Shown piece after piece: positions 1 through 64,000 of a stretch of DNA of 64,000 nt (position 1 is the first letter of the stretch; each line of letters starts with the position of its first letter). Source of the stretch: Anthoceros angustus (lineage: Eukaryota; Plantae; Anthocerotophyta). The stretch is taken from positions 1-64,000 of the forward strand of contig VJWM01000325.1 of the NCBI GenBank assembly GCA_010909165.1, in the 5' to 3' direction. Both the position numbers and the translations under genes were made by a program. The notes beneath the pieces are model-generated. The model did not search any database. It was not told the DNA's origin and saw only the letters and a program-made list of their open reading frames with translations.

Positions 1-15
1 CGATGTACCGGGTGC

Positions 16-3000
16 ATATGTTTGATTACCTTCGATTTGCCGAGCGCCGATCCCGATCAACCGGAGCTGGATGCGCTCGTGCACCCCATCCACTAAGCCG
101 GAGCTCCACCTCGGTGAAGGACCAAAAGAAAAAGTGAACAATTTGTTGTGAGATCGCGATCGGTCCCAAGCCATCCTTGTCGAGCTACCGAGTTGAGAGC
201 TGCTGAATCTTTAATGCTGCCCTTCAAACCGTGTGCATTTGTCGTTGTCTTTGGAATGCGCGGGCCTATTAACTTTTGTTGCCAATCGCCGTGGGACATG
301 TGTGCAAGATCCGCGAGTTGAAAGAAGCGCGTTTTATTAGCATGGCCACAAAAGGATGTCGAACGTGGAATGCCCTTGGATCCGGTCTTGCAAAATGTGG
401 TGAGTCAAACATCACGCCACGCTTTTGACAAGTCGAGGCACAAGGATGTGGTGAAAGGGAATGCCTAAGGATCTAGCTCTTGTCGAGTAGGTTGCATATG
501 CTTACGACGCTAAGGGAAGATGCTTAGGATGCTAAGGATGGATGATTAGGATGCTAAGGACACATGCTTAGGATGCTAAGGGCGAGATAGCCGAGGATGG
601 TAAGGCGGTGGCTCCCTCCCACAAAGCCAACATTATCCGAACCAAATTGTAAAGTTTCAAACATGAAAGACAAATCAAAAAGTAGTTTGAGTTATTTGAG
701 TAGTCGGAATACATTATATAATATTAAAAATAAATTAGAGTGATTGAAGAAATTCTTTGTCACTTTAAATAATTTTCAATAATAAATCATGATTAATGAT
801 CCTTGATTATTTAATTATAGTTTGAATTTTGAAACCCGACATGCTCACATGTCCTAGTGCCATAGGGTGACATGAGTATGCAAAAGAGTGTGTCATAAGG
901 TGCAGAACGCAAATAGTGTGTTACGGTGTGGTAGGGAGTGGCAGCCCATAAATAAATGAACTGAATTAATTAGTATGGCTGGTGGTTCAAGGATCCCGAC
1001 CTAAAAATCTTATCACGACTTGAAAAAACAACGGTCACACATTATGTAACATATTGGTGTGGGAAGCGTTACATGAGTGTGATGAGGGATCCGTGAGGCG
1101 AGGGCGGGAGGACTCGGAGGTGGTGCGTTACGCAAGGGCATCATTTTCTGTTACAAGATGGTCCAAAAGTGTTAGAATACTATGTTACAACATCCCCCGC
1201 CTTCCTAAAATTGCAATCTCCGATAAGTCGTGCTTTGTTTCGGTAATTTTAATCTCACCTATATATGTGGGTATTGTGTTAGTGTAAAATCAAACCTTTG
1301 TGCCCAACCTACGGAAACTTCATGAGTTGTTGTACATAGGACTTTTCGTATGTTTGATTACCTTCGATTTGCCGAGCGCCGATCCCGATCAACCGGAGCT
1401 GGATGCGGCTCGTGCACCCCATCCACTAAGCCGGAGCTCCACCTGAAGGACCAAAAGAAAAAGTGAACAATTTGTCGTGATTTAGATCGCAATCGCTCCC
1501 AAGCCATCCTTGTCAGAGCTACTGAGTTGAGAGCTGCTGAATCTACTGATGGGGGCCCCGATATGGACGCAACATTGTGGGACAACCTCCCTGACGATGT
1601 TGTGGGCGATGTCATGCAGTGTGATACTAATATCTGCACTTGGGTTTAGTGATTAATTAGCATTAATTAATCTACCAATTACTTATCTTTACTAATTACT
1701 AAGTAATTAGTGCTAATTAATCTCAAGCACTTATGACAATTAAGCATTGATTAGTGTTAATTAAACATAGTTAGCAATAGCTAAGTGGATAAGCTCAGGT
1801 AATATGCTTTGGCATATTCCTTGCATATTATAGTGTATTCTTAGGATATTTGCGGCATATGTTTGATTACCTTCGATTTGCGGCCGATCACGATCAACCG
1901 GAGCTGGATGCGGCTCGTGCACCCCATCCACTAAGGCTCCACCTCGGTGAAGGACCAAAAGAAAAAAGTGAACAATTTGTCGTGACGAGATCGCGATCGG
2001 TCCCAAGCCATCCTTGTCAGAGCTACTGAGTTGAGAGCTGCTGAATCTTTAATGTTGCCCTTCAAACCGTGTGCTTTTGTCGTTGTGCTGGAATGCGGCA
2101 GGCCTATTAACTTTTTTGTTGCCAACTGGCTGGTGTGGGACATGTGTGCAAGATCTGGCGAGTTGAAAGAAGCGCGGTTTTATTAGCATGGCCACAAAAG
2201 GATGTCGTAACGTGGAATGCCCTTGGATCTGGTCTTGCAAAATGTGGTGAGCTGAAACATCACGCTACGTTTTTGACAAGCTGAGGCACAAGGATGTGGT
2301 GAAAGGGAATGCCTAAGGATCTAGCTCTTGTCGAGTAGGTTGCATATGCTTACGACGCTAAGGGAAGATGCTTAGGATGCTAAGGATGGATGATTAGGAT
2401 GCTAAGGACACATGTTTAGGATGCTAAGGGCGAGATAAGCGAGGATGGTAAGGCGGTGGCTCCCTCCCACAAAGCCAACATTATCCGAACCAAATTGTAA
2501 AGTTTCAAACATGAAAGACAAATCAAAAAGTAGTTTGAGTTATTTGAGTAGTGAATACATTATATAATATTAAAAATAAATTAGAGTGATTGAAGAAATT
2601 CTTTGTCACTTTAAATAATTTTCAATAATAAATCATGATTAATGATCCTTGATTATTTAATTATAGTTTGAATTTTGAAACCCGACATGCTCACATGTCC
2701 TAGTGCCATAGGGTGACATGAGTATGCAAAAGAGTGTGTCATAAGGTGCACGCGCAAATAGTGTGTTACAGGTGTGGTAGGGAGTGGCAGCCCATAAATA
2801 AATGAACCAATTAATTAGTATGGCTGGTGGTTCAAGGATCCGGACCTAAAAATCTTATCACGACTTGAAAAAACAACGAACGGTCACACATTATGTAACA
2901 TATTGGTGTGGGGGCGTTACATGAGTGTGATGAGGGATCCGGCCCGAGGCGAGGGCGGGAGGACTCGGGAGGTGGTGCGTTACGCAAGGGCATCATTTTT

Positions 3001-3710
3001 ACAAGATGGTCCAAAAGTGTTAGAATACTATGTTACAACATCCCCCGCCTTCCTAAAATTGCAATCCGAAGTCGTGCTTTGTTTCGGTAATTTTAATCTC
3101 AGCCTATATATGTGGGGTATTGTGTTAGTGTAAAATCAAACCTTTGTGCCCAACCCGCTGGAAACTTCAGCTGAGTTGTTGTACATAGGACTTTTCGTAT
3201 GTTTGATTACCTTTCGATTTGCCGAGCGGCCGCCGATCCTGATCAACCGGAGCTGGATGCAGCTCGTGCACCCCATCCACCAAGCTGGAGCTCCACCTCG
3301 GTGAAGGACCAAAAGAAAAAAGTGAACAATTTGTCGTGACGAGATCGCAATCGCTCCCAAGCCATCCTTGTCAGAGCTACTGAGTTGAGAGCTGCTGAAT
3401 CTACTGATGGGGGCCCCGATATGGACGCAACATTGTGGGACAACCTCCCTGACGATGTTGTGGGCGTCATGCGTGTGATACTAATATCTCGGGTTTAGTG
3501 ATTAATTAGCATTAATTAATCTACCAATTACTTATCTTTACTAATTACTAAGTAATTAGTGCTAATTAATCTCAAGCACTTATGACAATTAAGCATTGAT
3601 TAGTGTTAATTAAACATAGTTAGCAATAGCTAAGTGGATAAGCTCAGGTAATATGCTTTGGCATATTCCTTGCATATTATAGTGTATTCTTAGGATATTT
3701 GCGGCATATG
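16..3710. repeat. Tandem duplication of a ~1.85-kb unit (16-1855, 1856-3710); each unit contains two copies of a ~200-bp sub-repeat; unassigned TE-like DNA
   Basis: The motif catatgtttgattacc/gtatgtttgattacc...gctgctgaatct recurs at ~16, ~1348, ~1856 and ~3198. The downstream blocks alternate identically, and the two units differ mainly by small indels. Confidence 0.85.
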
Positions 3711-3807
3711 CTGATGCCAATAGAATATCTTAGGAATATGCCGATGCCAAAGGCTAGTATATGTAGACCCCTCCACTGAGGACAAACTCAGATCATAGCT
3801 TGTCCTC

Positions 3808-3985
3808 ATGCTAGGCGATGCTAGGCGATGCTAGGCGACACGTCGCGATGCTAGGCGACACTAGGCGACGCTATGCTAGGCGACGCTAGGCGACGCTATG
3901 CTAGGCGACGCTAGGCGACGCTATGCTAGGCGACGCTAAGCGACGCTATGCTAGGCGACGCCAGGCGACGCTAGACGACGCGAGG
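3808..3985. repeat. Short-period tandem repeat (ctaggcgacg / atgctaggcg, 10-15 bp units)
   Basis: More than 12 consecutive CTAGGCGA-containing units are visible. Related gatgct(t/a)agg repeats occur at ~520-600 and ~2365-2440. Confidence 0.9.
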
Positions 3986-4771
3986 GGACGTCCTTGGTAC
4001 CAACGCTGATGTGCATAGTCTACCACAAGGGTAAGTCAACTTTCAGGGCAATTATCTTGTCCAACAAGCCATGGCAAGCTGAAAACGTGAATTCAGATTT
4101 GAACATACTGGGTCCTGGAGATGAGGATCATTCAGGCGTGCCAATAAACGCCTCATTGGATCAAGATCAACTGTTAAACAGCTGGTTTGGAAAAGGAAAC
4201 AACAACCATACTCATCAACGCTAAGGACCTAATGAGAACAGTTTGAGTACTACTTGGGAGCAAGACACTTGATCCAGCGTCAGGGAGAGGCTGGTCGATG
4301 AAAAAGGGGATCTTAATTTGAATCGGATACATAGTACCTAGACAACGTCTAATATCAAATTACAGATTTGAGATTTTTTTAATTTAATATTTTCAAAAAT
4401 AAATCAAAAGAAACCCATGGAGAAATCTTCAGCAAGGGTTCTGATTCCCCTGTGTTACACGTCGGGTTATCGTAAGGTTCGAAATATGTAATCAAATACG
4501 TTCCGCAGAGGACAAAATCACGACGATCTTGTTTTCTACCTAGTCCGTAACAGTTGTTTTGCAACGGACTGCGGCTGGCCATCTTGGATGGTTCGCATTA
4601 GCACGTCGTACAACGGGAAACGGTATGCCATGAAGTATATATTGCTAGAGCAACTACCCACATCAGAGAGCAGATGAAACGCGTGTGCATCGGCTGGGAA
4701 GCACGAAAGTGAATACATATCTACCTACACAGCCCAAGCATTGCATTTGGACAAAGCCCAGGTCTGCTTGT

Positions 4772-5470
4772 TCACAATTCGCTCTTCTTGCTCAACAGCT
4801 TGGCCAGCTTTCCGTTCTGATGAGCCTCAACAATGTCTGCAGACAACCATCGGTTCGTGACAAGTGGAACTCAGACGCGCGCTACCCGGCACAGCATCGG
4901 AAGCATCCAACGGCAGAATTTGAGTCCGGAGGTACATACCGTCGGAGCCACCAATGTGCTTGCCGTGGATAAAAACTTGGGGAACAGTGCGGCGTCCCAC
5001 CAGCTCACTCACCGCTCTCTGGATGTCGCCCCCATCCTCTGTTGTGATACGTAAAAGTTAGGCGGCCAAGAGATTGGGAAGACGAAACCAGCAAATGAAG
5101 AAACAAACCTCGCTCATCGAGCTCCACCACGAACGGCTTCTCGTGCAACTCGTGGAACACGGATTTGGCCCGCTTGCAATAGCTGTTAGACCGGAGGAGA
5201 AGGTTAGGTGAGAGCAAGGAAGCAGCCGCGGTGAGCAAACCCTAGCGCCGTTCCGGCCATGGTTCGGATCTTTTGCTGCAGTTCACAAGTGGAAGAAGAG
5301 CAGGAAGAAACTCACGGACAGTAGGACTTGGAGAAGATGACGATTGGGTGACCATGGATCACTCTCTCCACGAACGCGCTGGCCGTCTCCGCTGACGCCA
5401 AGCTGCATTGCTGAAGCACCACTGTTAGCACCGCGAGCAGCAGCACAAGCCACGACTTCCGCCCCGCCAT
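4772..5470 (-). CDS. CPYC-type glutaredoxin with N-terminal signal peptide (GRXC3/C4-like), 4 exons
   Basis: Spliced translation: [15 protein letters not shown]...[10 protein letters not shown]|YCKRAKSVF...PFVVELDER|...[20 protein letters not shown]|[25 protein letters not shown] introns; CPYC, TVP and GG motifs present. Confidence 0.92.
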
Positions 5471-5730
5471 CGCACCGAAGCGTTGATGTTTCTGCAAAGA
5501 CTGCACTTGCAGCGACCGAGATTGGGGGTTATACTCAAAGGTGCCGCTTTCACACTAGGTTGCCCGTTTCGAAGTACATCAAACTGTCAGTGTCACTCGA
5601 CACGCTGCGGCAGCAGTAGTTCATCACAGACGAGCATGGTTTGTGTCTCCCGACCTCTTTGATGATACATTCATGGGTGAATAAAGGCATGGTTAATTAA
5701 TGGAAGAATGCACCTCTACAATTTGCAGAA

Positions 5731-7273
5731 CTACTTCCCGATCACATTAATCCTAACTTGGGCAATGACTTCTGGATGCAACTTGATCTCAGCCACGTAC
5801 TGTCCTACTTCACGGATCTCTGGAACAGTGATGATCCTCTTGTCGATATCTCTGCAGACGTACGAAGAACAAATCTTGAGCAACCAGACATGGGTGTAGG
5901 GTTGCGAGACGATGCATCGCCTGTGAGAATTGGATGAAACTCACCTGGCAGTGTTTGCCTTGATGATGTCCGCAATATCCTGGGAAGTGACCCTAATGGA
6001 TATGGATCACGGTTGAGAGCGTCAGTACTTGAAGTGGTGCATCAAATGCGAATGACATGGACATAACTGTAGCACACTTACGATCCAAAGATCTGCTTCC
6101 CCACTCCAGCTTTACGTTGGACTTTGAAGCCCCCAATAGTTTGGAATTGCCTGGCAATGGTTTCTGCCTCTTGTTTTATCTGCAGCAACCAAACGGCACA
6201 ACCCGAGTGTTTAGCATAACATCTTGACCCGGTCCTCCTGGCAGCATGCCCGACATGCACAATGATAATACCGTACCCTTTGCCTTTCAGCCTCCTCCTT
6301 GTCTTTCTCCACTTTAATAGCCCTGCCAGCACAAAACGATTCCCATCTCTGAGCCCTCTGTATCCTGATATATGTTCTTGTCCAGCGACTGTTCTCCACA
6401 GAGTTCCAAAACACCCCTTACTTCAAAATCTCAGGAGTTGCCATCTTGGCTTTCCCGAGAGGATACAGAAAGTTTCGAAAGTAGCCTGGTTTGACGGCCA
6501 ATAGCTCACCGGTCTTTCCAAGATTTGCAACATCTTGAGTCAAGACAATCTGCACATGCAGAGAACAAGAGACAACACCATAAACTACCACCCGAGCCCT
6601 GGTCATCGTCATCAGAGTTCCGGCACGATGAAACAAACTTCACCTGTCGTCTCTTTTGCACCCTCTTGTTGGCAGTAACCACTAGTCTCTGGTACGGGAT
6701 CGGGGCACTGGTTGAAATACTAGACTTAACCTGCACAGTGCACGTCACAATGAGCTCTTCGAATGCACGTAGAAATGAAAGCACAGCTTACGAATGAAAT
6801 AGGTGTCCACAACGTCCAAGAATCCGCGTGCCACACTCACAAACATGTATAAATCTCAACCACACTGCCACAACTTCTGGATGCCAGACTGCATCCCGGC
6901 CTAGAGAGCGGAAATGATACGAAAAGAAGTCATTCGTGCCATAGGATGCTATCAGAAACAGAATGCTCCCAACCGCAATCCCATTGATGACTGTCACCGA
7001 GCCTGCTCAAGTTAGCCATCTGTATGACTGCGCGTTCCCTTGTCCAAACATTCAAAACAGCAGGCCCCCAAGACGGCACCGTCTAGCTGCCAATAATGAG
7101 TAAAGCAAAGCGAGAGGCAATGCCGCTTCCCGGCTAGGAGATCACAGAAAAAAACGCAGGACTTCAGGAAACCTCGACACACTTACGGAGATAGTGTTCT
7201 GAACTCGCAGGCCTTCACAATAGGGGAAAACCGTGGCGGGGCAGGCTGAGGCGGCCAAAGTCAGGGCCTCCAT
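5731..7273 (-). CDS. RPL9: Plastid 50S ribosomal protein L9, multi-exon
   Basis: Exons encode [64 protein letters not shown] and [17 protein letters not shown]. The first exon (ATG 7273, [12 protein letters not shown]..., gtaagt donor) is inferred as the transit peptide. Confidence 0.9.
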
Positions 7274-7427
7274 AGTTGCAGCGTGTCCTGAGCTCACAGA
7301 GGTGTGAGCTTTCCCACACACATGTTCCTGTCCTCACAGCAGTCTTCGCTGAATCGCCCCAGCCGATAAGTATCGGATAAACAGCCGAATAGAATCGGAA
7401 ATGAAACGGCAGAGCCTTTCGTCCTGA

Positions 7428-7436
7428 TTAGGGTTT
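7428..7436. promoter_or_regulatory. Telo-box (TTAGGGTTT / AAACCCTAA) in the 252-bp divergent RPL9/NFD6-like promoter
   Basis: Exact motif at 7428-7436. Telo-boxes are known in promoters of plant translation-related genes. Confidence 0.5.
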
Positions 7437-7525
7437 CCCGCCTACAGTGTAGCGCGAGCTTGAATGACAGCATCGGTAGGGGCGGAATCTAAGACTGTGT
7501 TGGGACCTCGGGGACGGATCAGGCC

Positions 7526-8121
7526 ATGGCGGCTGTTGTGAGACGAGCGGTGCCGAGGTCGGTTCTGGCCGCAGCAAGGTCTGCCGTGCGGGGTTGGCAT
7601 TCTTCCGTTGGATTGGAGGCTCGGGCTTTCGATGCTGCTCCCAGGATGAGGGCCGGAAGGGCTGCTTCTGAGTTTGCTGCACCGTCTGGTTCCAGCGGGT
7701 CTTTTCTCCATGCGGCAAGAAGCAGCTTGCCTCGGATTGCCTGTGCGCAGTCCCTTCTTCCCCTGCACAGCGCCATGGCTGCTGCTCGGCTTGTGTCCCG
7801 CCTCAGCGCCAGTTCCTTCTCCGAGCAGGCTCTATTGGACGGTATGTCCCTTGTTCCGCTTCTTTGTGTAATTAGGGTTTAGGGAACAGGGTCTTTTCTT
7901 GCGATTCGTTTTCCTTCACGGTAGGCAGCCTGCATTGGTTGAGAGCGTAATGTCTGAGCGTGTCCGTGGATGGAGTGGCTGGGCAATGTGTCGTTTGTGA
8001 GAGTGGCAATGTTACTGGTATTTGGATCGGTACCAGTATTGCCTTAGGTCATGGTGAATGGGCAATTGATGTACTTCATTATGATGCGAGTGCAGGGTCA
8101 TGGATTTCTGAAGATGTATAG
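7526..8121 (+). CDS. NUCLEAR FUSION DEFECTIVE 6-family small organellar protein
   Basis: Arg/Ala/Ser-rich N-terminus followed by ACAQSLLPLHSAMAAARLVSRLS, which resembles the NFD6-family signature. gtatgt donor at ~7842; short putative last exon GSWISEDV* ending at 8121. Confidence 0.65.
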
Positions 8122-8398
8122 AATGTGAAAGAGTTGACAAGGATGCAAAACCTCACCAGAGCCAGATTTAGATGATGTGGACGTTTTTGTAGCTGTAAGT
8201 CCCTGGCTCATCCCATGGAACGCTGCATTGAGTCGATCCATCTTCGACTTGTGTAAAGACTGGTTCGTGCCATTTTGTATAAAGGCAGCTGGGCTGCAAA
8301 AACCAGTCCGGTGCAATGGCCCAGTTTGACATGGACGTGTGTAGTCGTACGTATGAAGCTATGGATCTCACTATGAGGTGTCTCTTTGTGATCACCAG

Positions 8399-9556
8399 CG
8401 AACCGTGGCGAGCAGAGGCGCAACATGTCATCGGGTGGGCAGCCTGGTGCTAGAAATGAAGGAGCAAAGGAAACGTTGGTAGCCCCTGTAACCTATTTGG
8501 GAATTACGGTTCAAAATCTCTTGTCTTCACACCATCACTAGGAGGGTCCGTCATCGTTAAGCATTACACTTGTTTGTTAAATTGTCAAGGTATCTGCATG
8601 CCGGGAAGCTTGTGCTGCGCAAGTCTATTGGAGATTCGCTTGATGCGCTTGTGATGGTGGTAACAATGATATGTCCCGTCCATGTGTTGTATGGCTTCTC
8701 AGAATCTCTGTGACCTTTGTTAACAAAGACGGGGAGGAGCAAACCGTCAAAGTCCCTGTGGGTACAAGCATGCTTGAAGCTGCTCACGCAAATGACATCG
8801 AGCTAGAAGGTATCTAAGATTTGCATTCCCTTGGAGGGCCAGGCTAGCATCACCTCTGATTTTTTTGATTCTCGCTTGTGCTCGTTGTAACACTCCATTC
8901 GCTGTACAGGTGCCTGCGAGGGATCATTAGCTTGCTCAACTTGCCATGTGATTTTGATGGTATTACCCATCTCTTCCCAGTTTGGCATGATTCTCTTGGT
9001 CTATTGTGTGCTGTCCAGTTACTACCTACACAAGTTTCCGGTTTTTCCGCTGTCACCGAGTTCTTAAACTATCCTCATTCCTCTCTCACCTGTGAGGCCT
9101 GCGGCTGAAAGAGCTCGAAGAGTAAGGAGATATTTATCAGCTTTGGTTTCATGTATGAAATCCGAGTTAAATCGTATCCCAACAAGTCTGAAAACTTAGC
9201 GTCCTTCTCATATGTCAAATCCTCCGTCCCTGTGCTAATCCGTGCATGTGGGTATGATCTGAAAAGCAGGATGAAGACTACTACAGCAAATTACCAGAAC
9301 CCTCAGATGAAGAAAATGACATGCTCGACCTTGCCTTCGGTCTAACTGAAACGTAAGCATCTCCGAAGGCATTCGCTCAGTCTGCCTTCCCGTCTGTTCA
9401 AGCCGTCACTCTGCTTAACTCTCCCAAGCTGTCTGGTGCAGGTCCCGGTTGGGATGCCAAGTCATAGCCAAAGCAGAGCTGAACGGAATGCGGCTTGCAC
9501 TCCCTGCCGCCACCCGAAACTTTGCTGTGGACGGCCATGTCCCGAAGCCCCATTAG
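8399..9556 (+). CDS. MFDX: Mitochondrial adrenodoxin-like [2Fe-2S] ferredoxin (MFDX1/2-like); 5' start unresolved
   Basis: Exons: ...RRNMSS...KET|ISVTFVNKDGEEQTVKVPVGTSMLEAAHANDIELEG|ACEGSLACSTCHVIL|DEDYYSKLPEPSDEENDMLDLAFGLTET|SRLGCQVIAK...NFAVDGHVPKPH*. Confidence 0.93.
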
Positions 9557-9670
9557 TCTCAGGTGGACACTTGAATAAAGTCCCTTTGGGATCGCCCTAG
9601 CAAAAGTACTTTGTGTCATAAAATGCACGGACGCAGATCGAACCTCCAGGAGTCCTACGCCGTTGGCAGG

Positions 9671-10960
9671 TCAGCCTCTCGTGGTTTTCCGACTGGTCAG
9701 GGTTTCCTTCACGACTCCTGCGGAGACCAAGAAGGCATCCAGGGCCGACAGCGTCCTCATGTCGGCCTCCGGGAACGCAATGCTCACTTGCCTGAACACG
9801 TTGGAAATCGAAGCCCAGAAAGGCTCCTTCTTCTCCTGCCGCTCGATGAGAAGGTCATCCAAAAACGCGAACGCCGCCAGCAAATCGCTCCCGGTGGCAG
9901 CAATAGGGGCTGCGAAATGCGCCGGGATAATGCGCTTGAATTTCCAGTCCCGCACAATAGCGTCCACCCAGGCGCGCACCGCATCCGGCGCCTTGTCGAA
10001 CACCAGCGTTTTCACAATCGGGGACACGATGAGGCGCTTCGAGATCTGCGCGAACGTGCTTTTGGGCTCCAGCAGATCCGCAGGCCCTAGAAACAGTATC
10101 TGCAGCACCATCCTCTCCCACCCCCGCTGCCGGGTCTCCGGATCGTCCACCAGCGGCCCGTCGGGGATCTCCCGCCCCTGGCTCAGCAGCCGCACGGCCA
10201 GGTTGTTCTTGGCCGCGTCCAGCAGCGACTCCCGGCTCACCACCTCGGGCGGCTCGTCCGGGACCAGGATCACCGCATCCGTCACCAGCAGCGTCTGGGT
10301 CCTGCGGTGGAAGAAGGCCACCTCCACGTACGGCCCGATGCCCACGGGCGAGCTCAGCACCTTGAGCTCCAGCTCCCCCGCCCACGGCAGCCCCGGGTCC
10401 CCCTCCCGCAGCACCCGCGCCCGGAAGATGCCCAGAAACTCCAGCGGGAGGTCGAGCGGCCAGCTCCACAGCCGCGGCGCCACCCACACCTCCGCCCGAG
10501 GGAACTTCCGGGAAAACGGCCCCAGGAAGATCTTGTGCTCGTACGCGAAGGTGGGCAGCACGATGAAGCCCACCGGCGCTCCGAGCTCCTTCACCAGCCG
10601 CACGCACTCCTCCGTGGGCGCGATGGGCGCGTGCACCCACAGCTCCCCGGATTGCAGCTTGATCACTGTCATCCGCGTGTTGGTGCTCACGCTGGTGAAT
10701 CCCAGCGCCTGCTGCTGCTCGAACATCCACACCCGCCCCCGCTCCACCTCCTTCCGGATCGTCCTCCGCGTCAGGAACGGCCCCAGCGGAAACGGGAACC
10801 CTGTGATGTTCACATACCACCTGTCCCCGCCTGCTCCGGAAGCTCCTTCCGCCCCGCATCTCCCTGCAATGCCGCCCTCCACACCTGCCTCCCCTGCTGC
10901 GCAATCTCCATCCAGGAGCATCCACTGCAACGTAGCAGGAGGAGCAGCTGCACTCGCCAT
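9671..10960 (-). CDS. DUF4336 family protein (metallo-beta-lactamase-like fold), intronless
   Basis: 429-aa ORF with FPFPLGPFLTRRTIRKEV, RMTVIKLQSGELWVHAPIAPT, LPTFAYEHK, EVAFFH..TLLVTDA and RIIPAHF motifs. Confidence 0.85.
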   Translation of the reverse strand: MASAAAPPATLQWMLLDGDCAAGEAGVEGGIAGRCGAEGASGAGGDRWYVNITGFPFPLGPFLTRRTIRKEVERGRVWMFEQQQALGFTSVSTNTRMTVIKLQSGELWVHAPIAPTEECVRLVKELGAPVGFIVLPTFAYEHKIFLGPFSRKFPRAEVWVAPRLWSWPLDLPLEFLGIFRARVLREGDPGLPWAGELELKVLSSPVGIGPYVEVAFFHRRTQTLLVTDAVILVPDEPPEVVSRESLLDAAKNNLAVRLLSQGREIPDGPLVDDPETRQRGWERMVLQILFLGPADLLEPKSTFAQISKRLIVSPIVKTLVFDKAPDAVRAWVDAIVRDWKFKRIIPAHFAAPIAATGSDLLAAFAFLDDLLIERQEKKEPFWASISNVFRQVSIAFPEADMRTLSALDAFLVSAGVVKETLTSRKTTRG

Positions 10961-11334
10961 CCCCTGCCCCGCGCAAGCCGGCCCGACGCAGAGACAAGGA
11001 GTGGTGAGGCGCCCACGCCGTTGCCATCGCAGCCATCCCCGGTTGCGACAGGAACGAACAGAGCCTCACCTTCTGGTGTGCTGAGTACTTCCTGGCAAAA
11101 TTGGGGCACAATTCATCCACATTTGACCCCGGTAACTCATGCACGATCGTCACCGCACATGAACGAGCTTGGTCAGATGGTTGAGCAACGTTTTAATAAA
11201 CCGGAAGTCCGCGGATCGAAACTTCCCTTCGGGCTGTGATCCAGATGCCCAGATGCCCTGCTGTGTGGTGTGATGAGGTTCTTTCATTCGGCCGGCCAGC
11301 CAGCCGGCGAAGGAATCCTCCTGGCCCTAGCTAG

Positions 11335-12117
11335 CTAACCCTTCTCCTCGTCTTCGTCCGTAACTTGCTTCACCACCTTCACTTCCGGGACATAGTGCAT
11401 GAGCATGTTCTCGATGCCCGACTTCAGGGTGACGGCCGAGCTGGGGCAGCCGCTGCAGGCGCCCTGCATCTTGAGGGTGACCGTCCCAGTGGCCGGGTCG
11501 AAGCCGCGGTACTCGATGTCCCCGCCGTCGTCGCGCACGGCCGGGCGGATCCTCGTCTCCAGCAGCTCCTTGATCATGGCCACCGTTTGGGAGTCGGTGT
11601 CGAGGACGGTGGTGTCCGAGGGCGGCAGAAGCTGGGCGTCGGTGAAGAGGGGGAGGCCGGCCGTGTAGAACTCCATGATGACGGCGAAGATTTCCGGCTT
11701 CAGGATCTCCCAGGACTGGTCCTCGGACTTGGTGACCGTGACGAAGTCGGAGCCGAAGAAGACCCGCGTGATGCCGTCCACCCCGAAGAGGGCCTTGGCC
11801 AGCGGGGACGCCATGGCGGAGCGGGCGCTGGGGAAGTCTGCGCTGCCTGTTTCCATCACCGGCTTGCCGGGGTAGAACATGAGGGAGGAAGGATTCGGCG
11901 TGCTCTGCGTCTGGATGAAGAGGCTCCTTCGCTGCTGCGCTCCGTGCTGGAAGGGTGGAGGAGATGGCCGGGTGATGATGGGTTCGGCGAGTGGCAGCAG
12001 GGCCCGCCGTGCCGCCACCGCCCATAAAGCTTTGACATGGTGGAGAGATGTTGGCCTCCTTGGGCACTTGGCGAGCAAGTGTCTCAGGCACCTTGAGGAT
12101 GTGGCCATGGCTTGCAT
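11335..12117 (-). CDS. NFU4: Mitochondrial NifU-like Fe-S carrier (NFU4/5), intronless
   Basis: FIQTQSTPNPSSLMFYPG (NFU N-domain) and IRPAVRDDGGDIEY...MQGACSGCPSSAVTLKSGIENML (CxxC NifU domain). Confidence 0.95.
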   Translation of the reverse strand: MQAMATSSRCLRHLLAKCPRRPTSLHHVKALWAVAARRALLPLAEPIITRPSPPPFQHGAQQRRSLFIQTQSTPNPSSLMFYPGKPVMETGSADFPSARSAMASPLAKALFGVDGITRVFFGSDFVTVTKSEDQSWEILKPEIFAVIMEFYTAGLPLFTDAQLLPPSDTTVLDTDSQTVAMIKELLETRIRPAVRDDGGDIEYRGFDPATGTVTLKMQGACSGCPSSAVTLKSGIENMLMHYVPEVKVVKQVTDEDEEKG

Positions 12118-12694
12118 ATTAGGTCATGACTCCCATCTCCTTCGTCCAGGTGTGAAGCCCAGCCCGGCCAGAATCTTTCCTTGAACTAGCAATCAAGAAA
12201 GCAGATAGATGGTGTCACAAGCCGCTTCTCCACCCGGCAGAAAGCTGGCTTGAAGTTGGGTACGAGTATGATGAGAGCACACATCCAGATCGCATTACAT
12301 TGCACTTCCTTGGTAATAATGCGTTCATACACAAGCCTGCCTGTTGCATGAGCTTCAAGCATCTCATCACAGCACAGAATCCCTGGTCTCGGGCTGGGCG
12401 TTACCTATAATCCATAATTACAACTGCCCCTTCTCTGCAAAGAACCTCACACTCGGTCCTGCTGTATAGAATGGCCTGAAGAATTCTACCACAAATCGTC
12501 CCACTACCTGCTACATCACGCCATGAATTGCCTGCGCATTGTACTGTACTACACTAACACTTTGCACCAATGGTGGGTTCTGGAAGATCGTATTGTACAG
12601 GAAGGAGCAAGGGAAATGAATTTAATCTGGGAGCTAGTTCGGCGGGAAATTGCACCTGGATGGACGCCGGCATGGCAGAGCAAGCAGAGCGCTC

Positions 12695-13858
12695 TCACAG
12701 CAACTGCTTCTCCTTCTTGGCCTTGAATCTCTCCACGCGCTGCCCTAACCACTCCCGAATGTCCTTCACAATGACAGCCACGTTCTCATCCGGCTCGCCT
12801 TGGAGCAGGCTATGGAGCATCCCTTGGTACAATTTCAGCGTCTTGTCCTTGCTCTCAGCGGCGGCGTACAGAGCCTCGCTCACAGCGGGATCCGTCACCA
12901 CATCCGCGTCTCCATGAATCACCAGAATCGGCAAGCTCACATCCTGGAGCCTGGATCCCAGATAGTCCGTCACTCTGAGCAGCTCCGCCACCGTCCCAAG
13001 CCTCGGCTTCCCCGCGTACCTCCTGGGATTGCACTTGGCCAGCAGCTTCTTTCTTGGGTCCTTCACGGACGTGTCCACCAGATCCGCCGTGGGCACCACG
13101 GCCCAGGTGGGCGCGAACCGCGCGATGGCCTTCAACACCACTGCAATCGGCCATGCCGGCTTCACGTTGTCCGAGATCTTGCACATTGCCGCCACCAGAA
13201 TCGCGCCATCCCAACCCTCAGGCTCCGCAAAGTGCACCAGCAAGCAGATGGCTCCTCCCAGAGACTCCCCGTACAGGAAGGCTGGGAGATGGCGGAACTC
13301 CTCCTTCTCACGCACGGTACGGAAGAAAGCGGAGCAATCGGACGCTACGGCGTCCAGATCCGGGGTGAATGCCCGCATTCCGTCAGATTTCCCGTGCCCC
13401 TCCAGATCCAGAGCTGCTGCCGCGTAGCCCATTTTCGCAAACAGCATCGCCGTGTTCTGGAACGTCCAGCTGCTGTCGTTCCCGTACCCGTGCACCATGC
13501 ACACCAGAGCCTCCGGCTCGGACCCCAGCGGAAGCCATAGCTGCGTGAAGAGTCTGCTTCCGCGGGCATTCGTGAAGAGATTCCTGCTGTTGCGTACTCC
13601 CTGCTGCCTGTAATGTTCCGCCTCCGGGGTGTCTCCCCACGGGAAGGGCGGGGGCTGGAAGATGTCGCCTTCCTGCTGCTGTGGGAGTTTCTGCTGGTGT
13701 TGGGTTTGCTTTTCCTCTGCGGCCGCCATAGCCGGGGCTGCGTGCGCGCACCTGCAGCTCACTGCGACATGGAATCCGCGGATCCTGTATGCCAACGCGA
13801 CAGCACGCTCCAGCCCCGACCACTGTGGTGCTGCGAGAGCTTTCATTGCCCAGCTCAC
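12695..13858 (-). CDS. Alpha/beta hydrolase, monoacylglycerol lipase / caffeoyl shikimate esterase-like, intronless
   Basis: MVHGYGND, GHGKSDG, LYGESLGGA (nucleophile elbow), HGDADVVTDP and HSLLQGE motifs. The true start may be the later ATG (MAAAEEK). Confidence 0.88.
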   Translation of the reverse strand: MSWAMKALAAPQWSGLERAVALAYRIRGFHVAVSCRCAHAAPAMAAAEEKQTQHQQKLPQQQEGDIFQPPPFPWGDTPEAEHYRQQGVRNSRNLFTNARGSRLFTQLWLPLGSEPEALVCMVHGYGNDSSWTFQNTAMLFAKMGYAAAALDLEGHGKSDGMRAFTPDLDAVASDCSAFFRTVREKEEFRHLPAFLYGESLGGAICLLVHFAEPEGWDGAILVAAMCKISDNVKPAWPIAVVLKAIARFAPTWAVVPTADLVDTSVKDPRKKLLAKCNPRRYAGKPRLGTVAELLRVTDYLGSRLQDVSLPILVIHGDADVVTDPAVSEALYAAAESKDKTLKLYQGMLHSLLQGEPDENVAVIVKDIREWLGQRVERFKAKKEKQLL

Positions 13859-13940
13859 GATAAGGGCGCGACACGAAACCTAAACCGCATTTTGCCAGAT
13901 TGGGAGCGGGGAGCTCGGACTTCGGCGGGAGGAAGGGGAG

Positions 13941-16389
13941 ATGGTGAAGCCGCAGCTGCTGCCCCCGCCCGGGCAGTCGCTGGGGCAGGGCGTGATGGAG
14001 CTCCTGGAGCAGCTGGAGCGGTACTGCCTGGGGCCGGATTTGTCTATGAAGTCTACATACAATGACCTTCTGCTGGTGGGTTTCGTGGTGTGGTGTTGTG
14101 GGTTGTGGAGAAGTGGAGGATGTGGATGATGGTTATGTGGATGGTGGATGGTGGATGGTGGATGATGGATGATGGATGATGCATGTGCAGGCGAGGGAGG
14201 AGATGGCGAAGGAGAGGTTGCGGTACTTGGAGGTCATGGTAAGTGGTGGGTGGGTCGGTTGCTTGGTTTCTGCCGAGCTGGTGGTGAGAAAGGGTGGCGT
14301 TCTTGTGTCTGCAGTCTCTGTACAGTGAGGCTGTTGCGGTTGTTGAGGAGTACCAGCAGGCTTTGTCTCTGGCCAATGCTGGGGGAATGCGGGATCTGCA
14401 GGGGCTGTTTGCGCAGCTAGGGCTTCGTTGCCCGCCTCAGGTAATATTTGTGGTAAAGTTGGGATGATTTTGGATGGGTGTTTGTTGAAGGAGTTTTGTT
14501 TTGCCTCTGAACATGATTTCATGCGGTTCAGGTCTATGAGGCTTTGGAAGTGCGACTTGCAGTTGCTGAGTCTTCTCAGCGGTTGAGACTGCCACTAATT
14601 TCTAAGGATGGTGACATTCCAGATGAAGACACAGAGAAGTGGACTCATGTTTCGCGATGCTCGTTTGACAGCATCAGCACGATGATCAGCCTGAGCTCGA
14701 GTACTGGTACAAGCAATAGCGGACATCCAAGTTCGGGAGTCAGTGGGATGAATGCCAGCTCGGTGTATGCCGCGTCTGGTGCTACTGGAAGCAGCAGCTC
14801 TGATACGTCTGATAATGGCATTGGAGGGGTGGTGAACTGTTTTCTGGGAGTGACCCCTGGCTGGTTGAAGAAGACTCATCTTTCCACGGCTCCACTTGTT
14901 GAGGTGTGTTTTGGTGTGGACCCATCCCTGTTGCATCGACAGACCCACTGTATACGTTGTCCGGGTCTTGTCATATGTCGGGATAATGTTGGCAGGATGC
15001 AGCAGGCTATCAGATGGCCCTGATTCCTGAGATCGAAGCCCGAATGGAAGCAAAGTATGACAAAATCGTGGCCACATTCAACGCCGGAGAAATTGGTTAG
15101 TATGTTCCTACTCTCTTTGGGAGAGTGGCGCATTCGAGTGTAGTTAGGTGACATGCCTTTCCCATCATGATGCACCTCTGCAGATGAGGGAAGTCCTCTT
15201 CGCATAAAGACTGCTAGGCTTCCAGTAAGGTCAGTCTGGTTTCCCGCATGCTTTTCCCATGGTTTATACAAATCGGGTGACACATTTTGTGGATTTTGAC
15301 TGGTCCTAAAATGTGTGGACCTGATCCTCTCGTTTTAGGATAAAGAATGCTGTGGAAAAGAACGAGCGGGAAGAAGCAGCTTGGCTTGAGGATCTGTATG
15401 CAGCCGATCGGCAGTTCGTTGAATATCATAACGTATGGATGGAGTTTTTACTGGAGCACTACTGAAGGTCAGCAGCACTCCATGTTACCGTTGCAGATTC
15501 TCAGTTTTACAAGTGGCCTTCCTGTCCCAATAGGTACTTGAACAAATTTTCAGTGTTGTTCACAAGCTTGTGAAAGACTTCAAGCTGGGCAACCAGCATC
15601 AATATGTGAGTGTCACGCTTTTTGCTTCCTGCTAGCCGTAATGTCTTCCTCAGGAGACCCAAGTAACCTCGGCGGTTGACAACAGTTTCCTATGGGTCCA
15701 GGATGGAATGAGGAAGGAGTGGCTCATCAAGAGATGCCAAACCATGAGCACAAAGCTCAGGTGTCTGTTCTCTCCGGTTACAGACGTGGTCCTCATACTG
15801 ATTGAAAAACGTTTCTGACTTCTTGAAGATGCTGTGCAGTGTGCTTGAGCATCTGCTACTACGGGATACTTACACACAGGAGTCGGTGCCGGCGCTCTTC
15901 AAAATACAGTTAGGGTTTTTGTTTTGGAGCAATCCTTGCGTTGGTTTCCAACCTAGCTTACCAGCTTGTCTAATATGCTTAACACATCCAGGGGCTACCT
16001 TGTGGAAGCTGTCGAGGAAGCAACTGCCGCCTACAACAGAGCTGTAAGTAATCCGATGAGATGCGTCCCCTCCTGCTGTATGGATGACTTCGTCAATCTC
16101 CCTGAGCGAAAAGATGTGCTACACGAGCAGGTCACCAGGCTGCGAGAATACCAAGGAGTCGACCGCCACTTTGATGACATCGCTCAACGCTACCATGACA
16201 TTGTGAAGGTCAGATCCTGCAACTTTCACCAACGCAGATCAGATTTTGCAACTTTCACTGTTCCTGCCGTTTTGTGGCTAGGCCGCCCTTAGCTGACAGC
16301 TTCGCTTGGCACACCAGAAGTTGGAAGGCATCCAGTGGACAATTCGTCAAGTGGAGATGGATTTGAATCAATCACAAGAGTCGTCTTAG
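13941..16389 (+). CDS. AUG4: Augmin complex subunit 4 (HAUS4), multi-exon
   Basis: MVKPQ...LEQLERYCLGPD; LAVAESSQRLRLPLISKDG; NCFLGVTP; YLVEAVEEATAAYNRAV; TRLREYQGVDRHFDDIAQRYHDIVK; LEGIQWTIRQVEMDL. All resemble Arabidopsis AUG4 as I recall it. Confidence 0.9.
14085..14185. repeat. Low-complexity (GGTGGAT/GATG)n tract within an AUG4 intron
   Basis: Directly visible run of ggatggt/ggatgat units. Confidence 0.8.
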
Positions 16390-16953
16390 ATGGCTGATTA
16401 GGTGATCTTTTAGGTCGGAACGCGAAACCTAATCAGTTTCTTAAGGTCTGTGAAAGTCCTGCAACCTCAATTGGGGTTTTGAGAGGCACAGTCGACGGTG
16501 TATCTTTACTGCCCTCAGCCCCGCTGTCTCCTCGGCTGCCCTCCTCGCCTCCACGCCTCTCGCTGAGATTTGTTGTAATGTGCTTTCTATGATCTGCCGC
16601 TGTTTTAGTAGCGGTCTGCTGCTTCAACCATTTCGTGTCCGCCCGGTGTGATCTGGTCCGGAATTTCCACTCTCGCGCTTCGCCGTTACAGTTCTGGGCG
16701 CGTGGTGTCTGGTTCTGCTCCTTTTGCTCTGCCAACGGTCCCGTTGTGAGTGTCGATGTGAGCCGGATGCTGTACAGCAATTTGCAGCATGCTTGGTGTG
16801 CTAGACGCGGTCCAATCTTATTTGTACACCTTGTTTCTGATGCGATCCTGGAATCGAATTGCAGCAGATTTCACGTTGTGATGCACGACCTGCTTGGTGG
16901 AGGTGACGTCGCCTTGCCTTTGCAGGTTTAGGGGATGTGAGCTTGGATTCAGA

Positions 16954-18261
16954 ATGTCTGGTGAGAAGGGAGGATTTTCGAGAAAGAGGGTGGCGACTCG
17001 GCAGCTGAGAAGAGACGATTCCTCCGAGGGTTCGGATGTGGATGATGAGCCAACGTGGACTACCTTTCGGAGGGCAAGCGATGAAGTGTTAGCCACCCGG
17101 AGGATTATCAAACTTTGTCGTAAGGGGACAGCTTCTCCAGGGGCGAATCCCTTCCGCGCTTCATGCTTGGTGGCACCTGTCGCCTCCCAGGAGGCGGAGA
17201 TTCTGCCTTTGAGCTCCGACTGGAAGGATGGAGCAGAAGGATTGAGCAGTCAGGAGGCCCGGATTTTGGCTAACAGCTCGTCTGAGATCTCAGATGCCAA
17301 GAGTCGGCCTCGGGTGGTTGCTGAAGCCGAGAGCACTTCTGGGAGTGTGGACCCGGTTGCAGCAGCACTCAAAGGCAACAAATCAGACAGTGTAGGGAAC
17401 GGGCAGGATGTGTCCAAGCCAGAGAGTGCCATTTCGGAAGGTTCAGTGGATGGGATTCAGGGTGAGACAAAACGATCACCGGTTGTGAAGGAGAGCAAGG
17501 AAGATGAGGACACTCAGCCCCCTCCTCCTCGTCGCGTTGCTTCTGGTCACAGTGCATCTGGCGCCGGCGGGGCCTGTGATTTCATCACGCCCAACACTCC
17601 TCTTTGCGGGTTTGCGTCCTTCAGCTCCTCTGTTCGGCCAGCGTTTTCTTCGACGAACAATATGTTTGGGATATTGGGTGCAGGAGCTCTGGTGGGCTCT
17701 GACACGCACTCTTTTGAACCTGTGTTTGGAAGACTCCGGCAGTCCAGCTTCGGGTCTGCTACTGGATTGTCATCCTCTGCACGAACTGACACCACTGGCC
17801 CAAGCATTGTCCCTCTTCAGGTAGTACATGTAGAAACAGGGGAAGAGAAAGAGGCAACCGTCTTCACAGCCGATGCAACGTTGTTCGAGTATATCAACAA
17901 CGCGTGGAAGGAACGGGGCAGAGGGGAAGTCAAGTTGAATGTCTCCCAAGAAAAAGCCTGTAAGCCAAGACTTGTCATGCGCTCCAAGGGAAATCTGCGT
18001 CTACTGCTCAATGCAAACCTATTTCCGGACATGAAGGTGTCCAAAATGGACAACCGGGGCGTCAGCTTTGCATGTGCCAACAGTGCAGCTGAAAGCAAAA
18101 CAGGACTTGCCATGTATGGATTGAGGCTTAAAGATGCTTCGGTGGCCGTGGAGTTTTTGGCTGTCGTTGATTCTCATAAGGGAGACTGCCCTGTGGAGAA
18201 CACGGATTCTGATATTCCTCAAGAAAGTAGACACGAAACAGCGGGAACCGCGGCAGAGTGA
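16954..18261 (+). CDS. NUP50: NUP50-like nucleoporin with C-terminal RanBP1/RanBD domain, intronless
   Basis: N-terminal KRVATRQLRRDD...FRRASDEVLATRRIIK; C-terminal VETGEEKEATVFTADATLFEY...WKERGRGEVKLN...RLVMRSKGNLRLLLNANLF. Confidence 0.85.
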   Translation: MSGEKGGFSRKRVATRQLRRDDSSEGSDVDDEPTWTTFRRASDEVLATRRIIKLCRKGTASPGANPFRASCLVAPVASQEAEILPLSSDWKDGAEGLSSQEARILANSSSEISDAKSRPRVVAEAESTSGSVDPVAAALKGNKSDSVGNGQDVSKPESAISEGSVDGIQGETKRSPVVKESKEDEDTQPPPPRRVASGHSASGAGGACDFITPNTPLCGFASFSSSVRPAFSSTNNMFGILGAGALVGSDTHSFEPVFGRLRQSSFGSATGLSSSARTDTTGPSIVPLQVVHVETGEEKEATVFTADATLFEYINNAWKERGRGEVKLNVSQEKACKPRLVMRSKGNLRLLLNANLFPDMKVSKMDNRGVSFACANSAAESKTGLAMYGLRLKDASVAVEFLAVVDSHKGDCPVENTDSDIPQESRHETAGTAAE

Positions 18262-18631
18262 ATGCCAGTGCTTGGAAAATTGCACGCACTATGGAGTACT
18301 TATTCCAGTTCACCGAACCTTTTTGCCTATGAATAGCTCAGGAATCACTTGCTTTAGCTGTTTTGAGAGGTTGATGTAAACATACTCTGTTTGTTATGTG
18401 AAGTGTAAGATCAACGGAGTATGTATACAACATGTGCTCGTCCACACTGGAATGCACGTTCATGAAGGAAAAGGTGAAAACACAAACGAAAAGAGGAGTT
18501 ATCTCTTCATGACACCTACCAAATTGTGTTCGACGTTTTATACCTGCTCACCAAAACCAGTGGCAGCCACCATCCGATACGCAGACAAGAGACACAAGCT
18601 CACTGAAAACATTTGATCGAGGGACGCTTCC

Positions 18632-19487
18632 TCACGGTGCTGACTGGGGCTTCTTGAAGTCTATCTTGTCTACCTTCACCTCCCCATCAACCAGCTCATA
18701 CACGTATACTACAACTCGCATACCGTCGATGTCCATCAACACAAAGCTAGGGTTGACGTCATATGTGATGCTGCTGTAGGCACCTGTTGCAGAGCCAGGG
18801 TTGATGATGACGCCTCCTTCATGTTTGTATGCTTTAAATTGGTGAGTGTGTCCAGTGATAAGGATGTCGACGTCCAGCTGTCGCTGAAGCATCGCCAGAG
18901 AATCTAGATCCCCCCAAGGAACAACCTAACACAATTCCCCCATAACAAATCATACAAACAAATCAACGACTACAACTTACATATCTTTGTGAAACTCAAG
19001 AATCGCCTCACCAATTGAGGGCTTGAAAACAAAAGTACCTGATGGCCATGGCAAATTCCAAGCTTGAAAGCACCAATCGACAAGAGCTTAGTCTCAGGAT
19101 AGCGAGTATCATCATCATACTCTCCCCGAGTGACATGCACGTCTGCACACAGGCTTTTCAGGTAGTCATGCACCTCCTGCCAACGAAAATGGAATCAATG
19201 ACTTGCTTGAGAACCACGCAAGTTCAAACCCTTAACTTGCAAGAAGAGAACTCATCTCCAGCTAAGCGAGAGACAAACATATCCAAGGAAACTCCAGCTC
19301 ACATGCCGCTATGCCATGGACTTGCACGAGCCCCGCAATGGGAGAAGAGACAAACCTTGATGCACAAATTTCCAGGGCTGAGTATGTGCTGAATTTTCCC
19401 AGGAACCAGCATAGACTTAAACTTTGCAGGCAGATCCGCTGCCCTATGTGGTATGTGCATATCGCCCATGGCTAAAACGAGCACCAT
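18632..19487 (-). CDS. VPS29: Retromer subunit VPS29, multi-exon
   Basis: [42 protein letters not shown]; VTRGEYD; GICHGHQV; [10 protein letters not shown]; [11 protein letters not shown]. Confidence 0.97.
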
Positions 19488-19989
19488 GGCTGATGGTAAA
19501 CAATGTGCTGCTGTTGTTTGGGTGGCCTCCCGAAACTCTCATGCTCCAAGAGGTGTCAGAACTCGCACCAGCATCAGCTGAACAGAAGCTACAAAAAAAC
19601 AGCAAGCAACGACGGCATCAGCTGAAGAAGTCTTCTCAATACTCATCTCCACCACCATGACACAATCAAACCCACCGCCACCATGTAAAAAAAAAGAACC
19701 GCGTCTCCAGCAAGCGAGGGTTTGCATGATCCGATTTTACCTGCATGGATTCAACGACTTCCGATCCCGATCTGGCTGCTACCCCTCTTGTAAAGAATTC
19801 CCGATCAGCGCCGCGGACATCGCCAAACCTGGGCTACGCCACATCTCTGAGAAAGGAAAGCAGGCGACGAAAACGCGTTCGGGCAAATTAAAGAACAGTT
19901 CTTACTCAGACTTCGAGGAGAACGGAGAAGAACGAAATCTCCACAGTTGATGCAAAGGGCCAAGACGCTGTAAGCAACTTCCTTGATCG

Positions 19990-20853
19990 ATGGGTGACAA
20001 AGAGATGGACGCCGCCTTGATCGAATTCCTGTCTCAGCTGGGGGAGTACACTCCAACGGTGCTCACTTCTGTTGTTCCTGCGTTGTGTCTTTTTCTTCAA
20101 GTTAACGCTGTTTTTGCCAGGGAGCTGTCTCGTCTCATCGGTTCTCTCTTCTGTCGGCTTGGGTTTCGATTTCCAGATCCCTGACGAGCTGGCCGAGCAC
20201 TATCTGGCCAGGAGCGGCTTCAACTGTCCCGACATCCGAGTGTATGTTTTGAATTTTCTGGCTCAGAACTGTTGCGTTGTTGAACGGGGAGGACGGGCTA
20301 GGGTTTGTGGAGCTGGTTGAGACTGACTGAGCTGCTGACTGGTGTTGCAGAACAAGATTGGTGTCTGTTGCAGCACAGAAATTCATCGGGGAGGTAGCGA
20401 GTGATGCCATGCAGTAAGGGAGTCTTGATGAGGTGGTGAATTGTGATTCTGCAGCTCTGGAAGTAGGTATCATCTGCTGACACTTTGTATCCAGGTATTG
20501 TAAAATCAGGCAATCAGGTCCAGGCAAAGACAAGAAAGCTCAACCTGGCAAGGTGGGCATGCCCAAATGCAGTTTCTGGTGATGTTGCTTCGCTCTACGT
20601 TTCCTTCTAAAACGTGTTCCGTCTGTGGACTGTGTGAGCAGGAAAAACGACTTGTCCTAACATCCGAGGATCTTGCAGCAGCCTTGGCAGAGGTAGGCCC
20701 TGAACATAGCTTATTTCCTTCGTGTGGGCTGGGCATTGGCTTATGAGTTTGGTTGTGAAACAGTATGGAGTCAACTTGAAAAGGAGAGACGCTTTCGCAG
20801 ACGCACCAGTTACAGCACCAGGAACATCTACCAAGGAAAAGTTTGCGGAGTAG
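19990..20853 (+). CDS. TAF10: TBP-associated factor 10, multi-exon
   Basis: LIEFLSQLGEYTPT|IPDELAEHYLARSGFNCPDIRV|RLVSVAAQKFIGEVASDAMQ...EYGVNLKR...AE*. Confidence 0.92.
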
Positions 20854-20878
20854 ATGGCTTCCATGGATGAGAGAAAGA

Positions 20879-22431
20879 TTACAGTGAGAAAGGGGGCACC
20901 ACAAGGTTCTCCTTGTTTTTGTAGTATTCCTCTCCTCCATGTGTAGTGACAGGAGCAGGATACTTTTGAAGCAAAATTTCTCGCTGCTCTGGGTCTGTCA
21001 CGGACAGTAAGTCCTTGCTAACTTCTCGGATCAGGTCAGCCATCTCCACACTATCCGTCCACCTCTTGGGAATAGCAGCTTCTCCGTACAAAGCTCCCAT
21101 GATGTTTCCGACGATAGCTCCTGTACTGTCAGAATCGCCACCGTGGTTTACAGAGTAACATATTGCATTCTCAACATCTTCCCCGCAGATGAGGGCACAA
21201 TAAAGGGCTATTCCTAGAGCTTCTTCACCCACGAAACCTCGTCCCAGTTTCTCGATGTGCCTCAAGGCAAGCTCCTGCTTACTAGAGCAAGCGGCGATGT
21301 CTTTGCTGAAGAGTGCTGCAAGCTTTTGTGCCTCCTGCACTTGGAACATCGTTTCGTTATTGTCTGGCTCCTTCTCTAACAATGGTGTGGTTTTCTCTAT
21401 GGCACATTGAAGGGAATCACCTGAATGTGACACGCCTTAAGTATCAGTAACTGACACGCCTGTTATCTTGCTACCACACAAGACCAGCAGAATGAACGGC
21501 TTTCAAGATCTACCTGACAAAATCCTGCTCAGCAAAGATGCTTGGTAGCCGGATGAAAGCCAACCAGATGGATGCGTGTGGGTGATCACAGCGGACACGC
21601 AGCCTAGCTTGAAAGCGAGCTCAGCTTGCTCATCAGGAGACAGGAAGGCGAATGCACTTTGCACGATAAGCGCGCAGGGAGCAACTCGCATGATTCCACC
21701 ACAGCCTGTGAGTGCGCACTAAAGTTACTTAAGAGAACGTCTTGAGCCAGACGGAAAACGCCCAGGTGCACTGGAAGTGCCTACCTTTGCTGTCATTTAT
21801 CTTGTTGTCGTAGTTGCCCACGCCTCCAGATCTAAGACTCATCCGGCATGTCATCCCCGGGCCTCGTCGTCGACACAGTCCTTGCTGCTTAACTAGCATC
21901 CCTTGGCCCTTGATCTGAGTGAAGAGAGGACTTCGAGATGATTCACCTTGAGTGGCCAGCCATCTGCACAACCCTCCGGAGTCAGAACCAGGATCAAGTG
22001 TCCCACACCAGAGCTAGAATCCCAAAGGCGGGAGGACCATCAGGAGCCACCTTAAGTAGGCTTGGTGCAGACCTGGCACAGCATTTTCTGCTTCCATGGT
22101 TCTCAGGTCCACGTTCCTTGAAAGGAAAGATAGGACAGTCGACTGAAGCCCTTCAGCAGTGAACAAGGTCATCTGGGTGTCGTCTGTGAAACCTCCTTTG
22201 ACACCGATGTCCCTGACTCCTGCAGGCAGCCCAAATCCATCGGCCCGACACCTGAAGTTCAGGATCGCAGCATTGCACCGATGGGAGCGGGATCAACTCA
22301 CCTAACGGACCGTAGTCACGAAAAATGACTGGGGCGGGCAAGAACTCCACCGCAGCTCCCAGGGCATCACCACAAGCCCCCCCCAACAAGCAGCCCACAA
22401 ACCGGTCCCCCATCGAAAGATTGGGCGCCAT
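20879..22431 (-). CDS. ADP-ribosylglycohydrolase (ARH/DraG family), multi-exon
   Basis: [18 protein letters not shown]; [12 protein letters not shown]; NDSKG..MRVAP; ITHTHP; [14 protein letters not shown]; [22 protein letters not shown]. Both metal-binding motifs are intact. Confidence 0.92.
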
Positions 22432-22771
22432 GGTTTGCAAGCGCGGCTCCGATGTTGATGAATCTGCCCTCTGAGCGAGGCTCGTTACTTGATTCTCCAG
22501 GGCCTTTGCTTGGGGACTACGCGTCGTGGTCGCTACTCTGACGAGTTCCCACAGAACGCCAGTCCCAAGGCCGTGAAGTAAATGTCGATGCTCCAACCGC
22601 AGATATGGCCACGAACTGGAGACCAGCACCGGCTTTACAAGAGTACAGGATATTGACCTTCGTCCGAAATCTTAAGACGTGCTTTATTGTCCTTTCCGGT
22701 GGTGGACCGAAGTCACACAGATTTGCAGGGGTCGATACAGCATCGTCCAACAAAGGACTGTGGGAAGCAAA

Positions 22772-24147
22772 TCAAGCTTGCTTGAGAGGGATAGCTGCCT
22801 TCAAAAGCTCACTCAACTCGTTTTCCAGAAGTGACAGAAGTTCGGCCCTGGTGCGCCTGTAAACCCAAGCCTCGTCAGATTCGTTCCAATCGAACCGAGC
22901 CGGGCCACTGCATCATAGAACGGGGATGGTAATCACTATGGAGACGTTTTCTGATTCACAGACTGCTGTGTGTACAAGTTGTCCAAGAACTATCATGTGG
23001 GCCGATATAATCGGTTTTCTCCAGATTGGGAGCAGCAGCACTGTACAGCACAAGCTTTACCTTACAGGAGATGACAGCCAGATTTGCCTGTTTGGTGTTT
23101 GCTTGTTGATGACATATGTTCCCAAGCTTCCAAGCCGGAGGGTCAGTACTCCGTCCTGCAGCGCTCAGAGGAGCCTGTAGATCAGAATACCAGCGCAGAA
23201 AGCAAAGGGCACGGCCATGCCATGCCAGGCCAACAGTCTGAAGAAGTTCAAGCTGCGGAATCGGGCCCGGACTTACAGAGTAGTCTGTGTCAAAGCCATC
23301 AATTGAAAGCTTGTCACCTTGCTCCTGAAAGACAGCCAGTGTCATAGCTCAATGAACACATGCCAAATTCACTAACAAGCTTAACAGGTTACGCGGATGG
23401 AGTGCTGCTTTACTCTTGCCATCTCAGAAACGTAATGTGAAAGACAGACAAGTACCTCAAACTGCTCTTGAAGATGATTCAGAACTTCGTCAGCAAGCTT
23501 GTGAAACTCCCTCTCCGATACTAGAGAGCTGCAACTACCAAATTGGCCATCTCAGATACATGTCCAGGCAAAGCATAGCCAGAGCATTCATCCGACTGAA
23601 GAGCAACCTGAACTTCCAAATTCTACTCCTCCAGCCAGTCCGAGCTACCACATGACCATCTCATCTCAACCATGTCAGCACTATGTACACCAGGGGGCCA
23701 TATGCAGCATAGCCAGCTGGCTGAAACAATGCAAGGACTTGCTGTAGGTCCAATTGCATTCAAAGCTAGGTCATGCCATTCTCCGCTTTGCCAAGAGTGG
23801 ACCGCCACTCAGCCACCTTCAGAGGCAGCAGGAGATGATGGAAATAGAGCTTGCCTGTAGTCCACAGCCACAGGACCTTCACCCTGATCCCCGACATCGG
23901 ACGGTGGGGATGAACCGTAGGCTCTGTACCCCTTCTCCCCAGCCCCAGCCACCGACAGCTCACAGTGCCCGAAGGAGCTTCCCACACGATTCAGACCCCC
24001 CGAGGCAACGGCGACGGAGCCCAATTGGCGGACACAAGTAGGAGCCAGCTGAGCATGTCTCCAACAATGCTGAGTGGACGCCGAGCCACGGAAATTCCTT
24101 TCCGCAGCAACCCGCGCAACTGGGAGAGCCTTCAAGAGCCTCCTCAT
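22772..24147 (-). CDS. FH: Frataxin, multi-exon, with mitochondrial transit peptide
   Basis: MRRLLKALP... presequence; exon [13 protein letters not shown]; [17 protein letters not shown] region (frame of [13 protein letters not shown]); last exon [36 protein letters not shown]. Confidence 0.88.
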
Positions 24148-24589
24148 CTTCAGCACTGTGCTGCGGATCCAGCCCTGATTCCGTCCATCAAGTCAGCCCG
24201 ATGCGCCCATGCCACCGCACCTGGAAGGGGCACTGCTACAGTTCATGCTTCCCCTTCATGGGCCCTAATGAGTCCTTCCAGCTCGAGAGCACACACTCTA
24301 AAACACCATGAATTTTTCAATACCGAACCTAGAGAAATCCATCTTCTTCTTTTCTTTTCCTCTCTTTGTTCAAGCTCACGTCACGCAAGGGTAATGAGAA
24401 GGTAGCTCCATCAAAGCCACTCAAAAGGCAGCTTCATCAAACCCACTTCGTAAGGTAGTTCCATCAATGCCACTTCACCATTGTTTCCGTCTCGCTCAGA
24501 AATAACAACATGAACACAGCAAACGAACTCGGTCTCTTGGCTGCCCAATATATCACTATACGCAAACAAACAACACAAGACTTGACATT

Positions 24590-26200
24590 ACAAGGGTATA
24601 AGATACTCTTACAATTATATATCTCCAATAAAGCTTAAAGCAAATGCACTAAGATTACTTCTAGAGATTTTGTTTCTATTGTATTGGGCAAGTTGTATTT
24701 ATAATAAAACTCAGTCTAGAAGGAAATAAAGGATAAATAGGCTAAGGACACTAGTTTTCAGTTATCAAGATCTAGGTATTTAGTCATTGTTTTTATTTCA
24801 TGCAGAATATTTTAAATAGCTATAATCTCGATAAAATCCTACATCTTTTGGTTCACTTAACCGTGCGCAGATGTGATGCTACGGCTCGCTGTCTTGGACC
24901 TAGGTTGTGCGGATGGCGGCTCCGAAATAGGCGTGGTATCGTGGAAGGAGCTTCCGTGGGTGATGTTGCAGCTGTCTTGAACCCATGTTGTGCGAATGGC
25001 AGCTCCGAAATGGGTGCGGTATTGTGGGAGGAGCTTCCTAGTCACATATTGGGTAAAGAGCTCCGGAATGGGCGTGGTATCGTGGGAGGCGCTTCCTGGT
25101 CACGTATTGGATAAAATGCTGTCGAATGGCCATGGTATCGTGGGAGGAGCTTCCTGGTCACGTATTGGGTAAAGTGTTGTTGAGTGGGCGTGGTATTGTG
25201 GGAGGAGCTTCCCGGTCACGTTTTGGGTGAAGTGTTGTCGAAGCTCCTGGTCAGATATTGAGTAAAGTGCTGACGTTTATGCCGTAAAGAGCTCCGAAAT
25301 GGGCGTGGTATTATGGGAGGAGCTTCTTGGTCACGTATTGGGTAAAGTGCTGTCGAATGGGCGTGGTATCGTGGGAGGAGCTTTCTGGTCACATATTGGG
25401 TGAAGGGTTGTTGAAGCTCTTGGTCACGTATTGGGTGAAGGGTTGTTGAAGCTCTTGGTCACGTATTGGGTGAAGTGTTGTTGAAGCTCTTGGTCATGTA
25501 TTGGGTGAAGAGTTGTTGAAGCTCTTGGTCACGTATTGGGTAAAGTGTTGTCCTTTATGCCGCTAGCAATTGCGTTGGGCAAAGTGTTGTCGTTTATGCT
25601 GAAGGATCGTGTGGCAGCCCATGATGGTGGAAAGAGGAGAGGAGAGGAGGAGGCAAGAGTAGCTCTCTAACATTGAGATGTGGCTCCCTAGGAAGCTCCA
25701 CAAGAAGCCCCTAGGAAGGAGCACAAGAAGCTTCCTAGTGATTAGCTTCAGCTAAACTAATGATACTTAACTGACACCTAACTTAGACTAAGTGTATTAG
25801 TCTAAGTACATTGAGCTTTAATACCCTTACAACCTCCCACTTAAAGGCCAATTTACCGTAGAAGAATGGGCTACCTCATGCCCATCGATGTCCCAGAAAC
25901 TTGTGCAAATTGGTCGGTAGACAATCCCTTGGTAAGAAACACGATAATATTCATCGTCGAATAAGCGAGGCGGCTTTTCAATGAATAAAGCGGTAAGGCG
26001 GGAACATGGGAGCAAACGCTGATCACGCCATTTTCCACAAAAATGCTTCAAAATTACGGTTGCTTTGTGTGCGAGAAGCCGGGATAATGTCATGACATAG
26101 GCTGGAAAAGGATATACAACCTCGATGGGCACACATTTGCCTTGAAATAATGCCCATACATGACATTACATTGGTGGCGTGAAGAGGGCACGAGAGAGGC
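24590..26200 (-). mobile_element. Truncated Ty1/copia element: degenerate RNase H end, polypurine tract and 3' LTR
   Basis: The minus strand reads ...FLTKGLSTDQF... then taagtgggagg (PPT, ~25832-25843), immediately followed by TGTAAGGGTAT (LTR start at 25831). The far LTR boundary near 24.6 kb is uncertain. Confidence 0.65.
24920..25560. repeat. Tandem repeats inside the LTR: ~58-bp units then ~35-bp units
   Basis: About 6 copies of gggcgtggtatcgtgggaggagcttcctggtcacgtattgggtaaag and about 5 copies of gaagctcttggtcacgtattgggtgaagtgttgtt. Confidence 0.9.
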
Positions 26201-26439
26201 CTCTTGCTATTCATTCGATCGTAAAGGGTATATGATTTTGGAAAAACCGTTTTAATGAGGGAGTAATAACTATTGGAGATGACAATGAAAATTCAACATG
26301 CAGTGCAAGTCCTGTTTCCATCTTCCAATCAAGACATGCAATTGCGTTTCCATGCCTTTGGTGTGTGTTTTGTACTGTCGAGTCTCACACTTCATGGATG
26401 GGTGCTATCAAAGAAAAACAATCGGCAAGGGAACAAAAG

Positions 26440-27240
26440 TCTCCAAGAGTGAGGAGATTGACTTACCTTAGAGAGAACTTTTGGACGCATGGACTCGAGA
26501 AATTCCGCCTTGACAAACATCGAAACATATGGATATTGAATGCGGGAGGTATTGTCAATGGGCGCGGCATGCAGCGCCTCCATATATATCTTCTGACGGT
26601 AGAAACAAGTGACTTACCTTGGGAGAACTCGTGGGCGCATGGTCCCGCGAAATGCCGTCCCTTCTGACAAACGTTGTAACATATGCGGAGTGAGCGTGTG
26701 GGCGGTGTAAGCATGCAGCGCCTCCACTATCTATATTTTCTACAACGGTACAAACAAGTGACTTACCTTGGAAAGAACCAAGGGACACATGGACCCGCGA
26801 AATTACGTCCCATCTGACAAACGTTGAAACATATGAGGAGCGAACTGTGCGGGCTAGGGTATTGTCAGTGGAGGCCCCGGCATGCCGTGCCTCCACTATC
26901 TATATTTTCTACAACGGTAGAAACAAGTGACTTACCTTGCACAGAACTCGTGGGCATGGCCCCGAAATGCCATCCCTTCCGTTTTAAACACATGAGGAGT
27001 GAATGCAAGCTAGGGTATTGTCGGTGGGCGCCGGCATGCCGGCGCCTCCACTATCTATATTTTCTACAACGGTAGAAACAAGTGACTAACCTTGGGCGAA
27101 CTAGGGAACACATGGACCCATGCCATCCCATGTGACAAATGTTCAAACATATTAGGAGTGAATGCAAGCTAGGTATTGTCAATGATGGCGCCAGATGCCT
27201 CCACGGTATTTTGGAAGACAAGCGGTAGACCACGTAAAAG
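26440..27240. repeat. Five ~150-170-bp tandem repeats downstream of transposase 1 (putative subterminal array)
   Basis: The anchor (aaacaa)gtgacttaccttg recurs at ~26460, 26605, 26755, 26925 and 27077. Units include gcgcctccactatctatattttctacaacggt. Confidence 0.85.
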
Positions 27241-27387
27241 CATGGACCCGGTAAACGCCTTCATTACATAGCGACGTAAAAACGTGCGACCAGTGTTCAG
27301 CCAACCTATCTAGTAACTGTCGGCCGAGTATGAAACTCGGAAGCCAACATACGCTCACTCTATCGTGAAAACAAAACCCTAAAATCT

Positions 27388-30300
27388 CTAGTCTTCGGGA
27401 CACTGAATTCCTTCGTCAACCAAAGGACATCCATCATCCACTTCATGGTCACTGTCCTCCTCTCCAGGCTGCAGATAAGGTCGCAGCTGATTCATTCTAT
27501 CTCGAATAGCCTTCTTGTCGGAAGCGTAAAGGTGCTTTCTTGCATTGAGGTTGAACCCATAATAGAGAATAATAGTCTTATTCACAAATAGTTTCTGAAT
27601 TTTTTTGGGTAAATTTCTCGTTCCCACTCTCTTCCCATTTCGCGATCGTCGATTATCTGGTCCTCTAACAAAGAACTCCTTAACGTATTTCCCTTCAAAA
27701 GCATCAGTGTGCTCAGTCCTATACCAGTGGACCATAAGAAATGGGTTCGCGCAATCGAAGTCTACGCTTTCCACCTTCCCAATCCAGAAAGCCCTGTTAT
27801 GTGTATCTCCTGAGCATGGAGTTGCAATGAACATGCCCTTCCTTATCTCTTTCACATCTCCATTCATCCTTTCTATTTCTTGTTGTTGTCGACTTGCATT
27901 CTGGTGAGCTCCCAAATACATATCCCTTTGAGGAACTTCTCTTAGTAATGCTTCATCAAGCACAACCTCCTCCGGCACTTGAAGTGGCGGCATGTGCCTC
28001 CACCTCTTCTGTTGTACCACCTCCACGGTTGTTTAAGCACTAGAGCAATATTGTTCTCCACAATAGTGGCAATTCCTTCCTGGTCGACCCAAAACAACCT
28101 CCACCACACCCTCTCCGATGGCGTGATATACGCCAAGTTCAAGAAGCCATGCTTCAAGTGCGCCACACACGTTGGTGAAAGACCTCCATCTTGACCCTTT
28201 TTGTCTCTCGCCGGCATGAGGGGAGTGGGGCGACGGTGGTTGATGGAACAAATTTCAAAATTCCAACCCATCTTGATTCCCATTGAGGGATGTTGAGTCG
28301 CTTACTTGAATGGCCGTAACTTGACCTCGGTCCCGCCTCCTCTCTCGTGATTTTAAATTGATGTTGGAAGGAAAGATTATTCAACCGGTTCATCGCCGCC
28401 TTGTATGCATATCCTCTCGTCCCTTCTTAATGGGCCATACATAAGACCGAAAATCGCCACCTCTGTATTACTTTAACTTTGCGTTGGGGTGAAAGCTCAA
28501 AATCTCCAAAGTGTATCAATAGTAAACGCTTCTTTGTGCCTAAGAAGCTTGAAACAAGAAAACATTTGATCAACGATCATGGGTATGACCAACCAATAGG
28601 AACCCAACCTTTATTTTAACGAACACAAGGTCGATGAGCATATTTAGGTACGCGAATAGTAGCTGGTTCTTGTTCTCGGCAAGTATTATCAAGTCGAGGT
28701 AAAGAACTTTAGGAAGCACCCTTCGTAAGAAAATATGACATCCTGAATTATATGGATAGTGAGATTGGCGTCGTGATTAGCGTAGTGTAAATATGCCCGC
28801 CTTGAAAGTGTAATTATGTATCATACATCCCACCACATGAACATTAATAAGTGATGCCTCGCCAACTCTTTGGGATAACGGAGGAAATGAGGGAGCTCTG
28901 TCTTCTTCGTCCATGCCATCGATAGCAATGCATATACTTGTGGGGCTGACTATAACTTTTGGACCGATGTTTTCTTTGCTTTGTCTCTCTCATTGCTTAG
29001 TCGCACCACTGTGATGCCAAAGCTCCTTCGTAAACCTCTGCAAAAATGGAGACACAGTATTATATCGAGATGATTGTTGCACAACCTGTAACATGAACAT
29101 GGGTGCGTTAATCTCGCTGAGGCGCGGCATGCTTGCCCCCCGGACCGACATGCGGAAAAGCTTTGGGGGCACCCCTCCGGCGCCCTGAGGCGCTGAGGGG
29201 GCCGCGCCTGCGTGCATGTCTTGAAGGGTCTGGGCCCCGACAATGGAAGCACTCTTCCGCCTAGTGCAACCTATGTGAGTCTTGCACATTGGTATCTACA
29301 TTGCCACACCTCTGCGACAAGCGAGGCGCAAACGCGGTGGCCCACCTTTTAAGAAGCCACATATGCATATACACTCCGCAGACATGTAAGCAGGCGATCA
29401 TGCATCCTTCCGCAAAAATGGTTCTTAGAAACTATGCACATCCCAGCAGGATATGAAGAACAAACCTTGGTCTGCTCTGCCGGAAGTGTTCCGGATGGTG
29501 CGCTTCAGTCCTTCACATAAAGAGCAAGTGGAAAACCTATTAGACTTTGGAATCCTAACCTTCGGGAAGTTGGTCCTCCAGAGGGTCAGAAAATAGGGAT
29601 ACGACACGAACTGCATACTAGACCGTGTCATATCCCGGCGATACTGGGCCCAGATCTCCAACTTTGAGAACGTGTCCGGCAGGTGGAACACATCAACGTT
29701 TGGCAGCCTTTCCGCCATCACTTGAAAACTGTTATCCATCCAGGCAACGGCTCCCAGACTGTGTGTAGATGGTTGTCGCGGATTCACTCTTGACCCATCC
29801 CACGGTGCATTGCATAACACCCTGCTCTTCAACTCCTCGTACCTCTCTGAGCCGATGCAGTATACTCTTCGAAAAGCTTGCAAACAACACCGAATGCGCG
29901 TCGCCCCCATTATATGCGTGATGACCTTGTCCTTTCTGGTGGCCTGTAAGTCCACGACCAGGAGGGACTGAAGAAATGTCTCTTGCTCTGCCCTCCCCAT
30001 TCGCAGAAAACGATAACGTTGCTCATGGAAATTGGCCTTAGACATTGACTGGACGCATTGCTTGTTGCAGCATGGCTTCCGGAAGTCCGCTGTGACGATG
30101 TCGGAGTCGCTCTTCGACAAAGGAACTCCACTTGCCCGCCTTCTCTGAACCACGGATTGCATGTCCCGTGGCGCCACAAATGTTTCGCTCAGTGGTTTGG
30201 GGTGGAATGACCGTGCGTCAGGGCGGTCGCCTTCCTCTGTCTCACTAAAAGGTGCATCAGCACGAGGGATTTCCGAGAACACCCTCCTTTCCTCAATTGG

Positions 30301-30722
30301 AAACAAACCCCGGCGACGCACTGGTGCGTGGGAACTATTCGCTTCTTCATGGCGCCGGTGGCCACTAGGACTCCGCTCCACAGCTGAATACAAATTGATG
30401 TTCCTTGGTGTACGAGGAACACCCCGAGGAATCCTTGGTGAGGTCTGGACCCGCCCCCTCCAACCTTCACCTGCAAACGCGCCAGCATTTGGTGACACAG
30501 TCAGGGGGAACCTAGCCTCTTCTGGTCAGCTGTTGGCATGCACGTGAGGACAGAACTACACGCAGAATTAACACACTGACCATCTACTACCCACAAGCCA
30601 TTTGGAGACTGCGGTGTGTTGTGCGGCATCATCGGGACAGGAGGATCGGACGCATTCAATCTTGCATTGCGTTTCCTTTTTCTTGCAGCGTCCAGCTCTC
30701 GGTTGAACTGCGATGACAGCAA
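27388..30722 (-). mobile_element. Transposase 1: Sola-like / DUF7869-type DDD transposase gene with introns, frameshifted in this assembly
   Basis: KPCCNKQC...RYRFLRM; WMDNSFQVMAERLP...FHLPD; FPKVRIPKSNRFSTCSLC. Catalytic motifs: AIDGMD (~28908-28925), LPKVLYL.LDN..ENKN (~28660-28720), GFLLVGHTHD.VDQMF (~28561-28610). C-terminal ORF at 27388-28026. Confidence 0.85.
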
Positions 30723-30929
30723 GTCCTCCCTTCCTGCAACATGAAAACGCGAAGTTTAGCTGGGAGAAGAACATCAAGGGAACATTATTGCATGGAGTGC
30801 ATTGGATACAACAAAGATCGCTCACTTCACTGTCCATGCGGTGAGTCTCTGTAACATTTCAGGGCGATGCCACTTCACCCACGACACAAACGAAAGTGTG
30901 TTCTCCTGCAGGAAAAGGGAAATATAACG

Positions 30930-33190
30930 TCCAAGCCACCAACTTCAACGTCACCCAACGCACCTGAGAAAGGCGCTGGCTGCGCCGCTCAATGCACAAG
31001 TTCTAGACCTATAACGGCAAACAATCATTGCACGCCATCGTAATGGCGCCGCCTCCAGCCGCCAAAACGACACCACCATTAAGAGGTGTAGTTAGGACAT
31101 TATCCTAAAATGGAATTTATGTATTATGTACGTTCGCGAATCCATGGAGGTTACGGCTGAGAATCGGGCAAATGAAGGGGAACCCTAACTTCTTGTCCGG
31201 GCGTATAAGGTCTTTTCCCCACTGTCACGACGAAGCGGGCTTTACGTCCCCTTCAACTTTGTATGCGTGCGGACTCCTGCGGCGGGAGAAGAGGGAGTGA
31301 TTCAACGCTTGCGGTGGATGCGCGTAGGGCCTTTGAGGATCATCCCCACGCAAGGAAGGAGGTGTTCTTCTCCCCAATTCGTTGCTTTCCTCCTCGCAAA
31401 GTGAGAACTCTAATACGTATGCTTTCAGCTGGTTGATGCGCATCCGCGTTCCTTGTGGCAGGAAATCATGGCATCGGGGAGGGCTCTCCGAAGCAAGAAG
31501 AACCTAGCGGCGCCTACGCTTGAACCACCTTCTGAGATTGTGCGGAAGAAGAAGGCGACTCGAGGCGGACGGAGGAAGTCGCGGATGGCGCGTGCCGCCC
31601 ACAAGGACCGGTGGCCCAGGCCGCAGCATCGCTAGGCGATAAGGATGTGGGTGGGGCGGCGAAGAAATCGAGCTCGGAATTCAGCAAAAGCCGGCAACAC
31701 GGGGAGGCGGGCCACGAAAGACAAGGAGGCTTGAAGGGGAAGAAAGCAACCCGATCCTGTGCCTTCGCCATACAACTTGGAAGAAACTATGCTCATCGGG
31801 CGCGACTAACTCAATCGATGCGATTAATTGTCTAGGGAAGGAGTGGTTTTGCAGGCGGGCGGATGATGACCATATGGACAACAGGCATGGGTTCTGAGGT
31901 TTGGACCAGCTAAGCCAAATCAGCGAGCAAGAGTTGGCTGGGTTGTATGGGCAAGTCTGGATTTGTCATAGCGGAACCGAATTCGAGATCCTCCTTACAA
32001 CAAAGCCACCAACTTCAACGTCGCACGAGAAAGGCGCCCTCAATGCACAAGTTCTAGACCTATAACGGCAAACAATCATTGCACGCCATCGTAATGGCGC
32101 CGCCTCCGCCAAAAGCGACACCACCATTAAGAGGTGTAGTTAGGACATTGTCCTAAAATGGAATTTATGCATTATGTACGTTCGCGAATCCATGGAGGTT
32201 ACGGTGAGAATCGGGCAAATGAAGGGAACCCTAACTTTTGTCCGGGCGTATAAGGTCTTTTCCCCACACTCCACGAGCCGGCTTCGTCCCCTTCAACTTT
32301 TGTATGCGGCGGACTCCTGCGGGCGAGAAGAGGGAGTGATTCAACGCTTGCGGTGGATGCGCGTAGGGCCTTTGAGGATCATCCCCACGCAAGGAGGTGT
32401 TCTTCTCCCCAATCGTTGCTTTCCACCTCAAAGTGAGAACTCTAATCGTATGCTTTCGGTGGTTGATGCGTCCGCGTTCCTTGTGGCGAAATCATGGCAT
32501 CGGGAGGGCTCTCGAGCAAGAAGGACCTAGCGGCGCCTGCTTGAACCACCTTGATTGTGCGGAAGAAAGCAGAAGAAGGCGACTCGAGGCAGGCGACGGA
32601 GGAAGTCGCGGATATGGCGGCTGTCGCGACAAGGACGGTGGCGGCCAGGCGCTGCGGCAACCAGCATCGCTGGAGGCGTGCGGATGTGGGTGGGCGGCGA
32701 AGAAATCGAGCTCGGAATTCAGCAAAAGCCGGCAACACGGGGAGGCGGGCGGGCCACGAAAGACAAGGAGGCTTGAAGGGGAAGAAGAAAGCAACCCGAT
32801 CCTGTGCCTTCGCCATACAACTTGGAAGAAACTATGCTCATCGGGCGCGACTAACTCAATCGATGCGATTAATTGTCTAGGGAAGGAGTGGTTTTGCAGC
32901 GGAGGGTGGATGATCTTGACCATATGGACACATCAATGTGGGTTCTGAGGTTTGGACCAGCTAAGCCAAATCAGCGAGCAAGAGTTGGCTGGGTTGTATG
33001 GGCAAGTCTGGATTTGTCATAGCGGAACCGAATTCGAGATCCTGCTTACAAAAAAGCCACACCAACTGGATGAAATTCGCCCGGTGCGGAGGAGTTCAAG
33101 GTTATCACCGTGGGCCTTGGGATGTTCAAGCTTAAGAAGTGTTCCCGGATGTCGACAAGCGCCTTGAGAGGCTAAGCAGAATCAACACGT
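30930..33190 (+). CDS. Unknown ORF3-A (TKKPH-motif protein) within a 2x ~1.07-kb tandem duplication
   Basis: Units start at ~30932 and ~32003. Frameshifted translation ...GWMILTIW...GLDQLSQISEQELAGLYGQVWICHSGTEFEILLTKKPHQLDE, then a gtatgg donor at ~33190. Confidence 0.45.
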
Positions 33191-33351
33191 ATGGACGGGT
33201 TGGCTAACATTGTGTTGTGCTTTAACTGCTTTTCATTTCGCTTGTAGATGTAGCGTGAGTTGGCTTATGGGTTTTGTGTGTCAGCAGTGGGAGGGCTTTC
33301 TATAAGCAAGCTGTGCTTTTGTCACGATCTATCGTGGACCACCGGAGAGAA

Positions 33352-36300
33352 ATGAGCATGCGGCGAACAGGCAGCCCTCCCAAAATCACGAGAGGACCTC
33401 TCAGGCAGCTCAGAGGAAGAGGAGCTGGGCCCCGAAGATGAGCATGATGGACCATTGCCCGACATCCTTGGACAATCCGACGAAGATGATGGAAGAAGCG
33501 GGGATGACTTGGAAACCGAGGTTAGAGATGCAGATTAATAATGGATTATGACATGCCTCCTGACTCTATGCTTGTGCCCACAGTCCCTTATAACCCGCCA
33601 GCCACAGGCGGGCGCCGGCATGCCGGCGCCCCGACTCCATTCCAGGGTGTGGAGTCCCTGCCAACCCCTCAGCCAGGCATGTGTATGGATGTGGCAGGAG
33701 CAAGGGAAGAGGAGGGGCGCCGGCATGCCGGCGCCCCTACTACGTTGCAGGGTGTGGAGTCCCTCCCAACCCCCCATGCAGGCATGTTTATGGATGTGGC
33801 AGGAGCAAGGAAGGGGCGCGGCATGCGCGCCCTCCTCCTCCTCCAGCGCCACCCTTCTACTATACCGGTGCTATGAGCTATCGACCCGGCCGTTGGATTG
33901 TCGGGAGGGCTGGAGGAAAGGCAAGCAGCGCACCGAGGCAGCCCAACACGACACCCAAGTCCGGATCTGGTAATTTGTTGGCGAACGAGCTAGTCATTTC
34001 CGATACAAGGCGGGATGCGGAAAGAGGAAGCAGTCTTGATGCAAGAGGATCGGCGAGCGAGAGTTTGGAGCCGAACATGGTAAAATACGGAAGAAAGCAA
34101 AGACTACAGAACTATGTCACAGAGGAGACATTCCAGTGCACCTTTCAGCGGATGAAGAGAGGTTGGAATCTTCCTTCCACGAGGAGGACTACCTCACCCG
34201 AATTCGAGATGCAGCATGCGAAGAAGGTGGTCCGAGGTGTCTTTGGTAAGAGAATCTGGCTGCCTCTTATCTAACCCCGGATCGCAGATTCGGCGTGTGG
34301 ATGAAGCGTGGACTAATTATCTGGCTCGCGTGATTGGAAAGGGCCGAGTTGAGGAGGGCGTATTGCCCCTTTTGTGCATGATTGATCCCAAGGAGTGTGA
34401 TGATCTAGAGGACTGGACTGGAAAAAATTCAGGGCAAAGAAATACATCATGGGTGTGTTAGGCGGGAACCACACATTTGCGGCAATGCAACATTTGGCGG
34501 ACATATCACCAGTGAAAGAGCGTTTCAAATGGATAGAGGCACATGTGTATTGTGGGTGACCACGAAATGAGGGTTTTGGCGGATCACAATACAATGTCGA
34601 CAAGCGGCGGAAGATGTCGTTCATAGAGCAAGTAAGATATCTCGAGATGAAGCTTATAGCCAAGCGGGATGGCGTGCATATGTCCATGAATTGGAAGTTC
34701 AACTGTATAAGGTATTGGGTCTTATCGAAGATGATGAAGGACGGGAAGATGATGCCTACAAAGCAGAACAAGGTTGACAGGGGCACATCTTGTGCATAGC
34801 GAAGTTGGAAGGAAGGGTATGGGAGAATGTGGACAAAATTTTTGCAAAGTGGGAGGCTTGTGACTTGCGGAAATAAGAAACATGTGGCGATTGAGCAAAA
34901 GAGCAAAGGCAAGCGGAAAGCGGCGGAAGAAACGAAACAAGTTGAGGTATATTGGTGAAGCCCAAGGAGATGCAGACAAAGCCATGGCGTTGCTTTCAAG
35001 GTATTCTGCGGGGAGGCGCGGCAAATGCTTATTAGTGCCAGAAAGTTCTCACCGGCCTTATGGATTTGAAGGAATGTCGGATGAAATTATATTGCGCAAG
35101 AAATTGCATATCATCCAAGTGGCCATGGCGAAGCACTTAGGATGTTCATCTTTTGAGATGGTGAGGCAAGAGTACCCACAACATTCCACCGAAGTAGTCG
35201 CGAGTTCAGGCTTTCGAGGAAAGGTATGTTATCATACTCTCTGTTTCTTAGAACTTTATAGTGCAGGCGGGAGGAGGAGGGAGGCGCGGCATGCGCCCTC
35301 CTCCTCCTCCTCCTGTGCAGGCGCCCGGCATGCGCCCGGCATGCGCCCGGCATGCGGCGCTGAGGGGTGGCGCGGCATGCGCCCTCCTCCTCCTGTGCAG
35401 GCGGGAGGAGGAGGGCGCATCTGCGGCTGCCTCTTATCTAACCCCGGATCGCGATTCGGCGTGTGGATGAAGCGTGGACTAATTATCGCGTGATTGGAAA
35501 GGGCCGAGTTGAGGAGGCGTATTGCCCCTTTGTGCATGATTGATCCCAAGGAGTGTGATGATCTAGAGGACTGGTGGAAAAATTCAGGCAAAGAAATACA
35601 TCATGGGTGTGTTAGGCGGGAACCACACATTTGCGGCAATGCAACATTTGGCGGACATATCACCATGAAAGAGCGTTTCAAATGGATAGAGGCACATGTG
35701 TATTGTGGTGACCACGAAATGAGGGTTTTGGCGGATCACAATACAATGTCGACAAGCGGCGGAAGATGTCGTTCATAGAGCAAGTAAGATATCTCGAGAT
35801 GAAGCTTATAGCCAAGCGGGATGGCGTGCATATGTCCATGAATTGGAAGTTCAACTGTATAAGGTATTGGGTCTTATCGAAGATGATGAAGGACGGGAAG
35901 ATGATGCCTACAAAGCAGAACAAGGTTGACAACAGACATCTTGTGCATAGCGAAGTTGGAAGGAAGGGTATGGGAGAATGTGGACAAAATTTTTGCAAAG
36001 TGGGAGGCTTGTGACTTGCGGAAGAAACATGTGGCGGGGAGCAAAAGAGCAAAGGCAAGCGGAAAGCGTGGAAGAAACGAAACAAGTTGAGGTATATTGG
36101 TGAAGCCCAAGGAGATGCAGACAAAGCCATGGCGTTGCTTTCAAGGTATTCTGCGGGGAGGCGGGCAGCAAATGCTTATTAGTGCCAGAAAGTTCTCACC
36201 GGCCTTATGGATTTGAAGGAATGTCGGATGAAATTATATTGCGCAAGAAATTGCATATCATCCAAGTGGCCATGGCGAAGCACTTAGGATGTTCATCTTT

Positions 36301-39300
36301 TGAGATGGTGAGGCAAGAGTACCCACAACATTCCACCGAAGTAGTCGCGAGTTCAGGCTTTCGAGGAAAGGTATGTTATCATACTCTCTGTTTCTTAGAA
36401 CTTTATAGTGCAGGCGGGAGGAGGAGGGAGGCGCGGCATGCGCCCTCCTCCTCCTCACTCCGCTTGGGCGCCCGGCATGCGCCCGGCATGCGCCCGGCAT
36501 GCGCCCGGCATGCGCCCTCCTCCTGTGCAGGCGGGAGGAGGAGGGAGGCGCGGCATGCGGCGCCCACCGGTCTAGATGCAGGCCCTAAGTGCGGGGAGGC
36601 GCGGCATGCCGGCGCCCTCCTCAACATTGACTGTTGACAAGCATCCTGTTTTTGTGCAGCAACAAAGACATTGAAGTCCTTACCAAGTGCCCGAAAACTT
36701 TCAGGTTCATTTATGAGGTCAACACTTGGAAGGGCTTGGAGGATGAGCGAGCTCGCGATAGAGACATAGAAGAGGATTGTTGCAATTCACATCCCATCGG
36801 AGAAAAAATGCGATGTCAGTTCATGCTCGAGATGTGCGGGATATGCGAGGTTTTGTGAGGAAGAGGAGTTACTCTTTGCTTGTGATGGATGTCCCACGTG
36901 GATTCGAGAAGGGCCCAAAGGATGGAAGGTTTGATATTTGGCAAGTTGGTAATGTTTTGCATTCCTTCCATGACTTGAATCAGCGATTCGGGATGATCAT
37001 AATGCATGGTGTGGAAGATTCACATATTGTGCGAGCCTATGCGGAAGTGGTGCGGAGGGTGGTCTTGTTTCATTTGTGTGGGACAAGACAAATGTCAACA
37101 ACGACAAGGGTGGGTTTGATACGGTGGAGTATGTCACCGTCGGGTGAAGAAAAGCTCGAGTTCGGTGTCATGTTACCTAATGTTTTGCGGCAATGCAACA
37201 TTTGGCGGACATATCACCGATGAAGAGCGTTTCAAATGGATAGAGGCACATGTGTATTGTGGTGACCACGAAATGAGGGTTTTGGCGGATCACAATACAA
37301 TGTCGACAAGCGGCGGAAGATGTCATTCATAGAGCAAGTAAGATATCTCGAGAGATGAAGCTTATAGCCAAGCGGGATGGCGTGCATATGTCCATGAATT
37401 GGAAGTTCAACGTATAAGGTATTGGGTCTTATCGAAGATGATGAAGGACGGAAGATGATGCCTACAAAGCAGAACAAGGTTGACACAGGCGCACATCTTG
37501 TGCATAGCGAAGTTGGAAGGAAGGGTATGGGAGAATGTGGACAAAATTTTTGCAAAGTGGGAGGCTTGTGACTTTGGAACATAAGAAACATGTGGCGGAG
37601 GATTGAGCAAAAGAGCAAAGGCAAGCGGAAGCGTGGAAGAAACGAAACAAGTTGAGGTATATTGGTGAAGCCCAAGGAGATGCAGACAAAGCCATGGCGT
37701 TGCTTTCAAGGTATTCTGCGGGGAGGCGGGCAGCAAATGCTTATTAGTGCCAGAAAGTTCTCACCGGCCTTATGGATTTGAAGGAATGTCGGATGAAATT
37801 ATATTGCGCAAGAAATTGCATATCATCCAAGTGGCCATGGCGAAGCACTTAGGATGTTCATCTTTTGAGATGGTGAGGCAAGAGTACCCACAACATTCCA
37901 CCGAAGTAGTCGCAGTTCAGGCTTTCGAGGAAAGGTATGTTATCATACTCTCTTGTTTCTTAGAACTTTATAGTGCAGGCGGGAGGAGGAGGAGGGCGGC
38001 ATGCGCCCTCCTCCTCCTCTGTTGTCCGCTTGGGGGCGCCGGCATGCCGGCGCCCCTGCTGGGCGCCCCGGAGCTGGGGGTGGGCGCCGGCATGCCCCCA
38101 GAGGGGGGAGGAGGAGGCGCCGGCATGCGGCGCCCAGTCTAGATGCCAGGCCCTAAGTGCGGGGAGGCGCCGGCATGCGCCCTCCGCATGACTAATATTG
38201 ACAAGCATCCTGTTTTTTGTGCAGCAACAAAAAGACATTGAAGTCCTTACCAAGTGCCCCGAAAACTTTCAACAGTTCATTTATGAGGTCAACACTTGGA
38301 AGGGCTTGGAGGATGAGCAGCGAGAGTCGCAGACAGAGACATTGAAGAGGGATTGTTGCAATTCACTGTCCCACAGTCGGAGAAAAAAGTACAGTATCAG
38401 ATTCATGCTCGAGATGTGCAGGATATGCGAGGTTTTGTGAGGAAGAGGAGTTACTCTTTGCTTGTGATGGATGTCCCACGTGGATTCGAGAAGGGCCCAA
38501 AGGATGGAAGGTTTGATATTTGGCAAGTTGGTAATGTTTTGCATTCCTTCCATGACTTGTTGAATCAGCGATTCGGGATGATCATAATGCATGGTGTGGA
38601 AGATTCACATATTGTGCGAGCCTATGCGGAAGTGGTGCGGAGGGTGGTCTTGTTTCATTTGTGTGGGACAAGACAAATGTCAACGACAAGGGTGGGTTTG
38701 ATACGGTGGAGTATGTCACCTTTGTCGGGTGAAGAAAAGCTCGAGTTGCGGTCATCATGTTACCTAATGTTTTGCAGGGCACTTTCAATAATGGTCGGTC
38801 GGTGATTGCCCACCATACAGTTGTGAAAAAGCTGGTTTATCATTCACTTGACAAACTTGTTGTCTGTCCCTACCAGCGGCCTTTAGGTTTGATGATGAAG
38901 CTTATCAAGACATTCTCCAAGGAAGGGGACTGGATATTGGATGCATGTGCAGGTAGTGGGTCATCTTTAATGGCTGCCTTGTTGTCTGGCCGAAATTGTA
39001 TTTCTATCGAGGCAGACAAGAGGTGTGCAGAATTCATTCCACAGCGTGTACATGGATATGAAGTACTGCCGGATGCGGAGGAGGAGCTGACACATGAGCC
39101 GCATCGTCGTGGTCCATCTCAATTCTGGGCCAAGGAGGTTTGCGTCAGCGAGAAGGATATTGGGAAGGCTCAAATTGTGCCTCTAGGGTCGAAGCGAATG
39201 AAAGAAGGTGGAGACCACAGCCGATGAGGGGCACAGACACTAGAGGTCAGATGGCACATGCCTCCGGGTTGACGGGAAGGAAGACGACGACGCCAGCGGC

Positions 39301-40690
39301 GATGATGGTATTGACTCTTTCGGAGAGATGAAGAGCGTCGAGAAACGCCACCGTAGTTCACGATAGTGAAGCCGGTTTGTGTGCGCTTGAATCTGATCGA
39401 ACTTCCTTAGGTGGCTAGAACGTTTTCCTTGTCGTAATCGGCGTATGGGCCGTTGTCTTTGGAGTGGATGACACGCCGGATCTTCTAGTAGCAAGTTGTT
39501 CTGTCCGCCATGAGGCCGCTTTTGAATACATCCGAGACGCACTCTACTTATAATCGAGCATTGCCGCTTGTCCGCAAGCATCCTGTTTTGTGCAGCAACA
39601 AAGACATTGAAGTCCTTACCAAGTGCCCGAAAACTTTCAGGTTCATTTATGAGGTCAACACTTGGAAGGGCTTGGAGGATGACGGCCATGAGATAGAGAC
39701 ATTAGAAGATTGTTGCAATTCACATCCCGTCGGAGAAAAAGACGATGTCAGTTCATGCTCGAGATATGGGATATGCGAGGTTTTGTGAGGAAGAGGAGTT
39801 ACTCTTTGCTTGTGATGGATGTCCACGTGGATTCGAGAAGGGCCCAAAGGATGGAAGGTTTGATATTTGGCAAGTTGGTAATGTTTTGCATTCCTTCCAT
39901 GACTTGTTGAATCAGCGATTCGGGATGATCATAATGCATGGTGTGGAAGATTCACATATTGTGCGAGCCTATGCGGAAGTGGTGCGGAGGGTGGTCTTGT
40001 TTCATTTGTGTGGGACAAGACAAATGTCAACAACGACAAGGGTGGGTTTGATACGGTGGAGTATGTCCTTGTCGGGTGGGGAAATTTGAAGAAAAGCTTC
40101 GGTCATCATGTTACCTAATGTTTTTGAGGCACTTTCAATAATGGTCGGTCGGTGATTGCCCACCATACGATTGTGAAAAAGCTGGTTTATCATTCACTTG
40201 ACAAACTTGTTGTATCCCTACCTGACCTTTAGGTTTGATGATGAAGCTTATCAAGACATTCTCAAGGAAGGGGGATATTGGATGCATGTGCGGTAGTGGG
40301 TCATCTTTAATGGCTGCCTTGTTGTCGGCGAAATTGTATTTCTATCGAGGCGGAAGAGGTGTCGAAATTCATTCCACAGCGTGTACATGGATATGAAATC
40401 TTCGGATGCGGAGGAGGAGGCGACACATGAGCCGCATCGTGGTGGTCCATCTCAATTAGGCCAAGGAGGTTTGCGTCGTGAGAAGGATATTGGGAAGGCT
40501 CAAATTGTGCCTCTAGGCGAATGAAAGAAAGGTGGAGACCACATCGATGAGGGCAGACACTAGTGTATGGCACCTGACCTCACGAAGTTGACGGGAAGGA
40601 AGGCAGCAGCGCCCGGCGATGATGGCGTGACTCTTTCGGAGGCAGATGAAGAGCGTCGAGAAAGCGTCCGTAGTTCACGATAGTGAAGCC
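33352..40690 (+). CDS. ParB/Srx-like domain + beta-class (N6_N4_Mtase-like) DNA methyltransferase fusion, paralog A; internal segments repeated 2-3 times
   Basis: QIRRVDEAWTNYLARVIGKGRVEEGVLPLLCMID; VLGGNHTFAA (34461-34484); HNTMS...MSFIEQVRYL; motif IV LLVMDVPRG (38470-38484); PYQRPLGLMMKLIKTFSKEGDWILDACAGSGSSLMAALLSGRNCISIEAD (38870-39015). Extra copies at 35420-36600, 37187-38160 and 39575-40690. Confidence 0.85.
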
Positions 40691-41331
40691 GGTTTGTGTG
40701 CGGTTGAATCTTCGGACCTGAACTTCCTTAGGTGGCTAGAACGTTTTCCTGTTCGTACCTTTGTATCGTATGGGCGTTGTCTTTGGAGTGGATGACACGC
40801 GGATCTTCTAGTAACAAGTTGTTACGTATGCGGCCATGAGGCGTTTTGAATACATCGGCGGACGCACTCTACTTATAAGCGAGCATTGCCGCTTGTCCAC
40901 AAGCATCCACGCACCTTGGCACCTTCATTGTGCACTTTGGACACGAATTCAAATCTCAAGCACAATGATTGCTGGCACGCATGTGCTCAAGAGACGTGTT
41001 TGGAGTGAATTAGTAATCGTATGAAAAGTACCTGTATAATTTTTCCATAACCGGCGTACATTATTCCGCCGGTATGAATATTATCGTGTTAAGAATATCT
41101 GCAGGGTTCTGGCTGGTGTGAACCTTGACAAGTTGGACCCTCAACAGAGTCCGCGCAATATCGGCGGATTCTTGAAAGCCTCTTTTGCGCTTTGGGCGGA
41201 GGTTGCCACCCCTTTCTCATATCATGCAAAACACGTGTTTTAAAGAGATGTGCTTAATGGCGAGTTCCACTTAGAACAATGTAAGTAAAATCGAGGTTTT
41301 TCCATGTATGCACACTTTTGTTTGATGCGTC

Positions 41332-44300
41332 GTGCACCCTTCCGAGACTTACTGGGAAAGGCGAGTGCGGCACTATGGGTCCAAAACACGTAATATGCAT
41401 TCAAATCAAAGTCGGGCATTTTCCACGAAGGGTCAAAACGGAATTATACGGTCAGCGGACGAGCCCCTCATCTACAAGTCCACAGCTACCCAAAGGGTCA
41501 TCTACTTCAACCAAATTGAGCTCCGAATCGCACCGTTTCTACATTTTCCAAATCCACCTTTCCGTGTCACCAAAGTCATCACGCCTTCAACGAAAGCAGA
41601 GCCTCTGTTATGCCTGGTAGTGTGCCGTTTTCATCCCATATTGTCAATGCCGGTTGGTCTTCAACCGGCCGGTCGTCACAGTGCGGAGTCCTTCATTCGA
41701 CCCTTCTTTCCAAGCAAGCTATACACTTGCATTTTCACATCAATGCCTCCGTCGCATGCATCTCCTTTGCCCAAAACTTGCCAAGGCCCCGCGAAAACTT
41801 ATCTTTTGTTATTTCTTCGAACTCGTCCAGCAGCCGCTTCAACCCGTTCACTCTTTGCGACATATACATTGAGCATCGTGCGTCTTTGTCAATGGCCACA
41901 ACGTTCCTTTTCCGCTGAATACCTACCACCAAAAATGACCCTGATCCTGCACATGCGTCAACAATCCAGTCGTCTTCGTTGGAGAACATGTTCACCAACA
42001 TGCCTAATAAGCCCACGGGTTTACGATGTAGCGTCGACCATCTTATCACCGATGTGGTAAATCGACTTCTTCACCACGGTCCATGTCGGATAACTCTTGG
42101 CACTTTGATGTCTTTGCGGAAAAGAGGAGCTTTTCCGACATTGGACTCTGTCCTCACTGCGCTTCCCTCAAATATTCCACTTTTGTTTCCACGGCTGATT
42201 AGGTGGGATGTTGGTTTTCTCCCATACCGAGTTTGTATGACTCCTTTCACCGCACCAAGACCTCAAAGCCTCCACGGCTTGAATCACCCCATCCACCCCA
42301 TGCATAAGAATTATCCTAACACATCGTGGTCTTCTCGTTGAAAGAGCGATGATCTCTTTCAATTCTTCTTCAACGAAAGCCTTGTCATTCTCATGCCCGT
42401 AAACCTCGAGGAGGTCGCAGAAAAGAAGAGTATACCTCCTCGGCAAAAATCCTTTCATATCCAAAATGTCTCGATGCACCACCGATATGCCACTTTTGTC
42501 CAAGACCTGCACTCAAACCGCCACATCCATGTCCTTGTCGGCCATTTGTTTTCGCTCTTCTTCCATCCGTTTCGATTCGCGCTATAAACAAAATCTTGGA
42601 AAGGTTTTGGCGCTTTCCAAATCCACGCCTTTCCGTGTCACCAAAGTCATCACCTTCAACTGCAAAGCGAAGCGTGAGCCTCTGTTGCGGTGGTAGTGTG
42701 CCGTTTTCATCCCATATTGTCAATGCCGGTTGGTCTTCAACGGCGGTCGTCACAGGTCTGCGGAGTCCTTCATTCGACCCTTCTTTCCAAGCAAGCTATA
42801 CACTTGCATTTTCTGTCAATGCCTCCGTGCACACGGATCTCCTTTGCCCAAAACTTGCGGGCCCATGGCTTATCTGTTGTTATTTCTTGAACTCGTCCGG
42901 CCGCTCCAACCCGTTCACTCGTTGTGACATATACATTGAGCATCGTGCGTCTTTGTCAATGGCCACAACGTTCCTTTTCCGTTGAATCCGGCCACCAAAA
43001 TGATCCCGATCACGCGCGTCAACAATCCGATCGTCTTCGTTGGAGAACATGTTCACCAACATGCCTAATAAGCCCACGGGTTTACGATATGGCGTCGACC
43101 ATCTTATCACCGATGTGGTAAATCGCTTCTTCACCACGGTCCATGTCGGATAACTCTTGGCACTGTTTGATGTCTTTGCGGAAAAGAGGAGCTTTTCCGA
43201 CATTGGACTCTGTCCTCACTGCGCTTCCCTCAAATATTCCACTTTCACACCACTTGGGATGTTGGTTTTCTACCATGACTCCTTTTCCGCACCAAGACCT
43301 CAAAGCCTCCACGGCTTGAATCACCCCATCCACCCCATGCATAAGAATTATCACATCTCGTGGTCTTCTCGTTGAAAGAGCGATGATCTCTTTCAATTCT
43401 TCTTCAACGAAAGCCTTGTCATTCTCATGCATGTAAACCTCGAGGAGGTCGCAGAAAAGAAGAGTATACCTCCTCGGTGGCAAAAATCCTTTCATATCCA
43501 AAATGTCTCGATGCACCACGATATGCCACTTTGTCCAAGACCCACTCTGGCTGCCAGCATCCATGTCCTTGTCGGCCATTTGTTTTCGCTCTTCTTCCAT
43601 CCGTTTCGATTCGCGCGCTATAAACAAAATCTTGGAAAGGTTTTGGCGAGCTTTCAAATCCTCAATGTCTCCCGGTTTACGCAAGCAGCGGTGGTCGAAA
43701 CAACTCATTGACAGAGTGGAGGCGCGGTCACCGCGCACTGGTGCGCGCGCCCACGACCCGCTGGAGGTCGGCGCACTCCGCGCGCGCCGGCACCATGCCC
43801 CGAGGCGGCCGGGCCGCACGCTGAGCCGGCCGACCGGGCGACTTCGCCTACCACGGAAACAACAAGAGTGCGCGGCCACCGGCGATTGCAAGCGCCACCG
43901 ACCGCGACTCAACGAATACACTCACTTACCACTTTCGCAAAAGTCGTTGAAACTTCGCCAATTCCTTGGCCCTTGTGATGTTTAAACTGCTTACCAAGGT
44001 GGCACACTTCATAGCCTTCGAAGGCATGCTCGATAAGGTTAATCTTCTTCCTGCCAACATCGTATCCATATCTTTTAGCTGCGTTCCTTGGATGACCTTC
44101 GGTCACGCTATCAACATCTCTCACCTTCTCGTCCTTCGGGACTCCTTGGAATGCTCTCCATGCCCTTCCGAGCATTGGAGCCGGACGAGGGGGGGGGTCA
44201 GTTAAGGACTGGCTGCCTGTTGTAGTTGGGTCTTGTGGCTTCGCGCGCCGCCTGCTGCCCCGACAGGCTGCTCGCCCGCCTGAGTTCGTGCACTTCTCCC

Positions 44301-45487
44301 ACATTTGGAAAATCGTGTCCACGTTTTCCCATAATTTACCCCCTTGCACCTCGCAATCCTCAACGGCAGAGTCTTCCTCCACCATCTTCTCATACATAAT
44401 CGTGTCCTTGAGTTTCCAGCCTCCAAAGATCCCCAAAGAACTTGTACACATTGAACTTCCACCGCATGGTTTTCCATCGGTGTGTCCGGTGCCAAATCTC
44501 AAGCTCATCATGTATGTAGCGACTTGTTCAATAAAACCAAGCTTCTTCCTCTTGTCGCATACACATTGTGATCCACACCGCATTTCTTCCTCTCAAGCTC
44601 ATATACATGGCCTCGAGCCATTGAAATTTATCTTCCGCGGATACATTTCGCATGGTCTGCATGGCGGCATAGCAATGGTTCCCTCCCAGCACCCCTAGGG
44701 TGTAATGCTGGGCTCTGATCTCCTCCGGGTCTGCATCTTCCTTTTTCAAGCACTGTGCTGGATCAATCATGCACAAAAGTGGGAGCGTCCCTTCCTTCAC
44801 AGGACCTGTCTGCATCTGTCGAACAAGGCACTTCATCCATGCCTCATCCACCTTCCTTATCTGAGCATCTGCCGTTAGAAATGAAGCAGGACGTAGTACC
44901 GAAATGTGAATGTCGAATGTTGTGGTTTGCACCCGCTTCTTGTAGGCCCGACGAACCATCTCCGAGATAGTCATCCTCCTGCGAAGGAGCTCCATGCTCG
45001 CATCCGTGGTCGCCCGCAACGGCTTCCTCTGCATGCTTCCTCGACTTCCTTAATTTTTCCGCCTCGCCCACCTCTTCTCCATCACCACCGAGATCTTGCC
45101 TTCCTCTTCGCTTGATTGGTGTGCTCGCATGGAAATCAAAACAAGATGCTTCAATTCTTACATGCGTTCATGGAGGCGACGGGCGTTAGGAGCATTCTTA
45201 CCAGCCATTCGCCTTCTCATCTTCACCGGAGACTGACAGGATTCCCTTCTTCTTCTTTCTGCGGCCGCTGCCACGGGTCCTTCGGACGAGGAGGGTCACC
45301 TCCTCCTCAAAAGCCTCGATTCAAGACCCCGAGGCTGGACATGTTGCGAGCCATGGACAGCCTCGCCTGTGCTCGCCTCCGGATCGGACCGAGGCGAGGC
45401 GCTCCTCCTCTTCCGGAGAGCTCGGCTCGGCACCGGAACCTCGTCCTCCTCCATCTCCGGTTGCATAATCCGGGCATCGTTCGACAC
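41332..45487 (-). CDS. ParB/Srx-like + beta-class DNA methyltransferase fusion, paralog B; MTase part duplicated (~41560-42600, ~42620-43660)
   Basis: QIRKVDEAWMKCLVRQMQTGPVKEGTLPLLCMIDP; VLGGNHCYAA (44664-44693); LGFIEQVATY; RYTLLFCDL(PRG); RKPVGLLGMLVNMFSNEDDWIVDACAGSGSFLVVGIQRKRNVVAIDKD. Confidence 0.85.
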
Positions 45488-45689
45488 AACCCACGCCCGC
45501 CTGAGCGCGCGCGTGCGTCGACCGCCCGCCGCCGATCACCGCGTCGATCACTACACTGTTCTTGACCCTTCAACGTGAGGAGTAGAACGCAAAATTGTTC
45601 TCCCCTGCTCATTTTAAAGAGGAAAACAATGAGTATACCGATGCGAAACCCTAGCGAAAATGGGAAGTGATACATGACATATACAACCG

Positions 45690-46190
45690 ACTTACATCTT
45701 GAACACTTTTGGAATCACGCAAGGCCGATTTCAACTGGGCGCTCACAACGAGGCATTATCTTGGCAGCATCCATTATCAGCAGGAGATGTGTGTTGATGT
45801 CATCGTTTATGTGCAAATGAGGTTTCTTGGTGACCAAAAACTGTATGTGCATATCTTCGCCCATTCCGTCAACTGTTGCACATAGAATCCATCCAGCTCT
45901 TGCCTGGGAATCCCCCTCAATACCATTGTAACCGTTAATCCATAAGGCCAATAGTGGAATCCAAGGCAGCCCTGGATCTTCGGGTTCTTCTTCTGCAACA
46001 ACGCTCCACTCTTTGTTATGTTGTACCGCGGAAGAGAATCCGGAGCTTTTTCACGGCTGCTCCACAAAGTTAAAAGCATGAGGAATCGCGATGTGCATTT
46101 CCACCGAGGTTGGTGCTCCTCACCGGCCATCAATGTCTTCATATCCTCTCCGTTGAGTACCCTTTGAGGTGGACGTCCGGACACTACCAT
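45690..46190 (-). CDS. Unknown ORF3-B (TKKPH-motif protein), upstream of and co-oriented with paralog B
   Basis: Frameshifted translation ...PWIPLLALWINGYNGIEGDSQARAGWILCATVDGMGEDMHIQFLVTKKPHLHIND...KCSR followed by a gtaagt donor. Confidence 0.45.
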
Positions 46191-46199
46191 GAGAGGATT

Positions 46200-48100
46200 C
46201 TCTCAATTGCATAATAGCGGGTGGGGTTCTGTTACCACATTCGCGATCCGCATCCCCTCATCCGTGCGCCCTTGCGGCGATCCTCGCTCTGCACCGCCAT
46301 CGCATTTTTCCGCCGCTTCACGCGTGGCGCCCAACGCATCGATCTGCATGCTTATTGCTCCGTGGCGTCCTCGCGATCACCATCCCGCAATCTTCAAAAC
46401 CTGCGGGAAGTTGGCGGGAGGAAGTAAGAGAATTGATCCGGACTCTCGAACTCTTGATGAAAAGGAGAGGCTCGAGCTTACGTGGAAATGAAATATGGAT
46501 GTTGAAGCGCATCAAGCGGGATTACGATAAAGCCTTAACACTAGTTACGCTAAAGGCTCAAGTAGTAGCAACGTAGGTTCACGAACACGGTCATCATTCA
46601 TTTTAACCTCAAATGCCTAAAATAGGCCCATTACAAATTCGATGCATCCACCTCATCTTATGCCATCATTTTCTAAGGATGTGCACTCTCATTCAAGGTC
46701 CATCGAATACGCCATCACCCATCAGAACCGCAATTATAAATCATCCAACACCACGTACCACCTTATGTCACATGTCTATAATTGTGGGTGTGACTTTGAT
46801 CTTGATTCAAAGTGCGTTCTTCCTCGCATGCAGTAGCTCTTGAAAATTTGCCGATGTTGAAGCGGTGGAAGGAGTTCTTGAAGTCAAAGGACTTGGATGC
46901 TATCGGTAACGCGATTCCTCCCGATATGCAACACTGAGAGGCATGCGTGGCGGCGCCTCCAGCGGGGGTCGATCTGCATGCTTATTGCTCCGTGGCGTCC
47001 TCGCGATCACCATCCGCAATCTTCAAAACCTGCGGGAAGTTGGCGGGAGGAAGTAAGAGAATTGATCCGGACTCTCGAACTCTTGATGAAAAGGAGGCTC
47101 GAGCTTACGTGGAAATGAAATATGGATGTTGAAGCGCATCAACGGGATTACGATAAAGCCTTAACACACTAGTTACGCTACTCAAGTAGTAGCAGTAGGT
47201 TCACGAACACGGTCATCATTCATTTAACCTCAAATGCCTAAAATAGGCCCATTACAAATTCGATGCATCCACCTCATCTTATGCCATCATTTTCTAAGAA
47301 GTGCACTCTCATTCAAGGTCCATCGATTTAATGAATTCGCCCGTCCATCATCGACCGCTTATAAATCATCCAACACCACGGTACCACCTTATGTCACATG
47401 TCTATAATTGTGGGTGTGACTTTGATCTTGATTCAAAGTGCGTTCTTCCCTCGCATGCAGGTAGCTCTTGAAAATTTGCCGATGTTGAAGCGGTGGAAGG
47501 AGTTCTTGAAGTCAAAGGACTTGGATGCTATCGGTCGGCGAGCGAGATTCCTCGATATGCAACACTACTGCGCGTCGGTCGAGGCATCAAAGGAAGCGCA
47601 AGCACTATTTGCATATTGACATTCCATCCACCGAGATGTGTATCATTTGAACTACGGTCGAGGCATCAACGTTGAAATGCCTATCGGCTCAAGGTATTCA
47701 AGATGAAGAGGAGAACTAGATGAAGGTACGTGCAAACTCGCGGAAATCGATTGCATTCCAAAGGCTCTTGTGAACATGATTCCGGATGTGTTATCAGACT
47801 GCGGTGCACGGCCTCCACCACTTCGCACGCGATAAGCGCATCCATTCCAAAGACACCGCCTGTTCAAGATGAAGAGGAGAACTAGATGAAGGTCGTCGTG
47901 CAAACTCGTGCGAAATCGATTGCATTCAAAGGCTCTTGAACATGATTCCGGATGTGTGTTATTCGTCTGCGGTGCACGGCCTCCACCACTTCCACGCGAT
48001 AAGCGCATCCATTCCAAGACACCGCCCGTTTCGGTATGTTGGATTCCATTCACGGAAGTCCTTCTCCGCCAGAGCTCGCCGTACATCCCGACCATCCGCA
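46200..48100 (+). other. Unassigned spliced coding-like region upstream of transposase 2, partly duplicated (46340-46900 vs 46960-47520)
   Basis: Coding-like frames (SWREEVRELIRTLELLMKR; LENLPMLKRWKEFLKSKDLDAIG; EIDCIPKALVNMIPDV) with gtaggt donors and atgcag acceptors. No family recognised. Confidence 0.3.
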
Positions 48101-48163
48101 AGACTACTCCTCCGGAAGTGCTCCACGACGACACACCCGGATATGGCGCTTCCGTTGGGGTGA

Positions 48164-50960
48164 ATGCCAACTCGGTTTGCAGACCGGTTGTATCTAGAAG
48201 ATACTGTTTCCACTGCGTGGCCCACGTTCGGTGGAACTGTGGAGGAAGAGGACTCGGATGATGTGCATTTGAACATCCACCTCCAAAAGGCGTACATACA
48301 ATTTGAAGCCGGGTCCGAATCATTTATCGAGCATGGCGACCACCACGTAGACGCCGGCAATCTAAAGTGCCCGAGATGAAATGTGAAGAGGTTCAGATTA
48401 CCCGTGATTTTAAAACTTGTGGTAGACAATGCTTGAGGACAATAGGGAAGGCAACCTTTCGAGATTTGAGGTATCGGTTCCTTAGAATGTGCGGGGAGGG
48501 GAGATGCACCTACAATCCCTTTTGATGTCGATTATGAGAGCGATGGAAGGGTTAGGGTAGACTGCTTTCTTGTCGGACGAGGAAAAGTGTATTGTTGTAG
48601 AGGCCTTGACGCTTTATTGTATCGGGTCTAGCGTGAAGAAGCGAGCCGGAAACATGTGGTCCTTCTTCATGACGGCAATCTCAAGATGTCGTAGCCGTGG
48701 ATGAACCAACTGTTTATGCTTATTGCCGAGAGAATGCCAAACATTGAAGTGTATCACCTTCCTGACTCTTACTCAAAAGGCGAGGTGTTTCAAGAATACA
48801 AGCAACATATGCAGCGCGCTCAGCAGTACAGTGTTTCTCATTCCTACTTTTGTCAGCTTTGGGCTACGCACTTCCACAAGGTGAAAATTCCGAAGAGCAA
48901 TCGGTTTGCCTTGTGCACAACCTGCGATTACCTCAAACGAAATATAAAGAGCGAGAAAAACAGAGAAAAACAAGGTGAGGCTTGATGTGAAATTGTGTTT
49001 TGGCAATGCAGTGGGGGGATGGTGCGCCGGCCACCGGCCCGGCGCGCGCCACCGGCGCCGACGGTCGGCACCGGCATAACAGCACGGCCGACCGGAGGCG
49101 AGTTTGTGAAGCGCGCCGTCACCGGGCGACTCGGTATTTATGCTTATTGCTCCTTCCGGGCGCTTTATTCCTCAACGTTGTTTGGGTGATTATTTTGCGA
49201 AGCATTTGAAGTCGATCCGAGGCGCCCATCAAGTCCGAGAGAGAAAATGCATCAAGCACGTGAAATGTTATGGAGACCGGCAAAGTATATCGGGATATCC
49301 ATCGACGGATGGACCAACAAGACACGCTTCCACATTTCACGCGTTTACCCAAGGACCCGATGTAGGTTTGATCGACGTCCATGTTGTGGGGTGCATGATT
49401 TATAACTACACCATGTCGGCGAACTCTTCATGGCATACGGAACATCCGAACGATGCAAACTCGACTATAGCCAATATCCGATGTCATTTCAAATTACGAG
49501 GACTACTACCAAAGGTTCTTTATCTTCAACTCGACAATCGCACGGGAGAATAAGAATGCACCGCTATTCGCTTACCGAATATGTTGGTAGAGCTTAAGGT
49601 TTTGAGAAGGTAAAGTAGGATTCCTCGTTGGGCACACTCATGACCAGTTGATGTTTTCGAGGTTTTCAACGTGCACGGAAGGAAGCTTTACGTTGCCCAA
49701 ACCGACCGGTATTTTGGAGAATGCATATACGCCCAAACCAAAATTATGGAGGTGAAAGAAGTTCCGGACTTCAAAGTTTGTGTGGCCAATACCTTATGGT
49801 AAGGCTGGCTATAAACAGTTGTCTGATGAAAGCTTGCACAATATATCTTTTCAAAGATCGTTCAAAATAACCCGAGAAACGCGAGGTGAGCGGACTTATT
49901 CGTGATGAGGGGCAAACAATATTCCACGATGAATCTGGTCACCGGACGAGGGTTTGGAGTTTTGAATAATGTCCCATCTACTCCTATTCAAGCCGCTCGC
50001 TTTGGTTCATTTGGAGGTCCGGCAAAAAAAGCGAGGTGAGCGGACTTATTCGTGATGAGGGGCAAACAATATTCCAGTGAATCTGAATTGGTCACCGGAC
50101 GAGGGTTTGGAGTTTTGAATAATGTCCCATCTACTCCTATTCAAGCTCGTTTGGTTCATTTGGAGGTCCAAGTAAAAAGCGGTTGCGAGGAGAGATCCCG
50201 AAGAAGTCTTGCAAAGAATGCGTGGGAAACTAGAGGAAACTAGACCCATTTGGGCGGTGAGGATATTTGGTGGGAGGAATGCTGAGCAATCACCATCGTG
50301 GACAAGATAGCATGTGAGCATGAGGAATTGAAGACCCTTGGCAATGGTGATAGAACACATAATGAAGAGTTGCATCGCCTGGTTGTACCGAGGTGAGATT
50401 TTACAGCATCCAATCTCGGCAAGTGCCCGGGGACATGTATGTTGGAGCGCATCGATGATGATGCGCAAGGCGGAACAAGAAAGCTTGAACGGCGATGTGT
50501 TGGAGATACAAACAGTCACATGATTGCGGTGCCTTGTGAGATGACGACAATCGACCATTCGGCTCGCAAAAGTTCTGGTGGACTTCCAATGTGACGCCCA
50601 TTCATTAAAGTCCATTGGTGGGTGACTAAATGCACCGACGCATTTGAAGGCGGTACCTAGAGGAGATGATTTTACGATCGCCACCAACGCTGCGTGGGGT
50701 CGCTCTCAACGACGGAGCATGAGGTTGCAAAACACGACAAATTGCTTCTTCGACACATTCATCTTGGCATACGGGTTTTCTCTAACAAAATGTATAACTA
50801 AATGCAAGGACCAACCATAATACGGAAAAACATGTACGTTTTGCGCTGTGTGTGGAGGAAGCTCGGAACATATGGAAGGAAGGGACCTGATGATGGCGTA
50901 AGATGTTGCATCCGGCGAGGACATTGAAACACTTGATGAACATGGTTCATGGAGTTGATT
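48164..50960 (+). mobile_element. Transposase 2: diverged Sola-like / DUF7869-type DDD transposase, frameshifted in this assembly
   Basis: FKTCGRQC...LRYRFLRM; WMNQLFMLIAERMPNIEVYHLPD; VKIPKSNRFALCTTC; SIDG(MDQ) ~49301; LPKVLYLQLDN..ENKN ~49505-49557; GHTHD ~49630; C-terminal LNGDVLEI...LAKVLVDF...VHWWVTKCTDAFEG. Confidence 0.85.
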
Positions 50961-51479
50961 AGTTAGTTTTCGATTGACCATGGACTCCTACTAGTGCCGG
51001 ACTGGGGAAGGTGCCGTGACCGCGCACTTCCGTGAGTGGATAGGTTGTGTTCCCCATGGACATAAACGGCTTAACCAAGTAGTATGGGCACACAAAATGA
51101 CGTACAACATGTAATTTGCGATTATGTTCCAAATCGCCAAAACCGTGTCTCTATTCGATGGACCTTATTTTTTAGGACAACACATGATAAGACCGGCTAC
51201 GACAAATGTTCAAACGCATCCACCGGGTCCCCACACTTTTCTCAAGTTTTGGAGGAATGAATTCAAAGACAATAATTTTTGGCCACGTTCTTTTCGGTCT
51301 GTCGAAAAGTGGATGCCAAATTTCTTCAAAACCCGCAATAACGTATATGGTTTTCGGGACATGCTTTTTGGATATGATGATGGGAAAGCCATCGCTTTTG
51401 CCCAAAGAGCCCATTTCAACGGAATCCGATATTGCGCAGACTGCTCCTCTTGTCATCCAACACCTCTCGAATGAAGTGA

Positions 51480-52700
51480 TACTTCACATCCATATGTTTA
51501 GTCTTCGAAACATCGGATTCTTGCCAATTGGATAGCACTCGCTATCACAATGCAACACCCAGCTCAACCTTGATCCCCAAGTCTCCCACTAAACGAGCAA
51601 GCCATATGGCTTCCTTGCAAGCCTCGCCACGCAACATACTCGGCGGTAGATAGCGAATGCACGATCGCAAACGAGATCGCCATGAGATCGCCTCCAAAGC
51701 ACGTGAAGACATAACTGATGTGGACCTCCTTTTGTCCATATCCTCGTGATAATCGAGATCTGTGGTACCCAACCACACATCTTCACTACCAAAACATATG
51801 CACAAAGCTTTTGTACCATTCGGATACCTCATAACTCCTTTTATCGCCTCCCAATGCTTCTTGTGGTTTGACATAAACGCTAACCACTCCCACCGCAAAG
51901 GCAATGTCGACGTAGCAATCATTGCATACATCAAACTCCCTGATGAGTATGGGACCTTCTCCATTCATTTTGTCCTCCTCGTAGCTTGGCAATCCGCTTG
52001 AAGTTTCACATATGGAGGCAATGGAGTACCCAATGGCTTCCCTTCTCCATGTTGAAACGTTGAAGCACTGTTAATGTATTCCGTCTGAGACAAATAAAGC
52101 ACGCTTATGTCTGCTCCGAAATACGCATGCCAAGTATATGGCTCGCCTCCCAAGTCTTATTTCAAAGTGAGCATTCAACTTTGACTTCAACAAATCTCAT
52201 CAAGTTGTTCCCAAAGAATTAGCATATCATCCACATAGAGGATCAAAATGAGCAAGCTTTGATCCTTAGCTTGCTCAGATAGAGGCAATGATCCTCATCG
52301 CTACGCTTGTAGCCTTGAGAAAGCATAAATGAGTGGAACTTGTGATACCACTGGTGCCTGCTTCAAAACCATAAAGGCTCTTCCTCAACCTCGCACACCG
52401 ATGCTCTTTGCCCTTCTCAACAAAACCTTCCGGTGCATGTAGACTTCCTCTTGAAGGTCACCATGCAAGAATGCCGCCTTGACATCCATCCGCATAAGTT
52501 CCATATCATTCTCGCAACCAAAGCAAGAACACATCGCAAAAGTTGTCATTTTGACTACCGGTGAGAAAATCTCATCAAAGTCAATGCCCGTTGTTGCTTG
52601 AAACCCTTAGCAACCAATCGTGCCTTGTACTTTGGTTTGCCATCGGTATGACCTTCATCTTGTACACCCATTTGCGGTAGTGCCTTCTTATCCTAGGCAA
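51480..52700 (-). mobile_element. Ty1/copia reverse transcriptase and RNase H fragment
   Basis: KWVYK..YKARLVAKG; FDEIFSPVVKMTT; MDVKAAFLHGDLQEEVYM; EACKEAIWLARLVGDLG. Many indels. Confidence 0.9.
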
Positions 52701-52719
52701 CCAACCAACTCCCAAGTTT

Positions 52720-53870
52720 TGGTTCATTTGGAGGTCCAGTAAAAAGCGGTTGCGGAGGAGAGATCCGAAGAAGTCTTTGCAATGCGTGGGAAACTAGAGG
52801 AAAACTCGGGACCCATTTGGGCGCGGTGAGGATATTTGGTGGGAGGAATTCAGGTGAGCAATCACCATCGTGGACAAGATAGCATGTGAGCATCTTGAGG
52901 AATTGAAGACCCCTTGGCAATGGTACGATAGAACACATAATGAAGAGTTGCATCGCCTTTGGTTGTATAGTGAGATTTTACAGCATCAATCGTTCGCAAG
53001 TGCCCGGAGACATGTATGTTGGAGCGTCACAGCGGGATGATGCGGCGGGAACAAGAAAGCTTGCGATGTGTTGGAGATACAAAGCAGTCACATGATTGCG
53101 GTGCCTGTGATGATCGACAATCGACCATTACGGCTCGCAAAAGTTCTGGTGGACTTCCAATGTCGCCCCATTCATTAAAGTCCATTGGTGGGTGACTAAA
53201 TGCAGCGCATTTGAAGGCGGTACCTAGAGGAGATGATTTTACGATCGACCCGCTGGGTGGGGTCGCTCTCAGCCGGAGCATGAGGTTGCGGGCACGTCGA
53301 CAAATTGCTTCTTTTCGGACACATTCATCTTGGCATACGGGTTTTCTCTAACAAAAGCGAAGCAACTAAATGCAAGGACGAACCATAATACGGAAAAACA
53401 TATGCGTTTTGCGCTGCATGCGGAGGAAGCTCGGAACATATGGAAGGAAGGGACGCTGCGGATGATGGCGTTGCGAAGATGTTGCATCGGGCGAGGACAT
53501 TGAAACACTTGATGAACATGGTTCATGGAGTTGATTAGTTAGTTTTCGATTGACCATGGACTCCTACTAGTCTTTGGATGGGAAGGTATCGCGGTGGGCG
53601 CACTTCTCAGTGGATAGGTTGTGTGTTCCCCATGGACATAAGCTTAACCAAGTGCAGTATGGGCACACAAAATGACGGTACAACACAATTTGCGATTATG
53701 TTCCAAATCAAACCGTGTCTCTATTCGATGGACCTTATTTTTTAGGACAACACATGATAAGACCGGCACGACAAATGTTCAAACGCATCCACGATTCGGT
53801 CCCCACACTTTTCCAAGTTTTGGAGGAATGAATTCAAAGACAATAATTCTCTTTTGATTCCCTGGAATCA
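52720..53870 (+). repeat. Second copy of the transposase-2 3' region and flank (duplicate of ~50150-51280)
   Basis: Near-identical sequence from ttggttcatttggaggtcc to gaattcaaagacaataat, differing by indels. Confidence 0.85.
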
Positions 53871-56800
53871 TGTAATGACTGAAAGCTTTCAACATACTTC
53901 CACCATTATCTCCCTAGACACTTCAATCGGTGGCCGATGATTCTCTACAAGGGTGACAAATTTCAAACACCGTAACTTCATCCTTTTTCCTCAAAGGATA
54001 AACCCACACCTTGCTGAGAAAATCATCTATGAAAGTGACAAAATAGAGGCACCGCCTAATGATGCAAGAGGCATAGGTCCACATACATCATCGTGAACCA
54101 ACTCAAGAGGTTTACTACTTTACCTCTTGTGTTCGATGTGATGATTTTGTCTGCTTCCCATATAAAGGTGCTCACACATCGAGAGATCGTAGAAGTTAAG
54201 AGGATATAACGAACGAGATAAAACCTTCATTCCCTTCTCGAGACATATGTCCTAACCGCAATGCCACAAGGAAACATTTGGTCGCTGTCACATGATCACA
54301 TGATCTTTGAGTGTTTACCAAGTGAGTACAAAGTGCCACACTCGATCCACGAGCTAACACAGAGAACCTTTGGAGATCTTCCAAGAGTGATCCCCAAGTC
54401 TCCCACTAAGCAGCAAGCCATATGGCTTCCTTGCAAGCCTCGATTCTTTGCAACATACTCGGCCTCTGTGGTAGATAGCGTAATGCCGACGCAAGCGAGA
54501 TCGCCATGAGGCCCCTCCGGTGCGTGAAGACATAACGATGTGGACCTCCTTTTGTCCATATCCCATAATCTGTACCCAACCACATGCATCTTCACTACCA
54601 AAACATATGCACAAAGCTTTTGTACCATTCGGATACCTCATAACTCCTTTTCGCCTCCCAATGCTTCTTGCGGGGTTTGACATAAACACCTAACCACTCC
54701 ACTGCAAAGGCAATGTCGGGCGTAGCAATCATTGCATACATCAAACTCCCTACGGTGATGAGTATGGGACCTTCTCCATTTCGACTTTGTCCTCCTCGAG
54801 CTTGGGCAATCCGGCGCTTGAAAGTTTCACATATGGAGGCAATGGAGTACCCAATGGCTTCCCTTCTCCATGTTGAAGCGTTGAAGCACCATTAATGTAT
54901 TAAAATAAAAATAAACGCTTATATACATTCCGAATCGCATGCCAAGTATATGGCTCGCCTCTCCCAAGTCTGTCATTTCAAAGTGAGCATTCAACTTTGA
55001 CTTGAAATCTCATCGATCTTGTTCAATTAGCATATCATCCACATAGAGGATCAAAATGAGCAAGCTTTGATCCTTAGCTTGCTCGTATAGAGGCAATGAT
55101 CCTCATCGCTTTTGTAGCCTTGAGAAAGCATAAATGAGTGGAACTTGTGATACCACTCTCACGGGTGCTGTTTCAAACCATAAAGGCTCTTCCTCAACGC
55201 ACGATGCTCTTGTCAACTTCGAACATGCCTAACGCCCTTCAAAGATGAATGAAGATCCGTTGTCAAACTTGAGTTGCACATCACCACGCCGCGATCCGCA
55301 TGCATAGTTATTTCCAAGCCTAACATCCTTTCCTTGTAGCATCATACGTAAACCACTCTCTATGAGGAGTAACATGGAAAGATGCACCGAGTCAATTATC
55401 CAATTGCGTAATAAATGACTATCCACGTTAATTGTGCAAGATTCAAGTAAGAAGAGATAAGGACATCTCCGTCCTCAACAGAGTTTAACTCTTCCAACTC
55501 GACCAAGTCGCCTTCTTGTCGCCCCGCTTCTTCTCTTTCCTTGGTCCTTTTGAACTTCTCGCACTCTCTTTGAAGTGACCCTTTGTGACAATAGTGACAC
55601 TCCACATTCTTGTTACGACTACGAGATTTGCTACGAGAAAAGCTTCCGTCCGCTTTCCCCTTCGCAGCGGGACCTCCCTCTCACTATGAGGGCACCGGAA
55701 CCTTTGGAAGGTTCCATATTTTTCCTGCTCACCTCCTCGCCAATGTGCTACCTTCTACATTTACAATGGTAAGACCACTAGCAAGTGTAATTACTCGAGT
55801 CATTTAAAGGTGTCCCAACTCTCCGTAATGTGACCAATGTAAACATAGCTCTCACTAACTGGGAATGTGATACCTTGAGATGAGAGTCGGCTGAAAATGG
55901 TATTGAAATCATTCGGATGATCGGACATCCTCGTCCCTTCCTTCATCTTCAAGTCCACCACCGTTTCAACCAATACACCGAGAAGCCGCACTTTGCTTCT
56001 CATACAGTCACATCCGCCACATCGTAACTCGTGGTCTTATCTTTCACATTGAAGTACATGCTTTTGACAATGTTAGCATGATAGTAGATCTAGCAAGCTC
56101 ATCCAGGTCCTACCACTCATCCTGTGTCATACTATCTGGTTTGACGCCTAACTTCCCGTTCTGGAAAGAACAAGTGTATAATGTTCTAGTGCAGAAAAAG
56201 CAGATCAAGCCCATAAAGTTGCACCGGAGTATGCCACTGAATATTTCGGCAAATTTTCTTCTGGCCTGACGTTCGGCGACGATTATTTCGAGCCGTTCTT
56301 GGGCACCCGCGACGCCCGTCAGCGCGCCCGCCCATAGCTCGTGCCTGCTCACCTCGCCGTGCCCGCAACTCGCGCCGCGCTCTTCACGAATCTCGCAGCC
56401 GCTGGCAACACGCGCCTGCGCTTCACTTGCCCGCGCCTGCTACGCAGCGCTCCGCGCCACGCAGCACGCGCGCGCCACCTCGCCCCGCACGGCCACCGCC
56501 GGCGCCCGCCCATGGCGCTCGCCCGTCACCACCCCGGCCACAGCCCGCCTCAAGGCCACAGCGTCCCGCAGACGGGCGGCGCTACGCTCTGGCGGGTTTA
56601 CCTGCACCTCACGGTTGGCGCCACAAGCCCAGGCGCTCGCTACTGTCCGGCCGGGCCTAATGATGATGAGCATAGGTCCACATACATCACGTGAACCAAC
56701 TCAAGAGGTTTACTCCTACTTTACCTCTTGTTCGATGTGATGATTTTATCATTTCCCATATAAGCAGTGCTCATCGAGAGATCGGAGAAGTTAAACGAGG

Positions 56801-56945
56801 ATATAACCAGAACGAGATAAAACCTTCATTCCCTTCTGAGACATATGTCCTAACCGGCAATGCCACAAGGAAACATTTGGCTGCTCTGTTACACAGATCA
56901 CATGATCTTTGACAGTGTTTACCTGAAGTGAGTACAAAGTGCCAC
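53870..56945 (-). mobile_element. Scrambled Ty1/copia pieces: integrase, GAG-pre-integrase, a duplicate RT/RNase H, protease, zinc knuckle and gag
   Basis: DVCGPMPLASLGG..FVTFIDDF..KVWVY (~53990-54100); LWHLRLGHMS (~54250); STTEAEYVA; NWIIDS; CHYCHK...REC; LARSTIMLTLS...DLKMKEGTRMSDH. Confidence 0.85.
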
Positions 56946-57400
56946 ACTTGATCTCTCGGTGAAGCACGCCAAGGTGTGTTCTTGGTCCTTCTCGCTGACT
57001 TGATTAGCTTGGGATGATTTCCCCTTCTTCAAGTTTGCCAATCTTATTTTACAGTCCTTTGCATGGTTCTTGCAATAAGAACAAAAGCCTTTCACCTTTC
57101 TTTTTGCATGTATATCCTAGTTCTTGACCGAGATCCAACCGCTTGTGCGCCTGCTTCATCTTCCCACGTCCCAGACACTGGCTTCAATGACCTCTGAGTC
57201 GTGGGAGGCATGGGCGGACTAGCAAGAGGCTGGTGACTCACATGTTGAAGGCCTATTGGCGGTGACCAACCGGTTTGAGAGCTTGAAGACAAGGGCGTGG
57301 GGAAGGGACTTGCCCTATGGGGAAGAATGGTTTCTGACACAGGTGCTTTCCCTGAAGATTGCTGCTAATCTCTTGGCTACGAAAGTAAAGTGATCAGGCA
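56945..57400 (-). mobile_element. Gag zinc-knuckle/protease-junction fragment of a second copia-like family (also at ~59740-60130)
   Basis: KGFCSYCKNHAKDCKIRLANLKKGKSSQANQV...DGWL, present twice. Confidence 0.55.
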
Positions 57401-60400
57401 TGGCGTTCTTGTAGATTTTATGTTTTTTAAGTGGGGTTCGCCTGCATAACATGATCGCAGTATCTCGGGGTTTGGATCAAACACGATAATATTTGAAGCG
57501 GCTGAATATACAAAGCCGCTTTCAGAAACCCCGGACCAATTTTAGATTCACCGTACAGTCCCAAAACCCGTGATTCTTAATATTCTCGGTTTACGCATTT
57601 GGGTCTTGTAACTGTCTCGTCGCGGTTTGGTCTGTTTGGACAAAATTTTGCCTCTAGGTATGGTGCATGGTGCATGTGTGAGAGGGCCGGCATGCCGGCG
57701 CCCTAAAAGAAACTCAACTTAACTAGTATAAAAACTACAACTTGGATCTCGAACTCGCGACCTAGCCGAGTTTTTTACCACTTTACCAACATTAGGAGAC
57801 AACAAAACTTTATGATACGCAAATAATGTATATTAATGAAGGTGCCAATATGCTAGCACCCTATGCTCCTATGGTCCCCCCAGAGGGCGCTGGCATGCCG
57901 GCGTCCTTAAATAGGTTTTCTGTGAGCGCCGAGGTGCCTGCATCCGCATTAACACTAGGGCTACAACCACTTGTCGTGCACCCATGCACATTATGACTTA
58001 CATATATTAGGCCATGCGTCACTTGCTTGCGCAAGAGAATGAGAAAAAACACACCACTTTTCACACTTCCGATCACGACGCAGCCTTGGCCGCTCACAAA
58101 GATGGTGTCCAACACACAAAAAACGTATTCAATTGCTATGACTCTGTAGAAAGATAGTTGCGGCCTACACTGAGCTTGAGAATAGGGAAGAAACTTGGCC
58201 GTGTCATGTCTCTCTTCACCGTTCCGATACAAGTAAAATTTGCGATCATGAATATTAGGGCATGGGTAATTTCAAACAGCATGCTTAGAAAAGCGTTGAA
58301 ATTTGAAAATAATTTCCATGATTTTGAGCTCAAGACTACGAATTATTAGAATAAGAGAATTTTAAACCAAACCAATTATCTATCACTTTTACAACACAAA
58401 CTATGCTCTCATTTCAATCCATATTACATTCCCTAGTGATTAAGCATCTTGAGCTTGGATCGCATTTAGATGGGGTGCCTAAAGGAGTGGATGCCCTTGG
58501 TGCAAGTAGCTTAGGCACACCATGGTACAAGTTATTAAGTACCAAGTCCCATGACGGAAATCCGTCCTTAGTGGACTTAAATAAAATTCTTCTTCTTCTT
58601 CTACACAATAGGAAAAAGTTACCTTTATCCATATTACCTGTTTCCTACACAATAGGAAAAAGTTACCTTTAAAGAGCGTCGGCGAGCGTCGGCATGCCGG
58701 CGCCTTTAAAAAACTTGAACCCGAGACCTCTTATTTCTACTTCCCAAGTTTTACCACTTTATTAACTTTCCTCCATATCGAGGAAGCACAAACTATATAT
58801 GCAAATGAGGGCGCGGGCATGCCGGCGCTCATCTCCCTCATTCTTCTTCTTCTTCTTCTTCATGCCTTATGCTCCCCATGCTCCTTGTTTTTTATAGCCA
58901 ATCAGAAGCCATCACGGTTCGGTGGTTTAGCCACTACCTAGGTGTCTCGATCGCCGTTAGCGGTTCGAAGAAGCTATTACAGTTCGTAGTTTCTCAGCGG
59001 AAGAAGGGCGTTTGTCAAGCGTCAGCGATGCCAAGGCCATGAACCTTGGCGCCAAGACATCTTGGCGCCCAAAACACCTTGGGAGTACTTGGGCATTAAA
59101 CATCTTTCATTACAAAATCCTCAATTTGGCTCATGCTAGATTATCATTACAAAGTCCTCAACTTGGAAGGATTATTCGAGCAAGAGTATGAGGTGAAGTT
59201 CAAACATAAAAGCGAAGCGTTTCCTATGTGGACACACCACTTTGTGCAACTCCCAAGAATCTTCCAAAATGTGATAGCACAACCACTCTTTCAACATTTC
59301 TTTTGACTCTTGATTTGTTCCTACTGGGCGCTATGCAAATCATGTCTCATGACATCCACCCCACGATATCATTGCGGAAATCTTGTTGTGTCATGAAAGC
59401 CTCGCAATGGTGGCTCACACACGTGCACCACTTGCTCCAACGAGGAAGAATTCGTCCTCCGCCTTCCAGTCTCCACCGCCATGCTGACTTAGACCGTATA
59501 AAGTTCCTGCTGCCAGCATGACCATGGCAATATTGATGACGCCACTGCGTGGACCTTTGGTGTTGAACCCAAGCTCCTCAGGGGCGTCCAAGCTTAAACC
59601 ATGGCGTGAGGCGTGTTGGATCGTGAAAACCATGCGATTGCCAAAATTCGGCATGGAAATTCGGACCAATTCAAGGCGTCATGGTGGTGGACCTCCTCGC
59701 TCGGTACCTACGTAAGAGCCATCCATCCTTCTTTGATGAAGTCACTTGATCTCTCTCGGTGAAGCACGCGAAGGTGTGTTCTTGGTCCTTCTCGCTGACT
59801 TGATTAGCTTGGGATGATTTCCCCTTCTTCAAGTTTGCCAATCTTATTTTACAGTCCTTTGCATGGTTCTTGCAATAAGAACAAAAGCCTTTCACCTTTC
59901 TTTTTGCATGTATATCCTAGTTCTTGACCGAGATCCAACCGCTTGTGCGCCTGCTTCATCTTCCCACGTCCCAGGACATCGGCTTCAATGACTGATAGTC
60001 GTGGGAGGCATATGACTAGCAAGAGGCAGTGACTCACATGTTGAAGGCCTATTGGCGGTGACCAACCGGTTTGAGAGCTTGAAGACAAGGGCGTGGAAGG
60101 GACTTGCCTATGGGAAGAATGGTTTACACAGTGCTTTCAAGATTGTGCTAATCTCTTAGCTACAGTAAAGTGATCGTGCATGGTTCTTGTAGATTTTATG
60201 TTTTTTAAGTGGGGTTCGCATAACATGATCGCAGATCTCGGGGTTTGGATCAAACACGATAATATTTGAAGCGGTGAATATACAAAGCCGCTTCGTAAAC
60301 CCCGGACCAATTTTAGATTCATGATCCCAAAACCCGTGATTCTTAATATTCTCGGTTTACGCATTTGGGTCTTATAAGCTGCTAAATCGGTTTGGTCCGT

Positions 60401-62000
60401 TTGGACAAAATTTTGCCTCTAGGTATGGTGCATGGTGCATGTGTGGAGTAGGCATGCGCCTAAAAGAAACTCAACTTAACTAGTATAAAAACTACAACTT
60501 GGATCTCGAACTTCATGACCTAGCCGAGTTTTACCACTTACCAACATTAGGAGACAACAAAACTTTATGATACGCAAATAATGTATATTAATGAAGGTGC
60601 CAATGCTAGCACCCTATGCTCCTATGGTCCCCAGTGGCATGCGGCGTCCTTAAATAGGTTTTCTGGTAGGGTGCACTCCGCATTAACACTAGGGCTACAA
60701 CCACTTGTCGTGCACCCATGCACATTATGACTTACATATATTAGGCCATCGTCACTTGCTTGAGAGAATGAGAAAAAAACACACCACTTTTCACACTTCC
60801 GATCACGCCTTGACCTTGGCGCTCACAAAGATGGTGTCCAACACACAAAACGTATTCAATTGCTATGACTGTGAAAGATAGTTGCGGCCTACAGGCTTGA
60901 GAATAGGGAAGAAACTTGGCGTGTCATGTCTCTCTTCACCGTTCGATTACAAGTAAAATTTGCGATCATGAATATTAGGGCATGGGTAATTTCAAACAAA
61001 TGCTTAGAAAAGCGTTGAAATTTGAAAATAATTTCCATGATTTTGAGCTCAAGACTACGAATTATTAGAATAAGAGAATTTTAAACCAAACCAATTATCT
61101 ATCACTTTTACAACACAAACTATGCTCTCATTTCAATCCATATTACCTGTTCCCTACACGCCGTGATTAAGCATCTTGAGCTTGGATCGGTACTTAGATG
61201 GGGTGCCTAAAGGGAGTGGATGCCCTTGGTGCAAGTAGCTTAGGCACACCATGGTACAAGTTATTAAGTACCAAGTCCCATGACGGAAATCCGTCCTTAG
61301 TGGACTTAAATAAAATTCTTCTTCTTCTTCTACACAATAGGAAAAAGTTACCTTTATCCATATTAATTGCATTCCTACACAATAGGAAAAGTTACCTTTA
61401 AAGGCGTCGGCGTCGGCATCATGCGCCTTTAAAACAGACGAGACCTCTTATTTCTACTTCCCAAGTTTTACCACTTTATTAACTTTCCTCCATATCGAGG
61501 AAGCACAAACTATATATGCAAATGAGGGCGCCGGGCATGCCGGCGCTCTCATGCCCTCATTCTTCTTCTTCTTCTTTTTCTTCATGCCCTTATGCTCCCC
61601 CATGCTCCTTGTTTTTTATAGCCAATCCGGAGAAGCCATCACGGTTCAGGTGGTTTCTTAGCCACTACCTAGGGTGTCTGATCGCCGTTGAGCAGTTCGA
61701 AGAAGCTATTACGGTTCAGGTAGTTTCTCAGCAGAAGAAGGGCGTTTGTCCGACGTCCAACAGTCATTGCCAAAGGCCATGAACCTTGGGCGCCAGCATG
61801 CTGGCGCCCAAGGCACGTAGCCTTTGGGAGTACTTGGGCATTAAACATCTTTCATTACAAAATCCTCAATTTGAAGGCTCATGCTAGATTATCATTACAA
61901 AGTCCTCAACTTGGAAGGATTATTCCGAACGCAAGAGTATATGAGGTCGAAGTTCAAACATAAAAGCCGGGGCGTTTCCTATGTTGGACACCACTTTGTG
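57400..62000. repeat. Duplicated AT-rich non-coding block (~57400-59230 vs ~60150-62000) carrying GC palindromes
   Basis: Long colinear near-identity (e.g. gaaactcaacttaactagtataaaaactacaac at ~57710 and ~60466). GGCATGCCGGCGC motifs at 57684, 57885, 58688, 58809, 61526 and 61786. Confidence 0.85.
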
Positions 62001-64000
62001 CAACTCCCAAGAATCTTCCAAAATGTGATAGCACAACCACTCTTTCAACATTTCTTTTGACTCTTCAGATTTGTCCCTCGGCCTGAGCGCTATGCAAATC
62101 ATGTCACCTGCGACATCCACCCCCACGATATCATTGCGGAAATCTTGTTGTGTCATCGAAAGCCTCGCAATCGGTGGCTCACACACAGGCACCATGACTG
62201 CTCCAACGAGGAAGAATTCTACGTCCTCCAGCTTCCAGATCTCCACCGCCATGCCAACTGTTAGAACCGTGTATAAAGTTCCACGGTGCTCACACAGGCA
62301 TGACCATGGCAACACATGATGACGCCACGCTCGCCGTGGACCTTTGGTGTTGAACCCAAGCTCCTCCGAGGGGCGTCCAAGCTTAAACCATGGCGTGAGG
62401 CGTGTTGGATCGTAAAACCATGGCCGATTGCCAAAATTCAGGCATGGAAATTCAGACCAATTCAAGGACGTCATGGTCGATGGACCTCCTCGCTCGGTAC
62501 CTACGTCAAGAGCATGCATCCATCCTTCTTCCATAGAGACAATGTGGTCGTCAAAACACAGGACTAGGTCTAGCGGATCTTGTCGGGTGTTCATTGTTAG
62601 GTTGAAGAGCACACTTCGCGACCTTTGACCACGCCCCGCATATGTTCCATATCTTCACCCAGTATGTCTGAGGCTCGAACTCGTGGTAACTATAGTGGTA
62701 AGTAAAACACCTGAACCCGCCTTCTCTGCTACCGCACATTCCAGTAGACGGAATATTTTGCATCCGAGGGAGTTGCCCATAGAACCAGTCACGCTGTGAA
62801 AATATCACGGGATGCAAGGGCCCATCGGAAGAAGAAGGCGGTGTGGCCATGGAACCAAGCATGTCTAGACCATAGGATGCACATGTGAGAAAACCAGGCA
62901 TGCATGGCCATGGGCGGAGGAATGCCTAGACCAAGATATCGATATGGGTCGCATGGGCGCGCCCCGAGGAAGTAACGCAGCATGCATGGCTCAAGGCCGG
63001 CCATGGGCCCAAAACACTGCAACTCTGTGTAAGTCTTTGTCAAAACTCAAAATCACGGTGCCATCACATTTCCCCGACTCGAATAAACAAGCGTAGCCAT
63101 CACGTGTATGCCGCAAATGGTGAATTGGGCCGTACACCATCGAGTCATCAACGTCGGGCTCATATCGTCCGGCGAACGCATTAGTACCTCCGGAAGGAAG
63201 GACAAATCCATCTCCGATAGCCCTTTGCCCAAGGACGCGCCTACACTACACACTCACTGCCCGCCTCATTCCCGGATGCTCCAAGACATCATCAAGAAGT
63301 TTCTCCACGGTGCTCACACATGACCATGGCAACACATGATGGCCCACGCTCGCGTGGACCTTTGGTGTTGAACCCAAGCTCCTCCGAGGGGCGTCCAAGC
63401 TTAAACCATGGCGTGAGGCGTGTTGGATCGTAAAACCATGGCCGAGTGCCAAAATTCAGGCATGGAAATTCGGACCAATTCAAGGAGCGTCATGGTCGAT
63501 GGACCTCCTCGCTCGGTACCTACGCCAAGAGCATGCATCCATCCTTCTTCCATAGAGACAATGTGGTACGCCAAAACACGTGACTAGGTCTAAGCGGATC
63601 TTGTCGGTGTTCATTATTAGGTTGAAGAGCACACTTGACCTTTGACCACGCCCCGCATATGTTCCATATCTTCACCCAGTATGTCTGAGGCTCGAACCTC
63701 GTGGTAACTATAGTGGGTAAGTAAAAACACCTTGAACCCGCCTTCTCTGCTACCGCACATTCCAGTAGACGACGAATATTTTGCATCCGAGGGAGTTGCC
63801 CATAGAACTGAGTCACGCCTGTAGAAATATACGGGATGCAAGGGCCCATACGGAAAGAAGAAGGCGTGTGTGGCCCAAGGAACCCAAGCATGTCTAGACC
63901 ATATGGGATGCATGCCCAGCAAACCTGCATGCATGGCCCATGGGCGGAGGAATGCCTAGACCAAGATATCGATATGGGTCGCATGGGCGCCGGCCCCGAG
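61920..64000 (-). CDS. F-box / F-box-associated-like protein gene; fragments repeated (also 59228-59715)
   Basis: 230-aa ORF at 61920-62612 with beta-strand-rich content and a PAFMFELR C-terminus. Candidate F-box motif MDLSFLPEVLMRSP at ~63170-63210. Copies are frameshifted and out of order. Confidence 0.4.

Follow-up and report, generated by a model that had tools for sequence, protein, structure and literature searches.

Results

Two mirror-image units of transposase and ParB-methyltransferase genes

Between 25.9 and 51.4 kb of the window (the whole 64,000-nucleotide stretch of Anthoceros angustus DNA that was analysed) lie two mirror-image units, each made up of a DUF7869-type transposase gene and a gene fusing a ParB-like domain to an N6_N4 DNA methyltransferase (Table 1). 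The proteins of the two units are 44–48% identical. Pieces of the transposases, at 27.39–30.5 kb (-) and 48.3–50.8 kb (+), match at 44–70% identity (E down to 1e-33), those of the methyltransferases at 38733–39224 (+) and 41738–42070 (-) at 45%, and the N-terminal pieces of the fusion genes at 34156–34556 (+) and 44531–45049 (-) at 48%. At the DNA level, self-comparison of the window found no similarity between the two halves, flanks included, which speaks against an inverted duplication of recent date, and the initial annotation, which had called the paralogues homologous yet highly diverged, was right in this. Over 478 aligned codons the units are identical at 0.58, 0.70 and 0.36 of first, second and third positions; third positions are thus close to saturation, against 70% identity at second positions, which means that the copies diverged as functional genes, and these values point to long purifying selection on the proteins of both units during their divergence. 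A layout of three mirrored genes had been described originally. The transposase and the ParB-methyltransferase are indeed mirrored, but the third gene, 'ORF3', is similar between the units only over 25–27 residues (E 0.002–0.005) and shows no similarity to the equivalent ORF of the metagenome contig L004 (see below), so the conserved layout is one of two genes, not three.

Table 1. Coordinates of the elements, genes and repeats in the window
Feature	Position	Strand	Details
Element 1, complete between termini	25938–41090		~15.2 kb as written, ~10 kb with stutter copies collapsed
Left subterminal tandem repeats, element 1	26459–27199		~150-bp period; palindrome GGCGCCGGCATGCCGGCGCC at ~26870 and ~27027
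Transposase 1 (DUF7869 type), in pieces	27388–30525	(-)	PF25273 E 1.4e-10; match to transposase 2; C-terminal 27391–28032; core 28573–28989 (IDGMDE, ENKN, GHTH); N-terminal Cys-rich 29428–30525
'ORF3' region, element 1	30933–33067	(+)	Low-complexity; two copies as written, 88.5% identical; not conserved in element 2 or L004
Array of three palindromes	33607–33840		GGGCGCCGGCATGCCGGCGCCC type, 105-bp period; directly 5' of the element 1 ParB-methyltransferase coding region
ParB-like domain, fusion gene 1	34156–34556	(+)	LPLLCMIDP ... VLGGNHTFAAMQHL; 48% identity to element 2
Methyltransferase domain, fusion gene 1	36762–39224	(+)	PF01555 E 5.6e-12; motif IV region (LLVMDVPRGF) 36762–37220, repeated 38317–38802; motif I (ILDACAGSGSS) 38733–39224
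Element 2, tentative ends	41148–51442		AGTC[C/T]GCGCAATATCGG inverted at 41148–41164 / 51426–51442, 16/17 nt, E 0.02
ParB-methyltransferase fusion gene 2	41738–45049	(-)	PF01555 E 6e-8; matches Chara fusion proteins; ParB 44531–45049; middle 43912–44592; motif IV region (LLFCDLLEVY) 43085–43600; motif I (IVDACAGSGS) 41738–42070
Transposase 2 (DUF7869 type), in pieces	48307–50820	(+)	PF25273 E 2.5e-6 and 0.009; 48307–48522, 48695–48982, 49110–49550 (LQLDN), 49606–49752 (GHTHDQ), 49756–49902, C-terminal remnants ~50.3–50.8 kb
Third element, element 1 family, start only	57480–64000		Terminus AACACGATAATATT at 57480, as in element 1

Sequence quality is poor across 25–64 kb, most of which, together with 14–3710, consists of staggered tandem copies that are 85–96% identical. 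The stretch 34258–40908 holds about 2.6 kb of unique sequence in two to three such copies (additional noisy copies of the ParB-like domain of fusion gene 1 at 35494–35775 and 37120–37329, and one more stutter copy of this gene at 39575–40908), so the span of 33.4–40.7 kb first assigned to methyltransferase 1 was inflated. Further stutter blocks are present at 30933–33067, 41545–43661, 46339–47566 and 50150–55211, and fusion gene 2 contains the pair 41545–42624 / 42614–43661. Among the differences between copies, gap openings equal or outnumber mismatches and transitions are about as frequent as transversions, and the frame breaks differ among copies of one segment. This indel-rich tandem stutter is probably an artefact of assembly, and for that reason the frameshifts in the window genes may not be real.

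Element ends and repeat arrays

Element 1 is bounded by the perfect inverted repeat AACACGATAATATTCAT (17 of 17 nt; 25938–25954 and 41074–41090; E 2e-4 to 7e-4), which encloses both the transposase and the fusion gene, and a 14-mer of this terminus occurs exactly at only three independent sites in the 64 kb scanned. The element is bordered by a 4-bp direct repeat, AAGA (25934–25937 and 41091–41094), the one clear case of a target-site duplication (TSD); terminal inverted repeats (TIRs) and TSDs, which had previously been missed, are thereby located for this element. The candidate ends of element 2 lie at a plausible position, about 0.6 kb past each gene end, and are weakly supported; no TSD was resolved at them. 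Elements 1 and 2 are arranged tail to tail with 57 bp between them (41090 to 41148). Copies sharing termini had been proposed as something to look for, and the terminus of element 1 does recur at the start of a third element, which has element 1 palindromes at 57684, 57887, 58686, 58811 and 61790, and no transposase or methyltransferase in the part that falls within the window (57480–64000). Each of the five termini begins with AACAC, and a short hairpin comes next in the subterminal sequence.

The palindrome GGCGCCGGCATGCCGGCGCC occurs at 10 sites in the window, against 0.04 expected, and element 2 has no palindrome array of this kind. In L004, the repeat ACCGATAGCGATATACG is found at 7 sites against 0.03 expected, with an array at 5693–5915, and the Chara locus L013 has the repeat GTTATAGGCCTATAAC in a 35-bp array (9200–9517). 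In three lineages, namely the window (33607–33840), L004 and Chara L013, such arrays immediately precede the fusion gene. In L004 the 17-nt repeat found before the fusion gene is also present ahead of the transposase and within its intron, and this ties the two genes into one element.

The transposase

Both transposases exceed the cut-off (26) of PF25273 (DUF7869), with 41.5 bits (E 1.4e-10) at 28573–28776 (-) and 27.7 bits (E 2.5e-6) at 49110–49550 (+), while that of L004 reaches 170.9 bits; the DUF7869-type assignment of the initial annotation is thus confirmed. Transposase 1, which has an apparent intron after '...ADQG', matches the L004 transposase in tblastn (E 2.6e-16 and 5e-16). As for the motif set described earlier, LQLDN, ENKN and GHTH are present in the window, but a literal DGMDQ is missing, element 1 having IDGMDEE and element 2 being frame-broken there; the full set, DGMDQ / LDN..ENKN / GHTHEDIDQ, is present in the intact relative L004, and IDGMDQ, LDN..ENKN and GHTHxDxDQ are conserved across the window, L004, L005 and L008–L011. 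As regards the RNase H fold with an acidic triad that was originally proposed, an AlphaFold model of the transposase had a pLDDT of 47, too low to show the fold, and no PDB sequence match was found.

The fusion protein

PF01555 (N6_N4_Mtase; cut-off 26.7) matches fusion gene 1 at 46.5 bits and fusion gene 2 at 33.3 bits. In both genes motif I (ILDACAGSGSS / IVDACAGSGSF) is located downstream of the motif IV region, the order by which the domain is predicted to be a beta-class (motif IV before motif I) N6/N4 amino-DNA-methyltransferase; the PDB entries closest to its profile are DpnA-type adenine methyltransferases. The canonical motif IV, (D/N/S)PP(Y/F/W), is absent from the window copies, which read DVPRGF in element 1 and DLLEVY in element 2, each variant being seen in two stutter copies, and this makes the activity of the window copies doubtful. 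In the relatives from Chara and L004 the motif is D[FL]PYGF, and all 7 sequences agree on P, Y, G and F.

The ParB domain of the window and L004 proteins gave no Pfam match even at E 10, and no PDB sequence match. The N-terminal domain of the L004 protein (residues 81–272) yielded an AlphaFold model with a pLDDT of 87, whose top 30 Foldseek matches in the PDB are all ParB, Noc, KorB, PadC or sulfiredoxin (Srx) structures (probability 0.98–1.0, E 4e-4 to 3e-2, with modest TM-scores of 0.3–0.45). The N-terminal pieces of the window align to this L004 domain, and in tblastn the piece from fusion gene 1 matches the Chara and L004 fusion genes. A ParB/sulfiredoxin fold is accordingly a prediction at fold level only, made through the L004 homologue. 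Of the ParB-methyltransferase identity claimed from the start, the methyltransferase half has PF01555 behind it in both units, and the ParB half, which Pfam does not detect, has the fold of the homologue. The arginines of the ParB box (GxxRxxA) are missing in both window copies (GGNH[TC][FY]AAM, against GGGHSREAR in the relatives). With the usual catalytic residues of both domains replaced, the window proteins may be mainly sequence-specific DNA binders, not active enzymes.

Relatives in other genomes

The metagenome contig L004 (8915 bp) carries a complete 8.85-kb element with intact genes, all enclosed by 28-bp TIRs (96%; 20–47 / 8844–8871); its TSD is ambiguous (CTAC/CTAG if the TIR is extended). 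Its genes, a transposase (-), an unrelated ORF (+) and a ParB-methyltransferase (+), follow the order and orientation of the window, and encode a 919-aa transposase, after removal of a canonical GT-AG spliceosomal intron, and a 789-aa ParB-methyltransferase. At least 17 paralogues of the fusion gene are spread over different scaffolds of Chara braunii, and one is an intact 929-codon ORF without introns. The fusion gene of locus L013 has a DUF7869 gene upstream, encoded divergently on the opposite strand. Four independent cases (element 1, element 2, L004 and Chara L013) share exactly the same order and orientation. At 6 of 8 Chara loci there is no transposase within 10 kb, which is weak counter-evidence since these loci contain many runs of N and Chara elements exceed 18 kb; the divergent linkage that the initial annotation proposed to look for in other genomes is found at L004 and Chara L013 but not within 10 kb at these six loci. 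Four metagenome DUF7869 contigs (L008–L011) lack a methyltransferase, which shows that not every member of the superfamily carries this cargo. The description as a land-plant family is approximate only: an NFU4-like neighbour gene in the window is 75–80% identical to land-plant NFU4, but the element has relatives in a charophyte alga.

Discussion

Taken together, these data make it likely that the window contains at least two, and probably three, TIR-bounded cut-and-paste transposons with a DUF7869 core, the autonomous ones carrying a divergent ParB-methyltransferase gene, and that elements 1 and 2, members of distinct families that separated long ago, inserted side by side. The original proposal of a cut-and-paste family encoding its own bacterial-type amino-methyltransferase is strengthened by the TIR and TSD of element 1, by L004, by the multiple copies in Chara and by the selection seen across codon positions. 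The second gene of the autonomous elements, divergent from the transposase, would encode one protein of three parts: an N-terminal ParB/sulfiredoxin-fold domain, a helical middle and a C-terminal beta-class N6/N4 amino-DNA-methyltransferase. The ParB-like domain would recognise the palindrome or inverted-repeat arrays, both those just before the fusion gene and those at other places in the element, and its binding would tether the methyltransferase to the DNA of the element, which, once marked in cis, could promote its own expression, resist host silencing or time its transposition. Timing of transposition by methylation has a parallel in the Dam control of IS10/Tn5.

That the two units are adjacent, mirror-symmetric and, as written, both broken would also be expected if an immobile host cluster of two genes (a transposase-derived gene and a methyltransferase) had undergone an old inverted segmental duplication, the mirror being its scar. 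This is extremely improbable, however: the units have their own, different termini, element 1 has a TIR and a TSD, the flanking DNA has no homology, the package is TIR-bounded in the unrelated contig L004 and multicopy in Chara, and third codon positions are near saturation with second positions 70% identical. An assembly artefact, either a mis-join or the concatenation of noisy long reads, could account for the mirror arrangement or for the whole repeat-rich block, and the tandem copies of 85–96% identity over most of 25–64 kb and 14–3710, their differing frame breaks, and a gap/mismatch and transition/transversion pattern typical of uncorrected long reads and unlike natural divergence all speak in its favour. 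We nevertheless consider it unlikely. Stutter produces direct, near-identical copies, not inverted units that are 45% identical in protein, have their own termini and lack DNA identity; the gene content is corroborated by independent data sets (Chara, L004); and a simple mis-join within the 57 bp of 41090–41148, though possible, would leave the conclusion at the level of the elements intact.

Two further alternatives concern the fusion gene itself. ParB-methyltransferase fusions are a typical feature of phages and prophages (PMC4738411), no introns occur in the Chara genes and most Chara loci have no transposase within 10 kb, as if the gene had come from an integrated virus, a phage-like fragment or an unrelated element and adjoined DUF7869 transposons by chance. 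Such an origin is highly improbable in view of the identical order and orientation in element 1, element 2, L004 and Chara L013, the position of the gene inside the TIRs of element 1 and L004, the 17-nt repeat that links both genes in L004, and the failure of family-profile pattern scans of viral and prokaryotic contig collections to find relatives. A larger weight, though one short of even, goes to the view that the gene is true cargo whose methyltransferase-like module is catalytically dead in the window lineage and acts for the element as a regulator that binds DNA or as a partition-like factor. DVPRGF and DLLEVY, each in two stutter copies, stand against an invariant PYGF in the seven Chara and L004 sequences, and both window copies have lost the ParB box arginines while selection has kept motif I and the ParB core conserved; but motif I (SAM binding) is intact, active methyltransferases with a non-canonical motif IV exist, and the noise of the window sequence lowers confidence in single residues.

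Transposons that carry a ParB-methyltransferase gene share features with several known systems and differ from each of them: (i) The Sola superfamily, as summarised in PMC10741241 from Bao et al. 2009, has a DDD-type transposase, 4-bp TSDs, TIRs of 11–1124 bp and lengths of 2–9 kb up to >15 kb, and by the same account occurs in the moss Physcomitrella but is seldom found in flowering plants. Element 1 likewise has a 4-bp TSD (AAGA) and a 17-bp TIR, and its transposase family a conserved D / D / HxxDxD pattern, so that 'Sola-like' fits the TSD and the putative acidic triad, in a comparison with Sola by description only; a methyltransferase cargo, however, is not described for Sola in the literature surveyed. 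(ii) Phage and prophage ParB-methyltransferase loci, and a 'chlorophyte-type Dam' fused to a ParB HTH (Iyer, Zhang, Aravind 2016, PMC4738411), also combine a ParB-family domain with an adenine methyltransferase of prokaryotic or phage origin transferred into eukaryotic algae. The chlorophyte and chytrid enzymes are Dam (group-2, M.EcoKI/TaqI-like), whereas here the enzyme is a PF01555 beta-class one, DpnA-type being closest, inside a TIR transposon. (iii) Fungal KDZ transposons carry TET/JBP. Retrotransposons with adenine methyltransferases include DIRS-Dam and the DAM-LTRs (bioRxiv 10.64898/2026.05.21.726589). As here, the mobile element encodes its own DNA-modification enzyme; in contrast, these are other classes of element, their enzymes are Dam/MethyltransfD12 or TET/JBP dioxygenases, and a ParB domain is lacking. 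(iv) N4CMT of bdelloid rotifers likewise works in a eukaryote as an amino-methyltransferase of the PF01555 family that came from bacteria, and it is joined to a domain targeting chromatin or DNA. Unlike the gene described here, which the transposon itself carries, N4CMT has been domesticated by the host as a single-copy gene, has introns and a chromodomain, and is directed against transposons (PMC8885841). (v) Giant Plavaka elements of red algae (and Zisupton/Mutator elements) carry an accessory cassette, PAG1–3, in the Bostrychia moritziana genome, in which PAG2 combines PF01555 with SET and PAG3 combines ParB with a 2OG oxygenase, the carriers having CMC/KDZ or Mutator transposases (10.1101/2025.02.11.637652). 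These too are TIR DNA transposons within Archaeplastida with a PF01555 methyltransferase gene and a ParB-like DNA-binding protein, and inverted-repeat arrays adjoin the ParB-encoding gene, as in the window, L004 and Chara L013. In PAG, however, ParB and PF01555 are in separate proteins, while here they form one polypeptide beside a DUF7869 transposase, the two sets being compared by description. No window or L004 protein had a SET, 2OG or KDZ/CMC Pfam match, and no red-algal protein was among the search matches of the window ParB piece.

It is possible, if rather unlikely, that all these Archaeplastida DNA transposons share a self-targeting epigenetic module, in which an element-encoded ParB-like domain reads co-evolving, element-specific palindrome arrays (a eukaryotic 'parS') and steers a fused adenine methyltransferase to the DNA of the element itself, as a 'self/active' mark against silencing or as a gate for transposition, and which would have been exchanged between DUF7869/Sola-like elements of streptophytes and the Plavaka, Zisupton and Mutator elements of red algae. 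The ParB-methyltransferase package is also present in a stonewort alga and an environmental contig, and the element is predicted to bring its own DNA-marking module with it; as Plavaka elements with separate PF01555 and ParB genes have already been published, the ParB-methyltransferase transposon extends a known principle.

Mirror-image transposon units in the window

We show here that elements bounded by terminal inverted repeats (TIRs) encode both a DUF7869 transposase and a fusion protein that joins a ParB-like fold to a PF01555 methyltransferase. Two such units (units, or elements, 1 and 2) lie in mirror image in the window, as seen in the six-frame ORF listing and in self-comparison. Both transposases match DUF7869 (PF25273) and both fusion genes match N6_N4_Mtase (PF01555), in each case above the curated Pfam cut-off. 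Homologous pieces of the two units are 44-48% identical (the catalytic core reaches 70%), with E values down to 1e-33, while self-comparison detected no similarity between them at the DNA level. This layout, described in the initial annotation, is real, with the exception of some inflated sizes and of 'ORF3', the third gene placed between transposase and fusion gene: its presumed conservation comes down to a match of about 25 residues from one unit to the other, with E values of 0.002-0.005, and the equivalent ORF of L004, an 8915-bp JGI metagenome contig, does not match it. Broken reading frames were neither joined nor mended; every search was run either with an intact homologue or with a single piece free of interruptions. 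Rfam and tRNA scans found no RNA genes in the window.

That the units are two decaying copies of a duplication is argued against by their identities of 0.58/0.70/0.36 at codon positions 1/2/3 over 478 aligned codons (positions 1 and 2 being somewhat inflated, because the codon blocks were picked by protein similarity); this is the signature of units that have, on this evidence, probably diverged for long under protein selection. A separate matter is the state of the sequence itself. In self-comparison, most of 25-64 kb, plus 14-3710, consists of copies of 0.6-2.9 kb, 85-96% identical, that follow one another head to tail in staggered fashion, here called stutter. Such a pattern is typical of unpolished long reads concatenated with untrimmed overlaps, and is unusual for natural tandem duplicates. 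Between the copies, there are at least as many gap openings as mismatches, the transition/transversion ratio is about 1, the differences are mainly 1-4-bp indels, and the frame breaks are not the same in different copies of one segment. The stutter most likely arose as an artefact when noisy long reads were assembled or used to fill gaps; therefore, the frameshifts in these regions are suspect and no proof of pseudogenes, and the unit 1 methyltransferase, taken initially to span 7.3 kb, is inflated from about 3.3 kb, with 34258-40908 amounting to about 2.6 kb of unique sequence.

The gene-bearing stretch at 9.6-22 kb is stutter-free and has long intact ORFs. It belongs to a GC-rich (58-65%) gene island at 9600-22700 with apparently intronless host genes; three adjacent intronless genes are unusual in a streptophyte. 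The NFU4-like ORF has land-plant NFU4 as its closest match (75-80% identity), with a full-length identity of about 64% to both Selaginella and angiosperms, and the long overlapping ORFs on both strands of 9663-11153 have no Pfam match. The NFU4 comparison places the window in a streptophyte, plausibly a non-seed land plant or a closely related alga; it also speaks against a red-algal origin, which the intronless, GC-rich host genes had brought to mind.

Features of the window and of the metagenome contig L004 (positions refer to the window unless L004 is named)
Feature	Position	Strand
Stutter regions	14-3710, 30933-33067, 34258-40908, 41545-43661, 46339-47566, 50150-55211, 56945-64000	
NFU4-like	11338-12117	-
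Hydrolase_4 / monoacylglycerol-lipase-like	12695-13858	-
NUP50/RanBP1	16894-18261	+
ADP-ribosylglycohydrolase fragment	20879-21433	-
Unit 1 transposase-like pieces	27391-28032, 28157-28426, 28573-28989, 29428-30525	-
Unit 1 fusion gene	N-terminal domain 34156-34556; methyltransferase pieces up to 39224	+
Unit 2 fusion gene	41738-45049	-
Unit 2 transposase pieces	48307-about 50800	+
Transposase C-terminal module	27391-28032; L004 residues ~400-480 of 580-aa ORF	- (window)
GC-rich low-complexity stretch, element 1	35270-35420, 36420-36620, 37990-38180	
GC-rich low-complexity stretch, element 2	43620-43921	
Termini with hairpin	25938-26000, 41030-41090, 57480-57540; L004 20-80, 8800-8871	
Palindrome sites, element 1 left	subterminal 150-bp repeats	
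Palindrome array, 105-bp period	33607-33840, just 5' of element 1 fusion gene	
Further palindrome sites	GC-rich stretch between ParB and methyltransferase parts; element 3	
L004 gene order	DUF7869 gene, unrelated 243-aa ORF, fusion gene	-, +, +
L004 17-nt motif, 4 copies	inverted pairs, 100-320 bp upstream of fusion gene	
L004 17-nt motif, other 3 copies	2 in transposase intron; 1 upstream of transposase	

Related loci in Chara and metagenomes

The proposal of a transposon with a ParB-methyltransferase cargo is backed by independent loci. In an exhaustive HMMER search, the 173-aa N-terminal piece of the unit 2 fusion gene matched only three proteins, of which two belong to Chara braunii and the third to a short Logan contig. 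A Chara locus (L001) contains at 35701-38487 an intact, intronless ORF of 929 codons with the same three-part architecture, and this ORF, used as a query, retrieved 17 Chara paralogues on different scaffolds and the 789-aa fusion protein of L004. The proteins of L004 match both window units, its transposase gene matching DUF7869 with an E value of 3e-50 (Pfam). Two called ORFs of this gene are joined through a canonical 397-nt GTAAAT...TGCAG intron to give a 919-aa product, and both transposases of the window are broken at the same position (after ...QG/RG); the L004 element is therefore eukaryotic. Its TIRs measure 28 nt (20-47 and 8844-8871), and the contig stops 19-44 nt beyond them, as is expected for the assembly of a multicopy element.

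In Chara, an opposite-strand DUF7869 gene begins 9.7 kb upstream of the fusion gene at L013 (BFEA01000096.1), and at L005 (BFEA01001146.1) a transposase lies 9 kb downstream of it. These two loci are colinear, with 80-91% identity over >17 kb around the fusion gene, and the Chara elements are therefore large; the alignment indicates that Chara probably carries a giant (>18 kb) repeated element. Inside both lie extensive tandem-repeat arrays, some of them CA-rich. L001 and another locus, L006, have two fusion-gene copies each, 10-25 kb apart. At the other Chara loci, where N runs are many and the flank is shorter than the L013 spacing, no transposase was found within 10 kb. When the single L004 transposase was searched against metagenomes, four short DUF7869 loci were recovered, none with a methyltransferase; the cargo therefore defines a subgroup and not the superfamily. 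Scans with the fusion-protein profile gave no confirmed locus in metagenomes, nor in viral and prokaryotic genomes, and the 366-aa N-terminal transposase piece had no match in a word-indexed search, which is accounted for by the length window of that search and by how little this part is conserved.

Element ends

The 17-mer AACACGATAATATTCAT is found in inverted orientation at 25938 (+) and 41090 (-), and element 1 therefore spans 25938-41090. The four bases outside each of its ends are AAGA, a putative 4-bp target-site duplication (TSD). The best candidates for the ends of element 2 are an inverted pair that agrees at 16/17 positions (41148-41164 / 51426-51442) and is well placed relative to the gene ends; no TSD is resolvable there, and no other site in the AACAC style was convincing as a terminus of this element. 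With 41148 and 51442 taken as its tentative ends, elements 1 and 2 are therefore separate insertions 57 bp apart.

The first 14 bases of AACACGATAATATTCAT recur in the window only at 57480 (+) and, as stutter, at 60253. Position 57480 begins a third element, which has the AACACGATAATATT terminus and the GGCGCCGGCATGCCGGCGCC palindromes in common with element 1. The 6.5 kb of it that lie in the window (57480-64000) contain no transposase or methyltransferase similarity, and element 3 may be a non-autonomous relative of element 1. An imperfect inverted copy of its terminus is present at 57579-57592 and could mark a miniature element.

AACAC opens all five termini (left and right of L004, left and right of element 1, and element 3), and in every one of them a TIR of about 14-28 nt is directly followed by a short perfect hairpin, such as ACCGGCGG...CGCCGGT, AAGCGGC...GCCGCTT or AAACCGGATAAA...TTTATCCGGTTT. 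Even distant members of the family apparently keep this structure at their ends. Beyond the left end of element 1, at a distance of about 400 bp, 25009-25551 is taken up by 58-bp and 35-bp tandem repeats (units AATGGGCGTGGTATCGTGGGAGG... and TGGTCACGTATTGGGTGAAGGG...).

Domains and candidate binding sites

The C-terminal domain of the fusion protein is a beta-class amino-methyltransferase, and the best match to its family profile in the PDB is with DpnA-type adenine methyltransferases (5hek/5hfj, E 3e-7). The ParB pieces had no Pfam match, even at E 10, and a profile of the ParB-like domain had no meaningful sequence match in the PDB. The AlphaFold model of the L004 N-terminal domain reached pLDDT 87 (22-row alignment), and the 30 best hits of a Foldseek search of the PDB with this model are all ParB, Noc, KorB, PadC or sulfiredoxin structures (probability about 1, E 4e-4 to 3e-2, TM 0.3-0.45); the model supports a ParB-like assignment at the fold level. 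Seven Chara and L004 sequences carry, without variation, the ParB box GGGH[STC]REARE and the motif IV D[FL]PYGF. The window copies read GGNH[TC][FY]AAMQ at the ParB box and, at motif IV, DVPRGF (element 1) and DLLEVY (element 2), each in two stutter copies; motif I is intact in both. Judging by these motifs, the window subfamily may have lost catalysis and kept DNA and SAM binding. At the same place in both elements, a GC-rich low-complexity stretch separates the middle region from the methyltransferase domain; it has GCGCCCGGCATGCGCC-type repeats in element 1 and may be an intron with binding sites or a disordered linker.

The catalytic region of the transposase was modelled by AlphaFold with pLDDT 47 (shallow 14-row alignment). 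At its C terminus, the transposase has a conserved module (...FHIAKVVRLLPGKRFEVHWY... / ...FWIGKVESVDF...LMVHWYRTE...) that Pfam does not recognise and that looks like a small, appended beta-barrel domain of reader type. A literature search for 'DUF7869' found no papers.

A perfect 20-26-bp palindrome, GG(G)CGCCGGCATGCCGGCG(C)CC, occurs at 10 sites in the window, where 0.04 are expected. The motif repeated in L004 is another one, of 17 nt (7 copies against 0.03 expected), and at Chara L013 a 35-bp tandem array that lies 400-700 bp upstream of the fusion gene contains the palindrome GTTATAGGCCTATAAC. No palindromes were found in element 2, only a 166-bp tandem repeat. The putative cognate palindromes of the ParB-like domain are GGCGCCGGCATGCCGGCGCC in the window, ACCGATAGCGATATACG in L004 and the L013 palindrome in Chara. 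In red-algal Plavaka, arrays of element-specific palindromes adjoin a ParB-domain gene (10.1101/2025.02.11.637652); by analogy, the arrays suggest putative parS-like binding sites.

Proposed mechanism and relation to known systems

We propose that the DUF7869 transposase would perform cut-and-paste transposition with a 4-bp duplication, and that the ParB-like domain would bind the palindrome arrays of its element, bringing the methyltransferase to the element DNA. The mark would most likely be N6-adenine, given the D-type motif IV of the relatives and the similarity to DpnA, and might benefit the element by favouring transcription, by blocking host silencing or by coupling transposition to replication; Dam couples IS10/Tn5 transposition to replication. 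To our knowledge, transposons with their own DNA-modifying enzymes are rare, and they reveal the ways in which mobile DNA evades or manipulates the epigenetic control of its host. In the present elements, the ParB fusion and the matching-looking palindromes provide a concrete, directly testable hypothesis, that a plant-lineage element directs methylation to its own DNA by sequence, and the intact copies in L004 and at L001 35701-38487 lend themselves to assays of expression and specificity.

Among published systems, the PAG cassette, the accessory genes of red-algal Plavaka elements, comes closest, and with this precedent the finding is not categorically new. The differences are these: (i) in the PAG cassette, PF01555+SET and ParB+2OG are separate genes (10.1101/2025.02.11.637652), whereas the window and L004 elements have a ParB-methyltransferase fusion and no SET or 2OG; (ii) the cassette rides on Plavaka, Zisupton or Mutator (same source), and our elements have another transposase family. 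Sola transposons are described as DDD elements with a 4-bp TSD that occur in a moss (PMC10741241), and by this description our transposase may be Sola-like. Phage ParB-methyltransferase loci and the chlorophyte ParB-HTH-Dam (PMC4738411) have the domain logic in common with our elements but use another methyltransferase family, and DIRS/LTR-Dam and KDZ-TET/JBP elements have only the principle in common. A type of cargo so far reported for red-algal Plavaka is now seen in streptophytes (Chara and the source organism of the window) with a different transposase superfamily, which suggests that the ParB-methyltransferase is an old, portable module.
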